Source: Paraspadella gotoi
Taxonomy: Eukaryota > Animalia > Chaetognatha
DNA length: 64,000 nucleotides
Assembly (NCBI GenBank): GCA_051294375.1
Contig: CM119266.1
Location: forward strand, 9,680,538-9,744,537
Direction of reading: 5' to 3'
The translations under genes were made by a program, and so were the position numbers. The notes under the pieces are model-generated. The model had not been told where the DNA came from. It ran no database searches and saw only the letters and a list, made by a program, of their open reading frames with translations. This document shows, one piece after another, positions 1 to 64,000 of the stretch (position 1 is the stretch's first letter; each line of letters opens with the position of its first letter).

Positions 1-2754
1 CCCGACCGACCCTACCTCCTCAGCAACTTTCAGATTTTTGGTAAGTTCGTCAAGGAGGGAAAGGCCACGATTAAGCTCAAAGATATCGACCTTCAAATCT
101 TGATCTCCAACTGTCCGCCGGACAAGCTCAACTCTTTTCTCAAAACCATCTCGATCAAAGTAACCTGCGCGAAAAACGAGGGAAATCTCTCCGAGCCCTC
201 AGTCAGAAAGAAGTTGTTGGCGGAGCGGAAGCCCGCCTTCAAGCTGATCAGCCCCCTCAACGCCAAGAACGCCGCCGTCGTGGAGTCCGTTATTCGTGGG
301 TCCGGGGTTAAAGGGAAGAAGAGAGACCTTCAAGCGACGCCCTCTCCCGGAAAGAAGAGCAAGAAAGCGTGCGGTGAGTCCTAATCAGTTTATGACTCGT
401 CTGTATTTATAAATTGTAGAATTTTTTAGACTAATTTTAACCAATATTAAACTTATCTTCGTTTCCCCACAGTGGCCACGTCGGACAAGGAGAACATTCG
501 CGTTCCTTCTAGAACAAGAAAACAACTGAGCCAAATGTTGACCTCGCCAAAAAGCGTTGCGCCCAAAACCGGCCCCATTATCTCACCGCCAACCAAAGAA
601 AAGATCCTCAATAAATTCCTTCCATCGGCGTCGAAATTGACGCCGTCTCAGCGCCGCGTTCTCGATGCCGTGCGACGCGGTCAGTCCGTCTTTTACACCG
701 GCGCAGCCGGTACGGGCAAATCTTTTCTTACCAAATCTATCGTGGGCGCACTGCCGCCTGATCAAACTTTCGTCACCGCCAGCACCGCCATCGCCGCCTG
801 TCACATTGGCGGCACTACGTTGCACGCCTTTGCCGGCGTGGGCAGCGGAACGCAGCCGTTGGAGCAATGTGTGCAACTGGCAAACCGAAGCAGCGTCAAA
901 CAACAGTGGAAAAAGTGCAGGTAGAGAAAATCAACGAAGTAACGTAGTCGTGATTTCTTTCGGAGAAATTAGAGGAATTTTATTAACATACGTAAAATAC
1001 ACGAGGAGAAAATGATAATTGTAGTGTTTTAGGGCGGATAACAACTTGAAAATTTTTTAGTTTCTTGAATCTTGAGTGTAAGTCGCTTCCATGAGGAAAA
1101 CCTCTTCGAATGGTCAACAGAGAAGAAAAGGCAAAAAAATAAAGCGGAACAAAGTACAATCAGATCTATCCAGAAGTTGGCGCCATTGTCGTCTACTTTT
1201 TTAACAAGTGAATACGAGCAAAGGTCGTGTCTTTTTTTATTTGGAAGCCTCGTTGTTCTATTTTCTATTGTTTACTTGTTTGAACTGGAAACGTAGTTTT
1301 AATTTTTTTTTTTTTAAAAGGGAATTTTTTGGTGGACAGAGATTTTTAAAGTTCAACAATTTAATAAAAAAATTATTTAATTTAATAATTTAAAAAAAAT
1401 AATTTAAATTTTTTTTGTAGAATTCGAGTAATTTTATGAACATAAAATACACGAGGAGATAATGATAATTGAGAGTAAAAACAAATATTTAAAGGTCAAT
1501 AACAACTTGGAAATTTGATATTAGTTTCTTGAAGCTTAGTTTCTTCTCTTTTTGCCTTCTTCTCTTTCTCTTCGGTTCCGAGAAGAAGCCAGGACTCCTC
1601 CTCTCTGATTGGTTAAGAAAGAAGAAAGGCAAAAAAGCCAAGCGAGACGAACTACGATTACATCCATCTATCCATTTCCTACGTTATTATCACGAATTTC
1701 GAGAGTTATCTAGTTTTTTAGCAACATTGTTTCGCTACATCAGAACTTTTTAGCCTTTATACTTACCATCAGGTACCTCATAATCGACGAAATCTCCATG
1801 GTGGACGCATGTTTTTTTGATAAGCTCGAAGCCGTAGCACGCTCGGTCAGAGGAAACGACAAACCTTTCGGCGGAATCGTTCTTGTTCTTTGCGGCGACT
1901 TCCTCCAACTTCCACCCGTCTCCAAAGAGTCGGGACTCCGTAAAAAGTTTTGCTTTCAAGCTGCGAGTTGGAGCTCATGCATTAATCTCACCATCGAACT
2001 CAAGGAAATCTTTCGTCAGAAAGATGCGCGCTTCGTTGAAATTCTTCAGCAACTGCGATTCGGTCGCTGTCCTCCCGAAGTCGCCGACGTTTTGCGTCAA
2101 ACGACGCGTCATAAGTTGGACGCCGAAGGCATCATCCCCACACGACTTTTTACTCACAACCAGGACGTCGACGCCACGAACCAGCAGCACCTCAAGCTCT
2201 TGTCTCAAAAGCTGGAAACATTCGAATCCGTCGACACCGATGAAACCAATTCCAAAGTGATCTCTCTCCTCTGCCCGGCGGCGCCCTCGAGGATTCAGCT
2301 CTGCCAAGGCGCTCAAGTGATGCTGACCAAAAATCTTTCTGTGTCGTCAGGACTCGTCAACGGAGCCAGAGGCGTCGTCACGGGTTTCGAGACAGCATCG
2401 GGTAAAAAGCTCCCGAGGGTCAAGTTTGCCTCGGGCCTCGAAACGGTCGTCAAGGCGGAAAAGTGGCCCGTTAAAGTTACATCCGGGAACGTCGTCTTTC
2501 GCCACCAGTTGCCCTTAAAACTGGCCTGGGCCATCTCGGTGCATAAGAGCCAGGGGATGACGCTCGATTGTGTGGAAATGAGTTTGTCGCGCGTCTTCGA
2601 AAGCGGTCAAGTGTACGTGGCGCTATCTAGGGCCAAATCCCTCGAGTCCGTGAGAATTACGGACTTTGATCCTTCTTGCGTCAGGGCGAATAGAGACGTC
2701 CTAGATTATTACAAATCCATACGTAGCGAGCCCGCCTTGTCGCTGAGATTTTAA
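1..2754 (+). CDS. PIF1: ATP-dependent DNA helicase PIF1, 5' end outside window; exons <1-373, 473-920, 1773-2754
   Basis: N-terminal FVKEGKATI...ISNCPPDKL; Walker A GAAGTGKS; spliced RYLIIDEISM; GDFLQLPPV, FRQKD, LAWAISVHKSQGMTLD, GQVYVALSR. GT-AG junctions keep the frame. Confidence 0.96.
982..1722. repeat. Two diverged direct copies (~982-1207 and ~1433-1722) of a 230-290 bp segment inside PIF1 intron 2
   Basis: Collinear shared blocks: aaaatacacgaggag-aatgataattg, ataacaactt, tagtttcttgaa, ggcaaaaaa, atctatcc, tctacttttttaacaa vs tctagttttttagcaa. Confidence 0.75.
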
Positions 2755-2930
2755 TATCCTACGTTAGGGTTTTTTTCACGTTGGATTGTTTAACTCTGGA
2801 CTGCAGAATTTTATATATATTTTTTATAAAGCGCGACATTTTTATATTCTTAACCGTTTTATATTTTATGTATCGTGTTTTCTCTATTTAAGATAAATCT
2901 AGGGGGAAAAAAATTTTCCAGCGTGACTTT

Positions 2931-3572
2931 ATGATGAGCAGCGATGAACAGGACGTTGATATCGAGAGCGACGAGGAAGAGAACGAGGCTATGCACGTGG
3001 GCAACCGGTTCGCGTCACCGGAGGGCGAGAATCTTGACAAGCGTGCGCATCACAACGCCCTCGAGCGGAAGCGGCGAGACCACATCAAGGACTCCTTCAA
3101 CGGGCTCAAAGACTCCATTCCGTCCATGCAGGTAGTTTGTTTATTTGGACTCGTAGGATTTAAAGACATTTAGCATGAGAGAACTTTCCGCTGTTTTAAT
3201 TTTTTTTTTTTTTTTTTTTTTTTTTTAGGGCAATGAAAAGATGTCACGGGCTTCTTCCCGCGCGCAAATTTTAAAAACGGCGACGGAATACATTCAATTA
3301 ATGCGGCGGAAAAACGTCACGCACCAAGAGGACATAGACGATTTACGGAGGCAAAATTCTCTGCTCGAGCATCAAATTCGAGCCCTGGAACGCGCCAAGA
3401 TGACGGGCCTTGGGAACGGAGGTTAACAACGAATAAAAGAGCCGGTCGCTTAAGATCCGATAAAAAATATATATTTTTTTCAAATTTTCAATCAGCCGGC
3501 GCCATGAATCAAATGTCTTCTCAAGTTCTCGGGATGACTGACGACGAATTGAACGAAAACTCGGATTTGTGA
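2931..3572 (+). CDS. MAX: MYC-associated factor X (bHLH-Zip); exons 2931-3131, 3229-3421, probable 3496-3572 (unspliced stop at 3426)
   Basis: [21 protein letters not shown]; [20 protein letters not shown]; [20 protein letters not shown]. Confidence 0.95.
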
Positions 3573-4012
3573 CTAAAACGGAAAAACATATATTACTTTT
3601 AATACAGATAACCAGAAACCGGATAATAAAAAGAAATGAGGTCACGAACGGAAAACTATTCTCTTCGCCGAGAAAATCGCCAGTTATATCTAATTTGGTA
3701 TTGAACATTCCTCTCACTCTCCCCGTCCCCCTCTTGTATATTACTTTATATTGCAAAGTACTATATACCTCCCTTTGCATTCGTTTCGTACCCATTGCCT
3801 TGAATTTTAGTGTCTGTCGATGTTCATTTGAATTTAGTATTTTTTCTTTCTTTCTTACCCCCCCTCCTCTATTTCCATCACTTATGCCCCTCCAATTTAT
3901 TTCCAAATCTTTTTTTTTCTCCGCTTCTTTCTAAGCCTCCAAATTTCGGAAGTTTGTTGAAAAAAGTTTTTTTTTATTTCTAGATTAATAGTAATAACCT
4001 TCATCAATCATC

Positions 4013-6363
4013 ATGGGAGACCACATAGAAAATGACGATCGGTTCAAACACATCGCCAAGGACCCGCGGTTTCGCCGAATGCGAAAAAACGAGCAAAAGG
4101 TCAAATTGGACAAAAGGTTCAAAAATTTGTTTAGCGACAAAAGATTCTCGGACGACGTGGAGATTGACAAGCGGGGGCGGCCGATCGAAGAAGGATCGAA
4201 GAAGAGCGACTTGAGACGCTACTACCGGATCAGCGAATCCGAAGAAGATGATGATGAGGAAGAAAACAATGCCGGCCCAAGACCAGCGCCGGAAGCTATA
4301 AAAAAAATGGCGGAGCAGCCGGACTTTTCCCGCGGCGAGGGACTCGAGTCTTCTTCGAGCAGCGAGGACGAAGACGACGGAGACGACGACGACGAAGACG
4401 ACGGACTCGATCTGAGTCAGGCGTGGGGCGCATTAGACGCCGACGCGGAAACGAGCGAAGAGACCTCTCGTCGTCTGGCGATGTGCAACATGGACTGGGA
4501 CCGAATCAAGGCCGTCGACATTCTCGTCCTCTGCTCCTCTTTCGCGCCCAAGGGGAGCGTCGTTAAATCGGTGACCGTCTATCCCTCGGAATACGGGAAG
4601 GAGAGGATGAGAGAAGAGGACTTCTCGGGTTCGTTCGTTTTGTCTGATTTTGGTTGTTGTTTTGTGCGATTTTGTGCGTTGTTTAGTTTCTCTTATAGTA
4701 TGGGCTGAGTCATACATTCTGTACTTTTCATATATAGCAAATCAGTATATATACCAACCAACCGTATTCTTATGATGAGCTGTTTAAAAAAACCGAAAGT
4801 TTCTTGACTGACGTCACCCCACTTTCCCTTTTTTCAAGAAGTTGTTCCTACGCCGCTCTGTTTATTATCTCCAGGTCCCCGCGAACTCGCCCGGGATTCG
4901 GCGCGGGACAACGCCGACGAACCCGATGACGACGACGATGCGCAACAGCGAAAGCTTCGCCAGTACCAACTCAACCGGCTCAAGTATTTCTACGCCTTGA
5001 TCGAGTGCGACACTTTGGCGACGGCGGAGAAGATCTACGCCGACCTCGACGGCCACGATTACGAATCCTCGGGATCGCGGGTCGATCTCCGTTTCGTTCC
5101 CGACGACATGATCTTCGACGAGGCGCCACGCGACGCCTGCGACGCCCTTCCCGGCGCCGACTCCACTTACGAGCCCGAGACTTTCGTCACCAAGGCCTTG
5201 CACCAGTCCAAGGTCGAGTGCACATGGGACGAGACGGACAGGGAGCGGACGAGGATCACGCGGAGAAAGTTCGACAAGGACGAGCTGGAGACTTTGGATC
5301 TCAAGGTCAGTAGGGGGTCAAATGTCAAGTATGGTGCGGGATTAGAAGGAAATTAAGCTGGAGAAGCCTTTGATTTTCAAAGACATTTTGACTCATTAGG
5401 ATTATCTAGCATCGAGTTCGTCGGAGGAAGAAGAAGAGGTTGACGTCGGCGAAGATAAAAATGGGGACGTCAGTGATTCCAAACAAGCTCGAATCGCCGC
5501 CTACCGTCAACTTCTTGAAGGAATCAAGAAGAAGGAGGACGAAACTCAGTCGAAAAAACTCAAAGCGGGCGAACTTCAAATTACCTTTGAACCGGGATTG
5601 AAGGAAAAGACCGAGCAACTCGTCAAGGTCAGGGGATGATAAATGTGTAAAAGAAGAAGACTTGGCGAATGAGGGCGGGAAATTAAAGGATAAGGGAATT
5701 AATTCAGTAATTTTTTTACATGTATTACATTTCATTTAATTGCTTCAGGACAAGTTGGCCGACAAAGTGAAAACTCCATTCGAGGAGATGATGGAGAAAA
5801 AGAAAAAGAAAAAGAAGTCGAAGAAGGAGGTCAACGCCGTCGACGACGAAGACGGCGACGATTTGCCGGCGAACGTCGATCTCAACGATCCCTTCTTCGC
5901 CGACGAATTGAAAAACATCGAAGCCGACAAAACGGAAACCAAGTCGAAGAAAAAGAAGATTAAGAACAAAAACAAAAAGAAGAATGCGGCCGACGAAAAC
6001 GGCGAGGATGACGACGCCGACGAGTTACGTCTCTTGGTCTCCGACGAAGATGACGACGATAACAAACGACACTTCGACATGAAAAAGATTTTGAAAAATG
6101 AGGAAGAGAATGGGGGAAAGAAAAAGAAGAAAAAGGCCGAAAAATCCACCGCGGATTTCGACGTGTTCCAGATCGATTTGAACGACGAACGGTTCGCGGC
6201 CATCAACTCGGATCCTAACTTCAACATCGATCAGTCCAACCCCAGCTTTAAAAAAACCAAATCTTCTCTCGCCCTTTTGAATAACAAAGTCAAAAAAAGA
6301 CCAAACCGTGATGTTGACGGGAGCGACGGGACTAAGTCAAAAAAAATACGACAAACTCAGTGA
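4013..6363 (+). CDS. ESF1: Pre-rRNA processing factor ESF1; exons 4013-4628, 4875-5305, 5400-5627, 5749-6363
   Basis: DDRFKHIAKDPRF, IDKRGR, RRLAMCNMDWDRIKAVD, VYPSEYGKERM, DLRFVPDD, TWDETD, C-terminal NUC153-like DERF...FNIDQSNPSFKKT. Confidence 0.93.
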
Positions 6364-6470
6364 TGCTTATGTTGTTGGGTCGTTGCGATTTGTTTTTACT
6401 TTTATAGTTTTTTGTTTCAGTTAATAAGTTAATTAGTTTTTTTGTTACAGTTAATCGATAAAGACCGAAA

Positions 6471-7096
6471 ATGGGTTTATTAACAATCCTCAAAAAAATG
6501 AAACAAAAGGAAAAAGAGGTGAGACTGTTGATGTTGGGACTTGACAACGCGGGAAAAACGACGATATTGAAAAAGTTTAACGGAGAAGACATCGACGCGA
6601 TATCCCCCACTTTGGGATTCAACATAAAGACTTTGGATCACCGAGGATTGAAACTGAACATTTGGGACGTCGGGGGACAAAAGTCTTTGAGGTCTTACTG
6701 GAGAAACTATTTCGAGAGCACTGACGGACTCATTTGGGTGGTCGACAGCGCTGATAAAGTCCGACTAGAGGATTGTGTCGCCGAATTGCACGGGCTCTTG
6801 CAAGAGGAGAGACTGATGGGGGCCACCCTTCTGATATTCGCTAATAAACAGGTTGTTTTTGCGTCGAAGCCGAATAAAGAAGTTACAATTCCGTTTTATT
6901 TAACGATCAACTCAACTAGGATTTGCCCGGAGTCATGAGCGCGGAAGAGATCGGCGATCGCCTCGGCATTTCTGAAATCGCCAAAACTCATCACTGCCTC
7001 ATCATCGATTGCTCGGCCAAAACGGGAAAACATTTGCTAGAAGGAATAGACTGGATTTGTAACGACATTTCCTCCCGAATTTTTACGATGGATTAA
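6471..7096 (+). CDS. ARL2: ADP-ribosylation factor-like GTPase 2; exons 6471-6851, 6920-7096
   Basis: [65 protein letters not shown]-terminus [10 protein letters not shown]. Confidence 0.97.
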
Positions 7097-7182
7097 TTAT
7101 TTATAATTTTTATTCCGTACTTTTTTTACTTGGGTCTTATTTTCTAAATCGATTTAAATTTCGTAGCATCAGTGCGCCCATA

Positions 7183-8066
7183 ATGGGTGACATGTCGATG
7201 GTCGAACTGAACATTAGTCAAGTGAAATATGACGATGCTTCCAAATCGATACGAACGAAGCCGGGCGAGAAGCATCTCGTTATCGACTGCAGAGACGCGT
7301 TACACTTGTCCGAAAAAACGAACGGCGTCGCCCCGTTCTTTCTCCTTTACTACCGACAACGTCACGATGAATTCTCGATCGTGAAAGCTTTGAAGATCTT
7401 CACCGTCTTCGTCGATCACGAGGGCGTCCCTCTTCTCAAGAAGTACGAAAATCTCGTCAAGAAAATGCGAGACATTATCTCCGAACGGCCAAAGATGGCC
7501 GACGTTTTACTCTGCCTCGAAGACGTGGGGGAAAAGTGTGCAAGTCACCCGTTGGTGAAGGTTTTGCGCGAGGCCGGCGTTGATTGGGAAATGCGAGTGC
7601 TGAACGGGAATTTGAACCAAGTGAGTCCGCCATAACGTGGGGAAATTTTGTTTTGATACCTTGCGTCGATCATATTGACTTATTTTAGGAGCTCGGCAAA
7701 AAACAAGGAAACCGCGAAATTCTTTTTACCCGCCCACCGAAAAATTTTATTTTTTCGGAACCTATTCCCTCGGAAAACTCCGTCGTCGAGGAAACGGTTC
7801 GTCCTGTGCCTTCTTCCAAAGTCGAAAGTTGCCGCGGGGATTCCAATGTTAGTAACTGCGACGAAGACCTCGCGAAATCGTCGTCCGATTCGCGTAAAAA
7901 TTCCCACCGACTTTTCGAGGAGAACGAGAAACAGTTGGAACAGTTGGAATCTGCAAAAGCGAGTCTGTATAAGTCCTGGCGGTGGACGTTTTACTTGATT
8001 CCCGCCTTTCTCATCGCTCTTTTGGCGATCGGGTTGCATTTGATGATAGACCGTTCGGAAGAATGA
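7183..8066 (+). CDS. Uncharacterised protein with C-terminal transmembrane anchor; exons 7183-7620, 7689-8066
   Basis: caa|gtgagt donor and ttttag| acceptor join the ORFs in frame; codon usage like neighbours; hydrophobic WRWTFYLIPAFLIALLAIGLHLMI near the C-terminus. Confidence 0.7.
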
Positions 8067-8658
8067 ATCTAATATCCGGACGAGCGGGCTTCAAATCGCT
8101 AGAAGCTCGGGGATTTCACGATCGTCTCGTTGCAAGGGGATTTATTTATTGCTTTTAATTTCCCTCGCGTTAGAACCGGTTTTAGACTTAGTTATTTAAA
8201 CGGGGTTAATTTCCTACTTTTGGAGAAAGTAAAAAAATCACAAATGGGATGATTTTTACGAGTTTGTTTAAAGAATTCTGATTGATTTTGCATTTTCTCT
8301 GCATGACCTCTTTCATAGCGCTTCCTCCCTTAACTATCCTTTTTTAATTTATTAATTTATATGGGTAGCAGCGACGCGATATACGTACTTATAAGTACAT
8401 CACGTGCAGATTTATCCCGCAATCATTTCCAGCAAAAAAAAAACAACAATTCTCTAATGCTCACTATGTTTTTGGTAAAAATCAAAAACTATCGCGTGAT
8501 TTAACGAAAATGTCATTCCAAAGTATTTTGTCGCTTTGTTTACACCTTCTTTTTATAGCCAGTAACGGATGCCGTTTATCACTTACTCTCGATCTGAAGG
8601 GATTTTTAAATGAAATTTATTATTCTTTCAAGTTTCAGTTACGAAAAAATACAAAGTA

Positions 8659-10453
8659 ATGCGGGAGGCGAAGTCCCCCTTGCTCCTGGTGGGCGAGGCC
8701 GGCTTTGCCTTCGCGTCCGCTTTCGCGATCGCTCGACCGGAAATGACGTTTCTCGCTACCTGCTATCAAACTGAGCAGACGACTTTGGAGCTCCACCCCG
8801 ACGTGGTTGAGAATTTGCGAAAAATCGCCGTGGGCGCTCCCAAACATCGTTTCGCATTCGGAGTGGACGCGACCAAATTGGAAACTTATGACGCGGTCAC
8901 TTCGCTGCGACCGAAGACGATATTGTTTAATTTTCCGCACGTGGGAGGAAAATCGAATATCAAGAAAAACCGTCGCCTTTTGAAGGAGTTTTTCTGTAGT
9001 TGCTCGATGCTGTTCGAGCTGGAAGAGGAGGCGGAAGAAGAGACGAGGAAGACTCGTAAGATTGTGACTGCAGTTGTAACTGTTTAAAACTTGTATTATC
9101 ATTAATTTCTCACATTGTTAAGGCGAAATATGGGTGACGCTTCTCAACGGGCAAGGAGGCACAAGTGCCGATAGCCCTCGACGCGAATGGGCTAACAGTT
9201 GGCAGATAACGGCCATGGCTGCCGAGGGAGGCTTCATTCTCCGTCGTTGTTTTCCCTTCGACGAAACGTCTTTTCCCGGTTACGTCCGTACCGGATTCCG
9301 CGGCCGGGACCAATCCTTTCAGGGTCAGGCCGGCGCGATCGTTCACGTGTTTGAAAAAGGATTAGCCGCACCGCTCGTGCCCACTCGCGTTTCTATCATG
9401 ACGGTGGTTCCCCACCCGATCGTCGAGAACGAGTCTTCTCCCGGATACTTACCCGCGCACATTTGCCGTCGACTGGAATCCATCGTCAGATGGAGTTCGC
9501 GTCATCCGCTCAGACGCGTCCTGGACCCTTTGCTGAATTCTTCGCTGATTCCTGGCGAATCCTTTGCGAAAAAAATTCCGCCTTTTCTAACATTGGACGA
9601 TGTTACAAAGAACTTTTTGTCGGACAAAGAATATTTTGTTCTTGCGCACCAGGAGGATATTCCTTTGGAGGACGGAAATTCTAAACTGTTTTTACGCTCC
9701 ACTGTCTTTCAAAACGCTCTCGAAGATTTCGCCATCGAAAAATGGCGACCGTGTTATCACGGGGATTGTTACCGAAAAGCATCTTTAGATAATCTAAACG
9801 CTTTCTCTTACGAACTTTTGTTTCTCTCGGAAACCGAGGAAAGCCTTTCCCAACTTTTACAATCGAACCAGTCGTGTTTTCTGAGAAATGATTTCTCAAA
9901 TAAATCTCACGAACTGTTCACCGTTTTCCCGCCGGCCCTCGAGTCAATAATCGAATTAGAAAGAGTTTATCACGGCGTCCCCGAAGTGGAAAGGTTTTTC
10001 GGATGCGAGGGTCGACTCGATGCGGGAAATTCGATTAAGAAGAAATTATACTTCGCGTGGGTGAACGTCTTAGAGTTGACCTCAATCGTCTTCCAAGTCG
10101 AGGATTCTCGTTTGTTTTGGACGCGCGACGAAAGGCTGGAAAGAGACGCAGAGCAATGTCGGCTGCTCAGCGTCAGTCTGCACCCTCCGCTCTGGACGCA
10201 CTGTATGAGCTTTTGGGAGCCCAGCTCCTTCGACGAAGAGGCTTTCATCAACGTCGTCCTCGATTTTGCCGAGGATCTGTTAAGTCGTGTAGAACTCGTT
10301 GAGCGTTATACGGACAAGAAGGGCCGCGCTTCGAGATGTTATCAATTCACCTACGAGTGTCTAGATAGACCGCTGACCAAAGCTCGATGCAGTTCTTTGC
10401 AGTGTAGCTTGAGATTAATAGTCGAAAAAGCGTTAGGGGTCGAATTGAGATGA
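8659..10453 (+). CDS. FDXACB1: Ferredoxin-fold anticodon-binding domain protein 1 (DUF2431/Bmt5-like methyltransferase + PheRS-like + FDX-ACB); exons 8659-9055, 9123-10453
   Basis: LLVGEAGFAFA, FGVDATKL, FNFPHVGGKSNIKKNRRLLKEFF, VTLLNGQGGT, NSWQITAMAA; C-terminal SFW...VELVERY...SRCYQFTY...LGVELR. Confidence 0.9.
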
Positions 10454-10544
10454 TTAATTGATGCTAAATTATTTATTTTATCGCAGAAATGTTACAAGGT
10501 CTGACTCTCTGATTATGCGCTTTGCCGCGAACTTAGCCACCATA

Positions 10545-11264
10545 ATGTTGAGGAAACTAAAGGGACTATTTTTGTGCTTTCTGAACGTGTTCAAGCGTGC
10601 CTTGTGCTTCATCAGACGTCGACCTCCGCCGAGTCCCGTGCTTCCCGTCGTCCTCGCTGACGCCAAGAGCGTCGCGTACGACATTCCGGAACTCGGGAGC
10701 GGCGATACCGGCTTCGACAGCGACGTCGCGGTTTCCTGGGACTCTTGGGACAATGACTTTCACTCCGACTCGACGGCCGCCGCTCCTCCTCAGTCATTTC
10801 CCCCTCATCATCCGGCCGCCGTCCAGCCGGCTCTCGAACCGGAAACGCCCGAGGAGCCGGATTACTTCGCGGACATGACTCCAGCCTCCTTCAAGGCGCC
10901 CAAGATCGTCGTCCGCAAGAAGACTCCGCCAGAATCTGTCCCCTCTCGTCGCCCGGCGGGAACCTTCTCGGATCGCCTATCGATCACCGACAACGCCAGC
11001 GACGGCTTTGCGCTGACTCCGCCCCAAGAGCTGGCGTCCATGGACGAGTGGGGCGACTCCTCCGTTAACGCTTGGGCCGACGAAGAGAACGAAGAGCTGG
11101 ACTGGGAAGTGGAGTACGCTCTTAGGGAAACTCGGCGCGCGGAACTCGAAAGAAAAAAAATGGAGCAGCAGCAGCGAAGGATGCAGAGAGAGTTGCAGCG
11201 TGGCCGGTCCCAGCCTCAACTGTCGCAGAGTCATTTTCAAACTATCAACGCGTTGACGCAGTGA
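10545..11264 (+). CDS. EBAG9: EBAG9/RCAS1 homolog, single exon (alternative in-frame ATG at 10515)
   Basis: Hydrophobic N-terminus then FKRALC; SWDSWD; EPDYFADMTP...KIVVRKK; FSDRL; C-terminal coiled coil. Confidence 0.85.
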   Translation: MLRKLKGLFLCFLNVFKRALCFIRRRPPPSPVLPVVLADAKSVAYDIPELGSGDTGFDSDVAVSWDSWDNDFHSDSTAAAPPQSFPPHHPAAVQPALEPETPEEPDYFADMTPASFKAPKIVVRKKTPPESVPSRRPAGTFSDRLSITDNASDGFALTPPQELASMDEWGDSSVNAWADEENEELDWEVEYALRETRRAELERKKMEQQQRRMQRELQRGRSQPQLSQSHFQTINALTQ

Positions 11265-11460
11265 TTGTTTTTTGCTATTAGTTTTTTTTTCTCGTCAGAT
11301 CTGGAATACGGTTGGGGGGAATGAATTTTTTTTTTTTAATGCGACCATTATTTAGCTTATTTGGCGTTTCGTCCTTCCATTTCCCTCGAGGGTTTTATAT
11401 CTCACTTCCGATTCCTCAGGTTCTTAGTTATATAATAAACTGAAAACCAGTGATAGGATC

Positions 11461-12805
11461 ATGGCCGTCCCTCCCGCATTCGCCGACCTAGGAAAATCAG
11501 CCAGCGACTTATTGTCGAAGGGTTACAATTATGGAGGTTAGAAAACTTAGAGATACGTTGCAATTTCGTTATTTTCCATCTCCCTAACCTCGGAATCCCT
11601 CTTTTCTATATCAGCCGTCAAAGTCGAAATGAAAACGAAGACAATAACGGGGTTAGGAATAACTACGGGCGGTAGTTCACATCTCGCCACAGGGAAAATA
11701 AACGGCGGTTTGGAGCTCAAACTTCCCGTCGATTATTCCGTTCCCTTTACGCTCAAGGTGTGACATCCTTGAATCCATCGAGGGCGAAATCCCGCCAGTT
11801 TTGTCCCTCGTTAATATAATGGATTTTCATTCTCCCTTCGAAAGGGTAAATGGACGACGGACAACGTATTTCACACGGAGTTGGTCATCGAAGACCAAAT
11901 CGCCAAAGGCGTGAGAATCGCTTGCGAAACGGCCTACGCTCCGACTTCCGGCAAAAAGACGGGGAAAGTGAAAACCGCTTTCAAGGCTCCGCACGTGAAT
12001 TCGAATCTGGGTGAGAGATAGAGTATAAACGGTTAAATTCGAGACCCGATTGAAGTTAATTATTTTTTTTGTGATCGCTTTCCTCTCAGACGTCGATTTC
12101 AACTTTGCCGGGCCCACAGTAAATGGTGCAACAGTCCTGGGTTACCGAGGATTGTTTTCGGGTAAATTACTTTAAAGATAATGAAGATAACCTATGTACT
12201 TACTACTTAACTTATTCTAAAATACAAAGAAAAAATACTCTTTATCATTCCTATGGCTTATCTTAATTAATAAAAGCGTGCAATGTTCATAAATAAGTGA
12301 AATCGATGCAAAAATTGACTCTTTTTCCTAGGCTACCACATGGCCTACGACACGGCGAGTTCGAAATTGACGAAGAGCGACTTCGCTTTCGGTTACGGGA
12401 CCGATGACTTTCAATTATACGCGGCACTGTCCGGCGGCTCCGACTCCTCGGGATCCATTTTCCACAAAGTAAACGAAAAGCTGGAAACGGCGGTGGGGTT
12501 CTCGTGGACGCGAGATTCCCCGGCGGCGCCTTCCTTCGCTATCGGCGCCAAATACGCCCTCGACGATGACTCTTCCGTGGGAGCGAAAATCAATCAAGCC
12601 TCCGCCATTGGAATTACGTTTTCCCAGGTCTGCCCAAAGAGACAGAGAGAGATAAACGTCTTGCGAAATACTTCTTATTTGAATCTTCTTCCTTTTCTAG
12701 ATAATTCGACCCGGCGTTAAGCTGACGCTCTCTTCTCTCGTCGATGCCAAAAATTTCAGCGCGGGTGGTCATCAAGTTGGCTTGGGGCTCGACTTCGAAC
12801 ATTAG
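11461..12805 (+). CDS. VDAC: Voltage-dependent anion channel (mitochondrial porin), 6 exons
   Basis: [25 protein letters not shown]; KWTTDN; [13 protein letters not shown]; GSIFHKVN; IGAKYALD; [31 protein letters not shown]. Confidence 0.96.
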
Positions 12806-13254
12806 TTGGCGATTCCTCCCATTTCGGGAATAGAGAAATGATTTTTTTTTGCGAATTTGAACTCCTGAAAAACTTTGGGCGGGAGAACTCGTGTGTTTTC
12901 AATCGTTCCACCGAAGAAAGAAACGAAACGTTTTATTTATTTTTTTGTATTGCCAGTCTCGTTCTCCCATTTTCATCTCACGCAACACTAGAGTTCCATA
13001 ATATGTCGCGTCTAGAATTTCTATTCATTCTATCTCTCCTATATCATTTCATATAACGGTATTTTATGATTATAACCTATAATATTGACAAACTAAACCG
13101 TGTTTCATTGAAGTCCCAATTCTTGTTTTATTCTGCCTTTTGCGTAAATTCTGTGGAAGCTCGTTGAGAAATATTTTATTCACCGCACGGTGCTTTTTCG
13201 TTGTTTGTTATCTTAGAACCAAAAGACAACAACAACAACAACAAAGGATTAAAA

Positions 13255-13675
13255 ATGCCTTCTGGCGAAGAGATGGGCGAATATTTCGGAGAAATGCGGA
13301 CGGCTCCGTTCGACGCGAGATTTCCCAACCAAAACCAAACGCGTCACTGCTACCAGGTGATCTTCATTTGCAGATGGTCGCCTATTCTTGGAGGCAACTT
13401 ATCTCTATTTTTTTGAATATAAAATGCACGACGTCTCTATTTTTGACAGAATTATCTAGATTACCAACGTTGCATTAAGATCAAGGGCGAGGACTACACC
13501 CCTTGCAACTATTTTAAGAGGTAAGCCATTTTCAAAAGAGACTCGACCTCACAGGGGTTTTCAGTTTTTAATGATTAATCCCTTTTACAGGATCTACAAT
13601 TCGCTTTGTCTCCGAGCTTGGGTCGAAAAATGGGACGACCAAATATCCGAGGGACGATTCGCTGGAAGGATTTAG
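13255..13675 (+). CDS. COX6B1: Cytochrome c oxidase subunit 6B, 3 exons
   Basis: TAPFDARFPNQNQTRHCYQ|NYLDYQRCIKIKGEDYTPCNYFKR|IYNSLCLRAWVEKWDDQISEGRFAGRI, with twin Cys-pair motif. Confidence 0.95.
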
Positions 13676-14126
13676 GAGTCTTTGCGTTTAAGATGAAACT
13701 TTTGGGGGTGAATATGAATTCAACGGGGCATGTTTTTTTATTTTATTTTAGTTTCGCGAATTTGATTTTTTTGGGTTGGTTTTCGGGGTCATTAATTTTA
13801 AAAAATGACGAAAATCATTTGTACAAAATAGTCTTCGTTCGTTTGTAACTACGTAAGAGCTGAACTATACCCCGAATCATGGGATGAATTTCATTCATCG
13901 ATATTTTGAGTTACTTGTATTCGTGCTCGATGATCCTTTTCCCCCGCCAGGAAAGATAAATGTTTCTCTTCGACCTTCCCCTTCGATCTATACATCTTGT
14001 CCAAAAAAAATAAAAGAAATAAGAAAAAAGTCATAAACAAACGGCTACCAACTGCCAAGGCGCAATGCGCTCGTCGACTTTGCTCATTTTTAAAAAAAAA
14101 TCGAAAATCCCTAACAACAACAAAAA

Positions 14127-15376
14127 ATGTTGAAGGTGATTAAGAAGGAATGCCTCGGCTACAAGTCGCAGTGCGAAAATCTCATCGCCTCCCACGAAGG
14201 CGACGTCACCGTTCTCCGACACTGTCGCCTTCGAGCGGAAAGGATTTGCGCCTCCTTGGAGGACTTGCCGTCGGAGACGGCTTCGGAACCGGGGGACGAG
14301 GAGAGCGAAGAGGCCGTCCTACCCGAGGAGCGCGTCGACATCCTAAAGGCCTTCGTCTTTGTCGTCCTCGACTTTACTTTCTTCGCCGAGAGCGAGATAG
14401 CCGAGAGAAACTTTACCGACGACGACTCGCGACAATCCGTCGAACGCCTTCTCGCCGAGCTGGACAAGCCCAGACATGTATACGATAGTTTCTCGCGGGC
14501 GTTGACTCTGGCCTCGTCGACCGGCGACGCGGTTAGCGGGGAATCCGCCTCGGCGTCGCCGCCGCCTTCACCGCCTGACTTCGACGCTGTCGTCGGGGAA
14601 GACCTCGCCGAGTGTCTCTACTGGCGCAAGGGCGCACTTATTTACATGTTCCACAGCGCGAGGGAAGCGGATATTTCGGAGGAGCCTGCGGAAGAGACGA
14701 AGCGTCTGTTGACGACCGCCGTGGGCGATCTACGTCGGATGCTCTCTGTTCGTCAAGACTTCAAGGTGATTGACAACGACGCCTTTGTCTACGACGACGG
14801 AAACTCCTTGCAACTCATTCAACGCGGACTATTTAGCGACACTCACGTTCTGGCGTTGATGTACGCAGGCGAGATGTGTTATTGGCTCGTCAAATGGACC
14901 TCCACGACCGCGGACGACAGAGATGGGGCCAACGATAAAGGTTAGTTTTTTTTCAAATTCTCTTAAAATAATGTTTTGGTAGATTAACTATTATGTAATA
15001 TGTATTTGGAATTTGAACCTTGTGCTTTCGATTTTAAATCTCGCGAAGCAAAATAATCTGTAAAAAAGCTCCTTGGGAAATCTAATATCCAGAGTTTGAA
15101 AGGGAGATGGTGCTGATAAAGAGAAAATGTTATTTCCTTCCCAACCAAATCTCTCCTCGATGTTGTTGTTTTCCTTTTCGCCCACCAACTTCTCGTCCCG
15201 AAGCTTCGAAGGAGGATGATGAGGATGACGATGATTCGATGAAAACTCTCTGCCCTCGATCCGTCGGCGTTGAACTCTTAACCAGATACAGGGAAGCAGT
15301 GACGGGGCCTCTCAAGGCGGCGGGATGGCAATGCGAGAAGGCCGATGAAATCATCGCCTTCCTACAAAGTTCCTAA
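14127..15376 (+). CDS. RIMOC1: RAB7A-interacting MON1-CCZ1 complex subunit (C5orf51/UPF0600); exons 14127-14940, 15204-15376
   Basis: ECLYWRKGALIYM; GLFSDTHVLALMYAGEMCYW; C-terminal GPLKAAGW...ADEII, which I recall as C5orf51 family motifs. Confidence 0.82.
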
Positions 15377-15743
15377 GCCTCACTTTTTTCATAATTTCTG
15401 TCCTGCTTGAATTGAATGCTCCAGTTTTTCTGGTCTTTTTTTGTTCTTATCCCCTATTACTACTAACACATATTAAATTTACATTATATATTGAAATGTA
15501 CCCTCCTTAATTTATCCGCCAAAAATCTTTCCATTCGAAACTCCAGTTATTATTCAATAATGCATTCCAAATGTTTGTTTTTTTTTGTTTTTTTTTAAAC
15601 GATTCCGTCCCATCGGATTTTTTTTTTTTTTTTTTTTTTCAGGAAAGAAAAGGAAACTATCGTATTGTATTTTGTTTAACAATTTTAACATTTAAAAAAA
15701 AACTAGGACATCAAGAACTGAAGGTTGGAAAAAATAAAAAAAA

Positions 15744-16527
15744 ATGTTGTCCTCGATTTTAAAAGAACATCAAGCGAAGCAGCAGACTCGACGAGAATTA
15801 GAGGAGACTCGTCGATTTGAAGCCGTTAGCGCCACCACAAAGTTGACACACGCCCTGGTCGATCATCTCAACAGCGGCGTCGCTCAAGCTTACGTTAATC
15901 AGGTAATTTTAATAACTCGGTTATATGGTTAATGCTTTTTTTCATTTTTCTCTCTCGAAAAAAAAAAACGAAGAAGAACTAAATTTGATCTTAATTGGAT
16001 AAGCTCTAGATAAAAAAGAAAACGGCTCTTTCAGATTTTCTTGTGCCAAAGTTTACACTTTACGCGTCGGCTTGCCTCGATGCTCTTTCCCCAATCATTT
16101 CATTTGCGAAAACCGGTTTATTTTCCGCTCGTTTCGAATGGACGCTCATTTAAATCTATTTCGTGCATAAAATCATTTGTCTTTTTATTCTTATATTTAT
16201 CGCTTTAAAATATTTTTTTTTTTATCTCTTTCAGAAAAAAATCGATAGCGAAGCCAAGCAACTTCAGACCAACGCGACCCAATTCGCTAAACAAACCAAC
16301 TCTTGGCTGTCGCTGCTGGATAATTTTAATGAAGCCCTCAAGGTGACATTTTCACGGTCTATCGTCTCTTTTTTTTTTTGGTCGCGTTGACTGAGATTTG
16401 TGTTTATATTTTTTTCTAGGAAATCGGAGACGTGGAAAATTGGGCGCGAAGCATCGAGGCCGACATGCGTACCATTTCGTCGGCTTTGGAATACGCATAC
16501 AAAGACCGACAGTCGCTTCCGCGGTGA
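15744..16527 (+). CDS. BLOC1S1: BLOC-1 subunit 1 (GCN5L1); exons 15744-15902, 16235-16342, 16420-16527
   Basis: [64 protein letters not shown]. Confidence 0.96.
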
Positions 16528-17731
16528 CGTCAAGTGTTCATTATGATTTATACATTGAACAACAGTTGGTCCATTGGATCTCGCTTCCTCGCCATTCCCT
16601 CTGTGTGACGCGAAACCAGAAATTAGGAGACGGTAAAGAACCCGAATTTCGCGTCGTCGAAGTTTTCTCTTTTTTCATCTCACCAAAATAACGGGATACA
16701 AATTTTCACTTTTTTCTCGATCTCGATGCAACGGCGGTGAACCTGGGGTGAAATCAGGAGTACCTGAGAAATAAAAAGATTTATCACTAAAACGGTCTAT
16801 TTGGCGTCCGGTGAACTCTGTAAACAACCATTACTTATTCGATTACCCATTAGCTTCCGAAATCGACTCATTTCTTAAACCCTTTTTTTCCCTTGGCTTC
16901 GCTCAAAAGTCTGTCAGTTGGGGGGGGGGAAATTTGTATTCGCTGTGTCGAAAAGCCAACGAAAATCTTATGGCTTTAGCCAACATTCCGAGTTAATGTT
17001 TTTTTTTTTTCGATTATAAGCAAAATTGTCTCTCCGACTCTGGTTCAAGTTTTATTTTTCTTTCTTCGGTTATAAACAAAATTGTCTTTCTGTTTCGAGT
17101 AAAAGAAAGTTCTGCTCTTTGTCGTTGATCGAACGATAAACGCTCCCTTTTCCTGAAAGGAACGAATTTTAAATGAGTCACCGCTTCGAAACCATTAAAG
17201 AAGATTAAAAAAAATAAAATAACGGATGATTACTAACTTCGATTACTTGATTCGTCAAGACTTTTCGCGGTGCTTCTATTACAAATAACGAAAGGTTATG
17301 TATCTCAGACCTTTTTCTTCCGCTCAACATTTGATTAAATCTCCTGACAGTTTTTAAAAATTTTTAAAACTTTTTCAATTTAAATAATTAAGACAATAAG
17401 AAGATTAAACGATTAAACGATGAGTATTGAGCAAGAAAAATTGCACTAATGGCACTAAAAATAAAATTCAAACAATTAAGGATCATTGCGGACATTGCAA
17501 ATTGGAAAAGTATTAAAAGTATTAAATATATCAATGAAAATCAGAAAAAAAAAAAAAAAAATTTCAATTTAAATAACCCGTGTTATCACCGCTTCTTATT
17601 TCTATGATTTTCGAACCATCGTCAAGGGCCTTTTTTTTACACCAGGTAGTTTTGTCCACGCTCGGATGATTGATTTCATCTCTCCGTCTTCAATGAGCAG
17701 AAACTAAACACAAAGAAATTTCACAGTAGTC

Positions 17732-18659
17732 ATGGCGACACCACTCAACGAACTCGTGGACATGGGCATGAAGCTGTCGTTCCAAGGTCGCGGCGGCTTG
17801 GCACTCAACTTGGATCTGGCCAAGTCGAATCATTTGGCCATTACCGGGCTTTCCGTCGGCGGGTCTCCGTGCGGCCTTAACGCCGGCTGCCTTTTCGCCT
17901 ACGATACGATGAGGTGCGGAGATTCTTCGGATTCGAACGAGGGCTAAGGGCGGAAAAGGGGGCGTGTCGAGGAGGGTCTCCTCGATTCTCTCGTCGAGAC
18001 TCGAATCCCCACGACTCTTCTCTCTCGAATCCGCAGAAATCGATGGGACGAGGAACAGAAGAGATTCAACATCGGCCTCTTCGCTTATCCCCACCTCGCC
18101 AAGCCTGCCACGTCCCCGGCGTTTTTCGACAGCTTTCACTTCGAGGAGAGCGCCAGGGAGGATTTCGGGTTGTACGTCTCGGTGAGCGCCGCGAAACGAT
18201 TGGACGATCGCACCAAAGCGGGTGAGCAAAATTGGGTTTAGGGGGTGAGAAAGGGAGAAGTTACTATTTCGTGCCATGTCAACTTGCCCTTTTTCCCTAC
18301 CCTCGAAAGGAATATCGTTCGGTTCCGACTCTCGGTCCGGCCTTGGCATCTCGGCAGCGGCCTCATACGTCGTGGACGATGAACACCGGGCCACCGTCTA
18401 CCTTAATCACCGCTTGGTTTTCGGCGTAGGGTTCACTCGACAGATTGACGCCTACTACTCGGCCTCCCTCAACGCCTTCACCGGGGCCGACGGCAAGATC
18501 GGTCTCGGCGTCGATATAGAATATAGACCCAAACCTCCGATGTCCGTCCTACTAAAGGAAAAATTGAAAAAGTTGCGCTATCAGTCGGGAAACTTTCAAG
18601 AACGCTTACAAAATGAGTTGTCGCGAGTTATGGACGATTTGGGCATCAAGAAACCGTGA
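17732..18659 (+). CDS. Divergent VDAC/eukaryotic porin-like protein, at least 3 exons, 5' end unresolved
   Basis: Spliced product aligns by eye to the C-terminal two thirds of the upstream VDAC: GLNAGCLFAYDT vs [12 protein letters not shown]; AASYVVDD vs GAKYALDD; LNHRLVFGVGFTR vs [13 protein letters not shown]; KIGLGVDIE vs QVGLGLDFE. Confidence 0.72.
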
Positions 18660-18810
18660 TATAATTTTTTTCAAAAACCCCTATTCTTCATCGGACCTTC
18701 GTGCCTTTTGTTTTTATACAACCCCTTTTTGGTTGCGTTCTAGATATGGCTCAATTTATACACCAAACTTAGTAAACCGTATATGGCCTTAAAACATTTT
18801 TCGAAATACC

Positions 18811-21267
18811 ATGGCAAGGAACCGCCCCGTTTCGTCCGCGGATCCCTCGCCGCAAAAACCCAATTTTATCTCGTACTTCCTCAACAAACTTCCGGTGTCG
18901 CTTTGGAAAAGGCAAAACGCCTACCTTGCGACCGACGACTCCCGCGGAGGAAAACCCGAGGACTTTCGCAGCCTTCCTCCGCAGCCGCGGGGCGGCGCCT
19001 TACCCAGGCTGCAGGGCGTTTACGGCGAATACGGACATCCGCATCTTACGCCCTCAATATCTGAACCGGCTGGCTTCATCTCGGTATTGAGTTGATAATA
19101 ATATTTTAATAATATTTTTTGGTCATCTATTACATTTACTTGTTCTTTCAGGAATTTCTTCCTTATCGCCCACGAGCATTCGACGAGTCGATCGACGGCC
19201 TCAGCTTGAAAGGGTCCCACCTTAACGATGGAACCCTATATCACTCGAAACCTCCCTCCCACGACGTCACACCGGACGACATCGAACTCACCTGCCTTGA
19301 CGAGGCGTCGCCGACGCCGTCTCTGCACTACTTTCTCGTGGTGCAGCTGCACCAATTGACTTGGTGCGACGCCTGCGGGGAGTTCATCTGGGGCCTCGTC
19401 AACCAGTGCCTTCGTTGCTCCTTCTGCCGTTTCACCTGCCATCATCACTGCCGCGACGTCGTCTCCATCGAGTGTCCGCGAAGGGACGAAGACTTGGAGA
19501 GAGGCGTCGACGCCGTCGCCGCTTGGAATCGTGCGCGAGGCGACGACGAAGACGTTGATTCGACGCGCGCTTCGAGCGACTCCATCGCTTCGTCGGCTGA
19601 ATCTTCCGAGTCCTTCGACTCTTCCGACTCGGCGTTGGCAGCTCCGCGCGCCGCGCCGCGATCCCCTCCACAGACCCGACCGAAACCCGTCAAAAGCCAG
19701 AAAAGGGTTCGGCCACGTTTATCTAACGACCTCTTCTTGCCGACTGGGGGCGGCGACGCCAAGGAAGTTAACGAAAACCTCGGAAAAAATCGACTTTCTA
19801 GCTCCGCCGCCCCGTCGCACGCTCCCGCCCGCGATCCCGTCGCCGACCCCACCGAAAAAAAGTCTATGAACAGTCGTAGACGGAACGAAGAACCCAGAGA
19901 ATCTCAGAAAAGAGCCAACGCTCAAAGTGACAATTCTAGTCAATCGAGGAACACGTCCTCTGATCATCATCATTATCATCATCATCAACCTCATCCGTCC
20001 CGCGCCGTCGAACAGAAAACCGCAATATCCCGACCAATCTTGGATTATTCTTCTTTTGAAAGCGACGAGGGGTTTCACTCTTTGTTGCCAGACGGAAAAA
20101 CGATGACGAAAGAGACTCTGGCCGAACTCGTGACTCAGTTCAACAAAAAGGCCAAAGCTTTGAGTTTGGCCATACTGGAGGACGGGTTGACCGTGCGCGG
20201 CTTTATACGCGTCCATTTGGACCTTATGCGACCAGGTAGGTTCGGGATGATGGCTAATGTTTTAAAAGTTTCTACTTAATTGATAAATTCGGTTGTAGTG
20301 TGTAGGCAGGAAGTTCTCGCCATATCCAAGACCTAAGTTCCTCAAACAAAGCTGAGGGCCATTTTTATTGGTTAATTGCCAAATACATTCCCTATATGTC
20401 TCGTTTTTTTTTCGTTTTTTTTCTCCTCTCTCTACTCCGCGCCCGCAATAACACTTATTGAATTAAGTATCCGACTCTTATTTGCCGATGACTGTTTTAA
20501 GACCTTTCCTCAATAAGGTTTACATAAGGGATTTTGACACTTTTCAGCCGATAAAAATATTACTAATGAAACTTATATTTTCCGCTCCAGTGAACATATC
20601 AACTGGAAATCGTTTTCCTATGAACTACACTGAAGACGATGGAACTGGGAAGTCGCGTAGGTCAACCGATCGACCTACGTTCCACATCCCGCAGGACACG
20701 GTGAAAAATCTTCACGTGACGTCTGAAACGACCGTCAGAGAAGTCGTGGAGGCTTTGCTGAAGAAGTACGCCGTGACTGATCATCCAAAGAAGTTCGCTC
20801 TTTTCGAGAAAATGCTTCACGTCAACGAAGGTAGGTTTAAATTTTCGTCCCAGAAATTTACTACTTTTAAAAATTTGTTTACCTTCGATTTCTGTATTTG
20901 TTTCCTGGTACTAATTTTCTCGAAATAATTATTCGATTTACTAAAATATTTTTTTCATATTTATTCAGACGGAAAGCACGCCATATCATTCCGGCGTCTG
21001 CACGACTTTGAACAGCCTTTGCTCATCTTTTTGTGCTGGGGCGCAGAGATGTTGAGTCAGCGAAAGTTCGTTTTGCAAGAGAACGAAACTGGGGAAATTC
21101 TGTGGGAGGCTTTCACGATGCCCGAACTTAATACTTTTCTGCGCATCCTCGACCACGAGGAAGAAGAGACAAAGGCGCAAATAGTCAACAAGTACGATCT
21201 ATACCAAAGGAAACTTACAGATGAAATTACTAAACGGGAAAAGCAATTGGGTTACAGCGAATGTTGA
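18811..21267 (+). CDS. RASSF1: Ras association domain family protein (RASSF1/5 type: C1 + RA + SARAH), 4 exons
   Basis: C1 domain HYF...WCDACGEFIWG...CLRCSFCRFTCHHHC...C; RA domain GFIRVHLDLMRP, LHVTSETTVREVVEALLKKY...KKFALFE; SARAH ENETGEILWEAFTMPELNTFLRILDHEE. Confidence 0.9.
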
Positions 21268-21813
21268 TCTTTTAAAATTTACGTTGAATTTGTTATTAAA
21301 CTTTTCAATTATTTTTTTTTTCTAATCCACTTTTCTATTAATAGTAAATAAATTTGGGAACCCACAAGTTATGTTATTTTGATGACAATTAATTTTTTTA
21401 TTTCTTTTAATGGTTTTTTTTTCTATTATGTCTTTTTTGCGACACCAATTTTAAATTAGGTTAGTTTTTGGGGTACATTTACTTATGTAGTAAATAGCAA
21501 CTAATTGTCCGATTTTCGCGTCTTGATTTTGACAAAAATTTTAAGCCGTGGAATCCTTTTACCATACTGTGATTAAATTGTTCTACTGTACTTTTTTCAA
21601 AAATGTTTTTCTAAAAACGTTACTCGTTTTTGATCTTGACTATTTTCAGAAATATTTACTAAGATTCTTACTCTAAACCTATCCGTAATCATCAATACAA
21701 ATACCGTTTACCTATATAATAATATTAATAATGACATTCGCTCTTCTTGGGAGTCGTTGCATGATTTTTTAAACAATTATTGCTCTACATTTTTTAGTAA
21801 AGTCGATTGTAAA

Positions 21814-22107
21814 ATGTCTCAAAAACTTATTTCATTCGACTACGAGGTTTTCGGCATAGTCCAGGGCGTCTTTTTTCGAAAATACACTCAAGAAGAAGGA
21901 AAAAAACTCAATTTGGTCGGTTGGGTGCAGAATACTCGTCGGGACACCGTCGTCGGGCAAGTGCAAGGGAAACAACAGCAAGCCGAACTCATGAAAAGAT
22001 GGTTGTCCCAAGTTGGCAGCCCGTCGTCTCGTATTGAAAAATGTGATATAAAAAATGAAAAAGAAATAAAGGAGTTGGAATTTAGGAGCTTTGACATTCG
22101 GCACTGA
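21814..22107 (+). CDS. ACYP: Acylphosphatase
   Basis: DYEVFGIVQGVFFRKYT, GWVQNT...TVVGQVQG, WL...GSPSSRIEK. Confidence 0.95.
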   Translation: MSQKLISFDYEVFGIVQGVFFRKYTQEEGKKLNLVGWVQNTRRDTVVGQVQGKQQQAELMKRWLSQVGSPSSRIEKCDIKNEKEIKELEFRSFDIRH

Positions 22108-22564
22108 GCAATTCGATCGACAATTTCTAATTAACGATCCGACGATTTATCTTTGACACTGTTATTTACAATGTTATTAAACGGTCATTTTTTTACAATT
22201 CTTTCTAATTGGCAATAAGTTCAAAAATAATCTCTTCAATCTTGTCTCCGGTGCATTTTTGAAAAGGGCAAAGTTTTTTTAACTTTTGTCTTTATGTGCT
22301 TCTCTCCGGAATTACCTTTACGTGTTTATTTCTGAATCAAAAATATGGTATATTTCGTTTACCATTTAAAATTTGAATCGACTTGAAACTGAAATCTTGA
22401 TCTCAATTTTGATTTGACGTGGTTAAGTTTACTTCCCTTTTATTCTCTTGCAGACAAAACAATTCTCCTTCTCTTCTCCGTGAAATAACCTTTTCAGCTT
22501 TAAAAACAAAACAAAAAAAAACAAATAGATATCCGTTTAAAGTGAACGCGCATCACACGTTGCC

Positions 22565-24302
22565 ATGGCGATGCGCGCGACGACTTCGACCTCATCTTCC
22601 ATTTCCCCGACCGCCTCCCCCGACGACCCGACAGACCTGGTTCGAGGGACGATCACGTGGGCCATTCCTCGTTTCCTCATTGCCGGACGGCCGCTGCTAC
22701 AGCAAGAATGGAACAGTCCCGAACTCATTATCGGCAAAGGGAAGGAAGCTACGAGATGGTACCTGCGATGCAGCAAAGGCGCCGCGCAGGGAATCCTCAA
22801 TCCAGGTGGGGCGCCCAAGGGTACCCCTTGTCCCGTGAGTAAGTTCTATTTTACGGTTAACGAACTGGGCGAGCATTCCCTCTTAAAAGTTTTCATCTTT
22901 ACTTTTTTCTTTAATTAAGTAGTTTTGCTCCGTATATCCACGACTAAAGCCTTAACTACTGTATTTCAGATAACCACGTTTCCGTTCATTTGTGTTGCAA
23001 GAGTTGCGAGGAGCGCCGCCCAGTTCAAGAGTCCCCGGCCCCTTGCGTCGTGCCACCAAACAATGGCGGAAACTCGTCTTTTGACGATTTGGAAATTTGG
23101 GCCAAATTCAGGATATCACTTATCAACAAAAATGGTTTGTCTCCAAAAAGATTTTATTTTTAAAGTCTCTTTTGCATTTGTTAGGGGGCGAATAAAACAA
23201 CTCAGAATTCAACTGAATGAATATCCGATTAGAAATGAATCCGATGATGAATAAATTCCTCAAAAGTTTCTTCCCGATATATATTTTTTCTCTATCTATC
23301 TCTCTCTCTTTCTCTCTCTCGCTCGTATTTTGAAACTTTGTGGTCCAATTGTACCTCTCTACAAAGGCTACATAGGCCGTATGAGGCATTGCCCATGCCC
23401 ATTATGCCCAAGGCCGTATCAATGTTTTTATATTTAATGCAATTTCTCTCTCTTTCCCTCCCTTTCTTCCCCTGTCTCTCTCTCGATTTCCATTATTTTC
23501 AGGCAGCGAATGCTACACTCGAACTTGCAAATCCCTCGTGCCCTTCAGCCCTATCATTCCGCGAATGGGGTTCAACAACTTCATCAGCGTCTTGGCGCTA
23601 AACATTCACGTTTCCGACCTCCTGCCCTGCGGCGCCATCACGCTTTTCTGCGAAGTTGAACTCGCTCCCGACTTGATCCTCGTCCCCTCGATGAATCGTC
23701 ACGTGATGTCCTCGTCCCAGTCCAACCTCGCCACCACTCTCTCCAAGATGCTCGACACCGATCTCTTCTCCGACGTCACCCTCGTTTCCACCGTCGACGG
23801 TGAGGAGCACAAGGGCCACAAGGCCGTCCTCGCCGCCTGCTCGCCCGTCTTCAAGGCCATGTTCGATAACGAGACGCGGGAGAAGCACCTCAACCGCGTC
23901 GTCATCGAGGATTTGGAAGGGTCCACCATCCGCGCCATGCTCGAGTACGTCTACAAGGGCAGCGTGGGAAACATCTCCGCCACCGGGCTGGAACTCTTTC
24001 AAGCCGCCGAAAAATACCAGATGCTTGGACTGAGCAAGTTTTGTCAGGAAGCGTTGACCAGCAGCTTGACGGCCGCCAACGCGGGGCAAATTCTCGCCAT
24101 CAGCCACATGTACGTCGCGGACAAACTGAAGAAGGAATGCTTCGACTTTATCTCGCGAAACGCCAAGTCGGTTATCAGCACCGACTCTTGGATTCAGTTG
24201 GAGAGAACGCAACCGCAGCTCGCCATCGAATTCTTCAGACGAAACATTTCGGAGAGGAGGAGGAAGAGAAGCAACGAAGAGACGGACACGGACTCCGATT
24301 GA
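22565..24302 (+). CDS. SPOP-like MATH-BTB-BACK Cul3 adaptor (divergent), 4 exons
   Basis: MATH remnants ITWAI..F, WYLR, EIWAKFRISLIN, MGFNNFI, ITLFCEV; BTB FSDVTL...HKAVLAACSPVFKAMF...MLEYVYKG...AAEKYQ..L; basic RRRKR tail as in SPOP. Confidence 0.85.
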
Positions 24303-24898
24303 GTCGAGTCGCCCTTTTGCTTTCACGAATATTTTTTTCATTTTGAATCATGAACTTTTGACAATCATTCTATTATGCATTTCCCGTTACCGTCCGCTAG
24401 TTAGCAGTTTTTGAAATTTCTTTTTTTTTTTTAAATTTTGCTTATGCGTCGGCCCATTTTTACTTTTAACCGCGCATTTTGTTGATATAGTTAATTTATA
24501 GTTAGTAAAATATAGTCTGGTAGATCCTCGGATTAAAGGTTTTAGTAAATTATCGAAATATTTATTAAAAAGATTCTTTTCGAAAAGGAATTTTTGCTAA
24601 TGTACCAGTCTTATGTTGAGCGGTTAACTTTTTTTTTATTTCTAAGTCTATCTTTCTATGAATTCACACCTTGCTCTCAATAGACTTTCATACATTTCAA
24701 AAATTTTCAGTTTTCAGTGCTCATGGGGAACAAGCCATTCCGATTATTAAAAAAATCAACACAAATGAAGTTGCTCAAGTGACAATAAATAACATTAAAA
24801 GGCTAAAAAAATAATAAAAGATAAAAAAGAAAAAAAAAAAAAAAAAAAAAAAAAACGCCCCAAAAAATCCTAAGATTGCCAAAAAAAGAAATTAAAAA

Positions 24899-27800
24899 AT
24901 GGCTTCCAGGCAATCGTCCGCCGATGCCTCCGTCGGACGATCCTCTCGATCGACCCACGTCTCCTCCCAAACGGGAGGAAGCAAATCTGCTCGAGGTTCC
25001 CGCACGACTTCCGCGACTCAAAGGACCATCTCCTCCTCCGCCGTCGGCTCCTCCCAAAGAAGCGCCTCCTCCTCCAACACCGGACCTTCCATCTCCTCGT
25101 CGCAGCAACGAACCCAAAGCACGGGCGCTCTCAAAATTCCTGAGGAGAGGCTGACGGGATTCGGCTACGACAGCTTCGGCTACGAGGGGAATCGCCCACC
25201 GAAGAAGGAGAGCCGCTTCGGCCAGTTTAGGCGGAGTTTTGGCAAGGGAAAGAAAAAGAGCCGGCCCGAGACGGGCTCCGCCAAAAATTTGGCCGATTCC
25301 TCGGAGGCCCTCATGAAGGGATGGCTTTACAAGCAGGACAGCAAGGGCTTGCACCTGTGGAAGAGACGGTGGTTCGTCTTGCGCGAGAACGAACTGTTCT
25401 ACTTCAAGAGTCCCAAGGACGACTCGGCCCTGGGAAGCGTTAAACTCAACGAGGAGCAGAGGATCGCGCCGACGGATGACAACCTGGCGAAGAAGTATTC
25501 CTTCAAGATCGAGCAACAAGGATCGAGGTCATACGTGGTCGCCGCGGACACGAAAGAGTTGTTGACCAACTGGATGAACGCCGTCAGCCTCTCCGCGCTT
25601 CATCTCAGTCCGGAGTTGATCAAACAGGCTCTCCAACAACTGCAACCCTCTCGCGCCCCGGCGAAAAACGAGGAAACTATGGTCAAAACGACGGCGGCGT
25701 TTGATGAGTCCGCTACTTATTCAGTCCAGGCGGCCCAGTCAGCCAAATCCGTTTCGACGACTTCCAAGCAGATTGCCGCCAAGCAGGTTTCTTCCAAGCA
25801 GGTTGCTGCGAAACAAGTTGCTGCTAAGGCCTCCAAATCGCAGTCGGGCCCCCTCGCCAAAAGCTCAGCGAGGGAGAAGGCCTTGTCTCGAGCCATGTCG
25901 CAAGCGGAGGAAGAGGCTGAGGCAGAAGCTGAGATTGAACAGGAAGTCGTCGCCAACGCAGCCGCCGCCGCGAAACAGGCCGTCAACGTCACGGTCAACG
26001 TCGTGGGCCTGGCGGAGAACGGCGTCGAAGCCGACGACGACGAAACCGACGTGAAACAAATTTCTAGCTCTACCGACGTCTCCGAAGCCTCCGAAGATGA
26101 GATGAGCGAGGCGGAAAGCTCCCTCTCTTCCGACATGGAAGAGGCGGATTTTGGGAGAGGCAAGGCGAGCAACCTTCAATCGGCCAAGAAGATAGAAACC
26201 AAGAAAAAGGCTGTTGTCAAAGCGAGCGATAGTTTCTTTGGCAACTTGGTCCAAGAAGTAAATCAAGAGACGACCATCAACAGAACGGAGAACATTACTC
26301 GAAACGAAAATATAAACATTAATCGCAACTACACCGAAAATGTAACCAAGAATGAAAATTACTCACTGAATGAAACCTTAGCGCTGAAAGGAAATTACTC
26401 GGACAAGAAAGACGAGAATGTTGGCCTGAAATCTTCTTTTGATTTTGGCAAGCTCCTCGGCGGCACCTCCGAAAGTTCTCTCTCATCTATTCAAGCCATT
26501 GAAAACAATAATACTCCGGGTGCCGCAGTAATGCAGTCTTTCGTCCCCAACGGCACTCAAGTGGCGCAAAGTTTTATTCCTCCTGTCGCTCCCACAGCTC
26601 AAAATCTCGTTTCCTCCGGCGCTCTTGCGGCGCAGAATTTTAACCCCTCCGGCGCTCTTGCGGCGCAGAATTTTAACCCCTCCGGCGCTCCAGTGGCTCA
26701 GAATTTCATTGCCTCGGGCGCTTCCGGTGGGCAAGCTTTAAATCCCTCTGCCGCACCTGTCGTCCCAACCTTTGTTCCTTCCGTGGCGCCGCTTTCTGTC
26801 GCCTCATCGGCTTACGTTCAACAGCAACATGGAGCGGGCGTTTCCGATTTTCAAAGCCCCCAAGTCAGCGGTCGCGCCGGTGAGGTATTCGGCAATCTCT
26901 TGGATTGGCAGAATCGTACCTTGCAAAGGCCGCAGTCCACGGTGCCCGCCGCCCACACGGTCGGTAGAACGCGTTACCAAAGCTCCGGCGATCCGTACGC
27001 CACCGAACGGCGACTAAAGGAGAAAAACTATCGCGCTCAAAGCGTCGGTCGAGAGTTGGACGACGCGCCGGGCCTCTTCAAACGAACGCAGTCGATGAGG
27101 AGTTTGAAGGCGTGGTACGACAATCAGAAGAGCGGCTTACGTAGTAGAGAGGAGTCTCCGGTGGGGTTAGACGATTATGAGCAGCCACAGCAGGCGGTTA
27201 TCATGGATCTCGACCGGAACGATCGACTCTTTGTCAACCCCTCCACCGCCACCGTTTTGAGGTCAAAGAGTAGGCAGGGCAATCAGGCCAGCGGAACTAT
27301 GCTGCCGGCGAGACCCGCAACGGCCATGGGAAATTACGCCGTTGCCACTCTTCCTCGAGATCAATTGATGTTGCAGAAAAGTTATATGATGCAGCTTTAC
27401 GAACAACAACAGATGCAGCACTTTCTCAGACAGCAGCAATTAGCTCGACAACAACAGCAGCAACAACAGCAGCAGCAACAGCAGCAGCTTTTTTATCAGC
27501 AGCAACAGCAGTCGTTGATTCTTCAGAAGCAAATTCAACAGCAGCAGCAACAAATTTTGAAGGAACAAGAAATATTGAAGCAAAGAAAGGAGAAGGAAAA
27601 AGAGAAGGAAAAGGAGAAGGCGAAAAAAAGAAAGGGACAAGAGTCAGCCCAGCAGCGACAAATCATCGAGGAGGAAATGAATTCTCAACTCAGCAAAACC
27701 GTCATCAACGAATCCGTCGTCGTCAACGGCGACGATCCTAAAGTCAAAAGAGTCTTCGTTCGTCGCGCCAAAAAAGAGCCGAAGAAAGCGCCGCCGCCAG

Positions 27801-30034
27801 CCCCTGCCTCCGCTCCGCCTCCACTCCCGGCTCCGGAAAAACGCGAGTTTTCGATGCAAACCATCACGGATATCGGAATTCAGACGGAGCAAAAGGATTC
27901 GCCCCCGCCGCAGCGAACCTTCTCCGAAACGGTCATTATTCAGCCTCCCGCTCATCCTCCACCTCATATCATCCAAACCGTCATCGGACCTCCTTATCCA
28001 AGCCTCGAGGATGAGGAGAGCTCGGACGAAGAGTGGGAAGTTTTGGTCAGTTCGAATCAAGCATCCTGGAATCTCGTCGCCAAGGAGACGCTGCCGTCGA
28101 GCATGATTCGCTCCGCGTCTTTGTCGAATCTCGAGGAACTTATCAAGGATCAACTCTCGGAAGAGACTAGAAAAGTGTTGGAAGATGCGGAGGAGATTCG
28201 ATTCTCCGAGGAGGTCGTCCAGACGGTCTTAACCAAAACCGCAGAGGACACGACGACGACCACTTCCAAGAAATCCGTCACCATGACGATGCCGGGCGAC
28301 GAATTGGACGACGTCGAGATCGAAGACGCCGATGTCGATCCGGAAGAGTTGCGTCGATTCTCGACGGGCATCTCAGCCCTCGTCGCCGGAGCAGGAAGCG
28401 ACGAGGAAATCTCTAGATCTTCCGTTGTTGCCAAATTCACCGGAGAGCCTCTCCAGGAAGTTCATTTTTCCAGCTACGAGACGCCAGAAGGAAGGACGGA
28501 CCTCACCTCCACTTCCTTTCGTCAGGATCACGCGACGACGACGGACGAATCCTTTGCTTATGATTTCGCCTCCAGAAACGAAGCCTTGGCCGGATTTCAA
28601 CACCAGCTGCAGTTGATGCAGCAGGAATTCGGCGACGCTGGAGAAACGGTGACCGACGCAGGAACGAGTTACGCGTCGGCCTCCGGAGCCAGAGTCAACG
28701 TCGATCAGCGCACGACCAACATTCGCAGCGGCCTTGCAATTAACGAGGCGCCGGCGCCCGTCAACGCGTTGTTGACGAAGGACGGCGTCGAATTTGAGGC
28801 AACCGGCTCCAACTACACCAAAGCATTTGTAGATTCCATCGACGAAGAGGTCTCTCTAAACCGAGAACTGTCCGGCTCGTACTCTGCACTGCAGGATTTT
28901 CACATTGAAACGATGAAGCGACGGCTGAGCACCAAGGCGCCGGAAAAGGAACAATCGCCTGACGGAGACTGGCTCCAGAAAAAGGGAATTTTAAGGAAAC
29001 GCCCATCCTTTTCGGAGCAAATGGGCGGGGACGAGGAAAGAATCTCATCGGGGTTATCCGCCGAACCGGCGCATACTCCATCTACAAAGAGCAGCTCCAT
29101 CGTCGTTCTCGCCAACTCCCCGGCCACCGAGAGACGGCTGAGGTCGGAAACGTCGGCTCTCGAGGTCTCCCTCGATTCTCCGCCAACTAAGCACTTTTCC
29201 ACGCACGTGCACAAAACTATCTCCTCCCCAACGCCGCGCATCACCGTCGAAGTCGATCCCGTCACTTCGACCACCGCGCCCACCACCGTGTTGACGACGA
29301 AGGTGGGCGCTAGCGAGGCGAACAACAACGACGTTCCACCGACGGACGACGAGCCTCCCGCCGCCGGCTTGCCCCCTTTGGCGAGCGACATCGAAAAAGT
29401 TCGCAAAAAAATATCGTCCGTGAAATTCGCCGACGCTCCGACGGGGGGCGTCAACAAAAACGCTAGCGCCATCGGCCGGAAACTGATCACCTTGAAAAGG
29501 GAGACGGAGGCGAAACAAACGACCGCCGGCTACTTTACTCGTCGCTTGCAGCAGGAAGAACAGACGCTGGCAAATTACAAGGCCCAAGGGTTTAGCGAGT
29601 CGCAGATTGAAGCCCAGACTCTGAACGTTAGCAAATTGCGCGAGAAGGTGGACGAGATCAACGTGGGCGTCGAAAAAGGCAAGAGCGCCATCGCGGAGAT
29701 GGAGGAAGAGTGGAACAAGGTCAAGCCGACGGGATTCGACGACGTCCAGATGTCGTCCTCATCGAAGACTTCTGCTGGAAAAGCGGAATCGCCGGAAGAC
29801 GCGACCGGTGACCAAACCGGCGCCGCCAAAGAATCGTCGGCAGCGACGGTCCAGCGAGAGGCAATGAAATCCGTTCTCTCCACCATCACGTCGCAGTTCT
29901 CGGCTCGAGAGGAAGACTTTGACAAGCTGCGGCGCGAGGAGGAAGAGATCAAAGCGTTGCTTGCATCGAGGATGAGAGGGATCGATCTGGAGATCGATCA
30001 ACTTGAAGGAGCTCAGGATGCCGAGTATGATTGA
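24899..30034 (+). CDS. Large intronless PH-domain protein (PLEKHA5/6/7-like PH) with low-complexity middle, polyQ and C-terminal coiled coil, 1711 aa
   Basis: MKGWLYKQDSKGLHLWKRRWFVL...FYFK...LGSVKL...YSFKI...WMNAVS; continuous 5.1 kb ORF. Confidence 0.85.
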   Translation: MASRQSSADASVGRSSRSTHVSSQTGGSKSARGSRTTSATQRTISSSAVGSSQRSASSSNTGPSISSSQQRTQSTGALKIPEERLTGFGYDSFGYEGNRPPKKESRFGQFRRSFGKGKKKSRPETGSAKNLADSSEALMKGWLYKQDSKGLHLWKRRWFVLRENELFYFKSPKDDSALGSVKLNEEQRIAPTDDNLAKKYSFKIEQQGSRSYVVAADTKELLTNWMNAVSLSALHLSPELIKQALQQLQPSRAPAKNEETMVKTTAAFDESATYSVQAAQSAKSVSTTSKQIAAKQVSSKQVAAKQVAAKASKSQSGPLAKSSAREKALSRAMSQAEEEAEAEAEIEQEVVANAAAAAKQAVNVTVNVVGLAENGVEADDDETDVKQISSSTDVSEASEDEMSEAESSLSSDMEEADFGRGKASNLQSAKKIETKKKAVVKASDSFFGNLVQEVNQETTINRTENITRNENININRNYTENVTKNENYSLNETLALKGNYSDKKDENVGLKSSFDFGKLLGGTSESSLSSIQAIENNNTPGAAVMQSFVPNGTQVAQSFIPPVAPTAQNLVSSGALAAQNFNPSGALAAQNFNPSGAPVAQNFIASGASGGQALNPSAAPVVPTFVPSVAPLSVASSAYVQQQHGAGVSDFQSPQVSGRAGEVFGNLLDWQNRTLQRPQSTVPAAHTVGRTRYQSSGDPYATERRLKEKNYRAQSVGRELDDAPGLFKRTQSMRSLKAWYDNQKSGLRSREESPVGLDDYEQPQQAVIMDLDRNDRLFVNPSTATVLRSKSRQGNQASGTMLPARPATAMGNYAVATLPRDQLMLQKSYMMQLYEQQQMQHFLRQQQLARQQQQQQQQQQQQQLFYQQQQQSLILQKQIQQQQQQILKEQEILKQRKEKEKEKEKEKAKKRKGQESAQQRQIIEEEMNSQLSKTVINESVVVNGDDPKVKRVFVRRAKKEPKKAPPPAPASAPPPLPAPEKREFSMQTITDIGIQTEQKDSPPPQRTFSETVIIQPPAHPPPHIIQTVIGPPYPSLEDEESSDEEWEVLVSSNQASWNLVAKETLPSSMIRSASLSNLEELIKDQLSEETRKVLEDAEEIRFSEEVVQTVLTKTAEDTTTTTSKKSVTMTMPGDELDDVEIEDADVDPEELRRFSTGISALVAGAGSDEEISRSSVVAKFTGEPLQEVHFSSYETPEGRTDLTSTSFRQDHATTTDESFAYDFASRNEALAGFQHQLQLMQQEFGDAGETVTDAGTSYASASGARVNVDQRTTNIRSGLAINEAPAPVNALLTKDGVEFEATGSNYTKAFVDSIDEEVSLNRELSGSYSALQDFHIETMKRRLSTKAPEKEQSPDGDWLQKKGILRKRPSFSEQMGGDEERISSGLSAEPAHTPSTKSSSIVVLANSPATERRLRSETSALEVSLDSPPTKHFSTHVHKTISSPTPRITVEVDPVTSTTAPTTVLTTKVGASEANNNDVPPTDDEPPAAGLPPLASDIEKVRKKISSVKFADAPTGGVNKNASAIGRKLITLKRETEAKQTTAGYFTRRLQQEEQTLANYKAQGFSESQIEAQTLNVSKLREKVDEINVGVEKGKSAIAEMEEEWNKVKPTGFDDVQMSSSSKTSAGKAESPEDATGDQTGAAKESSAATVQREAMKSVLSTITSQFSAREEDFDKLRREEEEIKALLASRMRGIDLEIDQLEGAQDAEYD
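26612..26725 (+). repeat. 33-bp coding tandem repeat (SGALAAQNFNP), about 3 copies with degenerate flanks
   Basis: ccggcgctcttgcggcgcagaattttaaccc repeated directly. Confidence 0.8.
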
Positions 30035-30674
30035 GGCGATGGCATCGATGCTAAAGGAATGGAATCGCAGTTCTTAGGAGAAGGGGAGGAAGGGTGGGCA
30101 AATTTATTTGGGGCGGAAAAGTTTTTTGCTTTTCTCGACTAATTCTGATATACCCATTTTTCCGTGCATAATAGTTTTTTGACTAACAACTTGCGAAATG
30201 CTTTTATGTAATAGTTTGTCTATATATGTTATACACGAAGCGATTGACTGCTTGGTTAAAAATTTAAATGTACCTTATAAAAAAATAGTGCCTTCCAAAT
30301 TTTTTGTTTCTATTTGGGTCCCATTTTGGGTTTTTGCATGAGAGAAAGAAAAATAGCTTTTTTGGTCTTTCTGGTCCCTCCGCCTTTTATCAGTTTTATC
30401 AATTAAACTAGTCACAAAGTAGACATAAGATCGTCTGTTAAGATGAATGCTCTTTTTTAAAATATTTTTAAATTCATATCATTATACTTGCAGTGCCTAG
30501 CTTTTACTATTAAATTGCTGTGAAAAGTTTAACTTTAGTCGTGCCTTGTCTTAAATTTTGCTATTACACCAGAATATAAATTACATCTTTTGCAACTCTG
30601 ATTCACTTATGCTTTACATAATATGTATGGAATAATACATACAAGTCAATTTTAATTTTTTGAAGGAGAAAAAA

Positions 30675-31751
30675 ATGGAGACCGACGTTCTGGCCAACTC
30701 GCCAAATACCGAGGGGCAGAACTCGGAAATATCGACTTTTGAAATCTCCAATGATTGTCCCCAAACTGATGCGCCTATAAGCATCTCCTCCCCGGGAGAT
30801 TCAATTGTCTCAAGTGCGCAAAAAGAAGGCGGAAAAAAAAACGACGATAATGACCTTGCGGAAAATGACTCGAAGTCGAAGTCAGTCGATCCTAGCTTAG
30901 TTTCTTTGGAAAAAGAAATCGAAAAAGTTGATGAAAAAGTGGATTCGACAAGTGCGCAAAAAGTAAACGCTAAAGAGGAGAACAACAATCACGACGCATA
31001 CCTTGATAAAGATTTGAAAAACCACTCTGAGCCTCCTGCTGCTGACTTAGTTTCTTCGAAAAGCGATTTAGAAAAAGATAATCAAAAACTCTCCTCCACC
31101 AAGATTTCTACTGCTCCGACAAATGCCATCGACAGTAATGCCAGTTCCATTGGTCGAAAGCTCATTTCTTTGAAGAGAGAAATTGAAGGAAAGCAAAGAA
31201 CTGCCAACTACTTTACCCAAAGATTGCAGCAGGAGGAGCAGACTCTCAATGATTACAAAGATCAGGAGTTTAGTGATTCAGATATTGAAGCTCAGACACA
31301 GAATGTTGAGCAATTGCGTGAAAAGATCGAAGGGATAAATTCAGAAATAGAAAAAAGAAAAAAAGTCATTGCAGAGATGGAGGAAGAGTGGGACAAAGTG
31401 AAGCCGGTCGAATTCGAATCCAATCAAATGTCTACTCCCAAGTTGCTTCCTGCCACAATGATTAAAAAGACTGACTCGGACGAAGACAAATCTGTCAACG
31501 ACGTGGACAAGTACGTCACAAAGTCATCATCGACTGGGTCTGTCCAGCGCGAGGCGATGCGCTCTGCTCTCTCCACTATTACGTCTCAGTTTTCGTCTCG
31601 AGAAAAAGACTTTGACCGACTGCGGCAAGATGAAGAGGAAATCAAGGCGTTGCTGGCGTCCGCGATGAGAGGGATCGATCGCGATCTGGAGATCAATCAG
31701 ATCGAAGAAGATCAGGACGATGAGGAGTCTTCATTGCAGACTGAAGAATAA
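30675..31751 (+). CDS. Partial tandem duplicate of the C-terminal coiled-coil region of the PH protein, with an unrelated-looking acidic N-terminus
   Basis: NASSIGRKLISLKREIEGKQRTANYFTQRLQQEEQTL vs NASAIGRKLITLKRETEAKQTTAGYFTRRLQQEEQTL; VQREAMRSALSTITSQFSSRE vs VQREAMKSVLSTITSQFSARE; ORF intact. Confidence 0.85.
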   Translation: METDVLANSPNTEGQNSEISTFEISNDCPQTDAPISISSPGDSIVSSAQKEGGKKNDDNDLAENDSKSKSVDPSLVSLEKEIEKVDEKVDSTSAQKVNAKEENNNHDAYLDKDLKNHSEPPAADLVSSKSDLEKDNQKLSSTKISTAPTNAIDSNASSIGRKLISLKREIEGKQRTANYFTQRLQQEEQTLNDYKDQEFSDSDIEAQTQNVEQLREKIEGINSEIEKRKKVIAEMEEEWDKVKPVEFESNQMSTPKLLPATMIKKTDSDEDKSVNDVDKYVTKSSSTGSVQREAMRSALSTITSQFSSREKDFDRLRQDEEEIKALLASAMRGIDRDLEINQIEEDQDDEESSLQTEE

Positions 31752-32490
31752 ACTAGGGTTGAATGCATCAACGTTACAAAGGGAAACAAATGCTGTTGCC
31801 AAAACAAAGGGAGGGAAATGCTGGTCTTTATTTCCGGGACGATAGAATTTTCAAAACTAACCTTGATACTCATTTTAGGTGTCAAATTCTTTTGACTAAC
31901 ATGTATCGCGAAATGCTTTTAAACACTGTTTGGTTTTTACGAAAAAACCAAAGAAAAAATATCAATCTTGCCTTTTTTTACTGTGGGTCGTTTTTGGGTT
32001 TTTCGATTAGAAACTAAGGAAGGTAAAATTAAACCTTTTAGCCCACAACCATTCCTCATCTGCTTTTTTTTGGGATGTTTTTCGGACAGGGTACAGCTTT
32101 GGTACTTATTTTATTATATTTTGTGACTTGACATTTTTGACCTTCCTTTACTGTCGGTCATTTTTTTTTTTTTTTTTTTTTGCATAAAATAGTTTTTAAC
32201 TTTACGATGATTAGTCATTTAAACGACATGAAAGAGAAAATGAGCCCGATTTTTTCATAGATTTTTTGAATGCATTTACTGATATTGTGATACTTGCGCT
32301 ATATAAATTGGTAACGAGATTTTTATCAGTCATGCATTGACACGGGTTACGGTTCTGCACCAGAATATTAATAAAGGCTTCTGCAACTATAATCTACCAG
32401 GAAATCTTTTTTAATGGGTCACATTTGCTTTAAATAATATACTTAAGTGCCGAAAAGTCATTTTATTTTACTTTTCGAGGAGAGGAAAAA

Positions 32491-33555
32491 ATGCTGGGGC
32501 AACTTTCCCGACGTTTTTCTTCTTCGCAGAATTTAAAAGAAACATTTCGACAATGTGATATTCCTTTTCCCACTTCCGTCAAAATCGTGGAAGTGGGTCC
32601 GCGTGACGGGCTTCAGAATGAGAAGACCTTTGTCGATACCGAAACTAAAGTGAGTTTGATCGATCGTCTCTCCTCGACCGGACTGGCCTTCGTCGAAGCT
32701 ACGAGTTTCGTCTCTCCCAAATGGGTTCCGCAAATGGCCGACGCCTCGGACGTCATGCGACAGATCGGTCGACGTCCCGGGGTCACTTACTCTTGCCTAA
32801 CGCCCAACATCAAGGGCTTCGAGGCGGCGTTGAAGGCCGGGGCCAACGAGGTGGCCATCTTCGGCGCCGCCTCAGAAACTTTTTCTCGGAAAAACATCAA
32901 CTGTTCCATCGAGGATAGTCTGAGGAGATTCGATGACGTCATGGTTGCGGCTAAAGATGCGCGAGTCCCCGTGCGGGGTTACGTCTCTTGCGTTCTTGGT
33001 AAGACGAAGAGTTTGAGTTTTTCCGTATCTCGCGAAATCTTTCCTCTTTTACATAAGAATTAATTCTATATATTATTTCTGTCGTTCAATAAAGGGTGTC
33101 CTTACGAGGGAAACATCCTTCCGGAAAAAGTGGCGGACGTCGCCGAAGCCATGCACGCCATGGGTTGCTACGAGATTTCCCTCGGCGACACAATAGGAAT
33201 CGGGACTCCGTCCCAAATGAAAAGCGTTTTGCTTAGCGTCTCCGAACGATTACCGCTGAATAGGTTGGCCGTCCACTGCCACGACACGTACGGTCAGGCG
33301 TTGGCCAACATTTACGCCGCTTTGCAGATGGGCGTGTCCGTCGTCGACAGCGCCATAGGTGGTCTCGGCGGTTGTCCCTACGCCAAGGGGGCCAGCGGTA
33401 ACGTGGCGACTGAGGACGTGGTGTACATGATGAACGGGCTCGGGATCGAGACGGGATTGAATCTCGAGAAGATCGTCGAAACGAGTCGCTTCATATCCTC
33501 GACTTTGGGGCGACAGCCCAATTCGAAAGTCGCTTGCGCAATGGGCGCCGGATAG
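32491..33555 (+). CDS. HMGCL: Hydroxymethylglutaryl-CoA lyase; exons 32491-32998, 33095-33555
   Basis: [67 protein letters not shown]. Confidence 0.97.
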
Positions 33556-33753
33556 TTTATTTTTTTATGCGTGTTTAAGTTTTATTTCTTTGTCTATCTA
33601 GTGATGTTGGAGACAACAGTGATAAATATAAAATGATTTTTTATTCGACATTTTTTTGTAACACGGTGTTATTTATTTTATTATACACAGTTTTTTTTTG
33701 ACTGGCGGCATTTCTTATTTTAGTTCAAATTTTCTTTTCTTTCTTAAAGTAAG

Positions 33754-34800
33754 ATGGGTTCTTCGAAAAATAAAAAGCTAGTGGCGAAAGACATTTTCGA
33801 TCTGGGCGTGAAATGGAATCTCAGGGCGGAGGGAGCGGAAATAATCAAGCGCGAGTGTCTTAGTCGCAACCCCGAGTGGCTCACGGACCTCGTCACCGTC
33901 CAACGTCTGCTCATCTCCGTCGTCGCCTTCATCGGTCTTCCAATCGCCTCTTGCTATTTTTGCATTTACCTCAACTACGACATGCACTTGCGTTCCGCCA
34001 TCAGAGGCGTCTTGGACGAGACGCAATGCCTCGTCGACGCCCCCGTCTTTGTCACCGAAATGGGGCGACCCTACACGAAATGTGAATCTCTTTGCGGCGA
34101 CATGGAATCCGTCCCGGTCGTCGACGAAATCTCCAAGGAAGAGTTCCGTCGGCACTTCGCCTATTCCGGCCGACCTATTCTTATCAAGCGAGCCACGGCT
34201 TCGTGGACCGCCGCTCAACACTTTAATTACGAATTTTTCAAAGAGCTCTTCCAACCTCTGGCGCTGGCCGAGGATAAGAAGAAATACGACGTCGATGAGG
34301 AAGAAGCGGCCGATTCGCAGGCGTGCCAATTTTTTCCGTATTCGACCGAGTTCGACGACTTAACTCAGTTCTTCAACATGTCCGAGCCGCGATCCAGGCT
34401 CGACCCCGCGGAAAAGAGCTGGTACGTGGGTTGGAGCAATTGCTATCCCGAGGCAGTGGCGAAGCTTCGACGCCACTACGAACGGCCAGCCTTTCTGCCC
34501 GATGACTCGGAGAGCAGCGTCATTGATTGGATCTTCATGGGCGGGAGCTCGAAGGAAGGCGGCGGTGGGGCTCCAGTTCACATCGACCACGTGGACCGAC
34601 CGTCTTGGCAGGCGCTTGTCGCCGGCTCCAAGACGTGGATCCTTCACCCTCCGCCAGAATGCGAGTCCGTATGTCGGCCAGAGTTTCGCGTGAAGATGGA
34701 ACCCGGGGACATTCTCGTCGTCGATACTAACATTTGGTTCCACGGGACCAAGGTCGAGCAAGGAGTGTTGACCATCAGCATCGGCTCGGAATTCGATTAA
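33754..34800 (+). CDS. Membrane-anchored JmjC/cupin-like protein, single exon
   Basis: TM segment LLISVVAFIGLPIASCYFCIYL; FAYSGRPILIK; WIFMG...HIDHV...GSKTWILHPPPEC...PGDILVV..NIWFHGT (HxD...H). Confidence 0.8.
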   Translation: MGSSKNKKLVAKDIFDLGVKWNLRAEGAEIIKRECLSRNPEWLTDLVTVQRLLISVVAFIGLPIASCYFCIYLNYDMHLRSAIRGVLDETQCLVDAPVFVTEMGRPYTKCESLCGDMESVPVVDEISKEEFRRHFAYSGRPILIKRATASWTAAQHFNYEFFKELFQPLALAEDKKKYDVDEEEAADSQACQFFPYSTEFDDLTQFFNMSEPRSRLDPAEKSWYVGWSNCYPEAVAKLRRHYERPAFLPDDSESSVIDWIFMGGSSKEGGGGAPVHIDHVDRPSWQALVAGSKTWILHPPPECESVCRPEFRVKMEPGDILVVDTNIWFHGTKVEQGVLTISIGSEFD

Positions 34801-35299
34801 GAATTTGGAAACGTCGTTGTGGTTGTTTCGTTTTGCATCATAATTTTTACTTTAATTCAAAATCATGTCTGTCCCTCTGTGAAAGGAATTAGGCGAATAA
34901 ATTCACTAATTCTCAATTTCGGTTATCCTCGGTTATTGATTACGCCGTTTACAAAACAAGTCAGAATGGCTACCTACTTTTATAACTTGAAAATCTATGT
35001 GGTGCAGTTATATCTAGTCCAAACAATTGTGAAGGATTGGCTATTCAAAGAAAAAATTTACTACATGGTTCCATGTGGCGTGGGCGCTTAAACTAACTTG
35101 AATAGCCTATCAAACCTGTGATAGTTACTATGATATTGATCTCACACATGTATTACTATTAGTGTTAATTGTTTGTTACCTTTTGTACAAAGTTAGTGAA
35201 AACCGGTTGCTGGGATATTTCTATATATTTTTATAATTTTAAAATTTTTGTAGTATGGATCCTTGAAAGTCTTCCGAACTCGTAGGCCTAGCTTGGGTT

Positions 35300-36081
35300 A
35301 TGAGTGGGGATAGCGGAAAATCCGATCGCGTACTCGTCACAGGCTTCGGTCCCTTTGGGGTCCACAAAGTCAACTCGAGTTGGATCGCCGTGCAAGAATT
35401 AGAAAAGATTGGTCTCGACGATCCAAACGTTCAGTTGGTTACCGAAGAGATTCAAGTCAATTACGACCATGTCAAGGTGCGGAAATTAAAACGAACCCTC
35501 TTGTGTTAGCTTAATTTAGTTTGGTTTATTTGACTATATATTTCTCCCACCCAGGCCAAAGTTCCAGAACTCTGGTCGATCCATTCTCCGCTCGTTGTCG
35601 TTCACGTCGGCGTCTCTGGAATGTCCAACGCCGTCACCTTGGAAAAGTGCGGACATAATGACGGCTACATGAGGCTCGACGTCGACGGGAAATGCCCGGA
35701 CTCAGGGTGCTGCTTGGAAAACGGCGTGCCCGACCATCTCGTTTGCATAGAGACCGCGTTAGATTTAGAAAAAGTTTGCCAAAGATTTTCTGGTAAAAAA
35801 AACAACAAAAAGAAAACAAATGTTTCTGCAAAACATGAATCTCATCGTCATCCTTTTCACCTTCAGAGAAAACTATCGACGTGGAGATCGAAATTTCCGA
35901 AAACGCCGGTCGATATCTCTGTGAGTTCATTTACTACTCGTCGTTGAGCATCGACAACACGCGGAGCCTCTTCGTCCACGTTCCCGACTTGACGACCTAC
36001 TCGGCGGAGAAACTCGGCCGCGCTCTGAAACTTATCGTCGACGAGCTCGTCGCTCAGATTAGGAGAAAGAAGGGATCTTAG
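35300..36081 (+). CDS. PGPEP1: Pyroglutamyl-peptidase I (C15); exons 35300-35476, 35555-35792, 35867-36081
   Basis: VLVTGFGPFG..VNSSW, VVHVGVSG, LEKCGHN, AGRYLCEFIYYSSL, LFVHVP (E/C/H triad). Confidence 0.94.
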
Positions 36082-36344
36082 GCTATTTGCTTTTTTTTAT
36101 TGCATGATGATTTTTTACATGGAATAATGAAAATCTTTCTAGACCGAAATAATAATCATTCCCACCCTCTTCCACCGATTTCGATCGTAAATTATTTATT
36201 TCCGTGATTTTGTGATACTTGCCTTTTTTCTCAATGCTTTTTTCTATTTGTGTGAAAATAAGCAGCTATAAGATGGCAAAGCGTATTATCATAAAACCTT
36301 AAAAAAATTTAAAAAAACTACTAACGAACTTGCAAAAAAAAAAA

Positions 36345-37690
36345 ATGAACCCGAAAGCGATCGCGTGCGGCGTCGTTTGCGTCTCCATTCCTGTCGTCGT
36401 CATCGCCCTGGTCGCGACTTCCCTGGGAAGACTTCAAACCCACGAGGTTTCTTATTTTGTATATTACTTAGTCATTTTAATCGTTTAACTTTGTTTCCAA
36501 TTGGTATTTTTATCCTCCAACGATTCTCTAACAGGTCGGACTTATCTATGACACGTTGTGGAAGAAACTAGGAGACATGGTCTTTAATGAAGGACTCCAT
36601 TTAGGCCCCCCGGGATTCAAATTCATCATCTTTCCCTCCATATTTAAGACCATCCAGTTTCCCGACGTGACCGGTAAATGTTTTTTCCTTATGACTTATG
36701 CTCTTTCCCATTCCGCTTCGAAGGGAGCGATCATGTAAAACTAAAAGGCCGTTTTGTTACAGCCATTAGCAAAGACGGCGCGTCCATTCAACTCGATATT
36801 TCATATCAGTACAGGTAAATGACTAAATAGTAATTAAAAATAAAGATTTCCAACATTTTTTTTAGTTGAGGCGTTCACGCTCTTTCCTCTCCCCTTTACA
36901 GAGTTCGCCCCCAAAAGCTGAAGCAAATCATTCTTCAGTTTCAAGATCACGTGACCTTCCGTCGCTTCCTCGAGGTGATCGGCGAGGCCGTCGTCCAAGA
37001 CTCCGTCGCTTACTTCAACACGTCGCAGCTGATGAGTTCGAGGGCCGAGTTCCAGGATAAAGTCCGCTCCGAAATCCGGCAACAGCACGGCCGGATGAAC
37101 TGCGACGTCGCCGACATTCAAGTCGAAAACATTAGGCTGCCGAGGAAATACGAAACCGCGGTGGGTATCGCTAAAAATGAGCTCGACCCGACAGGGTCGA
37201 TTGCATCAGGATACAATTCTTTTCTTGATCTCCCGCCTCCTTTTGCCTCCTCCTGGACCCAACAGGTTCGAGAGAAAGAGGCGGCCCGCGAAGAGATCGA
37301 AGTTGCACGCAGCGAGGAGCCCCGTCTCATCACACAGGCCAAGACGGAGAAGCGAGAGGCCGAGACGGAGGCCAGCATTACCATACACAAGGCCAATACC
37401 AACGCGAGGTCTTAATTTAAACGTTTTCCAGATAAAATTGTTTTGCTTCAGCGCCATCATTAAATATTTTTCTTGTTTTAAGGATTCGATTGACGCAGGC
37501 CGATCGAGAGGCCAATGCCATCGCCCATCAGTTCGCCAAGGATACGGAAACTTTGGTAAACTTAAAAAGCGATTTGGGTCTCTCCAACGCCGGACTTATC
37601 TCGTACATGACGAGCAGGGCTATAGCCCAAAACGAGCACACGGTTTACATCGGCTTGGACGCTCCCGCGAAAACTAGCGTCAAAAAATAA
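36345..37690 (+). CDS. SPFH/band-7 domain membrane protein, 6 exons
   Basis: N-terminal TM (IACGVVCVSIPVVVIALVA); EVGLIYD...EGLHLGPPGFKFIIFP; SKDG...LDISYQYR; DIQVENIRLP; A/E-rich coiled coil. All splice phases are consistent. Confidence 0.82.
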
Positions 37691-38401
37691 AAAAAGGGTT
37701 TCCTAATAGTTATAAAAAACAAAAAGCGCATCCCATATACTCAAGATATTTTCACCGTTGATTCGATATCTCCTTTCAACTCAGGTTTTCCTATCATTTT
37801 TCATACGTGCACGTCAAAACATGATAGTTTGATAACAAAAGAAATTGGAAAATGATCTCCTATTTTTTTTCAATTCCCAAAGCTTTTTTACATTACGTTC
37901 CCCTGAATAATCTTAGTTTTGTACCGTTGCACATAATAAATTTATTCAAATTGTTAGTAAATCGTAGTTTAGACACGACTTACGACTCCTTCAAAAAACA
38001 CTTTCATTTCTTATGCTACAAAGGTGATGTTTTAGTAGTTTTAGTTTCGTTCGTTGTTTATATCTTTCTGGTTCTTTGCGTCCAGGAGGTTCTATACAAA
38101 TCAAATTTTGTATTATGATTTTTGTATTAGTATTGGATCATGACCACGTTATTTATTTGGCCATATTTGACTACAGCACTCATTTTGTGATCACGATTTT
38201 ATTTAGAAACGAAATTGAATGAGACTGGCTTTTTTTGGGGGGGGGTGAGCATGGTGAAAAAATTAAATATGTAACACACTTCGCTTAAACTGTCTTCACT
38301 TGCGATTCTAGTCAAATCTATTGTTGCTTTAAATGGGCCAAAAATTTGTATTTTCCAATCCAGGAATATAATTTTCAAAAATGTCTTTACCAACTTCAAG
38401 A

Positions 38402-38900
38402 ATGATGTTAAAACTCACATATTTGTCGATAATTGGGGTTCTGTGCCTCGACCGTTTGGTTCTGGGAGTGATGGTTGGGGGCGCTAATAATTTAAATCTC
38501 ACAACGGATCATGATGCGCGGAATATTTTTGAGGGCGTCATTCAACCCGCCTGTGACAGTATAAATACGCCGGTTCACATGAAATTATTAAAAGTAACGG
38601 GAGCTACTTTGCAGGTCGGTATCCAATTCAAAACATATTTTTGTCGCGTTACCCGGTTACCCCTTTATATATCAAGTTGTATTGCAGATTGTACAGGGTG
38701 AACTCTACAAATTCGAATTTGTGATGGGAGCTACCAATTGTTTGAAAGATGTGGCAAGCGACGAAGCCTGTCACATCTTGACCGAACCACCACCGTCGTC
38801 GCCAAATTACTCTTGTCACGTCGAACTTTGGCTGCGATCGTGGTTGAATTACCCGGAGAAGGAATCATCCCAAATTGATTGTCAACCAATACAGTCATGA
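38402..38900 (+). CDS. Secreted cystatin-family protease inhibitor; exons 38402-38614, 38688-38900
   Basis: Signal peptide, VGG, QIVQG (QxVxG) across the splice junction, TNC...C...C, W-x-x-SW in place of the PW loop. Confidence 0.85.
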
Positions 38901-39817
38901 AGGGTTCTTTTTTCTTTTTTGTAGTGGATTGGTTTTTATTTGGATTTTGAGTTCATACTCTTTTTCTATCCACTCTAGTCAGTAGACCATAGTATCATAT
39001 CGGAATAAATTATTTGAACTACCTCCGACATGTTTTGATGTCATAATCCACCGTTTTTGAAACTTTATTATGGTTGGATTTCATTGAAATTAATTTAATG
39101 TTTTAAACTATGAGTTTATACTAATTATTTAACTGTAAAACGTCAATGTCAGAACATAAAAACAAGACTTTAAATGACTTGATGTAATGTTTTAAATTTT
39201 ACATGATCATCGAGAACTAAAGAAGATAAATGGTTGTTAACTATCAAAGGGAAAATGAAAATTATACGAAAAAAATATCAGACCAAGTACAGCAACGCAT
39301 AATTATAATACTACATCTAAAATGTAAATGTTACAAAAAGTAACTATGAGAAAAACGCCGTATTTGTATCACAGTATTACGTGACGAATCTACCAGTTGT
39401 GAAGCGACTTACTTCTATTACAACGTCACAACTCTTCTCTCTTTCCTTCATTTTATTATTACTATTTTCGTCTTCTACAGTTGATTCTATTCTTTACAAG
39501 GTACTGTCAGCCTTCATTACATTGGCGATGGTCTACGGGTTTTGAAGTGAAATCATCTTTTCTGTTTATAAGTCATTTTTGTTTATAAATCATTTTTAAT
39601 CTTTCTACTATCTACGATTCTACATATACATAAACTGTGACTTCTTATTTTGTTTGCATTTGGATTGGATTTATTTTGCCCAGATAATGTTAACTTCCGC
39701 TATGCCATGGACACGCGATAACCCGTACACTAGGACCGTTTTCCAGACGGTCCGTATCTTAAATAGAAGATAAGGCTGACCATATTTTAGACTCTCAGGA
39801 AACGACTCGATTCCAAT

Positions 39818-40450
39818 ATGCCGGTTGTCGCGTACAAGCCGCGCATGAAGACTCGTTTGATCGAGTCGGAAAAAGCGGCCAAAAGTCGTGGTATCGATCT
39901 GTCCGATAGGCAGTTAGGTTGGTGCCTCATTTTCGGCGTCGGGGGCCCCGTCGTCATGGTCGCCGGGGCTCTGTATCTCATCGTCCTCAGCAAGATGGGC
40001 CGCCTCGTGCTCTCGACCAAATCGGAGACGGACGTGCCCGGGTTGGAGGTCGGAGTCGGAATAGCGATGCTGTCTTTGGGGGCCTTTTCCGGCATCGCCG
40101 GGGGCTTCTTCTACTGCGAAACCATGAAGACGAGAAGGACGAAGCTCGAGAGGGAAAAGACGAAGGAGCGCCGTTCGTCCCGACTCAAACTGGCCGTCAA
40201 CCCGATGCAGACTATCGAGGAATCCTCCGAGCTGGGCGACGTGGAGACCTTTCCTCGCCCGGGAGGTTCCGACGGCTCTGGTAGGAAGTCGAAGAACAGG
40301 AGAAGATCCTCGATCGAAGACTCCCAGTCGGAATTGCACACGTATCCATTTTCCAGCATGGAAACAATCAGCACTTTGCATGGCGAATCCGAAATTCCTC
40401 CCAATTATTCTTCGTTGTTTCCAATATTATCTGAAACAGAAAAAGACTAA
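39818..40450 (+). CDS. Uncharacterised two-transmembrane protein with disordered cytoplasmic tail
   Basis: Two hydrophobic segments (GWCLIFGVGGPVVMVAGALYLIVL; VGVGIAMLSLGAFSGIAGGFFYC); PPNY (PPxY) near the C-terminus; GC-rich coding-like sequence. Confidence 0.72.
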   Translation: MPVVAYKPRMKTRLIESEKAAKSRGIDLSDRQLGWCLIFGVGGPVVMVAGALYLIVLSKMGRLVLSTKSETDVPGLEVGVGIAMLSLGAFSGIAGGFFYCETMKTRRTKLEREKTKERRSSRLKLAVNPMQTIEESSELGDVETFPRPGGSDGSGRKSKNRRRSSIEDSQSELHTYPFSSMETISTLHGESEIPPNYSSLFPILSETEKD

Positions 40451-40707
40451 ACGGTGATTTTTATTAACTTGGCATCCATTGTATTAATTCCAGTATTTTT
40501 ACTTATATTGCTTATTTCTTATCGACGTTGTTTTCGTTTATATTATTTTGCACCTTTTTACATGAACGATCTCATTTTTGATTTATTTTCCTACGCAAGA
40601 TTACAAGCATTTTTGTATATTTGCATCCAATTCCTACAAAAACAAATGTATAATTTACCCTTTGTAGTTGTTACCCTTTATTAGATTTAAATCGGAAAGC
40701 AGGCGTC

Positions 40708-41583
40708 ATGTGCCTCGTTTCCGCGTTACCTACCGAGATTTGGTGTAAAATTCTCGGATACGTCACTAACGTTCGCGATCTACATCACTTTTCCCTCACA
40801 TGTCGTCGGGCGCACGAACACGTGTCCGGTCATTCACACTGGCGCCCTTTCTCGACAGCGTATGCCGCTCTGACGCGCGTCGTGCCTGACGACGCCTCTG
40901 GGCGCTCCGTCGTGTTCGAGCGCGAGGATCTCGAGCTGCGCTTAGTCGACGGCGAAGGGCAAATGAACAAGCTGACCGCCATGATCTGCGGTGCCGCCAG
41001 AGCCAACGTTGATGCCGCCGAAGACGTCGCCAAGCTCTGCAAATTGTGGGACTCGGAACGCCTTGTCAACGTGGCCAAATCTTCCGCCGACTACCCACGG
41101 AAACACTTTCGACGGCAGCTAATGAAGCGATGCAAGCGGGACTACCGCCTCTTCGAGATTTCTAAGCACCTCGTCGGAAAGAAGGAACTATATGAACATT
41201 ACGCCAATCTAGTCTTCATTGCGGCGCTATACAAGCAACGGTTTTGTTCCTCCGATCTCGTTCACGCCATTCTGACTTCGCTACTTTCCTCGACGGAGGA
41301 GGATCGTTGGTGCTGCGCCTGCCGCATTCTTGTCCTGGCCGGCCACGCCCTCGACTCGGAGCGAACCGCGTCGCGAGTCAAAATGGACGGTTACTTTAGA
41401 ATCCTGAAGTTGACTCTAAGGACGCGGACGCGGTTCTCTTCACGACTCACCTTCATGATCAAGGAGGTCGTTGACAGACGCAAGAACGGTTGGGACAGTC
41501 GAGCGGAAAGATACTTTCAGGCCGTCGAGTGTCCGAAAAGAAAGGTTTTATGGAAAAGCGCTGGAAATTTTACTTTGCTTTGA
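40708..41583 (+). CDS. F-box protein fused to an eIF4G-type MIF4G domain, single exon
   Basis: F-box LPTEIWCKILGYV...DL...SLTCRR; MIF4G blocks FRRQLMKRC, ANLVFIAALYK, CRILVLAGHALD, KMDGYF, SSRLTFMIKEVVDRRKNGW. Confidence 0.82.
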   Translation: MCLVSALPTEIWCKILGYVTNVRDLHHFSLTCRRAHEHVSGHSHWRPFSTAYAALTRVVPDDASGRSVVFEREDLELRLVDGEGQMNKLTAMICGAARANVDAAEDVAKLCKLWDSERLVNVAKSSADYPRKHFRRQLMKRCKRDYRLFEISKHLVGKKELYEHYANLVFIAALYKQRFCSSDLVHAILTSLLSSTEEDRWCCACRILVLAGHALDSERTASRVKMDGYFRILKLTLRTRTRFSSRLTFMIKEVVDRRKNGWDSRAERYFQAVECPKRKVLWKSAGNFTLL

Positions 41584-41777
41584 TTCTGAATCTATAACTT
41601 ACCTAGTGATATTTTTGGCGCAATTTGAGGGCGTAGGCGTCTGAAAAACGGCCAACCCATAACCAGTAGAAATTCGCGGCATTTTTCTTCCTAGTCAGTT
41701 TTAATTTTACTTTTTCATACGCTCTTTTAATTATATTAACATGATGCTCACGAAACGTTCCGGTCTAGTTTTTTTTC

Positions 41778-41808
<31 letters not shown>

Positions 41809-41852
41809 TACATTGTTTTGTTTTTCGATCCGTAAAAGATGCGCGGCGGTCG

Positions 41853-44800
41853 ATGATGGCTTCCACCTGGCGAATACTGATTATATTGCTGTGGTGCGCG
41901 TGCGCCCAACTCCTCGGCCTCTACTTGTTCTCCAAAGGATTTTTACTCAATCGAGTTGAGATACACAATGTCAGTTCGTGTGTCTCCGATGATTCAGCGC
42001 CTTGCGCGCGGAGACCGCAGTTTCGTCGCCTCATCGTCATCGTCGTCGACGCGCTTCGATACGATTTCGCCACCAGCGACTCGACGCTCAAAAACCCTAA
42101 GCCGTTTCAAAACAAAATGCCGGCGTTCGAGCGCCTGCAGACGCTTTACCCCGACTCGACGAAACTCATGGAGTTCGTCGCGGATCCACCGACGACCACC
42201 ATGCAGCGCCTCAAGGGTCTCACCACCGGAAGCTTGCCCACTTTCGTCGACATCGGCGCCAATTTTGACGGATACCGAGTGACGGAAGACAATCTGCTTG
42301 CACAGCTCTACGCCTCAGGAAAATCGGTCGTCTTCGCGGGCGACGACACTTGGACTAATCTCTTTCCCAGTCATTTCCTTCGACAATACCCTTATCCATC
42401 CTTCAACGTCCGGGATCTACACACCGTGGACGAAGGCGTTCGCCGCCATATTCTCCCGGAGATGGAGCGCGACGACTGGACCGTGCTCGTCGGCCACATG
42501 CTCGGCGTCGATCACTGCGGCCATCGATATGGACCCGACCATCCAGAAATGGGCTCCAAGTTGAAGGAGACGAACGAATTCATCGAGCGAGTCGCCGAGC
42601 GGATGGAGAACGACACCCTCTTGATTGTGTTGGGCGATCACGGCATGACCTCTTTCGGCGATCACGGTGGCGACTCGGACAACGAACTCTCGGCGGCGCT
42701 GTTTGTCCACGGTCGTAAGCCTTTCGTCGATCATTCGCGAGACGTTTCGCGCGTTCCTCAAATCGATCTCGTTCCGACTCTCTCGTTATTGATGGGAACC
42801 CCTGTCCCTTTCTCTAATCTGGGCAAACCGATTCTCAGTCTCTTCCCATCTCTCGATGATCAACTTTTCGCCGTCGACGCTACTCTCCGTCAAGTCGAGA
42901 GATACCTCCGCATTTACGCCGGCGTCTCCAATGACATTCCGATCGAAGACTCGAGACTTTTATCGAAACTCTACGAAGACTTGAGCTCCGTTTCCGATCG
43001 GAATCGACTCGATCTAGCTACTCGTTACTTGGAGACGGTGCGGGAAGTCTGCGAAAAGATTTGGGCTAAATTCAACGTAACCTTCATCGTTCTCGGCCTT
43101 TTCGTAATTTTTCTCTCCATCGTCGTCGTCGTCACTCTCTTCAGCGACACGCGAATCTTCGTCGTCGACGACTACTTTCAAAGATTGTGCTACATTTTCG
43201 CCATTTCCACAATCGTGGGCGTCTTAGAACTCATTGTGCCGAGGCTCGTGGTGTCCCCGGTTCCGGTCACCGAGGGAATCGTCTCATTTACCGGCGCCAT
43301 CCTCGGCGTCGTCCTCGTCGCCAAGAGAGCCTACGTGGATGACGAAGAGCGGGGCGCCGCCAAAGCGTGGCACCGTCTCCGTCGTCCCTCGATCGGAGGC
43401 GTTGCGGCGACGGTCGCGATCGGCTTCTGGTGCGCCTCCGCCTTTTCCAACTCTTTCGTCGTCGGTGAAGATCGCGTCGTCGCTTTCGTCTTCAACTCGC
43501 TGCTCTGGTTTGTCGTCGTGCATTCGATCACCAAACGAGGGAAAGATCCGACAACGCCGCAGACGCAGAACAGCGGAAAATCGAAGGCGCCGCGGCAGAA
43601 TCTCGGCGACTGGATTCTGCACTGGAAGACTCTCCTGGTGCTGGCGACGTTGGCGGTCTCCTGCTTGGTAGCGTTGTCGCGCTACTTGGGTCAAGCGTGT
43701 CGCGAGGAGCAGTTTTGGTGCGACTCGTCCTGGTTTTTGGAACCTCTCTCGTCGTTTCAAAGAGGAAAACAATTAGGAGCGGGACTGAACATTCGGTGAG
43801 TTGAGGCTAATTTTCTTAGTCACTTTTAGTAAATTATAATTTAAAATCAAATTTAAATTAAAAATTCGTTTCTATGTTTAAAAATCATCTAAGTATTTAA
43901 ATTAAATTTAAAATAAATCAAAATTAAATTAAATTTAGTTACCATTAAAGCCCAATAAAAGAATTACTTTTGCCATTGAATGCCTTATTTTAACAGTTAC
44001 TTCGGCTCCGTCTTCGTTCTCGTCGGCACAGTTTACTGCTTTCAAAAACTTCTTCGACACGACGGAAATCTCAGCGGCGAGAGCGTTCCTGTTTTGACGA
44101 CCAAGTTCTTCACTCCTCTCCTCGTCGTCTTCCTCTCCCTTCACTGGGCATCGCACGAAAAGCTCCCGGCCTGGCAACAGGCGTTCATGCCTCGAGCCGT
44201 TTACGTTCTAGTCGGGGCGCTGCTCCTCGTCTTCGCCTGGAATCCGCTGCTGCTTTATTTTGTTCACTTTCCTAGTCCCTTCGACTGCGAGAACACTCGG
44301 CTAAACCTCGGCTACGGTTCCGCCGAGGAACTCGTCCGCCTCGCCTACCGTCGCATCAAAACCAATTGGCGGGAGCATCTTAAGTCGTCAACGAGCAACG
44401 GCGACGCGATGGCGGGAACGAAGCCGCGCGACGTTCCGCCTCCTCACGCATTCGGTCTCGCTACAGCCTACTCGTCTTCAATCATCGTGGTCTCGATCGC
44501 TCTCTTCCTCTTAATCTCAATGGTCTTGGGGGACGGCCTGGTCTTCGCTTTGATATGCTACCTGGGAGTGTCGGCCTTGTGGCTGGAGATCTATTCCTCG
44601 ACGTTGTTCGCGCGACCTGACGCTTCCAAGACGATGACGGGATCCACTTTCGCCGCTTACCTGCTCGTCCCCTGGTGGGCCGTCGTTGGCTGGGGTCTGC
44701 TCGTCTCCGTCTTCTACTTTTATACCGGCCATCAATCGTCCATCCCTAACATCCCGTGGACGGCGGCTTTTCATGGTGTCAACGTCGATCATGCCCCAAG

Positions 44801-45248
44801 AGTCATCGTCGCCGCTCTCGTCTCTCTTAACCTCTTCGCGTCAGACGTGCTCGGCGCTCTCTCGCTACCCCTGCTCATCCTTTGGCCGTACGCACGCGGC
44901 GGGCTCGCCTTTACCTTTTCCAAGCGCTACTCGTCACCAGTGGCCGACCAAAAGCACGAAGTGGCCCTGCAGGACAATCAACGAGTAGTTTCGGTGGCCG
45001 TGCTCAAACTGGTACTCGCCTACCTCTTATTCGCCTCGCTGCGGCTATTCTCGGCGACGGCCGCGGCGGCGCTTCATCGGCGCCACCTCATGGTATGGAA
45101 GATCTTCGCGCCGCGTTTCGTCTTCGAGGGCGCGAGGTTCGTCGTCGTCGCCGTCTCGCTCGTCGCCAGCGTCGCCCTTTTCTTCAGGATCGACGCCCAA
45201 ATTAGGAAGTGGCTCACAAACGTTCAAGAAAGAATCGTGAAAAAATGA
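41853..45248 (+). CDS. PIGO: GPI ethanolamine phosphate transferase 3; exons 41853-43795, 43997-45248
   Basis: FSKGFLL; VDALRYDF; FVADPPTTTMQRLKGLTTGSLPTFVD; GVDHCGHRYGPDHPEM; FSNSFVV.ED; TGHQ...IPW.AAF.G; RRHLMVWKIFAPRFVFE. Confidence 0.96.
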
Positions 45249-45459
45249 AACGGAGAAGAAGGGTTTTAATTGGAGTGAAATTGGTGTGGGAGAACTTTTA
45301 TTTATTTTTGACGCTAGCATATTAGTTGTTTTTTGATGCAGTCCTTTTTGTTTGTTTATTTTTTTTCAATAAATTGTTTTACAGATTACACAGTGTATTT
45401 ACGTTTTTTGTATCGCGACAAACAGTTTTCTGAGAAATAAGCTAGCTCATCGACATTAT

Positions 45460-47695
45460 ATGGGAAAACTCTGTTCCAAACATGCTCGCAAAGTTGAAAA
45501 AGAGTCGAACTCAATGGCGAGCAATATATCGGCCTTATACGCGAGAAAGGAGAGCAACTCGCCACCTCCCAACATGAACCAGTCCGTTTGAGATAGTTAA
45601 CTGACTTTGGACAATGGACATTTAAAATGTTTAGCTCCGTTTTTTCTTTTTTATAGCAAAAGGCGACCTGCTTTCAAGTTTCGAAAAGTAAAGTTCCTTT
45701 CAGGTGAATCGCGGTTGAACTGGATTTTTTAAACAAAAAAAGAGAACATAAATTGAATTAAAGAAATAGAATAAAAAATCTTAAAAGCATAAGGATCAAG
45801 CCATGATGATAGTCATTCATTGATGCGATGATAGTCATTCATTCATCGTAAATAAAACAAACAAATGCGTGTATGAGTGAAAGAGAGAGAGAGAGAGAGA
45901 GAGAGGCTGGACAGTTTTCCCGCCAACGAAACGCAATCAGAATTTTTAGGGAAAAAATCCACGAAAATCTCGGATGTAAATTTGGGATTTTGTATTGAGA
46001 AAAAAGCGCGGAATAAATGGCGATAATAAAAGTTTTTAGAAGGAAAAAAAGAGAGAGAGAGAGAGAGAGAGAAGCTGGACAGCCGCTGGACCGCCGCTGG
46101 ACCGCCGCTGCACCGCCGCTGCAGAGCTGAACTCATTTTCCAACGAATATGAGTAGGGACGAACTCTTTTCCTTTCTATAAAAAAAATATTACAAAATAA
46201 ATATTTGGGTATAGAGCCATATAGAAAATTTTTGTACATTGAAAGTAAACTTAAAAATGCATAAATTTTCGTTTGAGCATGTTCCCATACTAAATTTTTG
46301 ATTCACCCCATTGAGAGGGGCTACCCCTATTCAGAAGAAAAAAAACTTGATAAAGCTAAACTCTTTTCAATAATAATGATCCAAAAATTATAATCCCTAT
46401 TAACAAAATATATAGTTGAAAATACTCAGTTAACGACTATGATATTTTTGACTTCCAAATATTTTTTTTCCCTCATTTTTAAAAATTTTAATCTTGAATG
46501 AAATTTTTGATTGTTCTTTTTTTAGGAAGAAACCAGACCGAGGTCAAATTTTATATTTGCATATTTAATTAATTTATAAATAGTTATCACAACTCAAATA
46601 ATTATTTTTTAAAAAAAAGATAAAAATGATTAAATATATACACTAAAAATATTTATAATTTAATAATAGTATAAATTATCAGAATAACAAAAAAAGTAAT
46701 GTTTAATTTGACTATATCTCTCTTATCAACTCCTATTTTAGATATAATTTGCCAATAGTGGGCCAACCGGTTCAAAGTTACAATAATAAATAAATACAAA
46801 TTTATTTTTTTTAAATGTAATGCATATTGTTCGCCGAAAGTGCTGCATATATAATAAGTCACATTAGCTGATTTACATGTGACAATGCATGTCAATATAA
46901 GTTATTCTTCACTTTTTTTAAAATGTATCCACGAAAATCTCGGATTTAAATTTGGGATTTTGTATTGAGAAAATAAGTTTTTGAGAATAAAAGTTTTTAG
47001 AAAAAAAAACATAATCATAATTTTTCAAAAAAAGAACGATCACGCAAGAGATCGTAAAGAGAGAAAGAGACAGAAAGAGAGAGAAAGAGAGACAAAGCTG
47101 GACAGCTGCTTGAAGGCCGCTGTACAGTCAGTGCAGAAACTGAACTCGTTTTTTCTGAAATAAAAGAATAAAAGAAATAAAAGAAAGGCAAAAAATGTTA
47201 TAATGGTTTACAATTGGAAATTTTTACAATTTTTTCCAATCGCAGCTTGTAAAAGATTTTATTTTTATTTGTATTAAAATTAAGATATAGCTTCTCATTA
47301 AAAAGTTATTTTGAGTTCCCATTTTTATTAGAGATTTAAAAAAAAATTTTTGAATTTCATCTTCAATATTATATACTGCAATATGTAAATTAGATTAAAG
47401 CATTTCTATATACTAATTTGGATATGATAATGAGTACTATAATCTCATTTGCATATTGCAGTAAATCATAATGAAGTGGAAATTCAAACAAAAAATACTT
47501 AAATCCAAATGTAATAAGAAAATATCAAAGCTATTTCAAGATGAGAAGCCATATCTAAATTTTTAACTTACTATGAATGCACACTTTTGTAAAACTTTAT
47601 CATAATTCATAATAATTTTTATTTTAAAAAAAACGGTAAGTCACAGCCAAACCTATAAAAGCGTAGTAGTTTTTATTTAAAAACAGCGTAACGGC

Positions 47696-47726
<31 letters not shown>

Positions 47727-48329
47727 TACGTCACAAAGAAGCTCACCCGAATCAATATCAAGCCTGAACCGGCTTCGCCGGTCATGGCTTGATAAAAAGG
47801 TCGGGGAATCTGTTTACTCGATAAGCGAACGTAAGATTGCAAAAGAGGAAGGAATTCAAACAAAAGGTTGTCATAGGAGACAAGACGCAAGACAGAAAAG
47901 CGTTAGCTAATTAAACGGAGACTAAATATTACATTTTAGGTAGGTCGAAATATTCCGGTCGAACATTTTTGAAAAAGGTAAGGATACCGGAGTTCATATG
48001 CCACAATTTTTCGTAAGTTGTTGTAAACGCTGTACCATCGTGTCTAGAAATTCGTCCGAGCGAAAGTCGAGCGATCCCGCGACATCTATTTTTCGTCAAT
48101 TTCGTCTTGGAGCGACGGACCAATCGTGGACATCGTCCCGGCGCCGCCAATGCGTCAGGATTCCTTCGAACGCCTCGTCTCTTCGGAATTAATTAAGAAT
48201 CTCAATTCTTCGTTCGCCGAGGAAAGGGTTGCCGATCGTAAACAGCGGGCCAAATCGTTCAATGCGCGAACTTTTCGAGGGAATCGGGGAAAGGGCGGAA
48301 GCGGGGGCAAAACCAAGGGTGTAAAATGA
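45460..48329 (+). CDS. Putative 4-exon orphan basic protein starting MGKLCSK (exons 45460-45581, 45657-45703, 47940-47977, 48048-48329)
   Basis: Hand-assembled GT-AG junctions with compatible phases (2,1,0) give one open frame; two introns are 70-75 bp like others here; no homolog recognised. Confidence 0.5.
45957..47152 (+). repeat. Direct repeat of about 190-225 bp (45957-46140 and 46927-47152) with GA microsatellite
   Basis: atccacgaaaatctcgga(tg/tt)taaatttgggattttgtattgagaaaa, aataaaagtttttagaa, aagctggacagc and ctgaactc are shared. Confidence 0.85.
47274..47566. repeat. Imperfect palindrome (foldback) of about 290 bp
   Basis: agatatagcttctcat pairs with atgagaagccatatct; tttgaatttcatcttca with tgaagtggaaattcaaa; tactgcaatatgtaaattagatta with taatctcatttgcatattgcagta. 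Confidence 0.85.
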
Positions 48330-48433
48330 GTCGAGATTTTGTTATTAAAATCTTATTAAATTTTTTTTAAAAAATAGAAAATTAATTTTTTAATTGAGAA
48401 AATTCCGTCACTTCGGATTTAAAACCCACAATC

Positions 48434-51400
48434 ATGTCGAATTCGTTGAACGCGACCTCCTCGCCGGCGCGCCCTGCGGCGCAACCTCACCGAGCGGTGG
48501 GCGAAGCTGAAACTGAAGAAAACGACGGCAACTTGCCTCGGGTGGAAATTGAGCCGGCGGCGCCCCAATCAATCGTGGCTATCTTGACGACCGGCTCGAT
48601 TGTTGGCGCCGGATTGTACGACGTCGAAACTGGCGTTTTGATGGGCGTGCCCGACCAAGGTTGGCTCAGTTGTAACGCCGATCCCATTGAACGCTAACTG
48701 ATAAAATCTAAATCCCGATTGCAGTCGATTTCGACGACTACCGCGTCTCTCGAAAAATAATTACGCAATTGTCGCCGACTCGCGTGGTCGTCATGCCAAC
48801 GGCGCCTCGAAAGTTTTTGACGATGCTCAAGGCCGCAGGCGTTGGGGTGCGGGAAGAAGGCGGGGAGGCCGAGGAGGAAGGTAGCTGGGTTACTAATTAC
48901 TTTATATGTACTATGTAGCTAACTTTAAAAAAAAAAAATTCGAGGGGCTACTTGCGAAATGTCCACGTTGTCGCTAAAAGAGTGGGATTTCAAGCTCTGC
49001 TTATCCAGGTTGCTGACACTACCCTTATTTAACCAAGACAGAGGAGATACGTCCAAAGGTATCGCTCGAGTAGTTTTAAAACATTTAAAACATTAAAACA
49101 CAAGGTCCCATTGGTCCATGTTCATTTCTCTCTTCATTTCTCGGAAATTGCAGAAGACCGCTTGATGCTGCTGGACGCCAAGCTTTCTCTGGACAACAAA
49201 CTGATGATCCGGTGCTTGGGCGCCGTGTTAGGTTTTCTGCTCAAACACCGCGTCGGGGGCGTGGTGCTTGACGCCGATGCCGGTGTCTTCGTCGCCGATC
49301 TGCGACTGCGTCGACTTGACGACGTTCTCCTGCTCGACCACAATACTCTCGACGCGCTGCGGGTCTTCAAACGTGTCGGGCATCCCGCGTCCTCGCTCAA
49401 ATCTGGAGTAGTGAAGGTTCAAAATAAATCTTTAGTTTAAGTTAGTAAATTTACAACGTAACATTACTTATAATTATAATATCATTTGGATTTGATCATA
49501 CGGCGGATCCGCAGACCAAAATTCTTTGTCGGGGTGTCTTTTGTTTACCTTTGAGAAACTTATCGCTCTTTTCCGACGCTCACCTATCATTAAAGTGGGA
49601 AAATGAAAACAAAAGAGTAATTTACCATGAGTATGACAGCAAAAGTAACATTAACATTAACATTAACAAGCTTTATTTTTTAATTAGAGTCTATGATACA
49701 ACTTTTATGCATTATACAATCAGGACTTTGAATGTCTCTTCACGCTGGCCAACACCTGCAAGAGCAAACCGGGTTCATCCTGCCTTCGATATTGGTTTCT
49801 TCAGGTCAATACTTTATTTTTCTAATCTTCAAATCAGCCCTGAGCCACACTTCCCCCCCACCCTCAACCTCCCCTCAGCCCTCCACCGATCCCGCCGTCA
49901 TTCGGCCTCGTCTCGACGCCGTCGCCTTTTTCCTCGCCTACTTCACTTCCGCCTGCGACGCGCGCGTCAAAGAACTCTCTCGTCTTTTGTCCCGCGTGGG
50001 ATTCGTGGCGCGCGTCTTCACCAAAATTGCCACGGCTCCGGCCACCCATCGCGATTTCCTCTTGCTTTCTCGCACGATCGTCGCCGCCAATCACGTGACG
50101 CGGTTGCTCGGCGACGCCTTGGAAGCCATTGTCGGCCGGTCTCGTCGGGGAAGCGACGTCGAAGCCGCGTCGGGATTGGCGCCGATCGTGGCGCGGCTCC
50201 GCGCGGCCAACTCTCCCAGCGTGATCCAGGTCGCCGAAGCGATGTTGAAGGCTCTCGATTTGGAAGCGATGGAAACTCAAAAGAAGATCTTAGTTCGAGA
50301 AGGTTGGTGGAGACTACAACTCGATTTTTCCCATTTTCGCTCTACCGGTTTCTCTGTTTTTCCTTATTCGTCCTGTGTTTTTCTTTGAAGTCCCATGTTT
50401 TACTTTTTTCTATTTTTTTTCCTTTTGAATTTTTACCGGGTGTAATTACATTGTTAACTTTAATTTTGCCTCTTTTTAATATTTTTTTATTTTGTTTGTA
50501 AATAATTTTTATCGATGATTAATCAAAAAATATATAAAAAAATATTAGTCAACTGTTTTGTCCTAACCCCGAAAGGCGTGGAGCCGTCGTTGGACCGGCG
50601 CAAGCGGGATTTGACCCGTTGGCCGGAGTACCTTAGCATTCAAGCGAAGCGACAAATGGATCAGTTGCCCGGGTTCGTCTCCTCCTGCACCCTGGTTTAT
50701 CTCAACCAGATCGGGTTCTTGGTTCAAATTCCGATGGACGATTCGTCGGGAAAGGAGACGAGACTGAAGGCCGCCGGAGCAGAGATCGTTTTCAGGTTTT
50801 TTTGTGGGGAGAGAATAAACTTTTTGGGATAGAGATCGAGAGAAAAGGCTGCGATCTTTCTTTTTATGCCTGGGGTTAAATTTGGTAGGTTTTTATTCAG
50901 GTTTTCATTAGCTACAAAATTTTTTGCAATGAAATATAATGAGCAGTTATGAGCTGTAGTTTTTTGAATGCTAGAATAGTTGAATTTGTTTATTTTTTGT
51001 TAAAAGATTACTGGATTTTAATGAAATTGGTACAACCAATATAAAAATTATCCATTCATTTAATAAATAAGCTATCTTGCCCCTGACTTTGGACAGGCTT
51101 TGGTGGTTTAAGGCCTCCATCACTCTTACAAGATAATGACATACCAGGTCCCTGTCGAAGTTACCAATAAGTGATTGTTTTCTCGCTTTTTCCCCGGTTC
51201 TTTTATTTCCCTCAGTCACGACGACATGACTTATTTAAAAACTCCACTGACCTCCCACATCGACAAAGAGTACGACGACCTCTTGGAAACGATCGCGTCT
51301 ATGGAGCGCGAGATCCTTCGGCGCCTTCAACGCCTCGTCGTCGCCGAAGCAGGCCCCGTCTCCAGGCTCGTCGACGCCGTCGCGGAGGTCGACGCCCTTC

Positions 51401-52651
51401 TCGCCTTGGCCAACTTCGCTCACCGATGCAATCTCAACAAACCGGAAATCGTGGAACCTTTTAGGTTTGGTGTGATGTTTTGTTGATTGGTGTATTTACT
51501 TTTTAACTTAAAACTTAAACCGAAACAGCGACGACTCCCACTCGATTGTCATGCAAGACTCCCGACACATCCTTCAAGAAGCTTTCGTGGAAGAGACCTA
51601 CATCGCCAACGATTTCTTCAGCGGAGGAGATGCAAACAAGATCAAGATTCTTACCGGACCCAACGCCTCGGGAAAGAGCGTGTATTTGTGTCAAGTACGA
51701 TCAATTTATCTTATCAAATGCGGGCTTTATAGGATGCGTGATTATTTAAACAGCCAGTCATATCCATGATCCTCATGACTGGTTGATTTACTGACATAAT
51801 CGTACTTTTAGGTAGCATTGGTGGTCTACTTGGCACAAGTTGGTTCGTTCGTGCCCGCAACGCGTGCGCGACTTTCGATCGTCGATCGTATTTTCACTCG
51901 AATTAATTCGGAAGAGAGCGTCAGCGCCTGCACGTCCTCGTGGGGCTGCGATCTGGGACAAGTCGCCGAAATGATCAACGTAAGCAACGAAATGCAGTCT
52001 CTGCTCTTTATTTGATGACAACCTTCAGTTATTTCCAAACTCTAGGAAGCCACGCCCACTTCCCTCGTCCTCCTCGACGAGTTTGGCAAAGGCACCGACG
52101 CAGTCAGCGGATCTTCCCTCCTCGCCGCGGTCGTCAACCGATGGAGTCGCCGCGACAACGGCGCTTCTCCCCACATTATCGTCGCCACTCATTTTCACGA
52201 GTTGACGCGCCTCACGGAAGACGGGACGGTCGGACTCTACCTCGCCAACGTGGAACGAATCACGTTTTTGACGATGAGTTTCGTCAGCGAGGATTCCGGG
52301 CATGAAGACTCCGCCGCGGCGCCTCCCGCGGCCGTGGACGCTCCGACGAAACCGGGCACCCGCCTGACCTTTCTCTACCGCGTCGTCGAAGGTTGTCATC
52401 GATTCTCCCACGCACTGCAGATCGCCGAGTCGATTCCGCTCGGGGACGCTATCATCGCGCGAGCGAGGGAGGCTCTGACGGCGATAACAGACCCTGACGG
52501 AGGAGAAGATTTCCTGCCTTTGGAGAGCGAATCGGAGAAGAAGAAGAGGATGAAGGATCAGAGAATCTTAGAAGAAATCGCAAACAGGGTCATCGACGAG
52601 AAGGCGGTGGAAGATTTGAGGAAAATAGTGGCAGAGCTGGACAAATTGTGA
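48434..52651 (+). CDS. MSH5: Meiotic MutS homolog 5, multi-exon
   Basis: TLDALRVF...HPAS; LRYWFLQPS...RLDAVAFF; IKILTGPNASGKSVYLCQVAL; GSFVPA; DRIFTRINSEESVS; SLVLLDEFGKGT (MSH5-type); ATHFHEL; FLYRV.EG. Confidence 0.92.
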
Positions 52652-52741
52652 ATTGCTACAGTGTCTACTGTCTACGTTTCGTTATATTTATTCTTTGCCT
52701 GTTTATTTATGTATTTTTGTTGGTTGTCATTTAAAACTACA

Positions 52742-54373
52742 TTAAATTATCAAACACAATTTTGACTGTTGCGTCCCGTTCTTCTCTTCCGTCTTTCCGG
52801 GTTTATTATCTTTCTCTTTTCCGTTCGTCGTTTTGTTCCTGCGCTCTCCGTTTAGAGGCGCCTTCCCCTTCGCCTTCTCCACGACTCGACCGTAGATCTC
52901 CGCGTCGACGAGCTCCTCGAGTTGGGCGACGACGTCCGAAACTTGCGCCAGTTCCTCTTCGGCGCGAGCGGCTCGAATCTCGCGCGCCGTCACCTCCTTG
53001 TCCAGTTGGGTCACGCGTCGGATCAGAGTTTCTACTCGACGATCGTCCTGAGATTGGAGAAGGGTGGCGGGGAAGTCAAGGGGGGGTGGACCTCGGATTA
53101 ACTTAAAAATAAAGACTTTAAACGAATTGGTTTAAATGTTCAACTGTTACAATTTAATCGTTCTCGTGCCTTGGCCTTGACGTCGGCCGCGAGGGTGACT
53201 TGATTTCTCAACGCGTCTTCCACAGTTTTGCTCTCCTGAAACTTTCGCAGCAAAAAAGCCGTCTCCAGCTCTTGGTATGCGGCGGCGCTTGATCCTTCTT
53301 CACCCGATTTCAATCGAAGGTTTTCTCCGAGAGCCAACTCTAATTTACTCTCACACAACTCGCCGTCGGACGCTCTCGCCCGTGACGCCGTCAAGTCGGC
53401 CGACCTTGCCTGCCCGAAGTCGAAAAAGTGGATTCAAATCAGATCAAATCCGCACACTGAAGGATATAACATTTTTAACCTTTTCAATTACATTATTAAA
53501 CTAGTTGAGGAAAATATATTAATAAAAAAAAACATCATAATAATGACAACTTATTTCCGACCTCTTTTAAATAACCTTTATTTTTCCTTCCGCCTCCTTT
53601 AACTTTTCCTCGAGCAGCAGCAACTCTTTTCTCTGCGTCGCGTTTTTCTCTATCAACGTCTGAAAAGCCCGATGATTGTCCGCTCTCGAAATTGGTCCCG
53701 CTTTTGTTTCTTCCAGCAAATGTTCATTTTCGGCAAATGGGTTTGTCCCCGTTTCGTCCGCTGTCTCTGTAAAAGTTGGAGCTTCCGTCGAAGGATCGCT
53801 CTCGGAAAACTTTTCTCCGTCTGTCACAGACTTCTGCGCAGTTATTAAACCGTTATTTTCTTTGTTGTTGTTGTTGTTTTCGTCCTTTTTTGACGCATAC
53901 ATGATTTTCGAGTTTTCCTCCACGATTTGGGGTTTTTTGTCTTCGTTCTCGATTTCGCGGGCGTCATCTTTTGATAACGGCGTCTCGCGATTCGTGGGAT
54001 CTATAATTTCGACCGAATCAGTTCCTGGATCGGCGACGGTGCGAGGCGCGTCATCTATGAGTCCACCGTCTATGAGTCCATCGTCGCCGTCGCCGACGGC
54101 GTCGGCGACTTTCCCGTCGATTTGGAGCTCACCGTTCACTTCGTCATCTTCGCCCTCATCCAATTCCAAATTAGGGTCGTCATTGGCTTCGGCCTTTCCT
54201 TGTCCTTTTTCCTCGCTTGGGCCTTTTTCAACTTCGTCGTCGCTCTCGCCTTTGCTCCCACTTTCTATCCGCTCCGTTTTCGTCCCGACTATTTTCGAGT
54301 CACCCGGAGTCGCCGCGCCTGTGGGCGTCGCCGAGGGAGGAGACTTAATTTCGACCGGCTCGTCTTTGGACAT
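52742..54373 (-). CDS. Uncharacterised acidic/disordered + coiled-coil protein ending in CaaX (CLII), 3 exons (54373-53576, 53409-~53170, ~53049-52742)
   Basis: 268-aa ORF spliced (aag|gt, cag|) to heptad-rich exons; last exon ends KLCLII*; exon 2 donor is ambiguous (possibly GC). Confidence 0.68.
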
Positions 54374-57300
54374 TTCAAAGGAATGAGCTTTTTTTAAATT
54401 CTTTCAAAACATTTAATGACTTTCAGAAAGTGAAAAAAAAAGACTTTTTTTGTTGTAGCTAAAAGTCGCCTAGCAACCTCGGAATGAGATAAGGCGAGCG
54501 AAAATAAAAGAGGTCAATACACTTTTTTTGATATCTAAAACTTATCGATATTAAGAGATGTGACCAGAATAATTTCGATAAAATTTAAGTTCTTTTAATT
54601 TAATAATTAAATGTCCATAATATTTCTTTTGCTTTTTGAAAAAAAACTATTTGAACATTTTTCTAACGGCTAGCGTAGGTTCACAGTGAAGGATCACAAC
54701 ACCCAAGAGCTAATTAAATTCGTTCTGCTTAAGTTTTTAACTTTTAGGTAATCAGATAAATTTTACGATAATTACGTCTTTAAGTTTAAGTGATTTAAAT
54801 ATTTGTCGTAGCTTTTGCCGAGGGCCATCGTCTCCCCCACGGGTGACATCGTTATCGTTATGATTAGTGTAATTGTTCGAAATATCATTGCGTTAACTGT
54901 CATAAGGATTAAATTTCAAAATCAGAATGCTCCAAGTGCGCTTTATAAAGAACTATGAAGTTGAAAGCGAAGATTTTAGTTTTAGATCTTGAGGGCTGCT
55001 GATGAAGTAGGGTTTTTACTGTCCAGCTTTATAATTATCATATTATTATGCAAGTCTCAATTTCTGCTATTAAAAAGTATTTTATTCTATTTGAGCCGAT
55101 ACTTTAAACTTTAATTTCAAATGACATTTTTTGGATGTCACAAGCTTAGAACGGCTAAAAAATCGACGTGTTTTTTTCGCTAAACAATTACTAGAAATTC
55201 CTTTGAATTTTTTACACGATTACTACATCAAGGAAGATGGTCCGGACTTCAATATGTCACATTTATAATTTCGAACCGCACGTATATTCGTCACCGACAG
55301 TAGCCTCCTAATTTCTATTCAAAGAGGCGAATTGAAAAATTTAATAGGAAAAACTGGAATTAAAATCTCTCCCGGTTGTAAAATTGTAGAAAAGCTGTTC
55401 GCCAAGTTTTCCCTAGGCCGCATTCCACTTTCCAAAAGCCAGCGCTGCGGTTATTCGGTGCGTCTCTTCACCATCGTCGCCTCGCCTCTATCTCTCTCTC
55501 TCTCTTTCAAAAACTTGATATTTCAACTTTTTCCCAAAACTCGCCTTTCTTCTCCGCAATTTCGATCAAACTTACTTTTCGATTCTTCCTTTCATCGAGA
55601 CTCACCGAAAGAATCTCGCCGGACGTCTTTACTCTCTATCTCTCTCTCGCTCGCGCTCTCGGATTTTTTATCTCCTCGTCAACAGAACTGATTTAATCTT
55701 TCCCGGAAGTTTCTTTTCTTTTTTTAATTCGACAAAGAAGCGACGGATAAGGTTACGCCAATCAAAGCTGCGAGAGAAGGCTAATTGTGAGTAGAAACTT
55801 ACATGTCCACCGGAAATTGCCCATTTAGCGTTGGCCAAGTCTTCCTATCTATTCTAATTAAAAAGTTCGTTTTTGAAACTGTTTCAAGTAATTTAGTTTG
55901 ACCTTTAAGGGCAAGACAGATAAGAGATCGAAATAAATATCAATCAAAATTATTTTGATTTCAATGTTCATAATCTGTATTAACGCTTAACGAAAATGGT
56001 CAAAATCAGGCACTCAAATTGAAGACTTGCCATGCTATTTTTATTACGTGAGGGCTAGCAAAAAGTCTTATTTATTAATATAGAAATATTTTAAGAAAGT
56101 ACTTGTACGAATCAATAAATGTTATTTCTTTACGATTAATATTAAATCTTATTTATGCCTCGGTCGGCATCATGCACTACCTGTCATGACATGACCGATT
56201 TTCACTATTTACTTATGACGCAGTGAACTACGCATTAATTACTAGACGACTACGTTCCAGGCGATGGTAATAATTAAAAATTATGTCAGGTTGCCGAAAA
56301 AAAATTTAAATATTATATTTAAATATAAAAATTTAAAAATTTATAGCATTTGAAATTCGTGCGGAAGAAAATTATTTTTGTTCCAATCGCTTGTAAGATG
56401 TAACCAATGGTTTCATGTATTATATGCAGGAGTTATGTCACGAGTATAGTGTTTATTTTTTACATTGACCTGAACGCCACAATTTGACAGATATTTTAAT
56501 CGCTTTTAGAAGTTGCTCGGGGTTGAATAGAAAGTCCCTCAGTATCCAAGGTCATATACGATGCAGAACCTACTTGTCGCTGTAGGCTTTAGCAGAAAGA
56601 CGAGTTTCGACTTGCGAAAACTCTAAAATTCCTCGTCACGTTTATCGCCAAGGCCTAATTCCCCCCCCTCTCAAAATCGGCTCTTCCTTCACCCCCCCCC
56701 CTCGAAAGAAAGGGGTTGGTCTCGATCCCCCGAAAACCCGTTCCGCTCGCGATCGCCGATCCCGAAATATCGACAAAAACTCGTTCTTCCCGATCGGTTT
56801 CGTCCTCTGCCAAGAAGTTTTTCAATTCGAGTCAGATTTCTCATTTTCTGGCCTCCCCCTTTCCCCCCCCCGGTCTTTGGCAACGATAATAAAACCCACC
56901 CCTCGTTTTTGAAAAAAATGTTTCGCCTTACCCGTCATCTGCGGCTTAGTAGTTGTTGTTGTACTTGATAATGCGGGAAAGAACTAAAAATGGGAAAAAT
57001 CCTGGCAGAATTAAACGTTGAACAGGAATGACGACCTCGTCGTGTGTGTGTGTGTTTCTCTCCGGGAAAATGTCGCGGGAGAATTAAGGGGGAAAAAAAG
57101 GAGGAAAAAATGAGAGAAAAACCCGCCTCGGCAAGTTTAACTCGTGTGGTTTTACTGATTCTGCGCAGTTTGATAGATGGAAGTATGCAACATCGTTGTT
57201 TGGTGTGTATGCATCATCTTGTTTTCCAAATCTAATTCTTTACAAATTCCGTATAAAGCAAACCTTTGTTTTGAGGCTTTGAGGTTTAAATTAAGACATT

Positions 57301-57483
57301 TTTTCCATAATTCTTAAAAACGTTTAAGAAGAAAATTAAAAGTATTAAAAAGTTAAAATGGAAGTCTGAACAAAGAAGCTGAACCGATAACCATCCACCC
57401 ACTGTGCTATATTTGCCTACGTCATGTTCACCAGCCGACATTGATCAATCATTTAAACTCATTTCCAACAGCAGGCGTCCAAG

Positions 57484-60400
57484 ATGGAGGACGACGAAGA
57501 AGCGAGGGACCTGTTGATCCAAGAAGACCTCCTCCCCGAGGACGTGGGTCACATCATCACGATCGATGACGTGAAGGAGCTTGAAGAGGTTCTGGAGGAA
57601 GGTGAGTGGAAACTGGCCATTGACCCTCCTTTTTTTCCATTTATTTCTACTTTAAAAGATTGTAAAAATAAACCTTGGTGCAGCACAAAATACTCAAGAC
57701 AAAGTAGCAGGCCAGAACGACTCGCTACTACGCCAGAGTTTCGAGATATTGATTTGCATATCGGACTTGTTTATTTCGTTTAAGTTTATTTATAGTTAAA
57801 ATTAAGTACGATTACAAATTGGTAATATTAATTAACCCCTACTATTTTAGTAAAAAAAATTTACTGCTAATGTCTTATGAATTTTTAATTTTTTTGTTGA
57901 TAATTCACTTTGTCGGTCCGTCGGTCCGTCTCCCAATCTTGTCGGTAAGTCACATAAATCATGTCCGAACATCGAATGATGATGAATAATGCCAAAAAAT
58001 TGATGTCCGTCCACCCGTCCCCCCTTAGCTTTGAACGCCAATTACTCTTGATTGTAAGGGGCAATTGACTTGAAATTTTATATGTGGGTAGGAGAGTGTG
58101 TGATTGAGCAGGAAATCAAGTTTTGATGGAATCGTCCGAGTGAAAATGAGTTAAAATAGAAAAAAACAAAAAAATATATTTCTCTATTTGATTATGTTTT
58201 TTTTCTTCTTTTTATATTTAATGTAAAGTCGAGATTGCTGTTTTGTGATTGAGAGGCGAGACAAAGTGGAAAACGATTTGGACACGAAAAAAAATTAATT
58301 AATTAATTATTTAATTTAAAAATTAATTAATTATCTGATCAGCGGCTTACCGCTAATGATCGTTGGCAGATCTGGCATTGTTTGTTCAAACTTGTTATCA
58401 ACTGTTGCAATGTGGATTTATATTCAGTATTATATAATACCGTGTATATATAATATATATACACGGTTAAAACATAAAAGTGTTATTTTAAAAGTCAAGG
58501 GTAAAAAGTCAATAAAAACATAGCGCGCTATTAAAATATAAAATTGATGAAGAATAATAATCCCATCTCCGTAAATTTGTGGAGGGTAAAATTTAGAAGC
58601 TTTTGAAAGCTCTTTTGAATTTACTGTATGGAATTGTTGTTTTTTTACTATTTTCATTATTATGATAAAATAGAAACTGATATGATTGAAATGGGCAAAA
58701 AATTACATATCCTTACCTGATAATGCATTTCTTCTTTAATTTTTTATTTCCATCCCATTTCTCAAATGAAAGACTCGGATTCCGAAGAAAGATGGATCGT
58801 ATTTGAATCCGATGATCAACACGGATGGAATGTCACTCATGTCGAAATTACTCCATCAAAGTCTCGAGATGTTTCGAGAGCATCGCTGGATGTCAATGAC
58901 AATGTCAAGATTGACCCGCCAAGCATGGATTCTGTATTTGAAGGAACTGATGATTCAAAATACCCACCTGAGCCTGCAACTGAGCCAATTCGTTCTGCCC
59001 CTATTATTTCCCCATACGATGATTCTCCTATTAAAGCAGAAGTAGTAAAACCAGTCAGCGCGGAGCCTCCATTTGGGATTGACGACACCCCTGAAAATCC
59101 CAAAAATGTTTCAATCAAACCAGACATGGAAAAACCAGGAGTAGAAATATCAACCCCTGATCCTACAGATTCGAATGAAAAACCAGTTTTAAACATATCA
59201 TTTCCCGCCTCACCATCTCCCAATGATTCTTTGATTGATCCAGATACTGAAAAACCTACTGACAAAACTTCTAAACATCCAGGTTCCATTGAACCAGATG
59301 AGCCATCTGGTGTATCCTTACCATCAGATATTGACATTCCAGGTAGTAATGTCCCAGAAAAACCTGATGTTGAGAAGCCAGGGGTAGACATACCAGTAAA
59401 ACCTCTGGAAGATTCAACAGTTTCTCTCAAACCAGATGGAAAGGAACCAGAAAAAACTAAAGATGAACCAACCATTGTTACTATCAAGCCAGATGACAAG
59501 GAACCAGAAAAATCTACAGATGACCCAACCATTGTTTCTATCAAACCAGATGACAAGGAACAGAAAAAACAAAAGATGATCAAACTATTGTTACTATCAA
59601 ACCAGATGACAAGGAACCAGAAAAAACTAAAGATGATCCAACCATTGTTTCTATCAAACCAGATGTCAAGGAACCAGAAAAAACTAAAGATGATCCAACC
59701 ATTGTATCTATCAAACCAGATGTCAAGGAACCAGAAAAATTAAAGATGATCCAACCATTGTTTCTATCAAACCAGATGACAAGACCAGAAAAAACTAAAG
59801 ATGATCAAACTATTGTTACTATCAAACCAGATGACAAGGAACCAGAAAAAACTAAAGATGATCCAATCATTGTTTCTATCAAACCAGATGACAAGGAACC
59901 AGAAAAAACTAAAGATGATCCAACCATTGTTTCTATCAAACCAGATGTCAAGGAACCAGAAAAAATTAAAGATGATCCAACCATTGTATCTATCAAACCA
60001 GATGTCAAGGAACCAGAAAAAATTAAAGATGATCCAACCATTGTATCTATCAAAACCAGATTTCAAGGAACCAGAAAAAATTTAAAGATGATCCACCATT
60101 TGTATCTATCAAACCAGATGTCAAGGAACCAGAAAAATTTAAAGATAATCCAACCATTGTATCTATCAAACCAGATGTCAAGGAACCAGAAAAAATTAAA
60201 GAGGATCCAATCATTGTTTCTTTCAAACCAGATGTCAAGGAACCAGAAAAACCTAAAGATGATCTAACCATTATTTCTATCAAATCAGATGACAAGGAAC
60301 CGGAAAAAAAGAAAGATGATCAAACCATTGCTTCTATCAAACCAGAAGTTAAAGAACCAGAAAAAACTAAAGATGATCCAATCTTTGTTTCTATCAAACC

Positions 60401-63400
60401 AGATATCAAGGAACCAGAAAAAACTAAAGATGATCCAATCATTGTTTCTTTCAAACCAGATATCAAGGAACCAGAAAAAATTAAAGAAGATCCAACCTTT
60501 GTTTCCATCAAACCAGATGACAAGGAACCAGAAAAACCTAAAGATGATCCAATCATTGTTTCTATCAAACCAGACGACAAGGAACCAGAAAAAACTAAAG
60601 ATGATCCAATCATTGTTTCTATCAAACCAGATGTCAAGGAACCAGAAAAAATTAAAGATGATCCAACCATTGTTTCAATCAAACCAGATGTCAAGGAACC
60701 AGAAAAAATTAAAGAGGATCCATTCATTGTTTCTATCAAACCAGATGTCAAGGAACCAGAAAAAATTAAAGATGATCCAACCATTGTTTATATCAAACCA
60801 GACAACAAGAAACCAGAAAAACCTAAGATTGATCCAACAATTGTTTCTATCAGATCAGATGACAAGGAACCAGAAAAAACTAAAGATGATTTAAATATTG
60901 TTTCTAATAAACCAGATGACAAGGAACCAGAAAAAACTAAAGATGATCCAACCGTTGTTTTTATCAAACCAGATGACAAGGAACCAGAAAAAACTGAAGA
61001 CGCTCCAGCTATTGTTTATATAAAACCAAATATAAAAAAATTAGATGATAAAATAACAGAAAACACCCCAGAGGATCCAACAGTCATTTCCATCAAACCA
61101 GATATAAAAAAACCTGATGATAAAGTACCTTGGAAAACTCCAGTTGTTTCCCTCAAACCAGATGATGTATCAATCAAACCAGAAATAGAAAAAAAAGTAT
61201 CAGAACCAAGCAGTGTTACTGTTACTGCACCTCACCAAATTGATGCTCCATTATCAGATTTTCTACCACCAGATAATCTTTTAAATAAATTGAATGAAAA
61301 TATGGTTGATGAAAATGTTACTGTGTCAAAACCAACAGTTACATATTTGGATGACCCTGATGAAAAAGGAAAAGAGAAGATAGAGCCAGTAATTGAAAAG
61401 CCTGTAGCCCAAGTTTTGGACAATAGCAAGCCTTCAAAGCCTTTGGTTGGACAAATAACAATATCAGATACCACTGATGATGCAGATTACAAAAGTCAAC
61501 AACCGCAAGGAAATAATGATGATTTAAATGATGAATCAAAACCATTAAATATTGAAACAAAAGGACCAACTGAACCTGTTTCAGTTGGCCAAATAACAAT
61601 TTTAGAACAACCTCCTGATAGTCATATTGATACGAAATATGACATGGATGAAACAGTTCCATCTCTTAATGGTAAAGAATTAGAAGCTTTTAATGAATTA
61701 ACAAATTCTTTAAGGGAAACAGAGAAAAAGCCAGTGGGGAGCAACTTATCACACAGTGATCAATTTTATGATTGTGAGTCAAATGTAGATACAGAGATCT
61801 TGCTTGAACCACTCAGGATAAAACCCAATGAAAAAAATAAACAGAATGAAGATGACCATCCCCTTGCAGAAAACAGAGATACCGTCAAAGAAATAACTGA
61901 GAGTGAACCCTTATATTTTAAATTACCAGAATGGCATTTGCCAGACTTCCCTGAAAATGAGATAAATAAAAGTGAGGAAGTTGAAAAACCTGAAGTTGAA
62001 GTTATTTCTCCTAAAAAGGAGGGGTCTGTTTTTCAACTACCCGATCTTAATTTACCAGATATTGGGGAAACTGGCCTGTCTGTTCAGAAAGAAAGTTCTA
62101 ATAGTTTAGAAGGCACAGAACCTGCAGTAGAAAAGCCACAAATAAATGAGAGTGAAGATGAAATTAAAGAAAATGAAAAGGAAAACAAGAATATGAATGG
62201 AATTCATATAACATTACCTGATTGGCATTTGCCTAGGCAGGTATTAAAAGATAATTTGGATAATAATATTTCAGAACCTTCCAATGAAATAGACAGTACC
62301 AATGAAAAGATGAAATTTCCTGACTGGAAGTTTCCGAGCCTTAACTTACCAAGCCTTAATTTTGGAAAAGAAAAAGAAAATCTTGAGGAAGAAACGGAAC
62401 AAATTTTAGAGGAACCAAATTTAGAGGGTGAAAGTGAGCAAATAAATTTTGAAGACCATGAAATTAAAGGATTGCATTTTAATTTACCTGAGTGGGAAGT
62501 ACCAGATCTTGCAGTTGAAGATTTAAAAGAAAACCGTGTTGATACCGATAATGATACTTCCAGACTCAACTTCAAAATGCCCGATTTCAGTTTACCACGA
62601 ATTAATAAATCTTCAGAAATTAATGATAGTACTACCCATGAGCAAGATAGTGCTTCAGATTTAAATGTTGATCAAGATCTTGAAGTAATCATTGAAGAAG
62701 CGGAAGAAAATCCAGATGAATCAAAGAAGAATGGGTTTCAGTTCAATTTACCAGACTGGCATCTTCCAAGAAACATAGATACTGCACGAACAGAACCAAC
62801 TGATAAAAATGTAAATTTCAAGTTGCCTGATTGGTCATTACCTAATATTAGTTTAAAAAAATCAAATGACAAATTGAATGACAAAAATACAGAAGTAGTA
62901 GCCTCTGAGGATAGTAATTTAAAATCTGAAGAATCTGGATTTAATTTCAGTTTACCTAAATTTAAATTACCTAATCTTAGTCTTGATAGAAAGGGGGAGG
63001 AAACAGAGAGAGCTACTGATGATGCAAACATAAATCAGGACCTGGAGGTCACTATTGAAGAGTCAGAAGCTGGCACTAATATTGATGAAAAGGTAAAAGG
63101 GCCACAGTTTAATCTACCGGATTTTTCTCTCCCAAAACTAAACAAACCAGAAACGGATATTGCCATTTCAGGACAAGCTCCAAGTTTCAAATTACCTGAT
63201 TGGCAATTACCAAGTCTAGGTATTAAAAAAGATAAAGGAGTCGAACCTGTACTGGAAAAAGAAAATGATGTTAATGTGAAAAATGATGGTCGTGGATTAA
63301 ATTTCAAGTTACCAAATTGGAAACTACCTTCTCTCAATACAGAAAAGCAAAACAAAGTGAAAGATGCGAAAAGTTCTGCTTTTGAAATGGAAGAAGAAGA

Positions 63401-64000
63401 TGAAAATTATGGATACAATGTCATGTTGCAATATCAAGTTATTGTAGAAGAAGTTGAAAGCAGTCTTGATGAAAACCAATATGCATCCGTTGATGCTGAT
63501 ATAAGCCAAATTAATGAAGAAAAAAAAGAATTACAATTAGAATTACCTGATTGGCATTTGCCAAAAATGCAGTCAAAACTAAATGAACCAGAAGGAAATG
63601 AAGATTCTGATGAAGCAAATTCTGGAATTGACTTTAAGTTACCAGATTTGAAATTCCCATCATTAAATCTGAAAGGTTCAGAAGAAAATGGAAGTTTACC
63701 AGAAAAAACTCAAAATTTAGATTTTAATAAGTCAAATTTCAAATTGCCTAACTGGAAATTACCTAATGTCAATTTTGATCCAAATTTACCTGATTGGAAA
63801 CTACCCTCTATGAATCTTAAAACACCAAAATTGAAAGATAAAGTTGATTCAGAAACAGAATTTATCGAAGAGGAACAAGATCTAGAAGCAACAATTGAAG
63901 AAATAGGTTTTGAAAAAAATCAAGCTCAAGATGAGAGCATCAATATAGAGAGCAAGGGATTACAGTTTAACCTTCCTGAATTTAAGGTCCCAAGTATAAA
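57484..64000 (+). CDS. Giant repetitive acidic protein, 3' end outside window; exon 57484-57601 and a very large exon from 58773; apparent frameshifts at ~59560-60110
   Basis: gaa g|gtgagt donor joins in phase 1 to ag|ac tcg gat; frame appears open from ~60110 to the window end; repeated F-x-L-P-[DEKN]-[WF]-x-L-P motifs. Confidence 0.75.
59429..61110 (+). repeat. 57-bp coding tandem array (19 aa KPDDKEPEKTKDDPTIVSI), roughly 29 copies
   Basis: Unit aaaccagatgacaaggaaccagaaaaaactaaagatgatccaaccattgtttctatc repeated directly. Confidence 0.95.

What the first reader, a model, noticed from the sequence alone, without database searches (positions are those of the whole stretch)
1..52651. About 27 consecutive co-oriented, tightly packed genes: candidate very long animal operon cluster
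Seen: every gene from PIF1 to MSH5 is on +, over 52.6 kb and possibly further left, and the genes are functionally unrelated. Gaps include ESF1-ARL2 107 bp, ARL2-orphan 86 bp, VDAC-like-RASSF 151 bp, PIF1-MAX 176 bp, EBAG9-VDAC 196 bp, HMGCL-JmjC 198 bp. Known: nematode, tunicate, flatworm and chaetognath operons are resolved by spliced-leader trans-splicing and usually hold only a few genes. Inference: this is one very long polycistronic unit, or several chained ones, approaching trypanosome-like directional gene clusters in an animal.
Basis: partly seen in the sequence, partly recalled or inferred. Interest (0 to 1): 0.85.

Follow-up and report, generated by a model that had tools for sequence, protein, structure and literature searches.

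The report
Very long arrow-worm operon chain
Twenty-seven mostly unrelated genes lie head to tail on one strand of what is likely an arrow-worm genome, and spliced RNA assemblies run across or nearly close most gaps, so they are likely read as one or a few unusually long multi-gene transcripts that would be cut apart by spliced-leader addition, a mechanism known in arrow worms but reported there for at most nine genes.

Summary
There are 27 genes on + from before base 1 to 52651, none on -, and the six quoted gaps are exact. They are among the smaller gaps, though: the stop-to-ATG median is about 400 bp, and 9 of 26 gaps are under 250.

One spliced RNA assembly (X1) shows that UTRs fill most gaps. 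Single contigs bridge 7 of 23 junctions laid, and 20 of 26 are bridged or under 250 nt. Four of 8 contig starts fall right after an AG (p about 1e-4). The ARL2 contig carries a 15-nt non-genomic 5' tail whose mismatch pattern fits published chaetognath spliced leaders; the leader letters were never displayed.

Best reading: chaetognath operon-type processing over an exceptionally long tract. Chains reach at least 10 genes strictly, 14 and 12 if borderline gaps count, and possibly all 27. Published maxima are nine (chaetognath) and 11 (tunicate). Internal promoters are not excluded, and a single unit or trypanosome-like genome-wide layout is untested (no genome held; 49 cis introns differ). The scan earlier noted a nine-gene run elsewhere in this genome (e1-10588163).

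The parts
1..2754 (+). PIF1 helicase, 5' end outside the window, 2 introns seen
   Evidence: Pfam PIF1, PH_LRR1; model
2931..3572 (+). MAX-like bHLH (name recalled)
   Evidence: Pfam HLH; model; RNA contig back-computed to start at 2923
4013..6363 (+). ESF1
   Evidence: Pfam RRM_ESF1, NUC153; same contig as MAX (record 1)
6441..6450 (+). Inferred trans-splice acceptor of ARL2 (AG at 6449-6450)
   Evidence: Contig aligns from 6441 with 3 mismatches and 5 loose letters (record 2), as predicted for published leader forms SL2, SL4 and SL3.3
6471..7096 (+). ARL2-like Arf GTPase
   Evidence: Pfam Arf; intron in RNA
7183..8066 (+). Orphan, 271 aa, hydrophobic C-terminus
   Evidence: Model; codon score 0.38; no Pfam hit and no useful Atlas hit
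8659..10453 (+). FDXACB1-like (BMT5-like + FDX-ACB)
   Evidence: intron in RNA
10545..11264 (+). EBAG9-like (name recalled)
   Evidence: 13 unnamed homologues, most carrying PF28220; bridged to FDXACB1 record 3
11418..11420 (+). Inferred 5' acceptor of VDAC; contig starts at 11420
   Evidence: joint side 115 and bin arithmetic
11461..12805 (+). VDAC
   Evidence: Pfam Porin_3; 5 introns in RNA
13255..13675 (+). COX6B
   Evidence: weak Pfam hit; 2 introns in RNA on the same contig as VDAC
13949..13951 (+). Inferred 5' acceptor of RIMOC1; contig starts at 13951 with 28 loose letters
   Evidence: record 4; a cis donor at 13853 is not excluded
14127..15376 (+). RIMOC1
   Evidence: Pfam RIMC1
15744..16527 (+). 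BLOC1S1/GCN5L1
   Evidence: Pfam GCN5L1; contig runs on to 17374 (record 5)
17732..18659 (+). Divergent VDAC-like protein
   Evidence: 23% identity over 137 aa to VDAC, E 5e-5 among the 27 proteins
18811..21267 (+). RASSF-like (C1, RA, SARAH)
   Evidence: contig spans VDAC-like exon 2 to 21787, 10 nt before the next AG (record 6)
21814..22107 (+). Acylphosphatase
22565..24302 (+). SPOP-like BTB/BACK protein
   Evidence: flanking junctions not covered by laid RNA
24899..30034 (+). 1711-aa single-exon PH-domain protein
30675..31751 (+). 358-aa paralogue of the C-terminus of the PH protein
   Evidence: 48% identity, E 2e-80; bridged to it record 1
32491..33555 (+). HMG-CoA lyase
   Evidence: Pfam HMGL-like; intron in RNA
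33754..34800 (+). JmjC/cupin protein
   Evidence: same contig as HMGCL, 32192-35215 (record 3)
35290..35292 (+). Inferred trans-splice acceptor of PGPEP1; contig starts at 35292
   Evidence: joint side 183, exact bin sum; no cis joint into it in the complete joint table
35300..36081 (+). Pyroglutamyl peptidase
   Evidence: Pfam Peptidase_C15; 2 introns in RNA
36345..37690 (+). SPFH/Band 7 protein
   Evidence: 5 introns in RNA
38381..38900 (+). Cystatin
   Evidence: weak Pfam hit; intron on the same contig as Band 7
39818..40450 (+). Lineage-restricted membrane protein, 210 aa
   Evidence: 5 unnamed homologues at 44-49% identity; contig 39452-40660
40708..41583 (+). F-box + MIF4G protein
41837..41839 (+). 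Inferred trans-splice acceptor of PIGO; contig starts at 41839 with no loose letters
   Evidence: record 5; no cis joint into it
41856..45248 (+). PIGO-like GPI ethanolamine phosphate transferase
   Evidence: contig ends at 45388, 15 nt after AATAAA, with 3 loose letters
45460..48329 (+). Four-exon orphan, 162 aa, with a 2.2-kb intron
   Evidence: first intron in RNA; open model
48434..52651 (+). MSH5-like MutS protein, last gene of the run
   Evidence: Pfam MutS_III, MutS_V; model
52742..54373 (-). Convergent acidic/coiled-coil gene that ends the run
   Evidence: coding scores 0.44 and 0.61; open three-exon models

Best explanation
The 27 same-strand genes are likely a chain of spliced-leader operons, in what is likely an arrow-worm (chaetognath) genome, in which RNA polymerase would read through most junctions and each message would be freed by 3' cleavage and leader addition at an acceptor just upstream of the next start codon. 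Shown: 27 co-oriented, intron-containing genes; spliced contigs that cross 7 of 23 junctions laid; RNA of neighbours approaching within about 10-230 nt where it can be bounded; contig starts at AG sites. Inferred: that the non-genomic 5' tails are the chaetognath leader, that bridged contigs reflect read-through precursors, and that the tract holds very few promoters. Distance-rule chains are 10 genes strictly and 14 and 12 when four borderline junctions count. I expect some internal promoters (hybrid operons), for example before the TM orphan.
For: (1) Run X1 is spliced RNA nearly identical to the window: 9 listed GT..AG joints match my introns (table cut) and 11 of 11 modelled introns. (2) Single contigs that skip introns run through MAX-ESF1, FDXACB1-EBAG9, VDAC-COX6B, VDAC-like-RASSF, PH-paralogue pair, HMGCL-JmjC and Band7-cystatin; PH-paralogue-HMGCL is spanned by two contigs overlapping in a masked poly-T. 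Bin depths equal those expected from spliced contigs, so DNA carry-over does not explain this. (3) 20 of 26 junctions are bridged or under 250 nt, the published chaetognath rule (PMC12460157 methods). (4) 4 of 8 contig starts fixed in gaps lie right after an AG (VDAC, RIMOC1, PGPEP1, PIGO); the AG frequency in gaps is 0.035, so p = 1e-4. For PGPEP1 and PIGO the complete joint table has no cis exon joined there. (5) The ARL2 contig's 15 extra 5' letters align over 10 with 3 mismatches, exactly as three published leader forms predict; a random tail does so with P = 0.0003-0.002. (6) Chaetognath leader splicing and operons with gaps down to 3 nt are documented (PMC2481426; PMC12460157).
Against: No leader letters were displayed, because both loose-end tables were cut. 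All RNA evidence is one run of de Bruijn contigs; the tool warns that these show neither a single transcript nor true starts and ends. Leaky read-through between independently promoted genes would also give bridges. Contig starts at MAX (1 nt off an AG), TM (39452), HMGCL and BLOC1S1 (both in poly-T) do not sit right after an AG. For VDAC and RIMOC1 a cis-spliced upstream exon is not excluded (a donor exists at 13853), and one weak cis donor of 608 tested fits the ARL2 pattern. Acceptor motifs before the ATGs are only modestly enriched: 14 of 26 versus 9 of 26 on the reverse strand (Wilcoxon p 0.04), and no significant difference from 3' UTR controls (p 0.24). Six junctions are not shown to be under 250 nt, three were never laid, and the strict chains are 10, 1, 3, 1, 7, 2, 3. 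The phylum rests on earlier AI notes plus the leader fit; no named chaetognath homologue was found.
Confidence: 0.62

Rival explanations
1. All 27 or more genes form one transcription unit driven from a promoter left of the window, with no internal promoters, like a trypanosome directional gene cluster.
For: No junction is shown to be long: all upper bounds are 363 nt or less except two unresolved ones of 457 and 596. RNA depth is present in 30 of 30 bins in both calls. No gap reaches the CpG count of the divergent region after the run (at most 15 versus 17 and 21 per 200 nt; a weak test). The run ends at a convergent pair about 90 bp apart.
Against: Under the published chaetognath size distribution such a unit has an expectation of 5e-12. 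The TM contig starts at a non-AG site 366 nt before its ATG. Hybrid operons with internal promoters are documented in nematodes (PMC7725455, PMC4138322 passages).
Confidence: 0.15
2. The tract is an ordinary cluster of short operons (2-5 genes) and singly promoted trans-spliced genes, with promoters hidden in upstream 3' UTRs; the bridges are leaky read-through and the co-orientation reflects a genome-wide strand bias.
For: By stop-to-ATG distance only 9 of 26 gaps are under 250 bp, in chains of at most three genes. With 70-80% same-strand neighbours, runs of 27 are expected 0.6-12 times per 20,000 genes. The published chaetognath genome, annotated with UTRs, has no operon over nine genes (PMC12460157 sections 10, 15); if this were that species, its annotation did not call this run.
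Against: RNA leaves 20 of 26 junctions bridged or under 250 nt, with ten genes in one strict chain. Even chains of 11-12 are expected only 0.012-0.003 times under the published distribution.
Confidence: 0.18
3. No trans-splicing: a compact, gene-dense region in which each gene has its own promoter and the 5' AG sites belong to cis-spliced UTR exons.
For: Leader letters were not seen. Cis exons are not excluded for VDAC and RIMOC1, and the motif enrichment is weak.
Against: There is no cis joint into the PGPEP1 and PIGO acceptors in a complete table. The ARL2 tail fits the published leader. The stop-to-ATG gaps of 86-107 bp leave little room for a UTR, a promoter and a UTR intron.
Confidence: 0.05

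Closest known systems
Chaetognath leader-resolved operons: Spadella cephaloptera RPS14-PCNA (PMC2481426) and Paraspadella gotoi genome-wide set (PMC12460157)
   Same: Co-oriented housekeeping and germline genes with short distances between transcripts; the ARL2 tail fits the published leader 3' end; likely the same phylum.
   Different: The published longest operon is nine genes and the mean candidate size is about 2.4 (5,061 genes in 2,151). Here the strict chain is 10, the likely chains are 14 and 12, and 27 is possible.
Tunicate operons (Oikopleura dioica, Ciona)
   Same: Head-to-tail, loosely related genes, resolved by a leader (PMC11067885, PMC4122922 passages).
   Different: Mostly two genes, up to 11 (PMC4122922); up to seven predicted in Ciona (PMC7986045).
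Nematode hybrid operons with internal promoters
   Same: A model for how a long tract could mix read-through with auxiliary promoters (PMC7725455, PMC4138322, PMC7652881 passages).
   Different: Nematodes mark downstream genes with SL2; chaetognaths have no operon-specific leader (PMC12460157), so leader type cannot map promoters here.
Trypanosomatid directional gene clusters (Leishmania)
   Same: Long same-strand arrays of unrelated genes ending at strand switches; L. major chromosome 1 has units of 29 and 50 genes (PMC2696322), comparable in number.
   Different: There the layout is genome-wide, with initiation at strand-switch regions and rare cis-splicing. Here there are 49 cis introns in 27 genes, and neither genome-wide extent nor promoter absence could be tested.

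Membership tests
Chaetognath SL-resolved operon (definition of PMC12460157) | Two or more genes less than 250 bp apart (gene models with UTRs) | tested here: met
   20 of 26 junctions bridged or under 250 nt using contig ends as upper bounds; strict chains 10, 1, 3, 1, 7, 2, 3
Chaetognath SL-resolved operon (definition of PMC12460157) | At least one member gene receives a spliced leader | tested here: inconclusive
   Indirect only: ARL2 tail pattern (P 0.0003-0.002) and 4 of 8 starts after AG; letters not displayed
Chaetognath SL-resolved operon (definition of PMC12460157) | Organism is a chaetognath | tested here: inconclusive
Eukaryotic operon in general | Polycistronic precursor crossing the junctions | tested here: inconclusive
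   7 of 23 laid junctions are crossed by single spliced contigs, but a contig is not a molecule
Eukaryotic operon in general | Single upstream promoter for the members | not testable with these tools
   No CAGE, chromatin or raw-read data; the CpG scan is weak
Trypanosomatid-type directional gene cluster | Tens to hundreds of unrelated genes on one strand | tested here: met
   27 or more genes, only 2 paralogue pairs among them
Trypanosomatid-type directional gene cluster | Initiation confined to strand-switch regions | not testable with these tools
   No promoter data
Trypanosomatid-type directional gene cluster | Genome-wide organisation in such clusters | not testable with these tools
   No genome held
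Trypanosomatid-type directional gene cluster | Cis-splicing rare | tested here: not met
   49 cis introns modelled; 20 seen as RNA joints
Tandem paralogue array | Members are homologous copies | tested here: not met
   All-against-all BLASTP of the 27 proteins gives only VDAC/VDAC-like and the PH pair

The most novel reading that the evidence does not exclude
The whole run of 27 or more genes, over more than 52 kb, is a single RNA polymerase II transcription unit without internal promoters: two to three times the longest animal operon I found in print, and an animal counterpart of a trypanosome directional gene cluster, with gene output set after transcription.
Probability: 0.15. Interest if true: 0.85.

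Novelty: new variant of a known kind. Interest (0 to 1): 0.57.

Why it matters
Animal operons are described as short: mostly two genes, at most nine in the one published chaetognath genome and 11 in tunicates. A tract where 10 to 27 unrelated, intron-containing genes share read-through transcription would show that an animal can run housekeeping and germline genes (MSH5, PIF1) much as trypanosomes do. It would also give a defined locus for asking how termination is suppressed over tens of kilobases and how unequal mRNA levels arise without individual promoters. It suggests that distance-based annotation may undercount long operons. If internal promoters are common, it is a striking but ordinary cluster of a known mechanism.

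Tried and rejected
No whole genome is held, so the genome-wide run-length distribution could not be computed.

The run search listed no holder on record as RNA; X1 is labelled a guess and is treated as RNA because of its spliced joints. Both read-laying runs cut their loose-end tables (136 and 11 rows hidden), so leader letters were not seen.

Stretches without contig cover (about 11294-11419, 35216-35291, and the 5' part of FDXACB1) are not used as evidence for or against; only contig presence is used, as an upper bound on gaps. Contig depth differences between genes are not used.

Rows dropped as repeat or paralogue artefacts: the joints from the ESF1 GAC-rich patch (4396-4405) and a 6023-15212 joint with a side of 21 letters, two paralogue joints (one of which fixes the PH bridge) and one 20-letter joint. 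X2 and X3 (relatives) gave only short coding matches; one X2 loose end at 10464 was not interpretable.

The metagenome scan with the JmjC alignment returned 17 loci, none of them closer over the full domain (35-57% over the best segment) than the named animal homologues; I did not examine them further, so there is no synteny test. Cluster look-up gave no names for the 10 JmjC relatives asked about. The Atlas gave nothing for the 7183 orphan (best score 0.79).

The acceptor-motif test is weak. No leader-RNA gene core occurs in the window (0 of 3 published 12-13-nt cores). The first idea that the 2.9-kb stretch after PIGO breaks the run was rejected: it is an intron-containing gene. Literature searches for longer animal operons found none above 11 genes. 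The operon list of PMC12460157 (Supplementary Table 1, xlsx) was too large to read and may bear on whether this run is already annotated.
Full report
Observation. I read the whole window and built exon models that open without stops and use GT-AG introns for 27 genes on the + strand between base 1 and 52651. Twenty carry Pfam hits (60 ORF pieces scanned) and COX6B has a weak one. The remaining six are supported by homologues, paralogy, an RNA-confirmed intron, or codon score with RNA cover. Gene names beyond the Pfam family (MAX, ARL2, EBAG9, FDXACB1, RASSF, SPOP, PIGO, MSH5) are recalled labels. Nothing points to a minus-strand gene: 0 of 27 long minus ORFs hit Pfam, and the complete joint table for 30300-45800 has 11 GT..AG introns and no CT..AC. 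The run ends at a convergent gene about 90 bp after the MSH5 stop. The 27 proteins contain only two paralogue pairs.

Spacing. The 26 stop-to-ATG gaps range from 86 to 1204 bp, with a median of about 400, and 9 are under 250. The apparent 2.9-kb break after PIGO is a four-exon gene starting at 45460. Orientation alone has probability 1.5e-8 under a fair coin, but is expected about 0.6 times per 20,000 genes if 70% of neighbours share a strand. It is therefore not proof of co-transcription.

RNA. One run, X1, holds 0.76 of the words of 2900-12800. Its contigs skip my modelled introns (9 listed joints, table cut; 11 of 11) and differ from the window at very few letters, so it is spliced RNA of the same or a very close organism. 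I laid 2500-22400 and 30300-45800, which hold 23 of the 26 junctions. Seven are crossed by a single intron-skipping contig. FDXACB1-EBAG9 and HMGCL-JmjC are read directly from the piece tables. MAX-ESF1, VDAC-like-RASSF and the PH pair come from record lengths and joints. VDAC-COX6B and Band7-cystatin come from shared contig depth and bin sums that reproduce the observed values. An eighth, PH-paralogue-HMGCL, is spanned by two contigs that overlap in a masked poly-T. Because the same contigs skip introns, genomic DNA does not explain the cover. Elsewhere, contig ends bound the distance between neighbouring RNAs: about 10 nt for RASSF-ACYP, 76 for JmjC-PGPEP1, 126 for EBAG9-VDAC, at most 47 for TM-F-box and at most 71 for PIGO-orphan. 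In all, 20 of 26 junctions are bridged or under 250 nt, giving strict chains of 10, 1, 3, 1, 7, 2 and 3 genes. Four more have upper bounds of 255-363 nt, most with residual cover; counting them gives chains of 14, 1 and 12. ACYP-SPOP and SPOP-PH remain open. Caveats: this is one run, and the tool states that contigs show neither single transcripts nor true ends.

Leader. An earlier, unchecked note read this genome as a chaetognath, which led me to the published leader table (PMC2481426 section 12). The ARL2 contig has 15 letters upstream of the acceptor at 6449-6450; ten align with three mismatches and five are loose. Leader forms SL2.0, SL4.2 and SL3.3 predict exactly ten letters and three mismatches, while SL1 and SL3.1 do not. 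A random tail gives this result with probability 0.0003-0.002 depending on scoring. One weak cis donor among 608 upstream would also fit. Of eight other contig starts fixed within gaps, four lie right after an AG (VDAC 11420, RIMOC1 13951 with 28 loose letters, PGPEP1 35292, PIGO 41839; p = 1e-4). Four do not: MAX by one base, TM, and two starts in poly-T. For PGPEP1 and PIGO no cis exon is joined there in the complete table; for VDAC and RIMOC1 a cis exon is not excluded. The leader letters were never shown, because the loose-end tables were cut. The motif-only test is weak: 14 of 26 upstream windows versus 9 of 26 reverse-strand controls reach a cis-like acceptor score (p 0.04), with a combined shuffle p of 7e-4, and no significant difference from 3' UTR controls (p 0.24).

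Mechanism. The most likely reading is read-through transcription over long stretches, cis-splicing of the introns, cleavage and polyadenylation near each next acceptor, and leader addition that caps the downstream message. The PIGO contig ends 15 nt after an AATAAA with three loose letters, which fits ordinary 3' processing inside the tract. How many promoters feed the tract is unknown. The TM contig starts at a non-AG site 366 nt before its ATG, and hybrid operons with internal promoters are documented in nematodes (PMC7725455, PMC4138322, PMC7652881; passages read). I put 0.62 on a chain of a few very long units, 0.15 on one unit, 0.18 on ordinary short operons with leaky read-through, and 0.05 on no trans-splicing.

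Comparison. Chaetognath trans-splicing and operons are known. PMC2481426 (passages and section 12) describes the leaders and an operon with a 3-nt gap. PMC12460157 (abstract, passages, sections 5, 10 and 15, and a term search of three PDF supplements) reports nearly half of genes trans-spliced, 18% in operons by a 250-bp rule on UTR-annotated models, and a longest operon of nine genes. Its operon table could not be read. A geometric fit to its counts predicts 0.18 operons of nine or more genes, 0.003 of 12 or more, and 5e-12 of 27, so this tract lies outside that distribution. Tunicate operons reach 11 genes (PMC4122922 passages), and seven are predicted in Ciona (PMC7986045 passages); PMC11067885 and PMC2776167 were read in passages. 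Eight searches found no longer animal operon; most subscription journals are not covered. Leishmania clusters of 29 and 50 genes (PMC2696322 passages) are similar in number, but they are genome-wide and nearly intron-free, whereas this tract has 49 introns. It works like a leader-resolved operon; membership of the trypanosome type is not met on introns and is untestable on promoters. The phylum is likely but not independently proven, since the nearest homologues are unnamed. I cannot say whether this is the published species.

Verdict. The feature is real and the mechanism is known, but the length is apparently beyond published animal operons. It is a new variant of a known kind, interest 0.57; the single-unit reading has probability 0.15.

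Noticed in passing
window 24899-31751: A 1711-aa single-exon PH-domain protein is followed by a separate 358-aa gene that duplicates only its C-terminal part (48% identity); one RNA contig runs from the first into the second.
   Followed up: partly
window 17732-18659: A divergent VDAC-like protein (23% identity over 137 aa to the VDAC 5 kb upstream) with a basic helical-looking C-terminal extension and no Pfam hit in the exon pieces scanned.
   Followed up: partly
window 40708-41583: A single-exon F-box plus MIF4G fusion, an unusual pairing of a ubiquitin-ligase adaptor with a translation-factor-type domain.
   Followed up: no
window 57457-64000: After a divergent promoter-like region, a + strand gene with a very long AT-rich ORF (about 33% GC): a 57-bp tandem repeat of 28 copies with frameshifts near 59500-60100 (possibly assembly errors) followed by recurring F-x-L-P-D-W-like motifs (resembling AHNAK/periaxin, recalled and untested). 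Its composition differs sharply from the 27-gene run.
   Followed up: no
window 45460-48329: A 162-aa orphan that starts with Met-Gly (possible N-myristoylation, recalled motif). Its 2.2-kb intron holds a 47-nt direct repeat 970 bp apart and an 11-bp tandem repeat, perhaps a mobile-element remnant.
   Followed up: partly
window 39340-39452 and 41610-41700: Possible internal promoters: a CRE-like motif about 70 nt before the non-AG start of the TM contig, and an E2F-like motif between the F-box gene and PIGO (motif names recalled, not tested).
   Followed up: no
window 10489-10514 and 35255: Out-of-frame or upstream ATGs lie just after candidate acceptors of EBAG9-like and PGPEP1; the PGPEP1 contig starts at the later AG (35292), which leaves the upstream ATG out.
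   Followed up: no

What the first reader, a model, noticed from the sequence alone, without database searches (positions are those of the whole stretch)
40708..41583. F-box fused to an eIF4G-like MIF4G domain: possible SCF adaptor or decoy for translation initiation factors
Seen: N-terminal F-box, then blocks collinear with the eIF4G middle domain as I recall it: FRRQLMKRC ~ FRKLLLNRC; ANLVFIAALYK ~ GNIKFIGELFK; CRILVLAGHALD ~ CRLLTTIGKDLD; KMDGYF ~ RMDQYF; SSRLTFMIKEVVDRRKNGW ~ SSRIRFMLQDVLDLRGSNW. The gene is intronless. Known: this MIF4G binds eIF4A; F-boxes bind SKP1. I know of no characterised F-box+MIF4G protein. Inference: a chimeric, possibly retro-derived gene that could recruit eIF4A or other initiation factors to SCF ubiquitin ligase.
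Basis: partly seen in the sequence, partly recalled or inferred. Interest (0 to 1): 0.8.

Follow-up and report, generated by a model that had tools for sequence, protein, structure and literature searches.

The report
Arrow-worm F-box fused to eIF4G domain
An expressed gene, likely from an arrow worm, joins an F-box (the motif that plugs adaptors into SCF ubiquitin ligases) directly to a copy of the core domain of the translation scaffold eIF4G that has lost most residues eIF4G uses to grip the helicase eIF4A, so it likely tags some other partner for ubiquitination rather than eIF4A itself.

Summary
The fusion is real. ORF 40708-41583 (291 aa) has a Pfam F-box (5-46) and an eIF4G-type MIF4G domain, both above curated cut-offs. 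It is transcribed without an intron. One full-length relative with the same architecture exists (P0002, 50% identity, unnamed source); 0 of the other 149 listed hits carry an F-box. A chaetognath-type spliced leader on the next gene marks the host as a likely arrow worm and the gene as likely operonic. Best reading: a lineage-restricted SCF adaptor whose captured MIF4G was repurposed; canonical eIF4A capture is unlikely. SKP1 binding and the substrate are untested. Retro-origin is not supported, because neighbours are intron-poor too. I found no description in print. The scan had not noted this architecture, but had noted analogous TRIM/RING-eIF4G fusions in other genomes.

The parts
40708..41583 (+). 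Single-exon gene, 291 aa: F-box + eIF4G-type MIF4G + conserved C-terminal tail
   Evidence: RNA contig 40731-41763 unspliced; same start and end as P0002
40720..40845 (+). F-box motif, residues 5-46 (LPxEIWxxIL ... DL ... W)
   Evidence: Pfam 32.9 bits; 19 of 42 residues identical in P0002, which also scores F-box-like 31.4 bits
40846..40944 (+). Residues 47-79: remodelled first HEAT repeat, joined to the F-box with no linker; NKLT absent; new shared motif DDxSGRSxVF
   Evidence: predicted helix 46-58, only a short helix 72-75 where helix 1b would be; 17 of 33 identical in P0002; homology to eIF4G helix 1a weak by sequence
40945..41493 (+). Residues 80-262: MIF4G HEAT repeats 2-5; F249 (= human F978) and H186 (= H918) kept, E659 and K837 equivalents lost
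   Evidence: hhalign 99.7% over 80-267; VIA Z 21.6, rmsd 3.2, 209 aligned to 8huj_B
41494..41580 (+). Residues 263-291: tail, the best conserved segment (AVECPKRK[VI]LW), basic and NLS-like (likeness recalled, untested)
   Evidence: 19 of 29 identical in P0002; low pLDDT from 278 on
40701..40702 (+). AG 5 nt before the ATG, behind a T-rich spacer: candidate trans-splice acceptor
   Evidence: sequence only; no leader seen here in the runs laid
39818..40450 (+). Upstream co-oriented gene, 210 aa, two hydrophobic segments, no Pfam hit at cut-off; stop 257 nt before the F-box ATG
   Evidence: RNA contig 39452-40660; one X4 contig spans both genes
41837..41838 (+). Trans-splice acceptor of the downstream PIGO-like gene
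   Evidence: 23-nt loose end before 41839 in X4, 21 of 23 letters as chaetognath SL2.0; X9 contig starts at 41839; its 13-nt core is not in the window
41853..45248 (+). Downstream PIGO-like GPI ethanolamine-phosphate transferase, one intron seen (43794-43996)
   Evidence: Pfam Phosphodiest above cut-off, PIGO_PIGG below it (the name PIGO is my reading); joint

Best explanation
The gene encodes an F-box joined without a linker to an eIF4G-derived MIF4G domain that has lost most documented eIF4A contacts; it likely works as a lineage-restricted SCF substrate adaptor, in which the F-box would bind SKP1-CUL1 and the repurposed MIF4G would hold a protein other than canonically docked eIF4A, likely an mRNP or translation factor, for ubiquitination. 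Shown: architecture, transcription, conservation in a second sequence, loss of the contact residues. Predicted: the fold. Inferred: an old duplicate of the eIF4G middle domain was fused to an F-box; the F-box took the place of the W579 arm at the N-terminal end of the HEAT arc, where the eIF4A C-terminal lobe docks; that end was rebuilt and is now conserved in a new form; the distal repeats 3-5 and the tail form the substrate side; the gene is co-transcribed with housekeeping neighbours and resolved by trans-splicing.
For: Both domains pass Pfam cut-offs in both proteins. P0001 and P0002 are collinear end to end, 144 identical of 292 columns, 1.07-1.3 changes per site apart, with the F-box 45%, the rebuilt repeat 52% and the tail 66% identical: long retention, not decay. 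GC3 0.646 is like most neighbours (0.65-0.72 for 5 of 8 other ORFs, 0.48-0.61 for 3) against flanks of 0.29-0.34 GC. Among 87 eIF4G domains N (74 of 87), K (73), T (71) of NKLT, E of EP (72) and R of RF (73) are conserved; P0001/P0002 have T/T, R/Q, V/T, N/H and T/A there. Yeast N615 and K837 contact eIF4A and DAP5 N86 is critical for binding (PMC10746786, passages); charge reversal of E659 abolishes binding (PMC4138323, passages); W579 forms site 3 (PMC9177959, section 12). Of columns at least 80% conserved, both proteins keep 2 of 12 in 46-107 but 19 of 31 in 108-262 (Fisher p 0.016, boundary chosen after seeing the data). Nine residues shared by the pair and rare in eIF4G (T56 V58 D61 D62 S64 G65 R66 V69 F70) sit at the old site. 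F-box proteins give SCF its specificity through a second domain (PMC8395177, passages), and F-box genes are known to capture foreign domains (PMC12062965, passages).
Against: SKP1 binding was not tested, and the F-box part of the model is only moderately confident (block pLDDT 53-79). No substrate is identified; 'mRNP or translation factor' rests on ancestry alone. F249/F247 (= F978; its role as eIF4A N-lobe contact is recalled) and M250 are kept. The register of 46-79 against helix 1a is weak (51 and 31 of 2000 shuffles as good, and the best P0002 window is in another register). The placing of yeast N615, T618 and E659 on the NKLT and EP columns is recalled, not read from a structure. Only two sequences are known, and the source of P0002 is unnamed. 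The 87 reference domains were picked by likeness to the query and include degenerate paralogues.
Confidence: 0.5

Rival explanations
1. One reading: an SCF adaptor that still catches eIF4A (or another DEAD-box helicase such as eIF4A3, DDX6 or DDX19) through the MIF4G and ubiquitinates it, damping translation.
For: The fold matches eIF4G HEAT-1 best, including the eIF4A-bound structures 8huj and 2vso (Z 21.6, 21.0). F249/M250 are kept. CNOT1 binds DDX6 in the same mode while sharing only two of the eIF4G contact residues (PMC4138323), so helicase binding can survive heavy change.
Against: N615, K616, E659 and K837 equivalents are changed in both proteins and T618 in one; E659, one of the two residues that CNOT1 keeps, is lost; the W579 arm is replaced by the F-box.
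Confidence: 0.2
2. Antiviral bait: the MIF4G mimics the eIF4G surface that viral proteins or IRES RNAs grab, no longer binds eIF4A (so it does not disturb host translation), and hands the viral protein to SCF.
For: Norovirus VPg binds eIF4G HEAT-1 on a patch centred on H918, away from the eIF4A site (PMC4703368, passages); H918 is kept as H186/H185. Of 87 domains, the only 2 that also lose N, E and R together lie in fish MIF4G + TRIM coiled-coil proteins P0019 and P0030. The domain is basic (pI 9.6 and 9.0 against a median 7.7).
Against: H918 is conserved in 86% of eIF4G domains anyway, and E914/D919/L912 are not kept (S/D, A/N, C/F). No second copy in the window and no second contig at 80% or more on the gene in the runs laid; no sequence differences in 5 of 5 runs of organism A that were laid, although contigs drop variants and several may be the source of the window. 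The housekeeping-operon setting does not suggest an inducible immune gene. The RING-bearing P0038 and B-box-bearing P0051 keep NKLT and EP.
Confidence: 0.15
3. A non-proteolytic regulator: the F-box serves as an anchor (to SKP1 without CUL1, or to another protein) and the basic MIF4G binds RNA or initiation complexes, for instance in the handling of trans-spliced or germline mRNAs.
For: [quoted passage not shown] C. elegans FOG-2, an F-box protein acting in translational control, is a recalled precedent.
Against: F812, the other aromatic named for IRES binding, is not kept. The F-box has the canonical pattern and no sign of degeneration. No expression pattern was seen.
Confidence: 0.12
4. A decaying processed copy, an assembly chimera or a contaminant.
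For: Intronless; very long branch; amino-acid make-up of P0001 differs from the alignment; trees do not place it firmly with animal eIF4G.
Against: Continuous identical cover in 4 of 4 runs laid and in RNA; an intact collinear relative at 50%; GC3 like most neighbours; an animal eIF4G origin is not rejected (AU p 0.28 and 0.79).
Confidence: 0.03

Closest known systems
eIF4G1/eIF4G3 middle domain (MIF4G/HEAT-1; PDB 1hu3, 8huj, yeast 2vso)
   Same: Same fold (Z 21.6, rmsd 3.2 over 209 residues) and best sequence match (E 3.8e-20 for the pair profile, against 2.7e-7 DAP5, 9e-5 PAIP1, 4.5e-4 SLIP1); core residues and F978 kept.
   Different: No eIF4E-binding, MA3 or W2 domain; W579 arm replaced by an F-box; NKLT, E659, K837 changed; helix 1b predicted largely absent; the long helical insert between repeats 3a and 3b is about 20 residues shorter.
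FBXO-class SCF substrate adaptors; F-box domain capture (Caenorhabditis F-box-HTH A2 family, PMC12062965)
   Same: N-terminal F-box plus one other domain that is neither WD40 nor LRR; lineage-restricted fusion.
   Different: The captured domain is a core translation-factor domain, not a transposon domain; apparently one copy, not an expanded family (only the window and laid runs could be checked); no F-box + MIF4G protein found in print.
TRIM/RING-eIF4G fusions in database gene models (P0038 Branchiostoma; P0019 Dallia; P0030 Oncorhynchus; P0051 Pseudochaenichthys)
   Same: An E3-ligase-type module joined to eIF4G parts; P0019 and P0030 also lose the N, E and R contacts.
   Different: RING/B-box/coiled-coil rather than F-box; recent, still close to eIF4G; unverified gene models, uncharacterised.
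Stand-alone MIF4G proteins (PAIP1, SLIP1/MIF4GD, giant-virus eIF4G)
   Same: Small proteins built on one MIF4G that has changed partners.
   Different: No F-box; more distant in sequence than eIF4G1/3.
SCF(betaTrCP) acting on PDCD4
   Same: SCF control of eIF4A-dependent translation (PMC8395177).
   Different: A WD40 adaptor reading a degron; no eIF4G-derived domain.

Membership tests
F-box protein (FBXO class, SCF adaptor) | N-terminal F-box motif above curated threshold | tested here: met
   32.9 bits and 31.4 bits against 24.3 in P0001 and P0002
F-box protein (FBXO class, SCF adaptor) | C-terminal domain other than WD40 or LRR | tested here: met
   MIF4G; class definition from PMC8395177
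F-box protein (FBXO class, SCF adaptor) | F-box three-helix fold | tested here: inconclusive
   helices 9-17 and 22-40 at block pLDDT 53-79; fold searches were filled by the MIF4G part
F-box protein (FBXO class, SCF adaptor) | Binds SKP1 and assembles with CUL1-RBX1 | not tested
   no SKP1 sequence was obtained (one search found none)
F-box protein (FBXO class, SCF adaptor) | Ubiquitinates a substrate | not testable with these tools
   needs experiment
MIF4G domain, eIF4G1/3 type | HEAT-repeat MIF4G fold and profile match | tested here: met
   repeat 1 is diverged
MIF4G domain, eIF4G1/3 type | Descent from animal eIF4G1/3 by phylogeny | tested here: inconclusive
   long stem (1.72 to the midpoint root); AU p 0.278 (LG+G4) and 0.788 (C20) for grouping with the 18-row clade that holds the named animal eIF4Gs; p 0.465 for grouping with P0035/P0036; no DAP5, CTIF or PAIP1 rows were knowingly in the tree
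eIF4G scaffold (eIF4F subunit) | eIF4A-docking residues N615/K616/T618, E659, K837 and W579 arm | tested here: not met
   F838/F978 alone is kept in both
eIF4G scaffold (eIF4F subunit) | eIF4E-binding motif, MA3 and W2 domains | tested here: not met
   no such Pfam hit at E up to 1; protein ends 29 residues after the MIF4G
Retrogene | Intron loss relative to an identified intron-bearing parent, in a genome where genes otherwise keep introns | tested here: inconclusive
   intronless, but neighbours are intron-poor and no parent could be sought (no genome held)
Chaetognath operon gene | Co-oriented neighbours with short spacers, at least one with a spliced leader | tested here: met
   upstream RNA contig ends 40660, about 40 nt before the candidate acceptor; leader at 41839 on the next gene; criterion from PMC12460157
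Chaetognath operon gene | Spliced leader on this gene's own mRNA | tested here: inconclusive
   no loose end at 40703 among those shown; only contigs were available and 67 loose ends were not shown

The most novel reading that the evidence does not exclude
Arrow worms built a new ubiquitin-ligase adaptor from the heart of eIF4G: it shed eIF4A binding so as to leave normal translation alone, and uses the remaining eIF4G surface to catch whatever else docks on eIF4G (a host initiation or mRNP factor, or a viral hijacker). With the fish and amphioxus TRIM-eIF4G fusions it would show that E3 ligases have repeatedly captured eIF4G parts and in some cases erased the same helicase contacts.
Probability: 0.3. 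Interest if true: 0.75.

Novelty: new variant of a known kind. Interest (0 to 1): 0.5.

Why it matters
It is an apparently undescribed domain architecture that links the SCF ubiquitin system to a core translation-factor fold, in a phylum known for heavy gene turnover and genome-wide trans-splicing. It gives a clean natural experiment in how a MIF4G domain changes partner: the helicase-docking end is rebuilt while the rest is kept. If its substrate is an eIF4G-binding protein, it would be a new route of translational control or defence by targeted degradation. Its reach is limited by being known from two sequences.

Tried and rejected
Complex prediction of the whole protein with a mite eIF4A (P0258, residues 25-410) gave 'no answer' (ipSAE 0.00 and 0.01, mark 0.34, alignments not used, controls not folded): no evidence either way. 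No whole genome is held, so parent genes, paralogues, host SKP1 and host eIF4A could not be sought. The ESM Atlas gave no result for P0001 or P0002. The word-indexed search with P0001 found nothing, not even P0002, which shows its limits; with the pair profile it found only P0002 among 7096 candidates of 158-510 aa; longer or shorter forms were not searched there. A pattern scan for a SKP1 motif in viral contigs found 0. NCBIfam: 0 families. Folding with 2 sequences gave pLDDT 52. No run was on record as RNA; X9 and X4 were judged RNA from introns skipped and a leader. X11 and X12 (other organisms) laid nothing on the gene at 80%: no evidence, since a 50% protein relative would not lay. X10 laid one exact 297-nt piece upstream at depth 3: not used. 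No polymorphism for pN/pS; dN/dS could not be computed, as the DNA of P0002 was not available. Trees did not resolve the donor; the pull towards non-animal rows is read as long-branch effect, and horizontal transfer is neither shown nor excluded. A TTTTCAG acceptor scan showed no excess (16 against 23 expected). Schutz 2008, Virgili 2013 and Dominguez 2001 were not held; I cite them only through other papers.

Full report
OBSERVATION. The ORF at 40708-41583 (+) encodes 291 aa. Pfam finds F-box-like at 5-46 (32.9 bits, cut-off 24.3) and MIF4G at 86-260 (44.9 bits, cut-off 30.8). An AlphaFold2 model built on 36 sequences (the pair plus 34 of the eIF4G-type hits) has mean pLDDT 83.4 and aligns to eIF4G HEAT-1 at Z 21.6, rmsd 3.2, 209 residues, model range 41-263 (Foldseek agrees). 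The model leans on those eIF4G rows; with the pair alone pLDDT was 52.

EXPRESSION AND SETTING. Run X9 skips 7 GT..AG introns of neighbouring genes and holds one unspliced contig over 40731-41763 with no differences, so the gene is transcribed and intronless. Run X4 carries a 23-nt loose end directly behind the AG at 41837-38, in front of the next gene; 21 of its 23 letters match the 3' end of chaetognath leader SL2.0 (PMC2481426, passages and Table 3), and its core is not encoded in the window. The gene lies 257 nt after a co-oriented 210-aa gene and 269 nt before a PIGO-like ATG; the upstream RNA contig ends at 40660, and one X4 contig spans the upstream gene and this one (a contig across two genes does not prove one transcript). 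In a chaetognath, about half the genes are trans-spliced and 18% lie in operons (PMC12460157, passages). Operon membership is therefore likely; a leader on this gene's own mRNA was not seen.

DISTRIBUTION. A search of 1.84 billion cluster representatives gave 595 hits at E up to 0.001, of which the best 150 were listed. One, P0002 (289 aa, E 1.8e-84, a singleton from a 1029-nt Logan contig), matches end to end. All 150 were scanned with Pfam: 1 of 150 (P0002) has an F-box; 148 of the other 149 have MIF4G and one is a spurious bacterial Ig-repeat protein. The 445 lower hits were not seen. A word-indexed search with the pair profile returned only P0002. The organism of P0002 is not known; that it is another chaetognath is my assumption.

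SELECTION. The pair share 144 of 292 columns, the same start and the same end, and lie 1.07-1.3 changes per site apart. Identity by region: F-box 19/42, residues 47-79 17/33, repeat 2 15/37, loop 3/15, repeat 3 22/46, repeat 4 24/40, repeat 5 24/45, tail 19/29. GC3 is 0.646, like most neighbouring ORFs, against AT-rich flanks. This is the pattern of a kept gene; dN/dS could not be computed.

THE eIF4A SURFACE. eIF4G binds eIF4A at three sites, one of them the W579 arm N-terminal to the domain (PMC9177959, section 12). Yeast N615 and K837 touch the C- and N-lobes, and the N615 equivalent in DAP5 is critical (PMC10746786, passages); E659 forms a salt bridge whose reversal abolishes binding, and T618 also matters (PMC4138323, passages). 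Against 87 full-length MIF4G domains cut from 64 of the hits, the columns N, K, T of NKLT, E of EP and R of RF hold those letters in 74, 73, 71, 72 and 73 of 87 rows; P0001/P0002 read T/T, R/Q, V/T, N/H and T/A. The W579 arm is replaced by the F-box, whose last residues run straight into predicted helix 46-58. F249/F247 (human F978) remain. Of columns at least 80% conserved, both proteins keep 2 of 12 in residues 46-107 and 19 of 31 in 108-262 (p 0.016, boundary post hoc), and nine residues shared by the pair but rare in eIF4G occupy the old site. Cautions: profile methods align only from residue 80, the helix-1a register is weak, and the placing of yeast numbers on NKLT and EP is recalled; human numbers were derived from the 8huj alignment and fit all seven residue identities named in PMC4703368 for this stretch. 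In any register no NKLT motif exists in this region.

MECHANISM. Most likely an SCF adaptor (0.5): F-box to SKP1 (inferred from a canonical, conserved motif), rebuilt N-terminal end next to SKP1, distal repeats and tail as the substrate side, substrate unknown but probably not canonically docked eIF4A. Rivals: residual helicase capture (0.2; CNOT1 shows that binding can survive much change, but it keeps the E that is lost here); antiviral bait (0.15; H918 of the norovirus VPg patch is kept, and the only 2 of 87 domains that lose the same three contacts are in fish MIF4G + TRIM coiled-coil proteins; but no expansion or variation was seen); non-proteolytic RNA regulator (0.12); decaying copy or artefact (0.03).

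ORIGIN. Sequence scores point to eIF4G1/3 rather than DAP5, PAIP1 or SLIP1. Trees leave the pair on a long stem; grouping with the clade that holds the named animal eIF4Gs is not rejected (AU 0.278) and is the better tree under the mixture model (AU 0.788). Retro-origin is not diagnosable: the PIGO-like neighbour shows one intron and a 1.9-kb exon, a 1711-codon ORF and several 350-400-codon ORFs lie nearby, and the chaetognath paper found no intron deficit among duplicates.

LITERATURE. 'F-box' + 'MIF4G': 31 papers, 27 listed, none about such a fusion by title and abstract start; one was opened and the terms were unrelated (PMC3090354). Four further searches, judged from listings, gave none. 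PMC12460157 has 0 occurrences of F-box or eIF4 in its main text and 0 in its 3 readable supplements; its gene table could not be read. PMC12062965 (passages) documents F-box domain capture and does not mention MIF4G. The library lacks most subscription papers, and no InterPro architecture query was possible. The scan's own index holds no F-box-MIF4G note but two on TRIM/RING-eIF4G fusions.

VERDICT. Observation confirmed; interpretation partly supported; a new variant of a known kind (FBXO-type adaptor with an undescribed, remodelled eIF4G-derived domain); interest 0.5.

Noticed in passing
P0038, P0019, P0030, P0051 (hits): Database proteins that join TRIM parts to eIF4G parts: RING + B-box + eIF4E-binding motif + MIF4G (Branchiostoma), MIF4G repeats + TRIM coiled coil (Dallia, Oncorhynchus), B-box + coiled coil + MIF4G + MA3 (Pseudochaenichthys). 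P0019 and P0030 have lost the N, E and R eIF4A contacts, as the F-box fusion has; P0038 and P0051 keep NKLT and EP.
   Followed up: partly
P0003-P0009, P0028, P0040: Fish and plant gene models with two to five tandem MIF4G domains in one protein.
   Followed up: no
window 451-45248: Long run of + strand housekeeping genes (PIF1, ESF1, Arf, FDX-ACB protein, porin, RIMC1, C1/RA, acylphosphatase, BTB, PH, HMGL-like, cupin/JmjC, Band 7, PIGO-like), many closely spaced: likely several operons.
   Followed up: partly
window 38381-38900: Small two-exon ORF with a hydrophobic N-terminus and no Pfam hit, on the same RNA contig as the upstream Band 7 gene (intron 38608-38682 skipped in X9).
   Followed up: no
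window 45693-46000: Depth about 6000 in RNA run X9 with many back-joints at 45803-45846: a highly abundant repeat-bearing transcript or repeat family.
   Followed up: no
window 24899-30034: A 1711-codon uninterrupted ORF with one PH domain near its start and no other Pfam hit at cut-off.
   Followed up: no
window 39818-40450: 210-aa protein with two hydrophobic segments and a Ser/Arg-rich tail, no family at cut-off, transcribed.
   Followed up: no
P0035, P0036: Unnamed Logan eIF4G-like proteins with a long insertion between HEAT repeats 1 and 2; P0035 scores highest against the pair's MIF4G profile (78.5 bits against 77.3 for the next), but grouping with them is not established.
   Followed up: partly
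window 52046-52648: Reading frame with the C-terminal part of a MutS domain V; the rest of the gene was not traced.
   Followed up: no
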